A DNA stretch of 64,000 bases from Paraphysomonas bandaiensis. Taxonomy: Eukaryota > Protista > Chrysophyceae. Of the stretch, positions 1 to 64,000 are shown in pieces (the first letter of the stretch is position 1; every line of letters begins with the position of its first letter). The position numbers and the translations under genes were made by a program. The DNA lies in NCBI GenBank assembly GCA_965644295.1, contig CBFFRP010000433.1:124001-188000 (forward strand), in the 5' to 3' direction. Under the pieces are notes generated by a model. The model saw only the letters and a list, made by a program, of their open reading frames with translations. It was not told the DNA's origin and searched no databases.

Positions 1-443
1 GGTAGAAGGGTCGGAACTTCAAGGGCAGGTACAGAAGGGCAAGGAGTTGAAGTTGGTTTGTATGTGCGATGCTGCATTGGTGGTTGCTTTTTCCGAGGGG
101 GTAGCCTCTTCTTCCTTGGCGGAGATCTCCTCTTCCTTGGTGGAGATCTCTTCTTTCTTGGTGGAAACCTCTTCTTCCTTGGTGGAAGCCTCTTCTTCCT
201 ATGAGCCGGTAAACGTTTCTTTTTTCGTTCCAGCACATGCAAAGTTCTGAGATCCCCACTGTCAGTATCATCCCTCCCCAAAGTGACAATTCGACTAGGA
301 TGTTTGGTATAATCTGAAGACAATATCAGATCTGGATTGTCATTATGAATGGAGTGCATGAGATGATGTGACTTGGTTTTTCTTACTGCGAGATCGGCTC
401 CTACTAAACAGCCCAAAATTACAAAGACCTTGAAACCTATCAT
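1..443 (-). CDS. Secreted protein with basic RKKRxPP heptad repeats followed by a P/S/T-rich region (3' end runs off the window)
   Basis: Manual translation from ATG at 443 is open to the window edge: MIGFKVFVILGCLVGADLA (signal-peptide-like)...ERKKKRLPAHRKKRLPPRKKRFPPRKKRSPPRKRRSPPRKKRLPPRKKQPP...KPTSTPCPSVP. Absent from the ORF track because there is no stop in the window. Confidence 0.7.
   Translation of the reverse strand, partial: MIGFKVFVILGCLVGADLAVRKTKSHHLMHSIHNDNPDLILSSDYTKHPSRIVTLGRDDTDSGDLRTLHVLERKKKRLPAHRKKRLPPRKKRFPPRKKRSPPRKRRSPPRKKRLPPRKKQPPMQHRTYKPTSTPCPSVPALEVPTLL
90..225. repeat. 21-bp coding tandem repeat, ~6 units (RKKRxPP)
   Basis: Repeated cctcttcttccttggtggaga-like units on the + strand. 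Confidence 0.85.
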
Positions 444-810
444 GGTCACTATGATATTTAACAACAAAAACAGATGAAACAGACTTTTAAAACATATACA
501 ATTATGAAACCTGATATCACAATGATATTTACTATGGATATAATATATATTATAATGTATCATCGAACAAATCAAAAGAGTATTTGACTTATTCAATGAT
601 GCCCTGATAGCTCTTGTATATTGTTATGAGTTACAATACCCCTTATATCCATTGATACATCTTGATAGCTTTAACAATATCCATAAGCTTAACAGCTAAA
701 CATATATATGATCCCTATCAGTCCTCTCTATTATTAACTTACAAATATATGAGATATATAGATAAGGTTTGTTAAGGTACACTACATACATTATGATACA
801 TCTACTATAC

Positions 811-948
811 CGTATCGGCAGTCAGCATCTTATTTTTTCGGTAATAAAATGAAGCAAATATACTCTATATAACTGCAGTATATATATGGCTGTAATACAC
901 ATAATTGTTATCTCAATATTAGAGGCATCTTTGAAGGATGCCGATACG
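811..948 (+). mobile_element. MITE-like promoter repeat, copy 1 of 5
   Basis: Perfect 10-bp TIR cgtatcggca...tgccgatacg; core gtcagcatcttatt...ataattgtt.tctcaatattagaggcatc shared with copies at 16735, 26139, 32453 and 43333. Confidence 0.8.
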
Positions 949-2135
949 ACTGCTGTGCTGATTTGCTGATATATGAGCCAAAAATCTTGGAATTTTGACC
1001 AATTCTATAGGAATTGGGATTTTGAGTGTATTTATCTAAATTTACATCCGGCAACGTACTGGAATTTGGACATTTTTTTCGGGGTTTTGGCATTGATAAA
1101 TAGCCTATTTTTATGTGATTTCAAAAGTTGTCAGTACAAGGTGTTGATCTTAACACTCTGCCAATGGATGCACGTAGATATCAACCGTCTGGAATATGTA
1201 AATGTATAAATTGGAATGCGAGCTATGTTGTAACGAGATCATTTCACGTGAATTGTTCGTTGTTCGATATTGGATGTTTACACATGGGTACACTCTGGTT
1301 TTGGAATGTGATACTACTACAGACGATACGGAGCTTTGACCTGAACACAATAGCCTGCTCTCTACACTTTCTAATCAACTTTTCCTGCTGAAATTTGGAA
1401 TGACGTTTTAGAAATGAAGTGCTGCTGTGACATACTCGAGCTCTTCTGTGCAACACAGAGTAAATATCGGATGACCGCAGATAATGGAGCACGGGACTCT
1501 CCCAACAGTCGTAAGGATTGTAACACAAGTAATTAAGCATTTTGAATAGTTTATTTGTAGTGATAGGAAGTTCCGGAGTGGAGCTGGCTTGCACTCTTGC
1601 TTTTTTACTATTTTATTTAAGATCATCGCAACATATTGCGTGAAGTTTATAACGTTGTTACTTCGTAATATTATATTGTATCTTAATCTTACAGTAGTTA
1701 CAGTCTTAAAAAGGGATAGAGTTTAGTATTTAATTAGAAGAGACCCTTAGATGTACGATGTAGTATATCATTATCATTGTTACTTCGGTGGGAAACTAAA
1801 TTTCAGTGTGCACAAGAAATCTTATCCCACTCACTCAGGAGAGAAAGGCGTTGAATCGATTGGTGTCGTAGAAGTTACACATCTATTAAGTGTAATTTAT
1901 TATTTCTCTCCTGTTAAGCTGGCGGTGATTGGATTGTGTTATCGCTCGAAACTGGCGAGAGATACAGTAATGATGACGAAAGTAATCTATTTAAAAATAA
2001 AACATTGCACTTTAAAATAATTAATATTACTTCCTAATATAATTTAATGAATATGAAAGTACTTCATAAATAAAGCTAATGTCATGGTCATAGATATAAT
2101 ACAGAATACAGACAAGCACTACATACTATGGGTCA

Positions 2136-2870
2136 CTACGATTCCAAAACAAAACTCTTTATCTCATCTAACTGAGGTTTCGAAATCGAATTGTTTTTCT
2201 CGAGTTTTGTCAGTATGGCTTTGCACTGTTTCTCTTTTCCTTGCTGGGACAATTTGAGAGCTTTCTTAAGGTCTTGGTGCAACTCGGTTGGAACATTAGA
2301 CAACGCATCCTGAAAAGTAATCTTCGCGGATGATTTCTTTTCACTACGCACACTCGCTATCTGAATACTACAACTTTCGGTTTCACTTAAGTCTGATTTA
2401 CATTGAGTTTCCACATCATCAGTAGCGCTGGGCCCTTCATGTAAGTTATTTCTCCGATTTGATTTGGCGCTTTCGTACATGATGGAGCAATTCAGACTAC
2501 ATGCATCAACTGTGTATTTTAACAATTCACGCGGCAACGGAGTTTTCATTCTAACATTTACGGTGTTTGGAGGGTTCCTGTTTTCCAGAATCCCCATCTC
2601 CCGAAGTCTTTTGAAGGTATACAATCGCCTATTATTTAGCGAGAACAAGTGACCATCAGCTCCAGTCAGTATCGTAATTTTGGGGAGCTGTTCGATAGTC
2701 GTTCGACCTTCTGCAATATCACGTATGGTATCCTCAATTCGACGACCGCATCCACTAAAACATGGTCTATACACAATGGTTCAGGTGAATCTAGGGGCAT
2801 ATGGCTAACATTACCTTATTTTAGAGTGTGTGAAACGCACTGTGATGGGGTCAATGTCTACAAAGCTCAT
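2136..2870 (-). CDS. Conserved hypothetical protein with FTHSKIRP / SLNNRRL motifs (ParB/Sulfiredoxin-like N-terminal domain)
   Basis: Exon 1 at 2870-2815 (MSFVDIDPITVRFTHSKI), GT-AG intron ~2814-2768, joined to the 212-aa ORF (RPCFSGCGRRIEDT...LFSLNNRRLYTFK). Confidence 0.75.
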
Positions 2871-3392
2871 TTTATACTACCTAAACGTTGTGCTTAATCT
2901 TTGGATGTTATTCTCAATTCTTGTGATACCGTTTGCTATGTACCACTGATTGTCAACCAATTTATTAGAGGGATTACATGGTTGCATCTGCCTGTCCAGT
3001 AAAGCAACTGACGGACCGTGTATGGCCAAAGGATATACTATATCGATTTGTGATTGGTTGAGTAGTTTTCTGGAGGACAGAGAGAGTACTGTAGCGCAGT
3101 TCTAGCTACAGACATGGTAATTTGCCGGATATTTTCATACATTATCAAGAAATACCAACTCTTCATATCAAAAAATCTACAATATCTATTTTTCAGGCCT
3201 CAAAAATAAAGAAAATCCGTAACATCTGGTACGAATCGTAGTATGGAACGGGACTTTTTCATATGTGTGGAATATCTTACATATGGGACCATATCAGATC
3301 AAATGGTTAAAGAAACCATTAGAATAACACTCATATTAAGATTAGTTTCTTTGTAGTTTTCATTTCTTTTGTATCAGATAGAGAGTAAAGAG

Positions 3393-4629
3393 ATGAATGA
3401 TTCAATTGACTCAACACCGAGAATGAATCCTTTACAAAGAGGTATCGACATGGAAAAAATTAAACACACTGCAGAGATGTCAACAAGAAAATTAAAAGAG
3501 AATGCAGAAATGTCGAAAAAGAAATTAAAAGAGAATGCAGAAATGTCGAAAAAGAAATTAAAAGAGCTCAGAGACGTCCAAAAGATGAGTATGTATCTCA
3601 GAGCTCCTCCAGTCCCGAAGAATCAACCTGCACTGAGTGAGCGTAAGCAATCAGAATTCATTGCAATTATAGTCGGAGGAACTTTATTGACTATAAATGC
3701 GGGGTTTATTAATGCGGTCACTCTGCTCTACTCGGGTTTAACTACTTCACATGTGACGGGCACATTCACTAAGACTGCTGTATTTGCCGAAACGGGCCAG
3801 ACAAAGATGTTTTTCGAGTTTTTCTTTGTGATACCTTTTTTTATGTTTGGGAGCTTTCTAACATCTCTACTCGTTTCTTATCAAACATTTTACATGGGTA
3901 GAGCATACAATAAAGTGTTTCTTTTGGGTACGTTTTTCTTATTGATATCGTGTCTTTTTGGAATGTACCTACCAGAGCATCAAATTTATACATACTTTGT
4001 TGCAATTGCATGCGGAATGCAGGTGAACTATCATACTTTAGTATTCACTTATGTTAACCGTTGTATATTTATAGAATGCTATGACAACCAACTACAGTGG
4101 TAGTGTCTTACGTACGACTCACATGACTGGAATGGCAACGGATGTGGGAATCGTACTCGGAAAAGTTGCTAAGGGGCAGTACAAAGATGCCTGGAAGTTG
4201 AAGCTTTTTATACCAATGATGATAGGATTTTTTTGTGGTGGTCTGCTTGGAGCAAAGGCGGTTCGTGACCATGGCCCATCGGCATTACTCTTGAATGTGG
4301 CAATATTCGGTGGTACCGGACTGCTATATGCTCTTTATGTGTCGACGTACCATAGAATATCTTTTATGCAAGCTCTGCTGTCATCACAAGATTTGAAACC
4401 TGCTACGGAGCCTACTGCTGTTCCAACTGGAAGTGTGGCATTACCGCAACAGGATATCGAGGCTGGGTTTGACCACGACGACGAGCTTGACGAGGACGAT
4501 GCTGACATAAGTTTGCATGATGATCTCAATCATTATATTGAAAGTGATCATGGTAGTGAAGGTGATGAAGAGCTCAAGATTGAGCATGGAGATAATCAGT
4601 TATTAATTACAGGAATTCAGAGTTTGTAG
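3393..4629 (+). CDS. DUF1275/YoaK family membrane protein
   Basis: Motifs NAGFINAV...TSHVTG and GMQNA...RTTHMTGMATDVG across an intron at ~4023-4074; ~6 hydrophobic helices; acidic C-tail; N-terminal 33-bp repeat (ENAEMSKKKLK). Confidence 0.85.
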
Positions 4630-5581
4630 ATCACAGTAAGAAATATACCAAGTAGCTCTATTGTTGCTCTAATTCCGATGGAAAGGGCACTGTTACACAG
4701 AATTGTTTTTTGATTTCATATTTAAAGTATTATGTAGTATGTGCAATAGATTTATTTGTTAATATTGACATACTAATCAATTTGTAGTTTACTTAAGTGT
4801 CTGTCATTAGCTTATTTCGCATGGTACTATAGAGAGGAATTTCAATGACGACTTACTGTACATACTACAGCATTGACAAAGTATCAAGTGTAATACTATA
4901 TTTGCTTTTAGATATATTTAGTTTTAATTATAATTTTATATTTCTAATTCAACGATAGAAATGTCGAATAAACAACCCCTAAACCTCAAGATGTAAACCT
5001 GCTTAAAACTGAAAAAAGGAATATGCCACTGGTTCTGCATCATTGTAGTCTCTCCAATACATGCACAATGCACACCATCGTTACCAGAGATAAGCGTATC
5101 GCTAAATGTTGCGTCGATTCTTGTGATGCGGCACTTTGTGAATCAGGGCACTGAATTGATTGATTCAACAATAGAGGTTAGAATTCTAGCCTAAATATCG
5201 AAGTTATTCTACATGTTTCAGTTGATTGAGGGAGTGATCAGAATCTATTTGTAACTACCTACAGATCCGCAATATTAGTCGCCAATACTAGTTGAGCACA
5301 CAAACAACAATTGCAACAGAAATAGCAATAGGGATGTCAGCAGTACGAGCTGTATTTACATTTTACTGAAATGAGAAAAGTCTCTGAATGATATAGTAAA
5401 AACTGCAAGCATATGAAAATAACCTACAGCAGCATACCAGTGCAGTAAAATATACATAACGTAATATCCAAAATGTTATCAACTCTTTAATAAATAATGA
5501 AAAATATGTGCAAATGAGAATAACAACTGCGGTTTTCTCTTAAAGTAGTAAGAAAAAGCTACGACACAATACAGCTATCCA

Positions 5582-5908
5582 TCAAAAGTGAACCCCACCC
5601 GTTACACTTATCACACCTGTAGTATTGTGCTTGTGCACTATGTACTCCTGCGGGCCTTGTAAATTCCCTACCACACCCACGACACACTGTGTATACTTAT
5701 CAGACACCAACTCTACAACATCTACATTTCTATACTTACCTCCTACACGACTTTCCTCTACCTGGGCAGTAGGATAAGCATGCGGAACACTCTCCCCTGT
5801 ATCTGTGTTACTAGATGTACCACTGTTCTCATATTGACTGGATGTATTCGATACAGGGGTGGCTGTTACATACACTGGATCAGATGTTTCACTTGTACTT
5901 TTACTCAT
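5582..5908 (-). CDS. Small hypothetical protein (S/T-rich N-terminus)
   Basis: 108-aa ORF with ATG and protein-like composition, head-to-head with the gene at 6546; no family recognised. Confidence 0.5.
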   Translation of the reverse strand: MSKSTSETSDPVYVTATPVSNTSSQYENSGTSSNTDTGESVPHAYPTAQVEESRVGGKYRNVDVVELVSDKYTQCVVGVVGNLQGPQEYIVHKHNTTGVISVTGGVHF

Positions 5909-6545
5909 AATGTGTAAACTTATAAGTCTTCAAATCCTTTTATTAAAGTTGATATATTTGTCTTGTGGAGATATAAGAATGTTTAAGAAGTTGTGGTCTT
6001 ATTCACAGTCATGTAAGTAGTATTGAAATATTATGTTGGATTGTTCTGTTTAAGACATAAAGTTCTCTAGTGTTTCTATCTGTCATAATAGCGTAAAATT
6101 TCATATAGTAAATATGTTTTTACAGAAAATTCCATACTCTGACAGAATATTCGCCATAATTTGTGACAAAATTCCTGGTTTTCAAGAGCCACACCACAAA
6201 GAATATTGGATATATGACTTTTTTTGGCTATTAAAAAACGAAACCACACTCTTTCGGTACTGTACTCTGTACAAAGTACACGTACACATACAGCAGTATA
6301 TGACATCTAGACATTCCTGCTTAGATCCTCAAAGAAAATTCGTGTCAGCGAAATTTCCGTGTATAGTACGTACACCTGCAGTATATGTACAGAGTAAGTT
6401 GTCAAAGAAAGGAAGTGTTAACAGATGTATGTTTTCAATAGGAAATACTCACATCATGAGTCAACACAAGAGTTCATAGTATAATATCATCATATAAGAT
6501 CATCATATAAGATTAAAAGTATTATATATTATTTCAAATATAAAT

Positions 6546-8202
6546 ATGAGTAACAAAGAAGAAGAAAATCATAATATATCATCATCACATATTCATGATC
6601 ATGATCATCATATCGAAGAGGAGTTTGAGGTAATACAAAAAGAACAACATGAAATAGCATCTCAGGTAATATATTCATATTTTACAATTAATTATCATGT
6701 TATTTACCTGTTTTATCATAGCTCTCACGATTATCTGAACTTGTTCAATCGGAATTTACAAAACTGGACCATAAGATTGACGCTGTATGCGAAACGGTAG
6801 AATGTTCCGTCAATATGTTTATATATATCCATATTTAAACGACAGTGTATTTAGGTGTCTCAAGCTACCTCTGTGCTGAATACTATATTAGAGGGTGGAA
6901 ATGAATGTCCAAAGCTTTTTGTTGTAGTACCTATTTCTAAGAAAGCATCCTTACGTGGAGATAAGGGCGCACTACATCAGTGGTACGAAGCCGTCAATTT
7001 GATGTTCAGTGACCCTGGGTTGCTGTTTTGTGATCAGCACAGTGTGAGAATCTACCCTCTATGTGCCTATAGCATGGAACCTGTAGGTTCTGGTGTTGAG
7101 CTACTTCACCCATCCGAACATATACAGGAAATGTCGTTTGCGCTGCAGATGACTGCTGCCGTCCTCAGCTCAGTTGCGCTTTCAAGCTACCCCTTGTCGG
7201 CTGTGTTACCAGGGTTCGATGCATCTATTCAAGCCTCACTGAGATACGTGACGTCGTTACGAGCATCGCTGTGCCTAGTTTCAACCGGTGAGCAACTGCC
7301 CTGCTCGACATCGATATATTTATGTACTATACGCCTGACAGTATCTGTAAATCTGTGTTTTATGTAAGTATCATATAGGTTCGAATACAGGCGAAACTTC
7401 TGAAGTACAGTCGTTGAGTTTGAGTGACACCCAGCAATCTATATTCTCCACTCTGGAAAATGCTGCCTCTGAGGGCAAGGACTTGCGGAAAGAACTGCAG
7501 GCGATGGATCCATCGGTTCTATCGTCTATCAAGCCTGTTGCCAACGCCTCTTACGCCCGATTGAGGAGTATCTTGGAGCACGCCGATCCTGGGCTGAGTA
7601 GTTTAAGGGAGCTTATGTGCCCCTCGGCGAATATGAGTAGCGGTGAAGTGCAGTGGGTTAAGCTTGAGCACGCAGAAGCATGGCGCACTGCGAGGGTGAC
7701 CGGATCGAATGTACCTGTTACTGCACCACGTGCATCATATCAACCTGGGGTACATACTCATGAACAAGAACTTCCTTCTTGTTCTCCAGGTGCTTGTCGA
7801 AATTCATCGCCTGAGTCGTCACCCTCCCAGCCACAGGATGCGGTCCCCCTCAGTCATTGGGTTCTTGTGCAACACCCGCAAGTATCCCCACGTGATTGTG
7901 AAGATGTAGAATCCCTATCTAATTGGCTGCACACGGAGGCAGGACTGCTTCATTCAACAGCTGATACATTAGCTATTGCGCTGGTACTGGACAATTGCCC
8001 TCACTCTGACCGGTTGCGTACTCGGTTATATCAACACCCCAGGTTTGTATTTCCAATGAGGGTGAATGTTTGTATTTTAAATTTACTTTTTAGGTATTTG
8101 ATTAGCCTCGGTGTATGCTATGAGGACGAAGAGGACATCAAGAAGGCCTTACGCAGAAGCGCTGACAAGTACTCCAACCGGACATGGTGCACTGTGTCTT
8201 AA
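6546..8202 (+). CDS. Hypothetical multi-exon protein with C-terminal CaaX box (CTVS)
   Basis: ORFs at 6546, 6855 and 7414 link through GT-AG introns (~6667-6721, 6797-6854, 7288-7379, 8043-8093); N-terminal coiled coil, then CPKLFVVVP...IYPLCAYSMEPVG; ends WCTVS*. Confidence 0.7.
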
Positions 8203-9118
8203 GACGTGTTTTCTTGATATGATTCCCACATTTTGTGACCCGGATCCTGTGTTTAGTGTGAAACTCGGTAATTATGCTCTGGTCTTCTGTCCTGGCTAGA
8301 ATGTTCATATATCGCTGAATTTTGTATTATTATTCTAAAGCGTCGAGAATCAATATTGATTGCTGCGGTAATGCAATTACGTAAATTATATTGTTAATAG
8401 TTGTGTGAAAATACAAAGTCATGATGGGTCTAGTCATCCATTCCAAAATTTAATAAAATGTAATTATTTTCGTACGATAAAGATTTATTTCTACAGTCCA
8501 CCCGCCACAACTTCTATTAATGGGGGAGTGCTATGGAAACCTTATCAGCATGGTCGTTGTACTGTGTAAGTTCATGTCAATCTGAGATCGTATGACAATG
8601 ATTGGTAGTTGGGATAACATGCGAATGGCAATGAATGGTAATTGAGATTAATTATAATTAGTTAATAATTCATAATACAATTGATTTACAATTCAAACAC
8701 TGGGTGTATATTAAATTCAGTTAATTAGCCAGACATTAGTCTTTACCATATAATTATGTCAGAATATGATAATAGTTAACAGCTAGTATAACATGGTTAG
8801 CAGTTATAAACAGATATTCCTTAAAAGGGTCAACATTCCTTAAAATGTTTCTTGATTGAGCGCAATTAGAAGTAGATACGGTCATTACAATGATTAAAAA
8901 CCGCGGAATACAGCGTGACAAGAACATGACTTGGACTAACAGCTGTCGTAGAATTGACTTCACTCACTAGAACTCAATACTATTGAAAAACTTGGAATTA
9001 TACTGTTACTACTTCAAATCGCATTTGTCTATATAATCGATTAATAGTAGTTAATACTCTCCATTATATATACATCTATCGTAACTGGTAGTACTCATAT
9101 AAAATCGTGTTAGGCCGA

Positions 9119-10373
9119 TTAAGATGGAGAACGTAATACATCCGCAATTCGCTGGCGCTGACTTTGTGTAAGGTCTGGGAATTTGATGTCGAACTTAACG
9201 ATCAAATTTCCTCTTGTGTGTTTCTGCACATAGAGAACACGTGTCAGTACAATTAATATACGGGCACATCAGCAAATACCTTTTGATTAGGCATGCCTTC
9301 ACCAGGAATAACTTTCACAAAATCAGGCTTGACGTGTGGCTCACTGATTCGCAGTATGCGGTCATCAAGTGTTCGTACACTAGTGTTGACACCACAGAGT
9401 GCCTGCTCCAGTGTAACAGGGCACTAGACAGAAAAGTTAGGTTACTAGTAATTCAAAAATGTAATACAAATCACACATAGAGAATAATTGGCGGATAAAA
9501 CAACAGTATGGTAACTTACATGGTAAATAAGGTCGTCTTTGTCCCTCGTGAAGTACTCATGTGGTCTCGCTTGTATAACGAACACAATGTCCGCCGGCGC
9601 AATGCCTGGAAGCTCATCTCCGGCCCGTTCAAACGTTATACGGGTGCCATCTTTCCATCCTGGCTTGATTTTAATTTCCTTGTCCACTGCAACTTGCATA
9701 ATTTTCCCAGTTGAATCATCTGCCACCTTTTTAGTAATTCGAACTTTCTTCAATTTACCCGTGTAAAGATCATCAAGATTGACCAATAGGTTGTGGACGA
9801 TTGGTTCCGTTTTTCGTTCTCTACTCGGCCTGCTCCCACTCATGGAATGCATGCCACCCATTCCACCGAATGGCATACCACCAAATCCACCCATATCATC
9901 GGAAAACCCTCCACCTGCCCTGAAGGGGTCGGATGTGCCGAAAAATCGACTGAATATATCATCTGCATTGCTTTGAGAGAAATGGAAGGTATGCCCTCCT
10001 CCTCCACCACCCATATTACTGAAATGGAATCCACCGGGCATACCACCGGGCATACCCCCGCTTCCTTCTCCTCCACCACCTCCTCCTGCTCCCATCTTAA
10101 GTCCCTCCTCACCATACTGGTCATAGATTTGCTTCTTCTCAGGATCTGTCAAGACATCAAATGCTTCACCTATCTCTTGAAATTTAGCTTGTGCTACATC
10201 TTGATTATCTGGGTTTTTATCTGTTAACATGAATCAATAATCTATTAGTCATATGGGAGTATATAACTCTTACCTGGGTGCCATTTTAAGGCTAGTTTCT
10301 TATAAGCTTTCTTGATCTCTGCCTCAGTAGCTTTCCGAGATACACCAAGTATACTATAATAATCTTTTCCCAT
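9119..10373 (-). CDS. DNAJB: Class B (type II) DnaJ/Hsp40 co-chaperone, Sis1/DNAJB4-like
   Basis: Exon 1 [33 protein letters not shown] joined to DKNP (HPD motif), G/F-G/M region, [28 protein letters not shown]; 3 introns. Confidence 0.95.
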
Positions 10374-11401
10374 TATTAGTTTACTTAAATATTATAAATC
10401 TGTTGGTTGATTATATATGAAACTTATGCATATATTGTAATGGTATAGAATTGATATTGATATTGAAGTATGTATAGAAGTCAAAGAAGCCTTCTGCAAC
10501 CTCATTTTCTTTATATATGATGTGGTCGGAATTAGAAAAAGGATTCTAGAAGCATGACCGAAAAAGTGTTGCTGTGTAGGTTGGGAATTCCAACGCACAG
10601 TTAGTTGTGCAGCAGTACATACAATATGATGATGATAAAAATCTGCTATTTTCAACAAATGTCTCCATACACAAAAGTCACCCAAAATAGGGGCTTTTTA
10701 TTAAAAACTGAAAGTTTATATAATCGGGGGTTTTGGCTTAAAATCCCCGTACAAAGCCTATTTCCTACTTTCATTTCCCATAACGGACATTTTTACCATA
10801 CCTCATTGACGATATTTCCTTATTTTATATAAAAAAACAGTAATTTATTAAATCGTCTGGTCTGTCCCATTTATCCAGTGCGTTGTCCACAGTGGGACAC
10901 ACCTTAAAGAGATAGCTATCTATGATACGTTGCTTCAAATCAATCTCTATGTGAAAGCACTCATCGAAACTATTGCTGAAATATTTTATGTGTCACATCG
11001 TAATCCTCCAATGATTTTCTCAGTGCTGTAGATATGGTTGCAGGTAGTGTTCCCTCTAAAAGTAATACGATATTCTATGATCCAGTAGACGATAGGCTCT
11101 AGCAGCATTCTGCAACTCCTCAGGTTAACTACCGTAATACTACAACATAATAGTTATTCAGCCTCATCGAAATGGCTGAAATGATTTGACATACCACGTC
11201 TAGTACACCTTCTTCCTAAATAGAGTAAACCTATGACGAGGTTGTGAGCATTCACCCAGTTTAATAACAATTAACTCGTACATCTCGCTCATATTCATTT
11301 GTATAAAAGAACATCGTTGATGTATATAATACCTCTAAGTATGTATGAACAGGATAAAGTTGAACTTAATAAACTCGAAATAAATTAGTAATAGACTACA
11401 A

Positions 11402-12203
11402 CATGGACAGGGAACAATATATTGCAATACTATTGTTAGATAGCGTTCCATCAATAGTATTGATGGATTTTAAAACCGATCCTACAATACAATTACAATA
11501 TATTGCAATATATTAGTATGACTAATCAGTAGGTAAAGACATCCGTAGATTTCATTTTAGTATTAGTCATTAAGATCACATGACAACCAAACCAACTACT
11601 GCTTATAGCTACTAAAAATCCACCTCGTCCTCATCCTCTGAGCCATCATCGGCGAGGTCAACATCACAATATTCATCCACAGAATTAATTGAAATATGCT
11701 AGTATCCGGCCATAACTGTCGAATAGCTTTCAGAAACAACAGCATATTAGTAAGTAGGATGGATACTTTTGTGCAACACTGATATGATATGATATGATAT
11801 GATATGATATAATATGTTTAGCTGTGCTGAACAGACGTTCCCATGTATTGGAAGTACATACCAGGGCCAGGCAACCGTTAATGACTCGTGGATCTCTACG
11901 TTTCTTAATTTTTTGAGCTGGCTGAAGGTTTTTAGTTGCATAGTCAACATCAGCTTCCTTTGTAGCATAGTCCTTTGTAGTGTTGTAATCGATTTCTCTG
12001 TTATTTATATCCATTTTGCACCCTACAGTTGAGAATCCTCTCTGATATGACTATCATAATATTGATTGCAATATATTGTGAGCTCTTTTAACAGAAACAC
12101 AATTGATGGAATATTTTACCAGTTCACCAATCAATATATTTTACAATATATTGCAATATATTGAACAATGTATTGCAATACAATATATTGTTTCCTATCC
12201 CTG
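11402..12203 (-). mobile_element. Non-autonomous hAT DNA transposon, copy A
   Basis: 8-bp TSD gactacaa at 11394-11401 and 12204-12211; degenerate TIR catggacagggaacaatatattg / caatatattgtttcctatccctg; internal hAT dimerisation-domain remnant TSNTWERLFSTAK; contains a (GATAT)6 microsatellite at 11781-11810. Confidence 0.9.
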
Positions 12204-12770
12204 GACTACAACCTTATGGCTATATACTTTGGCAATACAACATATCAGCACGGAATTCTCAAGGAATGACCTAGCCTAGAATATCCAAAAGTTCTTCTGT
12301 TCGCTCTCACTAATTGTCTCCTCAAGTCATATTCTTTCGTCTTTTCCTTTTCACAATAATTTCATAAGTCTCTATAAAATAGCATCCACTAATCACCGAA
12401 TCTTTGTCTTAAAGTTTCGAGACTATTTCATATCACTCATAATGAACACTCTACAGGCATGCACAGAAGTGAGCTCATATTAAAATTACGAGATATTGGT
12501 TTCAAGGTAGATCAAATGCTTGTGGTATATAATAATATTATTAAAAAACATATATCATATAGTAAAAAACATATAAAAAACAAAAATAAATATTCATCTT
12601 GTGCTTGCAAACATGACGATTGCTACTTGATGTACAGATAGTGTACCGTATATAGAAGGCATAACACCGACAATCTGTACATAACCTCATATACATATAT
12701 TCCCAGACAGTGCATACTCTGTCGGTTTACGGTTCGAAGTAGTTCATAGATAGCAGAGCACAACAAAGCT

Positions 12771-13832
12771 TTACAAAACAAAATCAATATCCCTTTGCGA
12801 CGCAGGTTCCTGTGAAGGTGAAGGAATTACCATCCTTCTAGACGAACGGTGCAGCATTTTCCGAAGCACAGAAAGAACGCTTTCAACCTGTGGTCCATTC
12901 TCGGGGTCAGGAGTCGGTCGGAACCGGCTAGAATGCGAATTACTTGTAGGGGTCCCTTGACTGCGACATTGCGTGGATAGATCGTCTCGAGCAATCTTCC
13001 CAAAATTTTCCACCGCCTTAGAACCAGATGAGGTACTGAAATTTATATCAGCTGATCGCACGAAACAACTCTCCATGCCTCCAAGAAGCCAGTTCATCAC
13101 AAGAACGTTAATGAACACATCACAAACACAATAAAATAAACACTCGTGGCCTCGAAGCTTCCCATGAGACAAGTATATAGAAAGAATGTTGATAAATGAA
13201 CTGACAGTTGATATGACCGCACCTGTCAAATTTTTCTGTGCATATTTGGTCATGGAATTGGATTTCATACTGGGATTCGTGAATAGAGGATATAGAAAGA
13301 GAGCCACCATGTAGACACTGAATACAGTATCATACACAAGTAGAGTCATTGAACTTTCATCTAACAGGCCAATCAAACAGTGTCCATTGTCATCGATTTC
13401 CCCAATTCGATATATTATCATTAGTATTAAAACACCAACATACGGAAGCAACAGCAGGATATTCAGTTTATACAATGTGGAGTCCGCTCTTTTTATTTTC
13501 GGGCAGTTGACTATATGTGACCTCTCTAACAAAAACAAGTATATCTGAACCTTGCTAGTTGCATAGAGTAATATACAGAGAAATATGGATACTTCACAGG
13601 CCGTTCTTTTTGGTTTCTGAGTCAAGACAATAAATATCAGCGATGTGAGCGTATACAACACTGAAGTAACAATACTGGATATGCCAATGTACTCTATAAA
13701 ACCTATTTCACGCCCTGACATTTGCTTGACTTGAGAGTAAGCGATTCTAAATAGCAGTATCCATACTTCTATTACTAACAGCACACTGCATACAGCAACA
13801 AACACAATCACAGTATCTGACAACTCGCTCAT
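12771..13832 (-). CDS. Intronless 7-TM GPCR-like membrane protein
   Basis: 353-aa ORF with seven hydrophobic segments, YATSKVQIYLFLLER and CLIGL...LLVYD motifs, and a Ser-rich cytosolic tail. Confidence 0.8.
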   Translation of the reverse strand: MSELSDTVIVFVAVCSVLLVIEVWILLFRIAYSQVKQMSGREIGFIEYIGISSIVTSVLYTLTSLIFIVLTQKPKRTACEVSIFLCILLYATSKVQIYLFLLERSHIVNCPKIKRADSTLYKLNILLLLPYVGVLILMIIYRIGEIDDNGHCLIGLLDESSMTLLVYDTVFSVYMVALFLYPLFTNPSMKSNSMTKYAQKNLTGAVISTVSSFINILSIYLSHGKLRGHECLFYCVCDVFINVLVMNWLLGGMESCFVRSADINFSTSSGSKAVENFGKIARDDLSTQCRSQGTPTSNSHSSRFRPTPDPENGPQVESVLSVLRKMLHRSSRRMVIPSPSQEPASQRDIDFVL

Positions 13833-14859
13833 TATATCACACCAAAGATACGTAACCCATATTCAAATCAATAAACTATTCAATAATTATGATAGTTAGA
13901 ACTTAATTGTCTCTGTGTATTGTATTCTATTATAACAAGTGTAATGGGGTCGATATTACCTTGTCTAGTACGTAGGAAGAGCAGCCCTATATAGCAGTAG
14001 TACCAGGCAAGAGTTCATAGAGGAACGTCAAGTCCGACGACCAACAGTTGCCAAGAAACCTGGAGTTTACAACGAAATGCAACACGCAAACCAGGATTTT
14101 AGGATTTTCTGGAGTTTTATAAAGATTTACTCTGTATTCCTCATGAATTCCACATGGGTTCCTCAACGGTCAAATGGCTCAAATCCAGCCAAGAGGAAAT
14201 GTATGCATAGTTATGCCAAGATATTATGGCTTGGTAAGTGGGAACGTAATTTTAAACTGATTGTGCAAATCAGGGCTAAGGAACAATATATTGATTGGTC
14301 GATCTGCAAAGGAATCCATCTATATTGTTGTATAGTTAAGTTGTATAGTTTTTTCATGGAATGGATATTGCATGCATGTACATCTAGTATAGCAAATGGT
14401 AATAGTAATCAACCACTCGCTAAAGAGCATCTCATAGGAGTTTTTTCACGTGGTGATGTACCAGGTGTAGCCAGTTCATTTCTGTAAGCAGTCAACGAAT
14501 TATGACAATTTAGTACCAATTCAAACTACTATATCATAATGGCTATAATTTTGAAAGCTATCAGCTCAGCTTACAAAATATACTAAAGGATGTTTATGTC
14601 ATATATGTAACATAACACAGAGAGCGCAATTGTTAGCCCTTCTATGATGAATATGAGGATGGATGATTAATGGGGACTTACGTTCAAGAGAACATTAGAT
14701 AGGTAGATTACAGTGCTTTAAACATTAAACAATACTCCTTCGAAGGGGTTAGCTAGTTAATACAACGACATTACAGCGCTGCAGTGTCACGTAAACTGAG
14801 CTATACTAGATTTATTACAAAGTTAGACATTTGTTTATTACACTTATTTTGAAATAACT

Positions 14860-16535
14860 CTACAGCTCCCCTTTATTACTGCCACCACTTAACTTTTCCT
14901 GAATGCGTTTCGAAACCCTATCGAACCAATCGACAATATCAGTACTTGCCTTGGAGTATTTATTCATCAGGCCTTCCAGCTGTAAGAGCCTGTTGTCGTC
15001 CGCTTCTTCCCACTGCATATAGGCAACATCAATCCAGTCATCATGCCCAGAGGAATCAGAAGACGGGGTAAGTGTGAGTTCTGCTCTATTTCCTGAGGAG
15101 ATAGATGCCTTGACCTTCTCTGCACACGGAAGGGGGATCATAACAGATGGTATGCCTACATACCCCATTACTGGGTGCAGTCCACCTAGCCTCTGCATTG
15201 CGTTATCATCAGTGTCATAAACTACCATCAGCCGTGCTCCAGTCTCTTGAACAGCCAAGGCCTTCTCATCGAAACGGCATCCTCCCCGTGGAACCAACAA
15301 CGCCCCACCCTTGGCGTTGATACTCGAGAGACCTCCGATACAAGCGTCGCCAGCGGAAGGATCTGCGAGAGATGCAAGGTCTGATACAGGCATAGCAGAA
15401 ATCGGCAGAAGCCCCCCGTAAGTTGACGTGAGGAAATCACATTCCAGGGTGTTCCCCGCAGATAAATCCAAACGAGCTCGACCCCATGTAATCTCCGTCT
15501 GAAAAGCCTTTTCCTCTTCCAACAACGGTAGACATTTACCTCCTTTACCACATTTTAGTGGTACTGCATGCGCGATCAGGGGTCCATTTTCTGCCGAAGT
15601 TAGGAGGGGAGCCAAGGAGGTATTTGCAAGAGTGATTACAGCGAAATCTTGAATCGGTTCAACCATACTGGGCGTAACAGATTCATCGATACCTAAACCT
15701 GACGCAACTGCCTCTACCTTGTCTTCTGTATTTACGATAGCTAGTACAGCTGCCCCATTGGCTTTCGCGATACGAGACTTTTCGAGGAAGGTACATTCGC
15801 CCCTGACAGTGAGCACCATCTTGTTAGTGTATACAGAAGGGTCGGAAGGTGCACTGCATCCATCTAGAGGACTAGCCATGACAAGATCATGAGGACCTTT
15901 TGGGGGTACAACACCAAATGAAGCCGACATATACTGTAATAAACGTTTACGTTTGCTCATGATGCACGCAATACAATTCAGTAGTAATAATATATGAGTC
16001 GTTGAGACCACAACAACATTTACCAGTACATATATTACTTACTTCAAAACTTTGAACGAATCCTGGAAAATAGACCCGCCCGGTTCGGTGTTTAGCTCTC
16101 TCGTCAACCACGTCATCTTTCACGTCATCAGGCACAGTAGCTATGGCCAAGAGCTCCACAGCTCTCGTTTTCAAACGCTCGATTTCCGTTTCCGCCTCAT
16201 CTCCCCATTCAATCAGCTACAAAAATATACAAAATCAATAATATGAATGTGTAAATAGTATATGGCACCATCATCTGATAGTCCATTCGTGTTAATCGAA
16301 GAAGATTACGTGTTTCAGTAATACCCATCTTAATCAAAGAGTCTCTCCTATGCTGAATATTTAGCTCCGCCAATATATCATCGAATGCAGGAACAAGATC
16401 AGTGTTTAGTTTCGGCATAGGTGTCTTATGAGTGTCTTTCTTGACCTTCGGGTATCTTGATTTCTTAGCATTAACAGGAAGTATAAACAGAGTAGCTGCT
16501 AATAACAGTATCCCATACACTCTAATGATTCTCAT
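14860..16535 (-). CDS. ER-luminal protein with two PA (protease-associated) domains
   Basis: Signal peptide MRIIRVYGILLLAATLFILPVNA; exons 16535-16269, 16216-16043, 15933-14860; PA signatures RGECTFLEKSRIAKANGA and RGGCRFDEKALAVQETGA; ends KGEL. Confidence 0.85.
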
Positions 16536-16734
16536 TTTAATAGTTATATAATTAGAATATATATGCCTTTATTTGTTCATGAAGTTGTGTAGTGTATAGT
16601 TGCATGCAAGTCTACTGGCACTTTAAGTATGATATTGTGAGAAAGGACTCTGTGTATGTGTACTGCTGTAGACTGCTATGGAACCGTTTTTGATAGATTC
16701 CATATGTAAAATACTACAAAGATAATACAGTGTA

Positions 16735-16885
16735 TACTTTGGCAGTCAGCATCTTATTTTTCGGAAATATATTGAAGCAAATATTTTCTATATTACTGAT
16801 ATACAACTACGGCTGGAATACAGATAATTGTTGTCTCAATATTAGAGGCATCTCTGAACAAAAATATACAAAGGATGCTGATACG
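16735..16885 (+). mobile_element. MITE-like promoter repeat, copy 2
   Basis: ggcagtcagcatcttatttttcggaaat...ctcaatattagaggcatc...ggatgctgatacg; lies between the divergent starts at 16535 and 17040. Confidence 0.85.
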
Positions 16886-17039
16886 CCCAGTTTCTATACA
16901 CATGGCGTATATATATGTACACAGTATGGATGGTATGATGAGGGTGGCTGAATGTTATCTAGCATAATAGTACACAACAGTTGATCAAAGGGATATTGGG
17001 CGTTGGGTAAACTATAACTTGTCACTTTACATTTCTGTG

Positions 17040-17557
17040 ATGGCTGTCATTGTTCCCAGAAATTTTAAGCTCCTCGAAGAGGTTTTTTCTAATAATTCAT
17101 TGTGTATATAGAACTAACATATACATCTATAGCTGGAGGCTAGTGAGAAAGGGACGGGTGATATGAGCATTAGCATGGGGCTCGTAGATCCTGATGACAT
17201 TTTACTTACAGAGTGGAATGCATCGATTCTAGGACCGGCGATGGTAAGATCTGTATTGTTGTGACCTGTATTATGATTCTAATGCTGTACCAGACTCCTT
17301 TCGATGGCCAGCTTTACGAATTGAGAGTTACCTGTGGACCTAACTATCCTAATCAACCCCCTGTAGTTCGTTTTGTTACTCGTATTAATCTGAGTTGTGT
17401 AGACCAGAGAACTGGCATGGTGACCTCCGATTTACCAGCCATTTCCAACTGGCATAGAAACATGACCATTGAGGACGTGCTTCTTGGAATTAAGAGCACA
17501 ATGACTTCGCCTCAGAATCGCCGACTTCCACAACCTGCTGAAGGCACTATGTTTTAG
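17040..17557 (+). CDS. MMS2: Ubiquitin-conjugating enzyme E2 variant (UEV1/MMS2)
   Basis: [31 protein letters not shown]...WNASILGP...[16 protein letters not shown]...[11 protein letters not shown] across two introns. Confidence 0.95.
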
Positions 17558-17907
17558 TACTTTGATTACAGAGTTCATACTTACATTGTTTCGTAATTAT
17601 TATTCTGTGATATATAATATCAGGGCCTCCACATAGCAGTCGTTGTAATGAATATATTAATAGTTTGACACTTTTCAAACGCAATATATGCTTTTTCTAA
17701 CTTGGAAGCTGTAATCGTGACAATTAGCTCTACTGGAGCAATATGCGGAAATTATATACAACTATATCGTATCCCCATTTTATCTGGTAATATACATATA
17801 TGTCCTACTAAATTTAACCAACCTTCCTACTAAACTATGAGTGAAAGTCTTATTATTAGCAGTAGGCATCAAGAATCGACACCAGATAAGTAGCTAGATG
17901 AAGACTA

Positions 17908-18082
17908 CCAAAATAGAAAATGTCATTTGTTCCTACGAAACCTTGTGGACGTTGCTATTAAGTTAAAAATGAAAGCTGACTCCACTAAGTTAAGAATTCT
18001 ATTCTATTCCACTAAAGGCATTTTTAGTTTAGGTTAAATACCTTCAGATTTTAGTAGAAACAAATGGCACCTTTTAGTTTGG
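17908..18082. repeat. Imperfect ~29-bp inverted repeat enclosing ~120 bp (old MITE/foldback)
   Basis: ccaaaatagaaaatgtcatttgttcctac (17908-17936) versus gtagaaacaaatggcaccttttagtttgg (18054-18082). Confidence 0.55.
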
Positions 18083-19265
18083 GAATAAATAGAAATTTTG
18101 AGCGCTAGACGATGTAGCCTCCTTATAGCTTAGGCTAAACGTTTGCGTTCTAAATATAACTACAGTCTTTTCTCTTGTCGTGTTTAATTATCTTCAAATA
18201 TTCTTTGTATTATAGTACTCTCTTCATTCTTCATTGTACTATATAAATACGTACCGCGAAGTAGGATTTATAAAGTTCTAGTACGTGTAGTAAATTTTAT
18301 TTTGTAGTTATCAAATATAGATCACAACGGGTGGAAACCGTTTTTCTTGTAGCAACAACGCGCAGTTTTATAAAATCAAGGGTCTGAATCGTAACAGGTA
18401 CTCTAGGTAACACTTAAGATTACTGTGTCATATCTTTTCCTCCTTATATTCCAAATTTTAGAACTAATGAGATGAATATATTAGCAGCAACATACGAATG
18501 ATGTTTGTTAACAGTAAATAAAACTGTGTTCAAAAGTACACGTGAATTCACCTTTGCATCCATCGAAGTAAAGTGTAAAGAAAAGTGATGCTTTATTTCA
18601 TGAAAGTAGACCTGATATGTGATCTTGATCGTTGTGAATGAGTAAGTGATCTCACGTGGTGGAGACCAAAGTAGGACTTCCAGTCACACGGAAATGATAT
18701 AGAAATATTCTAACTAAATATTGCTCATAAAACTAGAGGGAGCATATTATGCTATTCACAAACGACAGGTGCTTGACACTGTTGCATAGTACAGTTTATA
18801 ACATAAAACATACCCTACTTCTTACCCTCATCTTATGTTAGATGGAAACGTAGTTGTCAGCTAAGTTCACAACCTTTCAAGGAATCATTACAGCTCTGGT
18901 TCACTGGCACTGGTACGGTCCCCCAGTTAACATTAAGATCTTTGCATAGATACAGCTGGCAGCAGTTGATACTCCACGTATTTTACAATATACCGGTATT
19001 CTACATACAGTACAGTATGTATATATATACAACTACTGTAGGAATTTCTGCACTACTGGATAAAAATGCCTTTTTTTTGTAATATTTCTCTGGTTTTTGG
19101 ACAATAAAACCTGTGATTTTGTATTCTATTATATACTCTTGTACAATACAATACCTACATGCTACATACTGCTGTGCATACGAGTATAGACTGGTATCGT
19201 CCCACTATTACAGTCAACACTGGGTTGATTCTATATCTGAATCTTCCAACAATCTTATAATTGAA

Positions 19266-20655
19266 ATGTCATCTGAACGTATTCGTGAATGGATTAAATC
19301 TGTCCCTTTTGCAACTGTTATTTTGCTTCTGCTGAATATCAGTATTCATATATGTGTATTTTTGCTGTCTACTGATATTGGCAAATTAGCTATAAGTCCT
19401 GTAAAGGTTATATATGACCTTCAGGTGTATCGGTTAGTATCAGCTGCTTTTATTCATGGAGGAGCACTGCATATTATGATGAATATGATGTCTCTATTGC
19501 AACTGGGAGGTTCTCTGGAAGCTCAATTTGGGACAATACAGTTTATTTTTCTGACTATGTGGGCAGTGCTTCTTACTAATGTGTTGTATGTATCGATCAG
19601 TTGGTAAGGAGATGGATACCTGATATATTTTTAAACGTATAATGTTTTCCACAGGGTTGCTGCTTATGCTCTTAGCGACCAGTCTTGGATGATCCGCCCA
19701 GCTGTAGGGTACTCAGGGGTACGGCCCCACAACTGTTTCTTAACGTATATATATGTAATAAGTCTACCAGGTTCTCTTTGCCTATGCTCTAATAGAATGC
19801 TATCACGCAACTGCAACATCAAGATCTCTATTTGGAATTATTAACGTACCCGCTAGACTCTACCCTTGGATGTTGCTTGTCGTTATACAGGTATATCCTA
19901 CCTTATAAGTTCCTTTTTTGGACTTCTTGACATGCTATTTACCCGAATAAGTGCCGTGTATATCGTGGCATCATTGCTCTGTATGCAGTAACTTTCATAT
20001 TAATTGGTGTGGCATATCGCCATATGTGGCAGGTGGTGATGCCCAATATATCTTTTCTAGGACACTTGAGCGGAATCTTTGTTGGCCTTATGGCTGCATC
20101 GGGAGTCATGGACTATATTTTACCTTCTTATGGTACGTAGGAATAGTTGGCTGACTGATGCTTATTGTCATCACCATTTTCGTTACTTTAATATTTGTTA
20201 TGTCAAAGTACAAGTGATAACGTAATAACATGTGGTTACAACGTTGTGTTATAGAAATGTACCGAGATATTGAGCAGTCGCCAGTGTGCGCTTTTCCTTA
20301 TAGCTGCTCGAATTTTGTGCTGTCCGTAGACCGCGGGTTTGCTACCAGCGATTCATCTGGACGTGGCGCATTTCGAGTTTTGAGTGACACTATTGTGTGG
20401 GGTTTGACTCAAGTATGGTACATTATATCAACTGTACTTTATATTGTCGGGTGCCCCGTGGAACCTGCGATTTCATATTTGTCAAACCTGTGGACCTCTG
20501 CTGGCCGCCATATGTCTCATGGGATTGCATCAGTACGCCAAAGTTTAAGTGGAGGTGATACTGCCACACGAGGTGTTTACGCAGCTGTTGATACCAGACA
20601 GCCTAGCCCAGGCAGTAGGGATGTTGAATTAGGCAGTAGGGGAATCGAATTATGA
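19266..20655 (+). CDS. Rhomboid-family intramembrane serine protease (RHBDD1/RBL15-like)
   Basis: YRLVSAAFIHGGALHIMMNM, catalytic AVGYSG, ISFLGHLSGI; exons joined by GT-AG introns. Confidence 0.9.
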
Positions 20656-21756
20656 ATTGTTTATATTTTTGAGTTAGTATGCAATATTGTAAAAATGTAT
20701 ATTGTGTTGTATTGCTACTGCGATATCTCTACGAGATACTGTCCGTAATTAATATAGCCCGAATGGACGTAAATATGTGGAATATATCTAGAGTTAGCCA
20801 AGTACAGTACATAAATTACGAGTGAATATTTACAACAGTTGATTGAACAAAAACAAGATACGTTTCATTTATGTGAGTTTCGTAGTCTAATGGGTGAGGG
20901 GTAAAACTAAGAATAGATACTCAATTCGTCTAATGATGTATTATTATGTGGAATGTGGAGAAGTCCTACGTACAGTTTACAAATATGTTCTTTACTTCAT
21001 TTTAACTTTGCCAGTGATAGCAATCTCGGAGTCTTTCCAATACGAAACATACAATACCTATACACTCTAAAATATGGTCACTGGTAATCACAATAGAGTT
21101 CACTGCAAGAATTACATTTTATAGAGGTTTGTAAGCTATACCATCATTGGAAAAACACCCTCGCCAGTGATAGCGTCGTTGCCTTATTGAATTGCCCTCA
21201 ATAGAATCACATCATCAGTCACCTAGCAGTGTATACCTGATGATGCATTCCATTCCGACATCTATCACCAAGATATTGCACTGATTCTAAGCAGTTACTC
21301 ACCAACTCTTGGCTGACCATATAGATGACACTCAAATTCTGTGAGAGCCACACTCCTTAATAATAGATATCAGCTCTATTCTGCTGTAGATATCTAGATA
21401 TTTAGACATTCAAATAAGATTTTTCGGGTTTTGGGGATATTTTTAGAGATTTCTGCACTCTACACTCTGCTCTATATATGTACAATACAGGCAGCAGAGT
21501 ACAAGTACAAGTCTGTTTATCCCAATATGGAATCGTCCACAGCAGTATCTCTGTACTTGTACACTCTGTACGTGTGGTGTACGTACATACAGTACAGCAG
21601 TATATATAGGCGTAAAAAAAGGAATCTTGCCATAAGGATTGAATCTGCTGTGTCCAGCAGTTGCTGTTGCATCAAGACAATCATATAGCTATATATATTT
21701 ACTATATCAACACAACTGCAGCAAACTATTAAAATCGTAATTGCATAATCTCGATC

Positions 21757-22362
21757 ATGATCTACTCTATCTTTAATGTTCTAGCTCTTCTTGCAACTGC
21801 AATGGCAGGAGGCCTCACAGTGACGCAAACTGGTGGGCCCACGGATTGTGCGGAGAAGACCGCCCCTGGACATCACTTAAGCATGCACTACACTGGAACT
21901 ATTGATGAATCTTCTGCGACTGGAATTCCTGGTAAACAATTTGATTCGTCTATTCCACGTGGGAAAACATTCGATTTCAATCTTGGTGGCGGTCAAGTGA
22001 TCAAGGGTTGGGAGGAAGGTCTTGTGGGGTTATGCAAAGGAGCCAAGGCCACATTAATCATACCTCCTGAGATGGGATACGGTGCCAGAGGAGCAGGAAA
22101 TGATATTCCTGGTGGTGCAACACTGCGGTTTGATGTTGAGGTTGTTGATTTTGGTGAAGGTCCTCCTCAGCGAAATCTCTTCAAGGAATTGGATACCAAT
22201 GCAGACGGTAAATTAACCCAAGAAGAAATTCTTGCTTTCTTCGTTTCTCAAGGAAAGAATGAGTTACCTGATGGATTATGGGAGCATGAAGACAAAGACA
22301 AGGACGGCTTTGTTTCTTGGGAAGAGTTTAGTGGACCTAAAGGTACCAAGGAGGAGCTGTAA
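21757..22362 (+). CDS. ER FKBP-type peptidyl-prolyl isomerase with two EF-hands (FKBP7/14-like)
   Basis: Signal peptide, MHYTG...FDSS...QVIKGWEEG...IPPEMGYG...IPGGATLRFDVEV, EF-hands DTNADGKLTQEE and DKDKDGFVSWEE, ends KEEL. Confidence 0.95.
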   Translation: MIYSIFNVLALLATAMAGGLTVTQTGGPTDCAEKTAPGHHLSMHYTGTIDESSATGIPGKQFDSSIPRGKTFDFNLGGGQVIKGWEEGLVGLCKGAKATLIIPPEMGYGARGAGNDIPGGATLRFDVEVVDFGEGPPQRNLFKELDTNADGKLTQEEILAFFVSQGKNELPDGLWEHEDKDKDGFVSWEEFSGPKGTKEEL

Positions 22363-22691
22363 TTACTTCGAATTCGTCGAGCTAGGAAAGGATTTCATTG
22401 TTGACCTGAAAGTCTATATTTGTAATATTGTTTTTACTCAATTTAGTTGATCATGTTAATGAATTTTTCCTTAGAAGCTGGAATTATAAATACTCTTTAC
22501 GGAATTCTACTATGTATTTGTATCTTCTCTCTAGTAAGTTCGTGACTTAAACACAATGAACCACTATGCTACTAGTTAGCCTGCTTTGTCTGTGTATACA
22601 GTGAACTTTATAGGCACAATGCACAGAAAATATTTCCTGTCAAAAATATGAAATGAGATATTCTGCACTCATGTAACATGATGTCGTATAC

Positions 22692-24193
22692 CAGGGCTAG
22701 GAAACAATTATTGCAATACTATTGTTAGAGACCGTTCCAACAATAGTATTGATGGAGATTTTAAACAGGCCCAACAATACAATTACAATATATTGCAATA
22801 TATTGTACAATGTATTGCAATATATTAGTATGACTAATCGATAAGTAAACACATCGGTAGATTCCATTTTTAGTGTTAGTCCTCATTAAGATCACATGAC
22901 AACCAAACCAACTACTGCTTATAGCTAATAAAAATCCACCTCGTCCTCATCCTCTGAGCCAGGGCTAGGAAACAATATATTGAATTGCAATACATTGTAC
23001 AATATATTGCAATATATTGTAAAATATATTGATTGGTCGACCGGCCAAAAATCCCATAAATACATAAATACTGTTTCTTTTAAAGTAGCTCACAATATAT
23101 TGCGATCAATATTATGATAGTCATATCAGAGAAGATTCTCAACTGAAGGGTGCAAAATGGATATAAATAACCGAGAAATTGATTACAACATTACAGAGGA
23201 TGATGAAGCTGATGCTGACTATGCGACTAAAAATCTTCAGTCAAAAAATTAAGAAACTTACAGGTCCACGAGTCATTAACGGTTACCAGGCCCTGGTATG
23301 TACTTCCAATACATGGGAACGTCTGTTCAGCGCAGCTAAACCTATTATATCAGTGTTGCGCAAATGTATCCATCCTACTTAATATGCTGTTGTTTCTGAA
23401 AGCTATTCGATGATAGCATATTTCGATAAATACTGTGGATGAATATGGTGATGTTGACTTCACCAATGATGGCTCAGAGGATGAGGACAAGGTGGATTTT
23501 TATTAGCTATAAGCAGTAGTTGGTTTGGTTGTCATGTGATCTTAATGAGGACTAACACTAAAAATGGAATCTACCGATGTGTTTACTTACCGATTAGTCA
23601 TACTAATATATTGCAATACATTATACAATATATTGCAGTATATTGTAATTGTATTGTTGGGCCTGTTTAAAATCTCCATCAATACTATTGTTGGAACGCT
23701 CTCTAACAATAGTATTGCAATATATTGTTTCCTAGCCCTGCTCTGAGCCATCATCGGTGACGTCAACATCACCATATTCATTAACAGAATTAATTGAAGT
23801 ATGCTAGTATCCGGCCATAACTGTCGAATAGCTTTCAGAAACAACAGCATATTAACTAGGATAGATACCTTTGCGGAACACTGATATAATAGGTTTAGCT
23901 GTGCTGAACAGACGTTCCCATGTATTGGAAGTACATACCAGGGCCTGGTAACCATCTTAATTTTTTGAGCTGACTGAAGATTTTTAGTCGCATAGTCAGC
24001 ATCAGCTTCATCATCCTCTGTAATGTTGTAATCAATTTCTCGGTTATTTATATCCATTTTGCACCCTTCAGTTGAGAATCTTCTCTGATATGACTATCAT
24101 AATATTGATCGCAATATATTGTGAGCTACTTTAACAGAAACAGTATATATAGGATTTTTGTCCGGTCGACCAATATATTGCTTCCTAGCCCTG
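22692..24193 (-). mobile_element. Non-autonomous hAT element, copy B (interrupted by copy C)
   Basis: TIR cagggctaggaaacaat / attgcttcctagccctg; 8-bp TSD tcgtatac at 22684-22691 and 24194-24201; colinear with copy A. Confidence 0.92.
22960..23740 (+). mobile_element. Non-autonomous hAT element, copy C, nested in opposite orientation inside copy B
   Basis: TIR cagggctaggaaacaatatattg / caatatattgtttcctagccctg; 8-bp TSD ctctgagc at 22952-22959 and 23741-23748; remnant ALVCTSNTWERLFSAAK. Confidence 0.92.
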
Positions 24194-24415
24194 TCGTATA
24201 CTACACTACTATACACTGTATCTACATTAAGTTTTATCTGCTGCATACTTCACTTAATGCTTACATTAATGCACAAAAGATTAAAATTTATTAATTACAG
24301 TGTACATTCTATGATATACAAACAGGAGTACGTTCTATATGTGAAAAGTGAAACTGATGATACGTTGATACCACTAACACTTGCAGTACATCTAGTTACA
24401 ATGACTTCGATACAA

Positions 24416-25759
24416 CTACGCTGCATCTTCTCCCAAGTTTGATCCTGGTGAATCGGGGCTGTTCGGAACCGTATTATAATTCGGCGTGATGGTGATTCGA
24501 TTTAAGCTATCGCGTTTACGTGCTGGTGAAAACATCGGCGTGTAGGTTTTGCTTGCCCCACTAGAGAAATGGAAAGGATCAATATCATCACTAATATCGC
24601 TCACAGTGCTGTTCACAACTGATGTATTTGCATTGGGATTCGGCGTCTGTGTTAATGAAAAGAAATCTAATGTGTCAGAATCAAACGGAAGTACAGGGGT
24701 CTCCAAAATAAATGAGTCAACGTCATCCATCGCCTCGTACTTCTCACCAAACCCCATAGATTTCTTTTTCAGGTCACCCTTTGTAGGTTTGGGACTTTTA
24801 ACCTGCTTGCAAGTGTAAAACAGCAGGATACACAACACAACCAGAGATGCCAAGATTAGAGGCACTATTACTAATATACTATCCATACTACGCCGATCGC
24901 CACATCCAACACAGTTAAATGCAGAGTCAACTTCTAACGACGGCACCGTAGTGGGAGGCTGTGTATGTACTCCTCGAAAAGTTGGAGCAGAGCTTACAAG
25001 AGTGGGAATATCAGTCGGGATAACTGAAGGAATAACGGAGGGCCTACCACTAGGAGAGTATGTAGGAAGACCAGATGGAGATGCAAAGGTTGGAAACAAT
25101 GATGGCGTAGAAGAAGGAATAACGGAGGGCCTACTACTAGGAGAGTGTGTAGGAAGACCAGATGGAGATGCAAAGGTTGGAAACAATGATGGCGTAGAAG
25201 AAGGAATAACAGAGGGCCTACTACTAGGAGAGTGCGTAGGAAGACCAGATGGAGATGCGAAGGTTGGAAACAATGATGGCGTAGAAGAAGGAATAACAGA
25301 GGGCCTACTACTAGGAAGACCAGATGGAGATGCAAAGGTTGGAAACAATGATGGCGTAGAAGAAGGAATAACAGAGGGCCTACCACTAGGAGTGTGTGTA
25401 GGAAGACCAGATGGAGATGCGAAGGTTGGAAACAATGATGGCGTAGAAGAAGGAATAACGGAGGGCCTACTACTAGAAGAGTGCGTAGGAAGACCAGATG
25501 GAGATGCAAAGGTTGGAAACGAAGTGGGTTTTATACTACTTGGCGATGTCGACGGAGAAAGTGATGTGGTGGTTGTAGATGTCGGGAGATAAGTAGGAGT
25601 TGACGTGGAATATATGACCGATGGAGCAACAGTTGGTTGGGAAGGTATCACAGAAGGTGTGAAAGATGGTGATGAAGCAATATACATACTTGAATCCCCA
25701 TAAAACGATGAATAGCTCTGAGATATTGCACACGTAATCAATATAGTAGCTAATAGCAT
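24416..25759 (-). CDS. Mucin-like S/P/T-rich type I membrane protein
   Basis: 447-aa intronless ORF: signal peptide, 29-aa repeats, single TM (ILVIVPLILASLVVLCILLFY), basic juxtamembrane segment and cytosolic tail. Confidence 0.85.
   Translation of the reverse strand: MLLATILITCAISQSYSSFYGDSSMYIASSPSFTPSVIPSQPTVAPSVIYSTSTPTYLPTSTTTTSLSPSTSPSSIKPTSFPTFASPSGLPTHSSSSRPSVIPSSTPSLFPTFASPSGLPTHTPSGRPSVIPSSTPSLFPTFASPSGLPSSRPSVIPSSTPSLFPTFASPSGLPTHSPSSRPSVIPSSTPSLFPTFASPSGLPTHSPSSRPSVIPSSTPSLFPTFASPSGLPTYSPSGRPSVIPSVIPTDIPTLVSSAPTFRGVHTQPPTTVPSLEVDSAFNCVGCGDRRSMDSILVIVPLILASLVVLCILLFYTCKQVKSPKPTKGDLKKKSMGFGEKYEAMDDVDSFILETPVLPFDSDTLDFFSLTQTPNPNANTSVVNSTVSDISDDIDPFHFSSGASKTYTPMFSPARKRDSLNRITITPNYNTVPNSPDSPGSNLGEDAA
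25020..25520. repeat. 87-bp coding tandem repeat, ~5.7 units (one unit has a 12-bp deletion)
   Basis: Unit TFASPSGLPTHSPSSRPSVIPSSTPSLFP, near-identical at DNA level. Confidence 0.95.
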
Positions 25760-26138
25760 TTACCTATCACAGTAATCACAGTATGCATGCACTGGATAAC
25801 ATGATAATGAAATGATAATTAAATACTATCTATGATAAAGTCGAGAGGAACGACATGTGTCTTGACACCAACACTGCATTGGCAACATCATATATATTAA
25901 CAGTTATTAAACATACACCAGCAGTACACAGTCATATGCGCATATGCGTCTCTCTATGTGTGGTATGTGTACAGTAGTTCCTACTGTGTACTATACACGA
26001 CTAGTGATGACCGTATTTTCTTTTATATACATTGTATACCTTTTTTTGGTAGGAAGAGATACCTGTAGGATACAGAAACTACAATCGTATATATATGTAT
26101 ATATAGCGGCTGGTCATTCAGTGCACACTCTATACAAA

Positions 26139-26243
26139 GGTGCTTCTAATATTGAGACAACAATTATCTGTATTCCAGTCGTAGTTGTGTTACAGTTATA
26201 TTGAGGATTTTCACTTCAATTTATTCCCGAAAAATAAGATGCA
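26139..26243 (-). mobile_element. MITE-like promoter repeat, copy 3 (ends eroded)
   Basis: tctaatattgagacaacaattatctgtattccag...cttcaatttattcccgaaaaataagatgc is the reverse complement of the family core; lies between the divergent starts at 25759 and 26523. Confidence 0.8.
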
Positions 26244-26522
26244 TACGCGATCGTACCTGCTTGTGTATGATATACAGTATACAATCCAATGCACGAGTCG
26301 TATATAGATGTACGTGAGTACTACACTATCATGCTATACAGCAGTATACCTATATACAGTATATCAGGCTCACACTCTGTCTCTACTAGGCTTGCAGCAG
26401 GTCCATCGACCATATATGAATATCCCTCATTCACATCCCTCATATAAATCTACCATATAACTATACAATAATCCATAAACCTCTTCTATATTCAATGAAA
26501 TAATTCATACGGAACTATTACA

Positions 26523-27886
26523 ATGAATTATATTGTAATTCTATTATTTGTATTCTATACTGTATCTTTAGGGAACACGAAACGAAATAATGATAAGAAT
26601 CATACATATATAAGTGTATCAGGGGCAGATATGCAGGGTGTTGTAGTATCTATACGTAATATGTTAGTTAACTATGAACATAAGGTAGGAGTTGATCCTT
26701 ATGATCATATGGAATTATATGTATATATAGTTTGCTTTTTGTCCAATTCAAAAGAGTGGTAGCTCGATATGGACTCAGTTATTCTTGAGAATGAATGGAG
26801 ATCAGCACTGGTAATATACATACATATATACATACATGTGTATATACTCAATATAAAGTATGAAGTATTGAGACATGCTCTCATCATTATATACACATGC
26901 ATTGAATGATAATGGTATAATATAACTCATGTTTTCTGTGGTAGGTATGAGCCTCCATGGCACAAACAGCTCCCTACTATGCGTGGACTACCAAAGGAAG
27001 AGATTGAACGAATTATGAATGATCCAACATGGACTAAAGCAATAATGTTCAGAGACCCTGCTATGCGCTTATTATCCGCATATTTTTACACCATAAAAAA
27101 GAAGTCTCAGATAAATGCATATAGAGATGCTCTTAGACGTGCCACTAAAAATTCGTCAACCTCATGGGACCATTTCTTAATGGCTGTTACGAAGATGAAC
27201 CATCAGAATCTTCACTGGAGGCCTCAGGTGTGCTATATGTAAAATTATATTTTAAGATAATCATCCCATTTTCCATAAACATGTCAAGTAGGAATTGTGC
27301 AGTGTCTTTTTTGAAACTAATGATGTGTTTTCAGGTCGATTTCTGTAGGTTCGAGAAATTTTACCCATTGTTTAACTTCGTGGGGAATTTAGAGCGGTCA
27401 GCTTTACATGGTCCGATGCTCCTTAAACAGGCTGGTGTTTGGGATCAGTACGGTACCCGTGAGTGGGCTTTGACAAAAGTGCTTGAAACTGCGAGAGGTG
27501 CTAATCCATCTGCGAGTAGGTATAAGTTCAAACTGCCAGAGGTAATAATTATATAGAATTGTGCATCCATTTTGTCTAATTCCGTGTATTATTTGTCCTA
27601 GGGCTATAATCAATCGGATTGTATGTTTTGTGATATCTTCTCCGCACACAAAAATGATTACAATGCTCAAAATCATGGAAGAGTGCGTCACAGTTTTAAC
27701 AATACCGGTAAGGGACACCATAATTCCACCTCGGCAAGGGCCCAATATATGACTTCTGAGGCATGGCAGAGAATACGAAACAGCGATTTTTACAAAAAGG
27801 ATTATGCTACCCTGAATCGTATTACTGCTTCGCCTTTTGATAAGGATTTGTATTTTTCGTACCCTCCGCCAATGCGGCGAAAGTAA
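26523..27886 (+). CDS. Golgi-type carbohydrate sulfotransferase (Sulfotransfer_2)
   Basis: N-terminal signal/anchor; 5'-PSB FAFCPIQKSGSSIW (exon from ~26730), 3'-PB FRDPAMRLLSAY, HWRPQ, FNFVGNLE, FYKKDY. Confidence 0.85.
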
Positions 27887-28969
27887 CCAATTAGTGTCTT
27901 AAACGTTCGATAGAGTGAAGTCAATAGTACAATCATGGACCTATACAGTTCATGTTAATAGTGGTAGTGTGATTTTAGAAAGTACTTCTCGTGGAAGCAA
28001 TTAGTTTAATTAATGACTCGTTCAAGAATGTTGATTTGTTATCATATAGGTACGGTTAGATTATGCTTGGAGAAGTCGACGTCTAGTGAACGTGAAGAGC
28101 ATCGAGAAGAGCTGAAGCGCTCCTGTAAGGTGAATGTGGTAGTCCACTCTTCAGGAGCCAAATATAGTGTTTTTTCCTAATTTCTACGGAGTTGTTCTTC
28201 AGCTCCAATGAATACCATTTTGCTGTTTAGCCTATAGTTTATTAGCGATAGATTTCCATCGTCCGGTTTATCAGAGCCTGACAATAGGATGGTTAAAATT
28301 TAAATCACTAAATTTAAATTCTCAGTCAATGTTATCAGATCTTAGATAGACATGACATTATACAGTCTTTTCAGTTTCTCTTACATAATTCAAATTGTAC
28401 CTTAAATTCATGTACTACAATTGTAAACAACAGTATTTGCAAACTACGGCCATAATTCAAATACCTTAAAATTCACTTTTTAACTGCTTACAAAAATATC
28501 AAGAAAACTCAACAGTATTATCAGTCAGTCGATCAGTAGCAGCTTCACATTGTTCTTTATCATAAGAATTGTCTCAAAATCTTCCACTCATAACCGTCGA
28601 ACCGTCGAACCTATCTCCTGCCCACTTTCCTTTTCTCTAATTCTACAATTATGAGTTGTGTTGATCTTACTATAATATAGCCATTAATGGTAGCGTCAAT
28701 TAACCCGAACCCTATAATAGATAATGTGGTGCTATCTAAAGTGCTAAATAGGTTATATATATGTTATACATTACAACTGACTACGAATCATAACTACTAT
28801 ATCTACACACACACATCATCATTGTTCTTGCTTTCCACTGGCACATCAGGATCTTCTTGCAGGATTTCATGGAGGGTATATTGTAGAATCCCACAACACG
28901 GAATTGGATCGAAGGAATAGCAACGATTCTAGACGATATGGATTCATGTTTCAAAACTATCAACTTTGC

Positions 28970-29360
28970 ACGGCTAACGAAAGCTGCTTGTGCGTCACCG
29001 CAAGCACCAAGGTGCAACCACTTCCGCTCTATCACTCAAAGCTAACGCAGTGAGCAAGAAGAATGTTGATATACCTGACATCTGCTGACTTCAGGATTAC
29101 TGAGTCCTGAAGGTAAACGGCCCGGGTGCTTGACTTCAGCAGGCAGCCCAATACCTCGGTTACCTTTGAGGTGGGCCCAGTCAAGGCCCAAAGACTTCTA
29201 CAGAATACACAAGTTACACTTCTTATAATAGTGTCCCTTGTACCACACAATTATTATCTGCTAACTATATATGCTGCTCACGTTAGTTTCCCCGAGAAAT
29301 ATCACCGGTACTTATCCCCCATAAGACCACGAAAAAGTGCGAGTCCAACTTTGTTGAGGG
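28970..29360. repeat. Unclassified ~400-bp dispersed repeat, copy A
   Basis: Shared blocks aagctgcttgtgcg, gatatacctgacatctgctgacttcagg, gacttcagcaggcagcccaatacc, ggtacttat, gtgcgagtcc.actttgttgaggg recur at 36555 and/or 54770. Confidence 0.85.
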
Positions 29361-30058
29361 AATATATTCATAACAAGGAGTGAACTTCATATCACAGGTA
29401 ACACTCACGAAAGGTTGTAAACTTTATAACCGAACACCACAATACTGAGACAGAGCCAAAGCAGAAAGCTGTTAGTTTGAGCTATTGAACTCATTTGCTA
29501 GAATGAGCATGTAAATCGTTATAGACCCGTAGGTATATTTCTAATTTCTAAATGCCATCAACGGCGGAATTCAGAGTTAGCTTATACAACTCATATCACT
29601 TGCCCTAAAGCATTTAACTACTCTTTCCTGAAGATTTAGTGCAGATTCTGTACAATCGTATTAAATAAGCAGAATGTGTAAGCAAGTAAGCAAATCAGCA
29701 ATGTACTAAATAAGCAAAAGCAAACAGTGATATATACAAAATTATGTACGTGTGACTGCAGTCGAACACACACTGAACTAAGTCAGTTTAAAATATCATA
29801 TCTATATTATTGGTGACAGTTTATACAGTGATATCACTCCAATCATTAGTCCACAAAATACATGTAACCAAACTTCAGAGCAAACTCTGATAAGGACAGC
29901 ACAAACAGCAATAACAACCTACACACTTTTCGATTGTCACCATGTTTTCGTAGTCACGATCATCATCGGATGAGAACATCTTGGTCAAAAATATGAAACT
30001 GATGTTGCGCGTACTATCAACACGCCAGACAATAATTATTTAGAGACAAGATAGTGTG

Positions 30059-32211
30059 CTAACTTCCAGAATCTTTCTTCTCTGACATGCTTAACATATT
30101 CTTCTGTCGTTTGTGCATAGCTGTCACACGCTTTCTGTGTCGTTTTGATTTGATATGCTCTTCATATTGATCGTGTCCCTGAAGGACTCTATTCCCGCAG
30201 ACGTCACACTTAAAATAAGAGCAGTATTATGCAGATGCTAGTATTCAACTACAACTTAAAACCTCAAATATATTTCTTTTACGCCACATTCTTGTACTGT
30301 CACTACAACTCCCTGGGAAGCTTGGCTCCTTATCTACGTGGACAGTGAGGTGCCCGTCGGCTCATATAAATATCATACCTGAATGATATATATTTTGAGT
30401 TTGTGATGGTGGCAGAACATCGCGAGATTCAATTGCTTCGACAAGTGCCTCGATCTGTACAACCACAGTACAACAAACATCAACGCGAACTGAAACTATT
30501 AAACCGAAAAATACACATTGGAAGCTAAAAGAGCACAATGAAGAATAGATGCCTGCGATATATACATTACAAGTTTACCAACCTCAGTGAAGCGCACAAC
30601 ATCACCCTCATCGCTTTCATAAAGATGAGGTAAGGTTGTATCCCCTCTCCATATTCGCAAGACCTGTACCCCACTCCTGATACATTCAAAACCACGCAAA
30701 TAAGAGCTAGATTATATTTACTATTTTACAGTACACTCATATGACTGCCATATATCGCACGCATATTCCAACATTGGCGGATATCCGTACCGTTTACACT
30801 TCGGTATGAGACTGTTTTTAATCCATGTTTGCTGCTTTTTGGCATACTTGATTGTATTACTTTTGATCTGTAATAATTATATATATATTGTCATCAACAA
30901 CGCAAGTATAAGGCAAAATAGAATTCAGAACCTGTTCAATACAATCCGTAAAGATTCGACTTAATTGCTCATCGCTCTCATCTCCAGCAACAGCTTCTAT
31001 ATATGGCAATAACTCCTTGTACCCAATCGCCGCAGATAACCCCATATAATCGTCATTGGCATCCGGCACAGATGAACAAGGCGATAACTTTTGACGGCTT
31101 AATTCAGTATGCATAGCTGTAACTTCTTTAATAAGTCCAGCGGTGACCATTCCATCCACCCTGAAGGTCAAAATATCAATAATAATCAAACTTAATTGGA
31201 TTTCTTCATGAGTCACGATTAAGAACTACTATATTCGAATTAAACATTAGTACCCACCGCCGTCTGAGACGCTCCTTGAGTTCCTCCCAAGGGTAGTCAA
31301 CTATCACAACAACAGCAGGAAATCGGGGGCTTGCTCCCCCTTGAGCTTGCTGATCTCTAAATACTGCACTCAATGGCCCTCCCTTGAATATTCAGTTATC
31401 AACAATTCATTCACCGACTTGTAGTGTAATGAATAACGATTACATTGACTCGTTATCACATGGATACGGCATCACATAAATATGGCATGTATGAAAACTG
31501 CCTGACACACGCTATAACAGTGTCTACGTCAACATCTTTTACCGTTTGTTGTATAATCTCAAGTGCCCTATGTATCCGCCTGGTATCATTTGGGTGAATT
31601 ACAGCAGCTGCCTCAGGATCTACTGATTTGAGAGCCGCATACACATCAGAATACGACTTATCACTGGGCATATCAGGGTCACTATGACCTTCCTTAGTGA
31701 AGGATTCTGATAAGTGATGTTGGTTATATTATGATTTAGGGAAATGTATAAACAGTACCATCGACAAGAGTTTTGGTAAACAACAAAGATTCCACGTAGT
31801 AATGGGTCCCACCAACAACGACAGGAGTTTTACATCGACTAAAAATATCTGATACTATGGGAAGAGCATGTTCTTTGAATTTATGTACATTTAATGTCTC
31901 TGATGGAGGAAATGATCCTAATAAATGATGAGGGATACCATCCATCTAACATCACTGAGTACATCATCTCACTACATAATATTAATATTTACCTCTGATT
32001 CAGATACTTTAGCAGTTGCAATATCAAGACCTAATTATTTAATAATGATTACTGTATATATACATCTATATATAGATATACCTGAATATAACTGAAATGC
32101 ATCCGCATTAATTATTTCTCCTTGTAAACGACTAGCAAGATGTATAGATATTTCAGATTTTCCAACCCCTGTACTACCACATACAAATATACATGTAGGA
32201 TGTTTCATCAT
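30059..32211 (-). CDS. TRIT1: tRNA dimethylallyltransferase (MiaA/Mod5/TRIT1)
   Basis: P-loop GSTGVGKS, EIINADAFQLY, GIPHHL, VVGGTHYY, IHPNDTRRIHRALE, AIGYKE, YAKKQQTW, C-terminal zinc finger CDVC...HIKSKRH; many short introns. Confidence 0.95.
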
Positions 32212-32452
32212 GTATATATAGTAGAATGGAATGACTTTTAATGGGATTGTATATACAGAGAATGGAGAGGCAGGACTGACTGCTGGGTATATACATACAT
32301 ATACGGTATAGATGTACAAAAAAAATCAATTCTATTGTTAGCAAATGAAATGATAGAATACACTAGCCATTGGCTACGGGGAGTATGTATGTATGTATGT
32401 ACTCTGTAGGTAGGTTCTATGGGTAGGTAGGTACGAAGGTTCGTAGGTATGT

Positions 32453-32607
32453 ATCGTATGGGCATCCTTTGTGTATTTTTGTTCCAAGATGCCTCTAATA
32501 TTGAGACAACAATTATCTGTATTCCAGATGCACTTGTACAGCAGTAATATATACTATTATTGCTTCAATTTATTTCCGAAAATTAAGATGCTGACTGCCC
32601 GTACGAT
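32453..32607 (-). mobile_element. MITE-like promoter repeat, copy 4
   Basis: TIR atcgtatgggca...tgcccgtacgat (11/12 match) around the reverse-complement core; between the divergent starts at 32211 and 32682. Confidence 0.85.
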
Positions 32608-32681
32608 GTATATCATGTGCATATCTATGCGGAATATCACTCAGAGGACATCAATCTCTTCATATTAATGCTATAAGTATA

Positions 32682-35600
32682 ATGAACCCACCAAAAATCT
32701 TACTCGAACGTATAGAAAAATGGTTATCTCCCATCTACTGGACAGACACCAATATCCACAGCTCTCTCTATCCCCTCCATATCCCAGTCACTTCCCTTAC
32801 CGTCCACGAGCCTCCCAACACTCAGCGTCCTTCATTTCAAAATATAATCTCCCATCATTTTAGAGATACACATATTGGAGAATCATTTGGTCCTAGTTGG
32901 TCTACTAAATGGTTTAGGTTTCAAGTTCATGTCCCTATGAACCTACAGGGAGAATGCATTGCCCTCAAATGGGATAGTAATTCTGAAGCGATGCTATATA
33001 ATGCTAATGGGGAACCTATACAGGCGTTTACTGGAGGTGGAGGAAGTGATAGAAGAGACCTTTGTATACTTGAGTATTCAGCTACAGCCGGTGACTCAAA
33101 AACATATTTTGTTGAAATGGCTTGTAATGAAATGTTCGGTAATGGACAAAATGGAATGATCATGCCTCCTGGAGAAAACAAACGGTTTACTTTAAGTACT
33201 GTTGAAGTTGTCGTTGTGAATCAACCTGCAATGCAGTTATATTGGGATATGACTTTTCTGTACGATCTTGTGAAATCTCTTCCAAGCGACTCTGCGACAG
33301 GCGCCCATGCGACGTCTGTAATGACTGAAGTGCTCAACAGTATTGACCTGTCGTGTACTGAGTCAATATCATCCGCTCATAAGCGACTACAGGGTATTTT
33401 AGCTGACTCTTCGTCATGTAAGATTGATCACGATGTGTATGCTTTTGGTCATTGTCATATTGACACCGCGTGGCTTTGGCCCTACGAGGAGACACGTCGC
33501 AAGGTGGCTCGTTCCTGGGTCACACAGTTGAAGTTAATGGAGCGGTATCCTGACCACCGATTTGTAGCCTCTCAAACCGTTCAATATGAGTGGCTTGCTG
33601 AGGATCAACCCGATATTTTTCAACGGATACGGAATGCAGTTGTCGAAGGACGTTTTGTTCCGATAGGTGGGACATACGTAGAATTTGATGCCAATATTCC
33701 ATCTGGAGAATCTATGATTCGGCAATTTCTTTATGGCATGCGGTACCTAGATGCACAATTTGGAGTCAGACCGGAAGTGTTCTGGTTACCGGATACGTTT
33801 GGATACTCCTCACAGCTGCCGCAGATAATGAAAGGATTTGGCATAAAGTACTTTCTCAGTCAAAAACTGAGTTGGAATCTTATAAACACGTAAAGATTTA
33901 CCACGCACATAGTTTTGTTACTTATTGTGTTGTAGGTTTCCACACAATACTTTTGAGTGGGAAGGGATCGATGGGTCATCAGTTCTAGCTCACTTCCCTC
34001 CGGCAGACAATTATAACTCTGAAGCCAACCCATCAGATATAGTAAAAACTGTCTCTAACAACAAGTCCAAGTATGTCTCATACTTTTCGCATATATACCC
34101 GCTCATTTACATTGATAAAACAGTTTTTTATTAATTTGTATGATATATGACTTACGCGTTGTTTCGTTTCCAGGATGACGTCTAACCGATCGATGTTATT
34201 ATTTGGACACGGAGATGGAGGAGGTGGCCCAGCGGTATCCCACTTAGAGAAGCTGAATCGGTGTGTGAATTGTCCTGCACTGCCACGACTACACCTTAGT
34301 TCTACCCCTGATGACTTCTTTCACAAGGTTTGCACTCATTTTGTTTGTTGATGTGCTCAAATTTTAGCATTAGATTGAAGAGGATTTAAATCTTGGAGAA
34401 CAGTGCTTTACGACCAGTCGCAGGCCAGTGCCTCATTCGAAATGGATAGGCGAGCTGTATCTGGAACTCCACCAGGGTACACTTACCACGAATGCTAACA
34501 TAAAGGCACGAAACAGGTTATGTGAATATAGATTAAGGGCAGTGGAGGCTATACATTCGCTGTGTACAATATGTGCACAACTAGGCATGTTCTCCAATGG
34601 AGAGGTTGATTTCCTCCAAGTCACGAGGGACGAACTGACGGCTCGGTGGAAGGATACTCTCCTGAACCAGTTCCATGATGTGTTGCGTAAGTGTTACCGA
34701 AAATATCGCTTATTTCGTAACTGTATGTGCAGCGGGAACCAGTATTGCCAAAGTTTATGAAGACTCTGATAATATTCATGTGCGGGTTTTAGCTACTTGT
34801 GATGATCTCTTGCAAAAAATGTCCCGCATGCTGCTTCGATTTCTTGTAGACGATAATAGTGGAGATGCGGTACCGTCCAAGAAGAGGTCACACTCCCAGA
34901 CTCAGTATGAGGAGAAAGGTGAGGCTTGGGTCTTCAATCCATGTGCTGTTGGAAGACAAATGTATGGGCTGAATCGCACTGGCTCCTGTGGAATGACTAA
35001 CATTCCCGGATTTTCGTACAGTAAATTGGTCTCTTTTACTCCCGGGTACCTGAATATTCAGAACAATCAAACAGATGCTCTTGAATGTACATATGCAGAG
35101 AAGAGACCTGATGGGTTGTTCATGCTTAGAAACGAATTGGTGGAGGCCATTGTATCAGAACATGGGCAAATTCTATCATTTGTTGACAAACGATGCCATC
35201 CTCCTCGTGAAGTGATACAACAACATGGAAAACCCAAGAGTGGTTTGGCTAATAATTTTGTTTTATACGATGACATACCTTTCTTTTGGGATGCATGGGA
35301 TGTGATGCCTTATCACCTCATGACAGGTAAAAGTATTAATGGAATCGACTGTGGAGGAAAACACAAAGTCGCAGTTGTGTCGGAGGATTGTGTTGCTTCA
35401 TTGCGCTTTCAACTGACTGGATGGGGTGAAAATTCTCAGACAGACATAGAGTTCACCATGACGTTAAGTGCGAACAGTCCAATGATTGTTTTCGATGTCA
35501 ATGTGAACTGGCATGAAAGACATAAGCTGTTGAAGGTAGAGTTTCCTCTGGCAATTCGATCGAGCGTGTTTCGATGTGAAACTCAATTCGGATATACTGA

Positions 35601-36297
35601 GCGCCCAACTCATTCGAATACGTCAACGGATGCAGCAATGTTTGAGGTCTGTGGTCATCGTTTCGCCTCATTATCAGAGAGTGGATATGGCGTTGCCCTA
35701 CTCAACAACAGTAAATATGGTTATAGCTGCAGGGGTTCAACGTTGTGTCTCTCACTTCTACGCTCTCCTAAGTCTCCTGATCCTAACGCTGATATGGGGA
35801 GGCATTCTTTTTCCTATGCATTACTGCCTCATAAGGAATCATTTCTATCAACTTCAAGTGGTTTAGAAGTTCTTCAGTTTGCAACGGCTTTTAACTCGCC
35901 ACCTATTCAAGTCGAAGCTTCCCGAACTAACGACCCGACACCATATGTACCAAGTTGCGTCAAGCGTATGCTGAAAGAAGGGTTATTTTACCTCTCATCG
36001 AGTGGTGATACCTTAGTGTTAGAATCTATGAAAGTGGCTGAAAGAAGAAACGAAACCTTTAGAGAAAATGATGTCGTACTGCGACTGTATGAGGCCATGG
36101 GGTGTCGTGGCGCCGCTCAAGTGTCATGTCGTATTCCGATTGGTCGTGTAGAGATTTGTACTTTAGATGAGGTGCCTATACGTGATATAACAGACAGTAT
36201 GTTAAATCACCTGGATGATGCATCATTTGTAGTAGATTATACTCCTTTTTCTATTGTTACTTTGAGAATATCATTTTCAAAGAAACAGGCGACGTAG
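32682..36297 (+). CDS. MAN2C1: GH38 class 2C alpha-mannosidase (MAN2C1/Ams1)
   Basis: FGPSWST, GHCHIDTAWLWP, SGESMIRQF, nucleophile WLPDTFGY, FGHGDGGGG, WIGELYLELHQGT, NQFHDVLPGT-type motif, LSLLRSPKSPD, VVLRLYE; 4 introns; no signal peptide. Confidence 0.96.
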
Positions 36298-36554
36298 ATA
36301 AGTTCGTTGTATTTTTTGAGCAGTGAGGCTAATACCTCCTTCAGAGTAAGGTGTCAAAGTTATTTGAAAAATGCAAAGCCTGATTATATGGTATGAAATA
36401 GCTGATGTAGGACTTTTCACATTCTCTCACTTGTCCAAATTTATGACTAACAAAATATGATGTGACGATATATATACGCAAGTCAATAATTTAGTTGCCT
36501 CTATTTTCTTCAACTCCGTAGCGAATATCTTATGATTAGCATTAGGCGATTGAA

Positions 36555-36917
36555 AAGCAGCTTGTCTGTCACCGCAAGCAACAAGGTGCAGCCACTTTCG
36601 AAAGCAAACGCAGTGAACAAGTAGAATGTTGATATACCTGACATCTGCTGACTTCAGGAATTTCGTGTCCTTGATATACACATCTCGGATGTAGGACTTC
36701 AGCAGGCAGCCCAATACCCCCTGAATTCCCTTGAGGTGGGCCCCTTTCAGGATGGCTGTTGGGGCCCAAAGACGTCTACGCAAGTGTCTCTTGTACCACA
36801 CAATCATTTGGCTACAAGTGGGTAGAACAATATCTGGTGACTGTCTATGCGGCTAATTTCTCCGGTACTTATGTCCCAGAACACCACGACAAGGTGCCAG
36901 TCCGACTCTGTTGAGTT
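36555..36917. repeat. Unclassified ~400-bp dispersed repeat, copy B
   Basis: Colinear similarity with 28970-29360. Confidence 0.85.
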
Positions 36918-37069
36918 ATATAGCACACAGTACTCTATCGGTAATTAGAAGCAGGGCTGCGTAACAGTGTGTAGTCAATTATAATTGCAATTAGTTTATT
37001 CTGCCCCAATTAATTAATAGTAATCTACGTACGAATATAGCTAGCTTATTTAACAGTGATTTTATTTCT

Positions 37070-37600
37070 GATGCGACGATTCATGCGTAAAAACATGTGC
37101 ATCTGTAAATACCGAGGAGTAATGCACTCTTCGCAAATTAGTCAAAAAAGTATTTAGCTCCGCTGAATAGTCTTTTTTATCTTATTGGTTGTGACATGCA
37201 AGTGCTTCAATCTTTGGAATTGAGTTTGTTAGTTGAAACTTCTACTGCCTTTTTTGTTTTATCAGTAATATACGCTGTGTTGACATTCTGAACTAGACTC
37301 TCACTGCCATCACCATCTTCTTCATCATTAGGCAAAATTACATTACTTTGATTCTTTTCTGAACGGGTAAGTGAGGCTTCGTCACCACCTTGAATCTTCA
37401 CGAATTCCTTTTTAAAAGACAGAGTTATGAAAAATAGCTGCATTTTCGCCCAGATGACGCTCGACTATCGGGCGTCTTGAGATGAATGAGTTCGTCAAAG
37501 ACAATGTACGAAGGTCGTACATTTAGGCCTGCTTCTCTATAGTTGTCTGACTTTCTCGTAAACGTGTTAAATGAATTTTTTCCAGCAGCCTGGCGAATTG
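37070..37600 (-). pseudogene. Decayed hAT transposase C-terminal fragment
   Basis: Pieces in shifting frames: VFDELI / ERHLGENAAIFHNSVF*KG / VKIQGGDEASLTRSEK / HVTTNKIKRLFSGAKY / ITPRYLQMHMFLRMNR, which follow the order of the hAT dimerisation region. Confidence 0.7.
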
Positions 37601-37677
37601 TACAATTCATCTTTATTTTAGATGAACACATTTGAACGCATGCTGAAAGTTCTAGAGTAAGTTTGAACATTACTTAC

Positions 37678-37757
37678 TGCACTTTGGTGCTTGCGGCGAC
37701 GCACAAGCAGCTTTCGTAGCGTTATATATTAGGATATGAGAATTTGTACTAGTCAGT
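37678..37757. repeat. Terminal fragment of the ~400-bp repeat, inverted (copy D)
   Basis: tgcactttggtgcttgcggcgacgcacaagcagctttcgtagcgtt...actagt is the reverse complement of the left end of copies A-C. Confidence 0.75.
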
Positions 37758-38000
37758 TACAGGTAGAGGTCTATCTAGCATGACTAGTTTTCATCTAGTG
37801 CAGATTTTTGACGCCTATTGCTAATAATAAGACTTGCATATATATAATATACAATTGTCATTACCACCCAACGCATAGTCCATCGACTGTCTTTTCTATG
37901 TAAATAATGCTAAAATATCACAATCAATTTGTACATTTTTATTGCCTAAGTAATTCGTGATTACTATAGCATATAGCGTTAGTAAATATAGCATTACTAT

Positions 38001-39488
38001 TTAGCTCTCCTTTCTATTTTGACCTCGAGTCTCAAAAAAAGAAAATAACACCACATATCCTAAAATACAGCCAGAGCACAGAGTTGCAGCTGTCAGCAAT
38101 AAAGGAGTGAAAGCTTTCCATCCATAATTCTGCAGAACCCATCCAATTCCTGCCCCTGCCGCTATTCCCCCAGCCTGGCCTATTACACCCAACATCCCCC
38201 CCGCTAGCCCCACCCTATCTCCAGGTACAGCTTCTCTAACACACATGCCAATGAGCGTCTTTGGAGCGTTAATTCCTACTCCAGCTAGGAACATGACAAC
38301 TGCAAGTGAGGCGTGGGTATAGGAAAAGCCACTAGCCATATGACCAACTGTATAATCAGGATGATCAATTTTTTGTAGGCAGGTAGTTTCGATGATAGCA
38401 GGAAGAACAACAAATACAGGTAGCAGAACAGCGGAAAAAAAGAAACTTGTGATATCTCTCCTTCCTTTGAACATTGGGGCATCTGAGATAATCCCAGATA
38501 AGGCACTCCCAACCATACCACCTGCCTAAAGCACATAGACTCAGCACTAGTTGCGTACCACCTCAATATAGCTGACACCTATGCACTATAACAAGTCACC
38601 TTACCTCACTCCAGAACACTAAAAAAGTGACGAGTCCGTTACTCCATCCACACGATTCCACTAGATATAGACCACTCCAGTCCGACAGCCCTCTAAGCAT
38701 AAACATAGTACACGCGCTTGAGAGAAATAGAAGCCAAAGAGAGACACTAAGTGCCCATTTCCATCCAGAAGAATGAACAGCGGGTAGCTGACCATGTTCG
38801 GACGCAATGATTGGCACAGTTTTGTTGGGTATGAGAATATAGCAAAATACCGACAAAATAATTCCCACACACCCTGCACAAAAAAAAGGAGCCTAGCTGT
38901 ATAATTAGAACCCATAGCGTAACAACATACAGCCACTTACCCTCCATCCAAAATATAGTAGTGACGCGTACGCAAAAGGCCCCAGAATATAACCGACATT
39001 TCCGCTCTGTGGGTAATACAAAAAACTGTTCATTGTACATAAGATATACTCATCATATAACGTACAGCGGTAGCGGTTGACCATACAGTTCCCCGTGTAC
39101 TACTATCATAATTTTCAAATACAATAGCAGCTAAAGCAGGCCAACCAACTCCTTGTACACATCCATTTAAAAACCATATAATACAAAAATATTCCACACT
39201 TGAACCCAATCCAAATAACATGGTCATGAGTGATGTAAGAAACAATCCAGTAGAAAACATAATTCTACAATCAACATAATCAGATAAAACACTACTAAAA
39301 AATTTACTTAATCCATATGCAAATGCAAAATATGATGGTACAATACCAATATGACTTTTAGTTAATGATAAATCAGTTAATAGAAGTGGTAATGCAACTG
39401 ATAATGTTTTACGTATAGCTGAATACATCGCATATCCACTACATAATGCAAGTAAGATAGGATCAGTATATGATATATGATGTTTCAT
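38001..39488 (-). CDS. MFS organophosphate:Pi antiporter family transporter (GlpT/UhpC/SLC37-like)
   Basis: YAMYSAIRKTLS, AYGLSKFFSSVLSD, WFLNGCVQGVGWP, RGTVWS, LSDW, GIISD, NAPKTLIG, GLAGG; 3 introns. Confidence 0.9.
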
Positions 39489-40046
39489 TAGATTAGTTGA
39501 ATTGTAAGGGAGGTTATGGAGATATATGGATATGCTACCATGATGATATTATGAGAGAGATGCATGTATGTATGTATGTGTAGATATGCTGGGGCGGTAT
39601 ACTGCTGTATATGATATGGCTGTATAAGACACTGAGATATTGTATAAATAAGAACTATGTATGATATATTATCTAAATACTAGGGTAATAGGACCTCGAA
39701 AACTCATGAAAATTAGGAATATGTATTACAAAACCATAGTTTCTTGAAGCAAAAAAACTACGCATAGAAAAAAATCATCAGGTACAACAGAGAACCATAT
39801 GGTTGAAGATGCAATAGAATACAGTGACATACACTGCAGTATGAGTGTATACACTACTTGCATATGTTATGGTCAGCTCATATGTATTTTCTAGAGCATC
39901 ACTTATGTATGTATAGACACGTACAGAGTACTCTACACTATACATATATGTATGTATAGATGCATTGATTGCATAGTGGCCTCATATCGCATCTATCAGA
40001 TACTGCATCCAACATACACTGAGAAGCAATACAAACATAATCAAAC

Positions 40047-41821
40047 ATGCTTGCACGAAACTTTATGCGTACATCTCTTCGTGGGATAACTCCTTTTCGA
40101 GCCGCATCCACTGAATCATTGAGTTGGGCCAAGACTATGAATGCTCCTCTATCAGAGACCGATCCAGAGCTACACTCTATTATTGAGAGTGAGAAAGGAC
40201 GTCTTCAAGATTGTTTGAATTTAATTGCATCTGAAAACTTAACTTCTAAGTCTGTCTTTGATGCTCTTGGTTCAGTGATGTCGAATAAGTACTCAGAGGG
40301 ATACCCCAAAGCGCGTTATTATGGTGGCAACGAGAATATTGATAAAGCAGAGTTGTTATGTCAGCAGCGTGCTCTAGAGGCATTTAATTTAGACCCTGCT
40401 AAATGGGGTGTAAATGTTCAAACTCTCTCTGGATCTCCTGCAAACTTTCAGGCCTATTCTGCTGTCTTGCAACCTCACGATAGAATTCTTGCCCTGGATC
40501 TTCCCTGCGGAGGTCACCTTAGCCACGGATACCAGACCGACAGCAAGAAAATTTCTGCTGTCTCGGTGTTTTACGAAACAATGGCATACCAGCTAAATGA
40601 GGAAGGAACCATCGATTACGACCAGATCGAAACCAATGCCCGACTCTTCCGTCCGAAGTTGATCGTGGCTGGTGCATCTGCCTACTCAAGATTGATTGAC
40701 TATGAGCGCATACGTCAGGTGTGTGATAGCCACAACGCGTGGATGCTTTCTGATATGGCCCACATTTCCGGTCTTGTTGCCGCTGGAGTTGTTCCTTCAC
40801 CCTTCGACCATTCTGATATTGTCACCACTACCACTCACAAATCTTTACGCGGACCTAGGGGTGCCATGATATTCTACAGAAAGGTGAAATTCCGCCGTAT
40901 TATATTTTCTTACTAACAAATCAATGGCTATGATGGTTTTCCTGTTCATATTAACATTGTTTTCCACAGGGTGTGCGCAAGGTAAACAAGAAGGGCGAGA
41001 ATATCATGTACGACATCGAAGATCGCATTAACTTCTCCGTATTCCCAAGGTAGTCTCCATGTTGATGGATTTCAATCATTGTATCTCTTTTGCTCACATA
41101 TAAGTGCAGATTCCAGGGTGGTCCTCACAACCACACAATCTCTGCCATCGCAACTTGCCTCAAGCAAACCATGACACCCGAATACAAAGCCTACCAGAAG
41201 CAGGTCATGTCAAACTCCGCTACATACGCAAAGGCCCTAGTTGGCCGTGGGTACCATCTGGTCGGAGGTGGTACTGATAATCACCTCGTACTTGTTGATG
41301 TGAAGCGTTCCCGCGGTGTGGATGGTGCACGTGTCGAGAGGGTTCTAGAGCTTGCCAACATATCCGTCAACAAGAACACCGTTCCCGGTGATGTATCTGC
41401 TCTTGTACCAGGCGGTATCCGAATGGGAACTCCAGCCATGACGACTCGGTATTTTTTTCTGTTGTTTTTATTGTTGATAAATGTCTTTTTTGTAGTGGAT
41501 TTACGGATGAGGACTTTGAGCAGGTGGCCGAATTCTTCGACAGAGCTGTCCAGATTGCAGTCGATATCTCGGTACGTTGAGTGTCCATCCATATATTCGT
41601 AAATATAGGCATATACTAGTATACAAGGCACAATACCTGACGTGTGCTATCAAAGTCAGCTTTCCTAATGTTGCCTACTTTATATACAGAAGGAGACGGG
41701 ACCTAAGCTGAAGGACTTCAAGGCGGCATTGGCTGGAGGAGTGGGTAACCACCCACACCTTGCTTCCCTTGCCGACGAAGTCAAAGAATTTTCAAGGAAG
41801 TTCCCTACCATTGGTTATTAA
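40047..41821 (+). CDS. SHMT: Serine hydroxymethyltransferase, mitochondrial-type presequence
   Basis: [31 protein letters not shown] lysine [40 protein letters not shown]; Arg-rich N-terminus. Confidence 0.98.
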
Positions 41822-42415
41822 AATAGAGAATATGCACTCCAGGCTCTAGTTTTTCAGCTACTGTTGTATCATAGTGGCTGTGTTTCACTCAACCGGAATG
41901 ACGTTTCCGCTGTAAGTTAAATACGAAGCATTAGTATTGCTGCAACTTTGCTTGAGTACGTTTTGTGACATTCAACTCGGATGAATGTCAGTTTTGAAAT
42001 AGATATAGAGGCAATGGCTCATGGTACTTAACACTAGATTACGTAGATTTTTTTTTACACTGATAGGAAGCGGTAGGGTAGCTATGTAGGCTTATGTAGC
42101 TACCGATTGCGACGAAGAGACATCACCGATCAGCAGTGGTTCTCTAGTTTTGCGTCAAAATAAAGTGCCGAAAAGTTTATAGTTTATAATATTCTTTTTG
42201 AACATGTCAAGGAACACGCATTAGAGCACTGAGAATTATATTCCGTTGATAATATTCGTCGACTAAATCCGATTCATTCAATCGAACTCTGGAAAGAGAA
42301 ACACAATGATATAACTTAATTATAATATTAAAGAAGGGTGTAGCAGTACTGGATACATATGACATTTACATCTTGATAACAAGCTACTGAGCAAAAACAC
42401 CTTCATCTCTCACTC

Positions 42416-43002
42416 TTACAATGCTCTGTCCATAATTTCCTTTCCGCTGTAAAATACATGTGCAATGTCATCAAAAATAAATTTACGGGTACATACTTAC
42501 AGATGTTTAACAAAAGTTGACTTATCAATTGCATCATCACTCGGTGTGTACTGAGCTGTGGTTGGATCAACACCAACAGCTTCCAAAGCTGACAATACAA
42601 AGGTAAAATCAGCACTTAAGATAGACAGATAGTATTACGCACCTCTCGCATATTGTAACTGGGTCACATAACCTCTACCAGTAATATCAAATATGGAAAA
42701 CATATTGACAAGATCTTGCTCAGCAAAGAGGGTCACCTATCAACAAAATATCAAACAGGACCCCCATCACACTGGCACGTTACCGGCTCATTTTTAGATT
42801 TTTGCTCCTGGATACGTTTCAGTTCTTCCAGCAAAAACTCATTAGGTTGTTCAGGCTTAACAAATGCTAATCTAGCTCCGAGAATCTTTGACTATTCTTT
42901 ATATGTAGTAACAACAAGTATTTGTATACATACCTCAAAGAGCTGGAGAACCTTCTTCTCCTTTAAGTAATTCAATGCATTTTCTCTAGGATCCGATGAC
43001 AT
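42416..43002 (-). CDS. EFCAB10-like EF-hand protein with N-terminal RIIa/Dpy-30-type dimerisation motif (flagellar)
   Basis: Five short exons by eye: MSSDPRENALNYLKEKKVLQLFE / ILGARLAFVKPEQPNEFL / VTLFAEQDLVNMFSIFDITGRGYVT / ALEAVGV / GKEIMDRAL*; not in the ORF track. Confidence 0.8.
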
Positions 43003-43332
43003 AGTTCAACAGAATAACAAAGATATAAAAATTACGAAAGGACAACTATATCGTTTTCCTCTCAGTGTTTCTACTATGTGTCAAGTTGTCTTGTTTAAAT
43101 GCATACTACCTCAATAGCTGTAGAGCCCTCTAGTCTCTAGCTGTTATGTCAAGTAAAAAAAAAGAAACTGAAAACAGAGTAGATGGTACGTATATCTATC
43201 TGCATATACCTATACATGGTATACCGGTATATACACACCATAAGAGTATGCAGATGTCAACATATGCACGGGTTACATAACAAGATATCAATCCGTGACC
43301 GGATCTGTAGTAAGATCCCTCTGGTTGGTGCA

Positions 43333-43479
43333 TATCGGCAATCAGCATCTTATCTTTTCGGAAATATATTGAAGCCAAAAATCTTCTATATTACTGAACT
43401 ACAACTACGGCTGGAATACAGATAATTGTTGCCTCAATATTAGAGGCATCTCTGAACAAAAATATACAAAGATGCCGAT
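43333..43479 (+). mobile_element. MITE-like promoter repeat, copy 5
   Basis: atcggca...tgccgat TIR and a core nearly identical to copy 2; between the divergent starts at 43002 and 43605. Confidence 0.85.
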
Positions 43480-43604
43480 GAGTTAGATAGCAGTATATAA
43501 AGATATAGATTATATTCCTTGTTATCATTTATATTACTTGATAATCACTTTAATTTCTCCCTGTACTCTGTTTAACACTACTATACTCTATCAGTCCCTT
43601 TCGA

Positions 43605-43964
43605 ATGTATTCAGCGATATATACCACAGCTTTCTGGATATTAGCAGGAGTGTGGAATGTATCCATTGCCACATTCCTATGGGACTACTTGTTAATGTAT
43701 GATTCAAAAACTCGACTTGATATATGGCTTCGGTTGGCGGTGTTTATATTTGGTGTTGGGTATGCCTGTGTCGGAGTATTCGGAGATAGCTGTCAGTGGA
43801 TTGCTATTGCTGGTATAATTGGTAAATGCTGGGTTGCTGCATCTCATATCATGAGCATAAACTACAGACATCCTGGAATGAAAGCATTGAATATTGTGGT
43901 CTATGGCGATATTATATGGGCAGTTGCGTTTGGTGCCATGCTGTATGGCAGTATGATATATTGA
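43605..43964 (+). CDS. Small 4-TM membrane protein
   Basis: 119-aa ORF with hydrophobic helices and motifs AGVWN, FGVGY, GIIGK, GDIIW. Confidence 0.7.
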   Translation: MYSAIYTTAFWILAGVWNVSIATFLWDYLLMYDSKTRLDIWLRLAVFIFGVGYACVGVFGDSCQWIAIAGIIGKCWVAASHIMSINYRHPGMKALNIVVYGDIIWAVAFGAMLYGSMIY

Positions 43965-44835
43965 GTATCTATTGTATTCTGCGATTTTTATACTGCTGCT
44001 TTGACAGTAAGTTTTACCTATAATGAGAATAGTTTTACATGTATCAATCGCCGCATTAGGTACGGTAGAGACACTGATGAGATGTGGCTGGGGTGCTGGT
44101 GTGAACAATATTAGATAATCTGATCCAAATAGAAAGTAGAGTAGGTTAGGTAGAACATTATTAGTGGGTTGTGTCCTCCCGATACAATGCATACAAGAAT
44201 TATTTGACTGAAGTAATTAGTCAATTGCACAATGCTAATGTTGTTTTGTACTCAGTGCTAATATCTATCTACTTTTTACTATACGACATACGAATCCTTT
44301 GCTTTATATGTCTGAAACACACACGGCCTTGACTTCCAATCAATAAAACTGAATTCAGTACTTGGAGCACGTTTCAATTCCGTAAAACCAATTTTCTATT
44401 ATAGGCCTGATTTTAGAGTGTAGTGCCTCCACCACATCTACACAATCGACCCAGTTATATTCTTTCTCTATCTGTTTTGGTTTGTTGCATTTGCTTTGCA
44501 TTGTACGCCTCAATATCATTGCGCATGATGCAATTGAATACATCATCACCCGTCAATATGTACAGTGCGGAACATGTGGTTGAACATAAATGATAAACTA
44601 TTTAACCTTGGGACAAAAAGTAAAAGTCCCTAGTCCAAATTTAAAACTCGGGCTTCTCGCCCTCGATTCAAAACTTTGAGCACAATATAACTATATTTTC
44701 TATGTTGAACCCCTATTTGTAGTATTATAAAAATGAGCTTAGAATAGTGAGCTCTTGAATCTGGATTAAAACCACCACATAGGTGAATACTACCGCAGTG
44801 TGTCCTTCCTAAGAAAGCAGAATCAAGTAATATTA

Positions 44836-45620
44836 TTATTCGTCCTCTTTCCAATCAAAATTCTCCATCTCATCACGACATAGATTGTCATTATCTTCCC
44901 AATTCTCAAACGCATCTGAAAGAGCCAATTGCGAGAGTAATCTTCTTGTATTATCTGCTATATCATCCCAAGATATAGAAGAGCAAAAGTTAGCACGAAC
45001 GTAGAATTTAACTGTCGAAAAATTAATACAAGACAGCTCCTTCAGAGCAGACTGTCCGAGAAAGGCATGCGATCTTCGTAAAACAAGTCTTTCACGAGAC
45101 CTTTCAAGTCGCTCTAATTCAACCCTCCCGAATCGTTCCCGCAAATCTTGAGAAGATAGGATAGTGTTTACATCATCAGCACACGAGGAAAATCTCAACT
45201 GTTTAACGGGAGCGCTTCACCATGCCCTACAATATCTTGACAAAGTTTAATTTCAAAGTTTACATGGTTTTTCCTTGAAAATAAAAGTACGAGTGAGTCA
45301 CCACTAACCCCACGACTTCCACCAATTGTGGCAATCTAATCGTGTGAAGGAAAACGCCGAAAGAGATTCACCAATGAATTTTCTTCAATAGGTAACAAAA
45401 TAGAAGCACATCCAGAGTTCACAAGAACTTTTTTGACTTGGATTCATGCAAATGAGTTTTTAATTGATGGAATAAAGCATCGATTCCTGTGGTTAACTTT
45501 GGATACAAAGACTAATCCGTTTAGTTTTACATCAGACACTAACTTAAGCTCTGTAGAATTACATTGTATCCAACAATCATTTTCTTCACTAGTATCATTG
45601 AGCCGTTGAGCTGAGACATT
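44836..45620 (-). pseudogene. Disrupted gene with retropepsin-like motifs
   Basis: Manual translation: SFA*IQVKKVLVNSGCASILLP, frameshift, IGGSRGVSG...EIKLCQD, frameshift, LRFSSCADD...HAFLGQSAL; one in-frame TGA and at least 2 frameshifts. Confidence 0.5.
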
Positions 45621-46185
45621 GAAAGTTAGTATTATTTAGTTCTTAAGTATGTCTATCATGATAAGAGTATCAATTGCTTGATATTGATGGAAATAGTACG
45701 AAATTGTAGTGTATGTGTATTGTATAGGCTAAAAATACCAGTTTTTTTTCTTGTATTCTGTTTTTTGGTGAATAATCACCCTTTTTTCAGTGTTTGCAAA
45801 ATCCTAATAGACAATAGCAATGCCAGTAGAATTAAAAACTTCACTTTTTTAAGAGTATAAATCAGACTATTTCGAAAAAATCCAAAACAAAAACTACTCA
45901 ATCCCTGAAAACACGACATTTCCAAGCATGTACAGTAAATAGCCTACGAGTTGTGTCAGTATAACAGCAGAGTGATAAGGTAAATTCATATACAACACTC
46001 TCCAAGTGGACATCAGTGATGATATCATTCTTATGAAATCATTTTATCAATCTGTTTAGTTCTAACATCATTTAGTGTTGTTACTCTATTCGCATCTATC
46101 ATTTCTAGTGTTTGTAAGGATGAAAATAATGAGATAGTGAATGAAATCAACTTTAAAATAACAAACAGAGGAATTCACTGGAATA

Positions 46186-49100
46186 ATGAAAGCAAGTGCT
46201 AGAAGTAAGCAAAGGAAGAAAGTTCAGTTACTCTCAACTAATAACAAGAGTTTTACTAATGGTGGGAGAATGATTGGAAGTGTAAGACAAGATATGGTTA
46301 TCCATTCTGGAATAGCTGATGAGGATGTACGACTGGAGAGAGTACGAAATAGCCACCATGCGGCGAGACAAGGTCAACCCGATGCTAATATTGTACGCAT
46401 TTTGTCATTATATGATAATTTGTGCAGCAAGTCGCTATGCAACTCGGAATGAGAGAGTATCAGGCGCAATTCTCGAGGAATCAAGAAATGGTTATCACAT
46501 CACTGCAAAGGCACCGCGGGAGCACGATGCTGCTGTCAAGCACTACACTGAGATGCTGCGACGCTACACGTTAGACTTTCCGGAGGAGTGGGCTCTATGT
46601 CATTTTTCATTAGGAAAGATATTTGCCTCAGATTCCCGACCTAGCGAGGATCGCAGCAGAAACATGTAAGAAAATATCTTTATATTTACAACGTGATGTT
46701 GATATTATGATATATTAATGCAGCGAAAACGCCATATTTCATTTCAAGACTGCTTCACAGGTGATATGAGTTTTCTTATTTCTTGTAACACTTTGTGTGC
46801 TTGTGAATATATGGGAGAACATCGTATGTAATGTAATGATGTTCTACTTCCCGTGTGTACAGGTTTTCACCGCGTCCAGTTTCCCTGCTATGTGGGCAGT
46901 TTCTGCCCTCATGCAAGCAAATCTCTACCGGTTAACTAATTCGTACTTGTTTTGCATGTTAAATGATTTTATGACAATGACAGGGAAAGAGCTCAACTTA
47001 TGGGTGCAAGAGAGTTCACAATGCCCAACCGGTGATGACATTTAACTGATATGTGATGTGGTAGTTTGTATATGATACCATTTTATAATTTGTTTCGCCG
47101 TAGTCTAATATTTTTTTATAAAGAGGTACGGCTACGACTTCGTCGAAGTTGGGTGTTGAGATAGCAGAAGAGGCCGTGAACTTTTTTACTGTTGAACCCC
47201 ACCGATTCCTCATGGAGCAGGGCTTTGCGCGCATGCAAATGGGGTGGCTGTTGCTCTTACTCTCAGAGTATGATAGCGATGTACGTCGTTTCTGTTGTAA
47301 CGTTAACAAAGTTGTGTAGCTGCTTTTTATATTGAGAATGCAGCATTTATGTTCGATTTGTCAAGAAATATTTTTTCTTACTTTTTTACTCAGAATATTA
47401 CAACCTTCGAATTGTCTCAGCTATTAGAACGTGCGATTTCTCATCTTGAGAAAGCAGTGTCAATATTTCAACGTCTTGTTGGGTCCGTTGGCTCTCCAGA
47501 GAATGCCAAGCTGTACGTAACTATGTGTTGTTATTGGTTGGTTGTAGTACGTTGTGTAGGACGAACTACTCGTTTGAATGTATCTTTTTGTATTATTTTT
47601 CCATGTTATGATTCGAGTTTTCTGTACCAACTTATCAGGTTAAATGCGGAAAGAAGAAAAAATCAGTCTGGGATATCAACTGGCAGCACTAAACCCAAGC
47701 TAAGGTGGTCTAATATACCAGAGGAGAGAGGCCAGGACGATGGAGATGTCAGCAAGACAGCTGTAGATGGAACTGATTTGGGGTTACCGTACCACCCGTT
47801 TCATCATCTTCGAGTTCTTCTTGCTAAAAAGTAAAACGCTACTTTGTTGAAACACTGTTCTCACAATGTGTGTCAGGCCGATCGTGCTCTATTCTGGACT
47901 GACAACTTACCTTCTTGGTTTGTATGCTTTGTTTGCGTGTTCACTGGACTGATATGCACACAGGAAATGCCTATTATGGCCTCTGCACGGAGGGTGATGT
48001 AGCGACATGTCGAGATACATTGTATATGTCTTACGAATATTTAAGCGACGCTCTTAAACTTAAATACAGTTTGAAGGTATGCAGTGCTCCATTCCATTGT
48101 TGTTAAATATTCCGATGGCTGACATTAGTCATAGGAATCTGTGCAATGGGTGGAGGCGAGAATTTTACTGGCGTCACTGGTTATGAAAGACCCCTCTGTT
48201 CTTGACGAGTCTAGTCCAACTGTTCCAGTATCAATGGGAAATGCTACTACTCAAATCCCCACGTCTGCCCCCAGTAGTCTGAAGCCTTTACAAGCAGGTT
48301 AGCTGCTCTATTTATGGAGATAGGGTTGTGTGATGAAAATGTAGGACCCAACAAGCTGGCTCCTGCCAATGCACCATTACCAACTCCTCCTGATAACAAC
48401 CTTGCAATTGAGGTTGCTGACTGTTCTCTGAGTCGATTTATTTTATTTAAATACATGCATAATATTACAGGTGGCTCTTTCACACTTGAACTTGGCGCTC
48501 ACATCGCCGTTGTGCAAAGTATGAATCATAATGATACGTAAACTTAAGTTAACGCACATTGTTCATTCTCACAGAAACGATTGACTGAAATATACTTTAT
48601 GATTGCCAAGGCCCATTTTGCGAAACTCCATTTCCTCTCTGGTACTGTTGTTTATTAATGTAAACTCCATGGCTTAATTTGAATTAGATACTGTTGTGTC
48701 TCCGGCATCGTTTGCCACCCCGTTATCTGATGGTACACTTCCGGCAGAAGTCATGTCCGAAGCCGAAGAAAACTTTCAAAAAGCAGTTAAACGTGTTTCT
48801 GCCGTCAGTAAATCCGGTATTGATGCCTACATATATTTCTTCAGTTCGTTGAAAATAGCAGAGCTACGGGTGCTTCAAGCTGTGGCTATCAATTATCAAG
48901 AAAAAGAGAATAAAGACGGGTCGAAATCTTTATCTCGAACTAAATCGATATCTCATGTGAACGATATTGCAACGAAAAGTGATAGAGATTATCTCTTTCA
49001 AAGTGCGCTAAAGTATCTTCTGGATGCGTTACAAGCGAAGAAGCCATTTGAAAATGTTGACTTGCACTTCCTCTCATCTTCACAGATGGGCTATTTGTTA

Positions 49101-52100
49101 TCCATTGGCCCAAAAAGGGAACTGTCTGTGCATTGTTTTGTGCGTACAATGATGTGCCTGTCGTGCATTATCATCCGGTCAAGATTTTTTGAGATTCCTA
49201 ACGTAGCTGAAACTGTTGTAGAGAGCAATAATTTGGGACACAAAAAGAAGAAGAGGCACGGCACAAGTGAATTCTACAGTGCTCGTACTCGTACCCATCG
49301 ATCATTACATCAGATGGCAGATGAGGCGAAACGTATTTCTTCGATGGCTCTTTTAGCATCTTTGAAGTTGGTCACCTGGCTAAAACCTAGTCGTATGGGT
49401 GAGTTCCAACGATCTGGCTTTGGGTTGTGGAGTTTTGAAAAGCGTGCCGCGTTATCAACACGTTATGAAGCCTTGACAGGAAAGCGGTATGGGCCACCTC
49501 GTGGCACTAACATCGATCGAGTATCGAGCCGAGTCAGCATGACGAGTTTGGGAGACAACTGTGTCAGTGGAGGTAGTGTAGTGTCAGATACAAGTATTCG
49601 ACGTACACCCACAAAGCCTCTCGATCCTCCACCGTTACAAGGAACTACTTACAATCGCTTGGATGACGAAAGTGTTGCACCATATCAGAATGCTGAGCCG
49701 AAGAACACGCTGCCACAGCCGTCGAAAACTGCCAAACGTATTGTAGCAGTGGAAGTGGAAGTTGAGGAGAGTAAAGTATTGAAGTCGACCACGTCATTTA
49801 TTCGCCCACGTACACCAGGAAGGTTTATCAATGCTGATGATGTTCCAGTAGCTCCAAGTCACATAAAAGCTCCACCAAAGGAGTACAAAGATGTTACCGT
49901 CACTAGAAAGGTTAAAAAAATAGTCCACAAGGAAGTGGACGATGATTCTGTGTCTATTAAACATGTACCGAGTATAACATCACTTAATTTGACCGATGGT
50001 GGATTGAAAAATCGAAAACATGATCCTGTTGAAGACAATGCTCTTCCGTCATATCGCAAGCGTACAACTTTTATGGATAGATTGAATAACTTATTTTCTA
50101 AAAAGCACAGGAAGAAGATGAAGAGGAAAATTCTGAAGATGGCTACTGAGGGAGCAGCGAATGCAATTAATGCGCCAACAGCAATCAGCACCAAGCTCAA
50201 GGAGGCAGTGGCTACCACGGAAGTTACTAAAGTGGCCAGTATTGAGGTGATTGGGACGGAGCATTGTGTATTTGGTCTTGCTCTTCTCTCTCATCTCTAT
50301 CGGCAGCTTCTTATGCTTAAGTGCCTTGCAATGGAGGTTGGGAAAGGAGCGCGTGTGAGGCAGTTGTTGTCATCTTATCTAGTTGAGGAGCACTCCATAG
50401 AGACTCTGAAAGATGCCCACGCAATGTTGCGTAAGCACTGTGAACATATCGTACCATGCCCGTGGACCTTGCAGGAGCTGAGTGAGTCTTGCACACATAA
50501 AGAACTCCGGATGATATTTAAAAGCCAGCTGAAGATATCGAATGCTCTATTAACAGAAGAGGTGACTTTTAATCGAAGCATGGTGAAAATTGATCCTTTT
50601 TTACCACTGGTTCTAACACTTCCATCGTATCATCGTCTGGCCGCTGAAGATTCAACGGATAACGAGTTTAACCTCGATGAGGAGCGGATATTGGTGGCTA
50701 ATAATGTAGTAAAAGACCCTGTGGCTGAGTTGGTTCAGGCCGAGCCCCGAGCAAGGCGTCAGGCCAAATTCGGAAAAAAACGAAGTCAAACATCCGAGCC
50801 GAAACCTGTCACTCCTGTAGTATCGAATGCTGCATTTACCCCACTTGGAGTTCCTCCAGGTGGTAATATAGGGATGAATGCCGAGGAAAACAGAGAGGGG
50901 AGGCGGCAGTGGGCCGCTTACTTAGACTCTACTGCAAAGGGAATGGAGAATTTTTTTGCAAAGCATTTAAAGTCGAATGAGGCGATGATTCATTGGCACA
51001 TGTTTACTTCTGCACTCACTGCACTAGGAAGCAACAGTTACCCCCTACAGAGCATAATTGCATGGAAAGATACCGTCGAAGATATTGCACCGTATGCCGC
51101 TGCTGGAGTTAGTGGGCTGTCCGCTGAAGTTCTTGCTCAAAAAGCGAAAACAGCGGCCAGTAAGTATGATGCCAGAAGGGCCGACCCCGACAGAGAGGGA
51201 AAGGCGGATAAAGATGATGACTTATTCAAACTGGTTATATGTTGCAAATTACATTGAATTTATACTAAAGCTCTGTCTTGTTTATAGGTTAAAATCGAGA
51301 AACTGTTCATGGAATACGGACGGAGTGATGTGGACTTATCGCAGATCAACTACGCTCTTCAGTCATTTGTAGATGCTATTCACTCTCGTCCTGCTCCAAT
51401 ACGTGCATCTAAGAGCACCGCCGCCTTATCACTCTTGTCTGACTGTTTTGCGATGTCGGAACTTTTGTGCAAACTCCCTGCTCATGTCGACACTATTGTT
51501 ATTTGTTGTCCGTCTTTCCTGAGTATTGTGCCATGGTCACTGCTGTTTATAGAAGATTTACCCGCTCCAGCTCATGGTGCGGATGTATTTGGGCGGAATC
51601 CTGAGAGAGCTTACGATGTGGGAGTGCTGCCTGAGGAGCAAACTGTACCGAATGTTATTCATGTAATGGATAAGTATAGTGTCCGTTTAGGAACTACTAT
51701 TCCGATCATGGAGTTGACATCCCTGCATGCTTCGCAATTGAGTCACGCCCCAGGACAGCACAAACTCTGTTGTGTTGATACTGATGACCAGGCGACTCTG
51801 CCTCTGACAGAGGCTGAAACAGGAAGTATAATGAGTCTGTGGTCTGGTGATCATTGGGACTACAATCTTTTACAAGGCATATGGGCATCAGCCTCAGCTC
51901 TATCGACGAAATTTCTGGAGAAGAACAAAAAAAAAGGGAGGGAAAGTACAGGGAGTAGACCAGGGACAGCAATGGATAGACCTGGCACAGCAATGGGTAG
52001 GCCTGGTACAGCAATGGGCAGGCCTGGCACAGCAATGGGTAGGCCTGGCACAGCAATGGGTAGGCCTGGTACAGCTATCGGTAGACCAGGTAGCCGTTCA

Positions 52101-54226
52101 GAAGGAAAGGCGGATGGTGGTGATGAGATTGAGGATGAAAAAAGCGAGGAAGACATGGATCAAGAGATTGAGAGGCGCCACAGGACATCGCAGAGTCTTA
52201 TTGGCTGTCGAGTTCTACATATGTGCGCCCTATGGGAAGTATCTCCACTGCCACCGCCCACTGCAGCAGAGATCGCAGCGAATCCCCGTGCCATTAAGCG
52301 TGAGTTTTTGCAGAGCGTTGTAATTATTAAAATTTTTATACTTGTATTTCTCTACAGCGTGGCCGGCAATAGCTCTTCCCGATGGACCGACGAATATTGG
52401 TGGATCTACAAGTGGCCCACGAATAGATAACCAGACCAGATTTGATGCCAGGTAAATCAAAGAACTGTACCGAATCAGTTTCTAAACTAATATATTTCTA
52501 GAACTATTGTGTCGCAACTATATCTTAAAAACTGTGCTTTGGTTGTTTTATCTCGTATGGGTATATTAGACAACATTCAAGCGAAGCATTTATCCCTCTC
52601 TGCTGCTGAAGGGGGTATTTTAAAAGATACGGCATGGGATGTAATTGATGCGTTTCACTTGTCCGGTATTTATTGCTTCTGTATATGTTAGTATCTCTGA
52701 ATGAATCGTGTATATAGGTGCGAGCACAGTCTTGTTTCCGCTGTGGGGAGGGGGGTCTATGGGCGGCGATTTGGGCCAGTTGGCGAGGCTTCTTTTATAT
52801 TTGAGATTTTATTTCGAATTGCCTAATTATGCTCACGTCGGTAGGCCTGTTGCTAAGGCACTCCAAATGACACAGGTTAGTGCATCATCTGCTTCACTTC
52901 TTGTTTACATCCCACGTTATCATGGTGTAGATATGGCTAAGGGGAGCCACCATCGCTGATATCAAAGAATTTCTTGACCTTGCCCCCATTCCTGAGAAGG
53001 TAAGTGTATTCTCACGCCGAATTGCAATCTATGACTATGTGGATAGAGTTGCGATGAACTAAAAATAGAGCTAGTTTCATTTGAGAAAGCGAAGTCTAAG
53101 GGAGCACAACGTGGAGACAGCCCAGGACCTGATGAAATAAAGCTTTTCAGTCACTTTTTTTACTGGGGAATGCTAACTGTATCCGGAGATTGCAGCAATG
53201 TTCATCCCGCAGGCGTTGGAGGCGATATAGAGGAGGAAAATGTGAAGAAAAGACCTAAAACTGCGGATAGTAGAACTCGCCAGAATATAGTTCAAGGGAG
53301 TCATTCTAACGGGATGAGCTCTGCTGCTCAGGAACAAGAAAGCAATAAACAGGAGGGAGAAGAAGATGGAGACAGTGACAGTGATAGTAATGAGGATGAG
53401 ACAGATGAAATGCACGAGCTGATCAGAGAAATGCAATGGCTACGCATGGAAGGAAGTCACAAAGAAGCTGATCTCATTGAGAAGGAAATTTGGCGCAGAC
53501 GACAGGTTGAAATTGATCGAGTCAAATCAAAGTAAGAGATTCTTCATGCGTTTTAAAAATAAGCATATTTGAAAGTACTGGAGTACTTTATTTGTATAGA
53601 ATACTCTCTTTCTGTCGATATATTGTGTTGCATGCGGTGGTTGACATTTTACCTTGGCCAGGTTGAATGAAGCTACTGGAGAGGTGGCCAGAAGAACATC
53701 TGTTGCTTTAACGTCAGGTCAGAACATGGCACGACGGACATCTGTTGCACTTGCAAAAGGGTCGTCCATTTTGACGAAGTCCGCGGAGACTTATGGGAAA
53801 AAAATATCCGCTGCTGCTGCTCATGCCAAAGCGGGGAAACAGGGTACGAAAATAATATTTTACGGAGTGAATACTAAAAGCTAGGCATTTGTTTTACTAC
53901 TACACCTGATATATGACATGTGGCTTATGTGCGAAACAGTAGCACCAGAAGTGTACAATTAGTGTAGTCGTATATTAATTGGTTTGGATTTATGTGCAGG
54001 ACGCAACAGGAAAGTTTATCATGATGGTGGAGATAATCTTCCCGAGTACAACTATATAGACGAAGCATATATGAGTGAAGATCAAAAACCTGATTTTGGT
54101 ATGTGCTTCGAACGTTGTTCACTCGATATTTATTGTTCTGTAGATGAAAAACCCACAGAAAATGAAGTGGAAGAGCACCCACGTGGTAGTACAGAAGATT
54201 CGTCTGCCGTATGTGCTTTAATGTAA
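46186..54226 (+). CDS. Very large multi-exon helical-repeat protein with a degenerate CHAT (caspase/HetF-like) domain and C-terminal CaaX (CALM)
   Basis: Consecutive + ORFs joined by GT-AG introns; TPR-like N-terminus (EEWALCHFSLG, AIFHFKTA); CHAT blocks in order: LSIVPWSLL, KYSVR, LPLTEAE, RVLHM, ALVVLS, AFHLSGASTVLFPLW, FY, AKALQMTQ, YWGMLTVSG; last exon ends SAVCALM*. Confidence 0.75.
51957..52092 (+). repeat. 21-bp coding tandem repeat (RPGTAMG) x~6.5
   Basis: aggcctggcacagcaatgggt units. Confidence 0.95.
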
Positions 54227-54767
54227 TATATATATTGGCGAGGAACTTCAATTATTGTCAGATTAGAGCACTGAGTGCCAGAAGTTTCAACATTGCTAGA
54301 AGTGTGTGTAATAATGTTGTACATAGTTTATTTAAATGAAATGCATTCTCTTTTTGTCTTAACCTTTTACGTATAACATATATATATGTGCTGTAAATAA
54401 ACATGTTAGTATGTGTGCTATAGTTGTATGTGTGACAGTGTACAACAATATCAAGGATACTTTGCTATTTCATACGAAACAAGGATGTCTACCGATGACT
54501 TAGTGTTGAGGGTGTGTTTAGAAGAGGCCAAAGGATAAAGCTGGGGATTTCATCCTCTTTGTCGCGGTTCTCTAAAACACACAAAACGACGACGAAAAAA
54601 ATCTTTTCCTTTTCAATACTATCTATATTTTGTGTTCCATTGTTGTGATACACTCAAGATACCACTATTAACACTTAATATTTAATTCTTCACACTCAGT
54701 AGTGAATGTCTGATTATTTGCAATGGGTGTGTACGAGTCGGAACTAATATAGCAAACCAATTTAACT

Positions 54768-55111
54768 AACTAGTGCTTAAATCTGATATTCTACTCTATT
54801 TAACGCTACGAAAGCTGCTTGTGCGACTACTTTCGCTCTCTGTCCTTAAGGTGAACTAGGCCGGATAACTGACTTCAGCAGGCAGTCCAATACCCCGGAT
54901 GCCCTTGAGGTGAGCCCAAAGACGTCTCTACACTCTACACAAGTGACACTTACTAGTGTCCCTTGTACCACAGAAGCATTTGACTTTGAGTAGACAGAAA
55001 GATATCTGCTGAGTATATATTATGCAGCTCACGGTAGCTTTCCAGAGAAATATCTGAGGTACTTATCTCCCAGAACACCACGAAAAGGTGCGAGTCCGAC
55101 TTTGTTGAGGG
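54768..55111. repeat. Unclassified ~400-bp dispersed repeat, copy C (internal deletions)
   Basis: cgaaagctgcttgtgcg, gacttcagcaggcagtccaatacc, gtgtcccttgtaccaca, ggtgcgagtccgactttgttgaggg. Confidence 0.85.
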
Positions 55112-56574
55112 TACTCTGGGCATGTTTTTATCATTATATTGTGACAGCTATCCATAAAATGTACCTTATATACCATGTAGCATACGAACAGGCACTAACA
55201 AAAGTAACAAACTCAAAACGTTTTATTTTAGTTTTTATCATTGTTTCTGAGATCACTTTGTAGTACATCCATGTAGAGTACACACAGATATCTGACCCTC
55301 TAACAAGTTTCTTCACTTAACTTTAACCAACAAAGGCATTTCTACCTAAGGGTAAGATACCCTTATCAATCTCCCCCCCACATGCCGGCATAGTACTCCG
55401 TACACTTAATTCAACCCATCTGATTATTTTAACTCTCAATAAGTGCAGTGAGATAGTGTGCTCACCTGTCGCCTATATGACTACATAAGACATGCCTATT
55501 GGACTTAACAAGAGGTATTTTTCAGTCATGGTATGTATAAACACTGAGGAATGATACAGATATCTGAACATATCCTTATGTGTATACATATCTACGTACA
55601 TACATAGTTCTGTAGTGCGTGGCTATAGTAGGGGAGCATAATTATATTTTTCTTTTTGTGACTAGTTCGAATTTTTTATTTTGTTTTGACGAAACCAAGT
55701 ATACTGTTGAATACTTTTCGTAATGCCCTGTATCTGGAGCAGCGTGATAGTCATTTCTCGCTCAACGCCGGACACTTTACCTAGAATGACTCTTCTAGTA
55801 CGAAATGTTTTCCTCATTGCACTGTATATGTAGTTGTAGATATGATACCAAAAAGTTTCCCATGTTGAGATGAGAGCGTTTTCATAAATCTCTGAGTATA
55901 AATATTTGTAGCAGTGGCTAAACGGGGTGGTGTTCCAGTGTCCTGGTGTCCTGTATAGCATATGGTGTAGTTGACACATGCCTGTGCAAGCAGTGCATGC
56001 ATCTCAAGTTCTATCAATCGACCTTAGGTAAATACTCGTGAATATGTGGTAAGGGGGTGTTTACCAGTCGAATTATGTTTGGTCATGGCCCCTCATATGC
56101 ATAATATGGTTGATATAAGTGTGATCGATATGCATATGTGTAGGAGTTATATGTATATTATGCAGCAGAGAGACAGCACGCTTAAAGCCTGCGTGTGAAC
56201 TACCCCTTTAGACAGGATTTCGACGACTCTTCCACCAGGCTTGCGTAACAATTAATTGGTTTTCAATTTATTGGAAGTCTTCCACTTGATTATAGAGGTG
56301 GTTCAAGCCTTTCTGAGGTGTCTGTGTGTGAATCTGTGTCGCTATTATCACTCATAGCAGTGCTCAGTATAATCTTAAAGAAGATACATACCCAACTAGG
56401 AAGGGGAAGGCACTACTCAACAACCCATTAGTAACTACCTGGCTGGCATTATTAACATGCACTAATAAATACTTGGTACTTAAAGGTGTTCATTCTCAGT
56501 TAATCATATTAATATTAAAGGAAATAATCGAAAAGATAAATCACTCAAGTCAGTTACTCATATAAAATTAAACC

Positions 56575-57420
56575 TGATCGACCCTTGGGGGGAGCCTGAG
56601 TGGATGCAGTCAGGTATATCAATAAGGAACTTCTGAGCCACAGTGCTGTGCTGTGTCGGATCTGCAGCCTCCGCACGCCTGAACCTCATCTCAAAATTCT
56701 AGGTAATTGCTGGCCTGGTGTTCTCCGTCCAGTCATAATCCTTCGGTGTTAAGAAGTTATCCTTGTCCTTCCAGAGACTGATTCGTAGCGACCCCACCGT
56801 TCGCCACACAGACAGCAATCCTCATTTTGGTGGCAGTGTTGCACTGCGAATTCTCATACATCGCTTCTTCGACTCCACCCATAACCAGCATGGTCATGGA
56901 GGTCGAACGTCACTGCCATAAATTCCCTGTCAATACGTGATGGCAGGAGTGGAGGTGGTCCGGAGAGAGGAAACTGCAACTCATCGATGACACTGACCAT
57001 CAGAAGTGATTAGGCTCATCTGCCACAAAGCGTTCATAACCGATATAGATTCCACATCGAGCCATCCCGAAGAAGGCTTAAATCTCTCGTCAGAGTAGAA
57101 AATGGAACTCCAAACTGCTCCATAGGATTTCGCTCCACTTCTTTTTGCCAATAACGCGGGCTTTAGGGCTGCCATACATACCTCAAGTTAGTGGACCTTC
57201 CAGCTTGGTGGAATAGTGATGTCAGGCAATAGAAATTTTAACGGCTACTCTGATGGTCTGATCAGGTGCCCGGGAGGGGCCTCAATTAAGGTGATCTATT
57301 GACGGGAGTGCCCCAACAACTTCCAGTCTGAGTCGCTTTCATTACTGATGTAATTATATTAATAGTCGTGGGTGTGGGTCGCTTGCATCATGCTCCTAAT
57401 GATGGGAGGCCACCATGAGG
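56575..57420 (-). pseudogene. GC-richer decayed coding or transposon remnant, possibly Mutator-like
   Basis: Composition differs from flanks; broken frames include GGVATNQSLEG, reminiscent of the MULE TNNxxE motif; no intact ORF. Confidence 0.3.
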
Positions 57421-57804
57421 ATTCATGTCACCTATCTCTATAAATATGAGATTAGAGTGGGATCTGAAGGGACTGTGTGTCAAGCATACTCAAGTTAAGT
57501 TAGTCAGTCTAAGCATATGACCGTATAGATACCGGGGTTTTCCTATTGAAAAGTACTGGTTTTTATATTATTTTTTTGCAATATTCGTGGTGTTTACGAT
57601 CGTAGTAGTGAAACTTTGCCTGCATAAAGGGGTTTTTATATGCAATATCCAACTACGAGTACATACAGTGGAGCTGGAGGCAGTTGTAAGCTAATGCATC
57701 AGCTCAGGCAGGGCGGTTGCCTGGTCTGAAGAATGGATATTATGTTTGCATCACTGGATCATTCGTTCGCTTAGTTCAGTGCACACGTAACAGTGGTGCA
57801 CATA

Positions 57805-58957
57805 ATGATATTTCAGTATTGGTTTGGAGCTATAGTGCTATGTGTCTGTATATTGCGATGTGAGTCACTTCGAACGCACTATTATGAATATGAGAATGGA
57901 GTGTTCATTAAGAAGACTGTAACTGAGGCTCCAAATACTGAAGACAGCCCGAAAGAGTCCAAGGCTTTGAGAAGGGAATTCACATCACAAGTGGGACAGG
58001 ACAGACTTGTATACAACACACTCGATAAGAAGAAGGGCGGCTATTTTGTCGATTTGGCAGCTAATCACTTCGTATTATTATCTAACACATTCTCGTTGGA
58101 GCAACACCACTCCTGGTCTGGTATTTGCATTGAGCCGAACCCTATGTATTTGTATGGGTTAGTTACTCGAAGGACGTGTAATGTATTAGTTAATCCCATA
58201 AGTGATAAAGCAGACGAACATTTAACTTTCAGACTCAAGCGTGTGTACGGTGGGTTTGTTGGTCCCGACATGGATAATTCGGATACTAATAAGCAGGATG
58301 GGAGTGATGTGACGTTAACCACAGCAACGTTGACAGATACTTTGGACTTTTTCAATGCACCGCACGTCATTGATTATTTATCTCTCGATGTTGAAGGGGC
58401 AGAGTACTTGGTAAGTAATTGTGGTGTAGGTGTGGTATTGGGTCATGTGTAGCTGTGTAATGGCGGGAATAGTAATGAGTGTGGTATCCCTTTTGTGTTT
58501 CATACTATTCTATTCGTTTTATTTTTCTATATAATTTTTTGTAAACAACTGTAACACGTTCTTTGTTTAGGCCATGAAGAATTTCAGTTTTTCAAAGTAT
58601 ACTTTCCTTCTTGTTACTGTGGAAAGACCAACAGAAGAACTTCATAAGTTACTCTCACAAAATGGCTATTGGTTTGTACATATTTTATCAAATTGGGGTG
58701 AAGTTTTATATATTCATAAGAGCTTCAATAAATTGCATCCGTATATGCTTAGACATGTTGGTAGTGGTCACCAGCGAATTACTAAGTGGAGGAGGGAAGA
58801 TCATGATTATCTGCTCACACCGAACTATTGGAACCAGAGAGATGTAATTCAAAAAGAACGTTACAGACTAGCTGCAAATAGTGTAAACTCGTTTTGGAGG
58901 CACGGACGATCGAGAATGAGGGTTTCTCAAACAGCTATGCATGACAAATATCATTGA
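57805..58957 (+). CDS. FkbM-family (Methyltransf_21) methyltransferase with signal peptide, paralog 1
   Basis: SQVGQD, GYFVDLAAN, SNTFSLE, WSGICIEPN, IDYLSLDVEGAE, VTVER; intron 58411-58570. Confidence 0.9.
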
Positions 58958-61900
58958 ACTTAGTTTTAAATCATTTTTTTTGTGTCTGTTGATTTCTACT
59001 TATTAAGTGTACGTCGAAAATATGGTTTGAGCCATGTCATATTGCACCTAGTTAGAAGTCAAGTTACGTGTATGTAATTTTTTAATAATATTACCTTTGA
59101 ACAATCGATATAATAACTTGAAATTGTGCCAAAAATAATGGCCAGTAAATATACGATAATATTTCAATCAGTAATACATACCACATAGAGTATTACATTG
59201 CCTATTGTGTTACATGTCTAATATATTATAAGGCCGCATGAAGACGAACTATCATACCTCATACCATATTATTAACATATGGACAAGGCACAGGAAAGTA
59301 AAATCTAACAAATATGAAAGCAAGTTACTTATATGCCAAAACAAATATAGTATGATAAATATATTTATTCGTCGGTGACTGCCTATATTACGTAAATGAG
59401 TAAAAATAGCATTAAAATACATGTCATGCTTCGGAAGGAAACATTTCTATTAGATATTAAAATATAATATCTATCCGAGTATGACAACTTCATCGAACAG
59501 CAGTCGATGGGCAGGCAAGAAGGAGGAAATAGTCAGTGATCTTCTTCATTCTTTTAGTTCCAGGATTGGTTAACTGTTGCAGATAGCACTACATAAAATT
59601 GCGCGTGAAGGTCCTGATATTAAATGATACTTTTACCATAAACTGAAAACTTTTACCATATCACTCGTCGTGCGCCGGAGGTTTACAACCGTATTCTCTG
59701 AAGAAAGAAAAGATCGGCATATATGGTGATGAGGACGCAGACTATGATTGCCAGAAGGCGTATCCATTAATGTCTTTCATTACTCTTTGTGTAAAAGAGT
59801 TACAACTTGTAAATCATATGATGAACAAGGAAAGTATAGGCATGCGTTAAGTAAATTATTGCTCATGATATCGTGATAGAGCCACTATACATACTCTCAG
59901 GACACTATGACCAACAAGGTACTGGCCTACTTGTAGGTTGGGATACCATCCACAGCTGTATACAGCATCATCAAGAACAGCATATGCAGTAATCTTAGTT
60001 TCGAATCTTTGTTATTGATTACATTATCGTTCAATATCAGTGTATTGTTATTGTTGTTTATATATGGACACTCTTGTTAGCAATATGATGCTGTTGGTGT
60101 CCTATTTATGTCCAGTTTATGCATTTTTATATAAGGGGTTTTCGAAAAAATCCTATATATTTGAATACTGTACTGTATATGATGGCCTACAGCAGTACTG
60201 CAGTGTACACATGGGAACAACTGACGACTGAGGTACACTATGTCCTACCACACAAGTCCAGAAAAATGAATTCTGTTTTTTTGTATGGGAGTGTGTGTAG
60301 GGGGGGGGTTGAAGTGGAGATATTCTGGTGTGCAGAATTCAGCGTTTATGTACGTGATTCAGCGTTAATGTACGTCCCTCTTAGCGACCATATCGAGCGT
60401 ATGGCTGCGTAAAAGTACTTATATATATATATTCTTGTAGAGGACTCTTATTAGTACTATGTGCCTTACTGACAATATCTACCGTGTGTAATCAGATCAG
60501 TATTCCCAGTGAATAAGCGAACGTCATGAAATAACAAATATGTTCCAGTGGCCACCATAAGGCGCGATGACAACACCTAAGAACTGTTTAAGTCTCGATA
60601 TTAGGCAGTCTAATATCCCCTACCTCTCATTGGGTGGCTTCATACTCCACTACGTTTGCCACAAAGGTGTCTGGTATTACACTTACCAGGGTCAGTCAGA
60701 GCAGTGTAAATTGATTGATGATAATTAGAATTGTTGTAGTTTCATAGAGATATGCACAAACAGGTGATGGGGGAGTGCTTAATGCCTGTCAGTTGTTGTT
60801 TTTGCGATCCGAGCCAGGAAATGCATTGACTGTGGCCAAACATTACTGCCTTCGAATTGATTGGCAATCGAAGCAAGCCTTTGTAATGCTACAGTTGAGA
60901 GACGTGCTGATGCGTATGCCGAACGGCAATGTCAGTGATACCGTCAAATTATTTTTTAATGTTTGCATGTGTTGAAACGTTAAATATCGGGATGTACCAA
61001 AACCTTCATAAGATCAATTAGAAGCATATCGAGAGGACAAAACAAGAGTTATTATTGATAGTGATCCAAGTCAAGAACTATCCAGTATCAAGAATTATAG
61101 TCCAAAGCTTCATGGAATGTACAACTTGTGAAAGGTTTAAACTTGGCACAAAGGTGTACATGAATTTCTAAATGAGAAAGCAAAGAAATTAATTTCGATT
61201 AGTTTGGATATATATATTTTTAGTAAGCCAATCTTGCCTATGATTATTATTTTCGTAATTAAGTGTTTGAATCATCGCTTGGGGGTGTTGAAGTGCTGTC
61301 CGAGATAGTTTCCGGTAGTTTTAATATTTATAGATTTTGAAGTGCGTATGTATTGTGTTATATCCACACATTAAACTACAACCAACTCCATATTGGGGTA
61401 ATAATATAATAAAAGCATACCGGGGTACTGGGGGGAGGTTGTAAGGCAGTGAGATAGCATACATGGGTGCCTTGGCTAGTGGCTATACCTAGGCAGTACG
61501 GAGAATTAGGAGAGAGAAGTGCATAATATTCAATTGTTAATAAAACATATATATATATAATTTCAAGATTATGAAAGCATTATAGACATAGCATAGAGTG
61601 TACATTAATGCTTTGGTTTCCTCTGGGGGTGATATGGGGCCTGATGGGGTGGTGCATGTAAGTGCTTGTGACTGGGGTATAATGTATAATTAGTAGTTGG
61701 TGGGATAAGAGTTTCCATATGTGTCAACATGTGTATAAAACCAAAATATAGCTAAAAATGCAATGTTCATATTGTATACAATGTACTTGTCATTTTTTTC
61801 ATCATCTGGAGGTCACCTAACAGCCTCTGGTGGTTGACATATTGAGGAGAACTATATCTGTATTGGAATAGTAAATTACAAGCTTATTATTATCATTTCT

Positions 61901-62744
61901 TGGGTTATCTGCTGTCAACGTATATATACTTATGATTTATATGTTTTTACGATGTCTATGAAGGTGCACTCGGCTCAAGGGCTCACTGTGATGAATACTG
62001 GTGATATGCATATTAAGGGTGTGACGTGTGAGCGTGTGTCAATGTGTTTCAACTCTGTACATATTTTCATACTCTCACTATAGAAAAGATAAAAGTTATA
62101 CGCTCTATGAGTATAAATATATATAGACTCCGTATATTTAAGTCAACTTTTGGCCTTCTACTGCTCTTCTTCTTCATACTTACCAGATCGCCTGCTTGCT
62201 CAATAAGATGCTTAATAACGACTGGAATGACCCACTTAATGATGCCACGAATAAACCTCGTCTTATCTTTGCTTTAAAGGGTTGTGACATTGCTGTCTTA
62301 TGTCGATATTGTCTTGTATTTGTTGCTATCTTTTAATGTGTCTATCACGTCTTTTATCTCTTCCACAGATAGAGCTCCATTATTGGGGTAAACCGTATGC
62401 AATAAATTACCTTTTTTACAACTACCCTTTTCTCAATAGAATGCTGTATTTTTAGGGTAAAAATAGTAAAAATAGAAAAAATAAATTGCCGCCATCCTGT
62501 AATCTGAGGGTGTGGGGAATAGTGAGTGGTGATGATGAGTGAGAACTTTTCTCGTTTTTCTGGACTTGTCTGGTAGGACTATGCGTATGCGTGTGTATCT
62601 ACTAGTACCTACAACAGCAGCAGTGGGTGTCAGCACAGGGCAGTTGAGGTCCTCCTATATATACATATACAGATATATCCCACACACGATATTATTACTC
62701 AGACAAAGCTATTAGAGTAGTAAACAGATAGCATTGTATACATA

Positions 62745-63882
62745 ATGATATTTCAGTATTGGTTTGGAGCTATAGTGTTATGTGTCTGTATATTGCGATG
62801 TGAGTCACTTCGAACGCACTATTATGAATATGAGAATGGAGTGTTCAATAAGAAGACTGTAACTGAGGCTCCAAATACTGAAGACAATCCAAAGATTAAT
62901 CACGCTATGAGAAGTAAGTTCAATTCACAGACAGGACAAGATCAGGTAGTATACAACACACTCGATAAGAAGAAGGGCGGCTATTTTGTCGATTTGGCAG
63001 CTAATCACTTCGTATTATTATCTAACACATTCTCGTTGGAGCAACATCACTCCTGGTCTGGTATTTGCATTGAGCCGAACCCTATGTATTTGTATGGGTT
63101 AGTTACTCGAAGGACGTGTAATGTATTAGTTAATCCCATAAGTGATAAAGCAGACGAACATTTAACATTCAGACTCAAGCATGTGTACGGTGGGTTTGTT
63201 GGTCCCGACATGGATAATTCGAACACTAATAAGCAGGATGGGAGTGATGTGACGTTAACCACGGCAACATTGACAGATACTTTGGACTTTTTCAATGCAC
63301 CGCACGTCATTGATTATTTATCTCTCGATGTTGAAGGGGCAGAGTACTTGGTACGTAATTGTGGTATAGGTGGTATTGAGTCATGTGTAGCTGTGTAATT
63401 GTGAGAATAGTAATGAGTGTGGTATCCATTTTGTGTTTCATACTATGATGTTCGCTATTCTATTCGTTTTATAAGTTGTATGTGTTGATTAGGCCTTAAA
63501 AACTTTCAACTTCTCGAAGTATACCTTCCTGATCATGAGCATAGAGAGGCCGACAGAAGAACTCCACAAGTTGCTCGCAAATAATGGATACTGGTTCGTT
63601 TCTAAATTATCTCCTTGGGGCGAGGTCGTTTATTTTCATGATAGTCTTCCTGATTTGGAGGTACATATGGCAAAGTATGTAAGTAGAGATGGTGATCAAC
63701 GTGCCACCGGGTGGGCCAAAGTATACCACCATTATTTACTCGTCCCCAACTTTTGGGGGGATCACGTAGAGGTAGAGAGTAGTGGCACGAAATTAGTTAT
63801 TGCCGAACGCAATGCGCATCGGTTGAACCGTTATTCCAAATTAAGGGGCTCCCATAAAAGTATGAATTCTTATACGGTATAG
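62745..63882 (+). CDS. FkbM-family methyltransferase with signal peptide, paralog 2
   Basis: Same motifs; intron 63351-63492; exon 1 near-identical to paralog 1. Confidence 0.9.
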
Positions 63883-64000
63883 AATTGATATCATCGTTTA
63901 GTCATGATTATGTTTGATAATTACAGTAATTGTGTTGTTAATTTCTCCACAACGCGTTTAATTTGAAAAGTGATAATATTACTAATGATAGGCAGGAGGT

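Follow-up and report, generated by a model that had tools for sequence, protein, structure and literature searches.

Genes and repeat copies at the locus

The window, the 64,000-nucleotide stretch of Paraphysomonas bandaiensis DNA analysed here, contains five copies of a short repeat (Table 1), which lie in both orientations at the places given in an earlier sequence-only reading, can all be aligned over their full length and have terminal inverted repeats (TIRs) in common. Four of them are situated between head-to-head genes, as had been described, and the fifth (copy 1) occupies a tandem gap, in which the ATG (∼443) of a minus-strand gene for a secreted repeat protein, downstream of the copy, is 368 bp away. 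Copy 2 is flanked by a PA-domain gene (minus strand) and a UQ_con/UEV gene (plus strand), copy 3 by a repeat-rich ORF (minus strand, ATG at 25759) and plus-strand ORFs from 26499, copy 4 by IPPT/TRIT1 exons (minus strand) and a GH38 mannosidase (plus strand, ATG at 32682) and copy 5 by an EFCAB10-type EF-hand exon (minus strand, likely ATG 43002) and a 4-TM ORF (plus strand, ATG 43605). The distances from the window copies to start codons (∼83–376 bp) agree with those noted previously. The earlier count of occupied divergent gaps (four) also stands, but a crude map places about eight such gaps in the window rather than seven.

The neighbouring genes were assessed exon by exon, with the exons scanned singly rather than as joined spliced models. 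In the EFCAB10-like gene only the exon at 42638–42736 matches Pfam (EF_EFCAB10_C, E = 5e-6), and the two scanned pieces of the 'sulfotransferase' next to copy 3 gave no Pfam match. Copy 5 has no recognisable target-site duplication.

Table 1. Repeat copies in the window and their neighbouring genes.
Feature	Position	Strand	Remarks
MITE copy 1	811..948	+	138 bp, 14-bp internal deletion, perfect 10-bp TIRs
Duplication at copy 1	809-810 and 949-950		AC
MITE copy 2	16737..16885 (about)	+	95% identical to consensus, left terminus decayed
MITE copy 3	26107..26267 (approximate ends)	-	Both termini decayed, 11-bp insertion near left end
BLAST core of copy 3	26135-26242		
MITE copy 4	32455..32605	-	151 bp, flanked by AT duplication; both ends have the TIR variant with G at position 6
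MITE copy 5	43333..43484	+	152 bp, 93% identical to consensus, termini partly decayed
PA-domain protein gene	14860..16568	-	ORF pieces 14860-16011 and 16212-16568; left of copy 2
Ubiquitin-conjugating/UEV-type domain exon	17198..17554	+	UQ_con, E = 6.6e-15; right of copy 2
IPP transferase (TRIT1-like) exons	30860..31945	-	Left of copy 4
GH38 alpha-mannosidase (MAN2C1-like)	32682..36297	+	Right of copy 4
Small EF-hand gene, EFCAB10 type	42500..43002	-	Four short exons, read by eye; left of copy 5
119-aa ORF, resembling a four-helix membrane protein	43605..43964	+	Read by eye; right of copy 5

Anatomy and abundance of the element

The full-length element is 151 bp long and most copies end in 10–11-bp TIRs, CGTATCGGCA(G) on one side and TGCCGATACG on the other. 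With up to three mismatches allowed, its 30-nt core has 759 matches on the two strands (383 + 376) across many contigs of the 62.5-Mb genome, compared with none for the reversed core used as a control, and it is exact in at least 100 genomic copies. Initial BLAST searches of the genome returned 873–910 candidate copies, and the family size is put at roughly 800–900. The copies are 89–96% identical to the consensus, with decay spread evenly along the element; their divergence of ∼7% implies an age at which selection may have acted to some extent. Small, non-coding, dispersed and present in high copy number, with TIRs and target-site duplications, the element is a MITE. An RNA gene or SINE identity was rejected: no Rfam family reached the gathering threshold across the window, Rfam on one copy gave chance-level matches only and the RNA fold of the element is no better than that of shuffled sequences (z = 0.16). 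A search for relatives in metagenomes with a 19-nt terminus retrieved 12 loci, all of which match by chance; they lie in coding-like DNA that is richer in GC and do not resemble the element any further.

Variability is 0.04–0.06 in the core, 0.074 over the whole element and 0.094 in the TIRs. The proposal that the core is better conserved than the TIRs is only weakly true: positions 11–30 and 71–80 are as conserved as the core, which itself carries common variants, and the TIRs are rich in CpG (four of the six CpG dinucleotides), positions that vary more (0.113) than those elsewhere (0.071).

Position relative to genes

The placement of the element was analysed at 55 independent insertion sites out of about 800–900, of which 20 were selected because their core is exact and 29 because they scored highly in BLAST, a choice that may favour younger copies. 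Gene starts were inferred from ORFs and codon bias, and 'promoter' is used here for the region upstream of the first recognisable coding ORF. Among the coding ORFs within 500 bp of the element at these sites, 48 of 50 point away from it and two toward it (p = 2e-12); within 1 kb the numbers are 59 and six. Plain ORFs behave similarly, with 40 away versus one toward at ≥150 aa and 35 versus none at ≥200 aa. The sites with known genes on both flanks comprise 18 divergent, six tandem and one convergent, compared with 18, 49 and 33%, respectively, for random non-coding positions. In tandem gaps the copy is closer to the 5′ end of the downstream gene in eight of ten cases. With ORF starts as the proxy, the element is thus enriched at the 5′ ends of genes and depleted at their 3′ ends. 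Copies are located almost exclusively a short way upstream of gene starts, close to the earlier wording that they are found only in promoters.

For the other interspersed repeats of this DNA the bias is reversed, with five ORFs away and 21 toward, and 22 convergent, 15 tandem and one divergent among 38 sites (Fisher p = 5e-12 against the MITE). Convergent spacers, noted earlier as the residence of other repeat families, are therefore tolerant of insertions.

The copies are randomly oriented with respect to the nearest gene (23 same, 25 opposite), the distance from the edge of the element to the ATG ranges from 79 to 925 bp with a median of 280 bp and the relative position within divergent gaps varies between 0.05 and 1.0. 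At ten of the 55 sites there are two or three independent copies, and neighbouring copies at these sites are no more alike than random pairs. After subtraction of the copy length, divergent gaps with copies have a median of 642 bp, which is not significantly different from the 512 bp of those without. The shortest distance between a copy and an ATG is 79 bp, which means that selection, or a target rule acting on a fine scale, has a part in the pattern as well. A 1.2-kb query for the empty site of copy 2 matched only itself and other MITE copies in the one assembly searched, which has no second allele of that site; neither an empty site nor a presence/absence polymorphism was seen.

Insertion and the origin of the promoter bias

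Target-site duplications were scored in 27 copies with clean ends and are present in 20 of them, being 2 bp long in 16 (2.7 expected) and 3 bp in four (1.1 expected). AT is the commonest dinucleotide (six of 17 two-base duplications) and TA was seen once in the same 17; the 3-bp duplications read ATG, TCT, TAT, TCA and GTG. The insertion sites share no position-specific target motif.

The duplications, the extreme 5′ bias, the opposite bias of the other repeats and the repeated hits on individual promoters strongly support one of the two options offered by the sequence-only reading, that of a promoter-targeting transposon; the other, an exapted module, is unsupported. The family is very probably a non-autonomous cut-and-paste MITE with integration biased to promoters, and its copies would be passengers rather than a recruited promoter part. 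The 151-bp element would be a non-coding derivative moved by a transposase that is encoded elsewhere or now lost. This enzyme would bind the 10–11-bp inverted ends and make a staggered cut of 2 bp, sometimes 3 bp, at the target, and the integration step would favour regions just upstream of protein-coding genes. Head-to-head pairs offer two promoters in one short gap and therefore collect most of the copies. From the distribution of fixed copies in one assembly, we infer that the bias is established when copies insert, probably through chromatin that is open and poor in nucleosomes or through a factor that occupies active promoters, and a preference of insertion for GTAT/TACA-rich tracts would help promoter targeting.

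A more far-reaching proposal, in which the 30-nt core is wired into common regulation or a nucleosome-free architecture across ∼800 promoters (∼5% of genes, a rough estimate) and the transposase may represent an undescribed lineage with a tether to the Pol II initiation machinery and variable 2-bp duplications, is unlikely.

It is also rather improbable that sequence alone directs insertion, with bendable, AT-rich, GTAT/TACA-rich tracts concentrated in promoters and no role for chromatin or transcription. The density of the words GTAT, ATAC, TGTA and TACA does peak near the insertion point, being highest within 20–40 bp of it, and decays from 0.083 there to 0.030 by 500–800 bp; the flanks are 2–3-fold enriched in ATAC/GTAT, TGTATA and GTATAC, copy-free divergent gaps are richer in the words (0.047) than convergent gaps (0.030) and GTAT/ATAC is present in the termini of the element itself. 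Positions that match the median insertion site in word richness nevertheless number 4934 in convergent, 7806 in tandem and 4467 in divergent gaps, yet the insertions in these gap classes number one, six and 18, respectively, so that composition alone does not explain the restriction. The lack of a position-specific motif, and the quarter of insertion sites with no more than two of these words within 40 bp to either side, likewise speak against it.

We regard as quite improbable the reading in which the element has been exapted as a bidirectional promoter, enhancer or nucleosome-excluding cassette that selection keeps at ∼5% of the promoters of the genome. The nearly exclusive location upstream of genes, the exactness and slightly lower variability of the core and the precedent of mPing, a MITE whose cis-elements can alter the expression of neighbouring genes (PMC4065317), speak for such a cassette. 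The random orientation, the wide range of distances to the ATG, the lack of a fixed place in divergent gaps and the common variants of the core, which positions 11–30 and 71–80 equal in conservation, are at odds with it, as are the occupied gaps, which after subtraction of the copy are no shorter than empty ones, the promoters that carry two or three independent copies and the roughly one half of the sampled divergent gaps that are free of copies and similar in size and composition. The name 'domesticated promoter module' is thus not supported for the family as a whole; single copies could differ.

Random insertion followed by loss through selection, deletion or excision everywhere but in upstream regions is highly improbable. 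Convergent gaps account for 33% of the non-coding space and, like other non-coding DNA, tolerate many other repeats (22 convergent sites out of 38), but copies of this element are almost absent from them; moreover, insertions are usually tolerated less well in promoters than in 3′ spacers. On the other side, the copies are not very young (∼7% from consensus) and their absence within 79 bp of the ATG suggests some purifying selection.

Relation to known elements

For a promoter-biased cut-and-paste MITE an autonomous partner was sought in the genome with patterns anchored on either end of the element and positions forced to differ from the MITE body. Left-end patterns gave 15 matches, five of which share a 19–25-nt left end with a non-MITE interior; two of these five loci resemble MITEs interrupted near position 24 and three resemble diverged or deleted relatives. 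Right-end patterns revealed no non-MITE right end in the genome, and no solo ends occur in 354 kb of sampled DNA. Transposase-related domain matches in the genome comprise 38 to DDE_Tnp_4, 37 to DDE_3 and one to MULE, none of them near the five left-end loci, and there are none to the hAT dimerisation domain or YqaJ. Neither these patterns nor the domain matches located an autonomous partner in the genome, and the suggestion of a pogo-like partner with a TA duplication was not borne out.

The scarcity of TA (one of 17) also led us to reject a Tc1/mariner/pogo-derived (Stowaway-like) MITE. A PIF/Harbinger-derived (Tourist-like) origin was rejected because the duplications are mostly 2 bp long and the 3-bp ones do not follow the TWA pattern. 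At one site (L026) a Harbinger-like element lies beside two copies of the MITE; the copy nearer the gene is complete, has its own TA duplication and is not the end of that element.

The rice element mPing (Tourist type, PIF/Harbinger) is likewise a small non-coding TIR element with a copy number in the hundreds; it avoids exons and is over-represented in the 1 kb that precedes genes (PMC4065317). It differs in its length (430 bp) and its 3-bp TAA/TTA duplications, in contrast to the variable duplications of 2 bp, rarely 3 bp, found here, and the present element has a protist host and a much sharper 5′ bias (∼96% of nearby ORFs). Mu of maize and P of Drosophila, described as 'precision-targeting' elements at transcription start sites, show the same enrichment in start regions and near absence at the 3′ ends of genes (PMC7337890). 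Their duplications are 9 and 8 bp long, respectively, their TIRs are different and their bias has been shown in de novo insertions, whereas the present element is known from fixed copies; the single MULE-domain match in the genome lies away from any candidate relative.

ISL2EU elements of the PHIS superfamily resemble the MITE in the 2-bp length of their duplication and in their AT-rich targets (PMC4122938; PMC4482050); the ISL2EU duplication is AT within A|AT|T. Assignment to ISL2EU was rejected on the duplications: their length fits, but AT accounts for only six of 17 and the flanking A and T are absent. YqaJ, the second gene that typically belongs to ISL2EU, is without a match in the genome. 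The link is kept as a lead only. Termini of the CMC superfamily (CACTA/Mirage/Chapaev) begin with CACTA or CCC, whereas those of the present element begin with CGTATC. The duplications of CMC elements are also variable in sequence, with lengths of 2–4 bp (PMC4482050).

The MITE family is no evidence for a new kind of genetic system. With ∼96% of nearby genes on the 5′ side, its promoter preference is among the sharpest seen for fixed copies, and its host is a heterotrophic protist that has a compact genome and has been little studied. As the MITE marks promoters, it can aid the finding of gene starts when this genome is annotated, and it provides natural variation in promoters between strains. 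Its transposase, if found, could reveal how promoters are recognised by a cut-and-paste enzyme in organisms other than plants and animals, and could be used for promoter trapping. Within the family, the sequence-only reading had drawn attention to copy 4, both ends of which carry the same change (G at position 6 of the TIR); this change is real and recurs in one further copy (L032).

Structure and abundance of the element

The five stretches that the sequence-only reading had grouped together proved on alignment to be copies of a single element (see table). The consensus, built from 38 clean-ended copies from the window and elsewhere in this 62.5-Mb genome, is 151 bp long, starting CGTATCGGCAG and ending TGCCGATACG, and its ends pair as a 10–11-bp terminal inverted repeat (TIR). 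Identity to the consensus is 89–96% (mean 93%), and between copies it is 88%. With up to three mismatches, a 30-nt internal segment (the core) gives 383 forward and 376 reverse matches genome-wide, compared with none for its reversed control, and our first BLAST searches of the genome returned 873–910 candidate copies. Genome-wide the average is about one copy per 70–80 kb; the 64-kb window carries five, which is probably why the family stood out there.

A 2-bp direct duplication flanks 16 of 27 copies with near-canonical ends (2.7 expected from mismatched flank pairs), and a 3-bp duplication flanks four further copies of the same 27 (1.1 expected). The 2-bp duplicated bases vary (n = 17): AT occurs six times, AC, TT and GA twice each, and AG, TG, GT, CT and TA once each. 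The family is a transposon and, since it has no notable open reading frame (ORF), no Rfam match and an RNA fold no better than that of shuffled sequence, a miniature inverted-repeat transposable element (MITE). About six of the 38 copies have a variant left end, CGTATGGGCA, in which position 6 of the TIR is G. Two copies, window copy 4 and one at another locus of the genome (L032:4904), also carry the complementary change at the right end, which suggests a subfamily derived from a master with both ends altered.

MITE copies in the window, their neighbours and loci elsewhere in the genome that share a terminus with the MITE
Feature	Position	Strand	Remarks
Copy 1	811–948	+	14-bp internal deletion, AC duplication; tandem gap, 368 bp upstream of a secreted repeat protein gene on the minus strand
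Copy 2	about 16737–16885	+	Decayed left terminus
Copy 2, neighbour		-	PA-domain protein
Copy 2, neighbour		+	UQ_con/UEV
Copy 3	about 26107–26267	-	Decay of both termini, 11-bp insertion
Copy 3, left neighbour	ATG 25759	-	Repeat-rich 447-aa ORF
Copy 3, right neighbours	from 26499	+	ORFs
Copy 4	32455–32605	-	151 bp, AT duplication
Copy 4, neighbour		-	IPP transferase exons
Copy 4, neighbour		+	GH38 alpha-mannosidase
Copy 5	43333–43484	+	Partial decay of termini
Copy 5, left neighbour	likely ATG 43002	-	EF-hand exon, Pfam EF_EFCAB10_C match
Copy 5, right neighbour	ATG 43605	+	4-TM ORF
Terminus-sharing locus	G000:C263:344427–344563	-	
Terminus-sharing locus	G000:C295:118857–118993	-	
Terminus-sharing locus	G000:C363:683648–683784	+	
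Terminus-sharing locus	G000:C373:90279–90415	-	
Terminus-sharing locus	G000:C430:39307–39443	-	

Insertion sites relative to genes

Gene positions were taken from a coding map of ORFs. Stop-to-stop ORFs were scored by a codon log-likelihood whose training set was the ORFs of 300 aa or more in this DNA, with a threshold passed by 147 real ORFs and by four from shuffled sequence. To the window we added 29 loci (~3 kb each) surrounding the best BLAST copies and, following contig order, 20 loci (10 kb each) surrounding the first 20 copies with an exact core; removal of duplicates left 55 independent insertion sites with 67 copies.

Nearly all neighbouring genes present their 5' side to the MITE. 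ORFs within 500 bp of the 55 sites number 48 pointing away from the element and two pointing toward it (binomial p = 2e-12), and within 1 kb the counts are 59 and 6. Plain ORFs, taken without the codon model, give 40 away and one toward at a minimum length of 150 aa, and 35 and none at 200 aa. Where both neighbours are known within 1.5 kb, 18 sites are divergent (head-to-head), six tandem and one convergent, compared with 18% divergent, 49% tandem or intron and 33% convergent for random non-coding positions in the same DNA. The copy in a tandem gap is closer to the 5' end of the downstream gene in eight of ten cases. The coding map scored window copies 1 and 5 as convergent; reading by eye puts each of them on the 5' side of a gene that is small or scores weakly, so the true 5' bias is, if anything, stronger. 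About two thirds of sites lie in head-to-head gaps. Promoter targeting would produce nearly this excess, since two promoters share each such gap; no preference beyond that is demonstrable.

The window genes were also checked one exon at a time. The head-to-head placement proposed for four of the five copies was correct, and these occupy four of the ~8 divergent gaps that the coding map places in the window; a sulfotransferase named beside copy 3 found no confirmation.

As a control, all-against-all BLAST of the same 354 kb, with the MITE family and coding DNA excluded, gave 72 sites of other interspersed repeats (window and L002–L050, the further loci around family copies). ORFs within 500 bp of these number five away and 21 toward, and by gap class 22 sites are convergent, 15 tandem and one divergent, the mirror image of the MITE (Fisher p = 5e-12). 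The other repeat families are thus housed in convergent spacers, as had been read from the sequence. Since these spacers tolerate other insertions, selective loss does not easily account for the absence of the MITE there.

Two loci show the MITE in other settings. L026:1–1650 (G000:C430:241294–242940) holds the tail of a Harbinger-like transposase, whose DDE_Tnp_4 match stops immediately ahead of the locus, and a convergent small ORF from 1058 that is Myb/SANT-like by eye; two MITE copies lie ~90 and ~450 bp upstream of this ORF, the nearer one complete and with its own TA duplication. The MITE seems to insert at promoters of transposon genes as well. L023–L025 (G000:C598:542, 5162 and 9747) are three copies 4.6 kb apart, with equal identity to the query and identical flanks; judged from their sequence, they belong to a tandem unit, including a RING/zinc-ribbon ORF, that was duplicated after MITE insertion.

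Targeting versus domestication

Of the two explanations offered earlier, a promoter-targeting transposon is well supported and we regard it as probable. The other, a domesticated promoter module, takes the element to be a recruited promoter cassette with a fixed geometry; in orientation, distance, position, multiple hits and gap size alike, the copies depart from this expectation, and we consider such a cassette unlikely. Relative to the nearest downstream gene, the MITE is oriented at random, in the same direction 23 times and in the opposite one 25 times. Between the element edge and the first ATG in frame lie 79 to 925 bp (median 280 bp), and inside divergent gaps the relative position of the copy spans 0.05 to 1.0. 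Two or three copies lie within 400 bp of one another at ten of the 55 sites; neighbouring copies (similarity 0.76–0.88) are no more alike than random pairs (0.85 ± 0.04) and are thus independent hits on one promoter. Divergent gaps with the copy subtracted have a median of 642 bp, versus 512 bp for gaps without copies, a difference that is not significant; the MITE is added to an ordinary upstream region and does not replace part of one.

The core had been described as better conserved than the TIRs. Its variability is indeed lower (0.04–0.06, compared with 0.094 in the TIRs and 0.074 over the whole element), but positions 11–30 and 71–80 equal it. CpG positions decay faster (variability 0.113 versus 0.071). 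With random orientation, variable distance and position and a core barely better conserved than the rest, domestication is not supported and has little probability; the orientation, spacing, repeat-hit, gap-size and conservation results all fit a promoter-preferring transposon. The copy nearest to any ATG is 79 bp away; the core promoter and leader are therefore kept clear, whether by selection or by a fine-scale target rule.

The MITE flanks are enriched two- to three-fold in the words ATAC/GTAT, TGTATA and GTATAC, the density of which falls from 0.083 in the first 20 bp at the insertion to the background of 0.030 by 500–800 bp. Flanks are word-poor at a quarter of insertion sites, and the insertion sites as a whole show no position-specific target motif. 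Copy-free divergent gaps have a GTAT/ATAC/TGTA/TACA word density of 0.047, compared with 0.030 for convergent gaps and 0.025 for ORFs; richness in these words may mark promoters in this organism. Positions that equal the median insertion site in word richness number 4934 in convergent, 7806 in tandem and 4467 in divergent gaps. Since they are no scarcer in convergent and tandem gaps than in divergent ones, composition alone is no explanation; it may help targeting and does not account for the promoter restriction. Open chromatin or a promoter-bound factor could direct integration. Divergent gaps (in the window, in L031–L050 and in upstream regions generally) often contain low-complexity TGTATA/ATACAT tracts.

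The Mu and P elements show 'precision-targeting' at transcription start sites (PMC7337890), and mPing, itself a MITE, prefers regions upstream of genes (PMC4065317). The present MITE matches start-site targeting, with gene starts here read from ORFs, and shares the upstream preference of mPing. It differs from all three in size, termini, host, the variable 2-bp duplication and how sharply its fixed copies are biased. Our literature search turned up nothing on this organism's transposons, nor any account of MITEs restricted to promoters in stramenopiles. The MITE is a new family and not a new system; it is useful for genome annotation and is a lead to a promoter-recognising transposase.

Superfamily and candidate partners

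A pogo-like partner had been suggested in case the duplication were TA; TA duplication (Tc1/mariner, pogo) is excluded, as TA accounts for one of 17, and the duplication sequences also exclude the TWA duplication of Harbinger. ISL2EU elements make a 2-bp duplication (PMC4122938), with AT duplicated inside A|AT|T, and CMC elements make 2–4-bp duplications (PMC4482050). The MITE resembles ISL2EU in its 2-bp duplication with AT most frequent, but has AT in only six of 17 cases and without the flanking A and T. A YqaJ gene is typical of ISL2EU, and YqaJ has no match in this genome. CMC termini differ from those of the MITE.

A search of the genome for a MITE terminus joined to a non-MITE body returned five loci, which match the first 19–25 nt of the MITE and then diverge into other sequence. 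Interrupted copies, relatives and the ends of a larger element are all candidate identities. Two of the loci resemble copies with an interruption near position 24, and the other three resemble diverged or deleted relatives. Searches for DDE_Tnp_4, DDE_3, MULE, hAT and YqaJ gave no match near the five loci, and the mirror search of the genome, for the right end with a non-MITE body, returned none.

Other repeats in the window

The 447-aa minus-strand ORF to the left of copy 3, formerly read as a mucin, contains an 87-bp tandem repeat (24976–25607: seven in-register copies of a 209-nt stretch with 87-bp, and 75/12-bp, spacing). At 11400–12200 and 22700–24150 lies a complex family of repeats that contain TTGCAATATATTG motifs and have long inverted arms; in one example, 253 nt at 22709–22961 are 98% complementary to 23470–23722. 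Its appearance is that of a foldback-type element or of copies nested in one another. Direct repeats at 57800–58530 and 62740–63470, 4.94 kb apart and 93–97% identical, lie over plus-strand ORFs and, from their sequence, represent a local tandem gene duplication.
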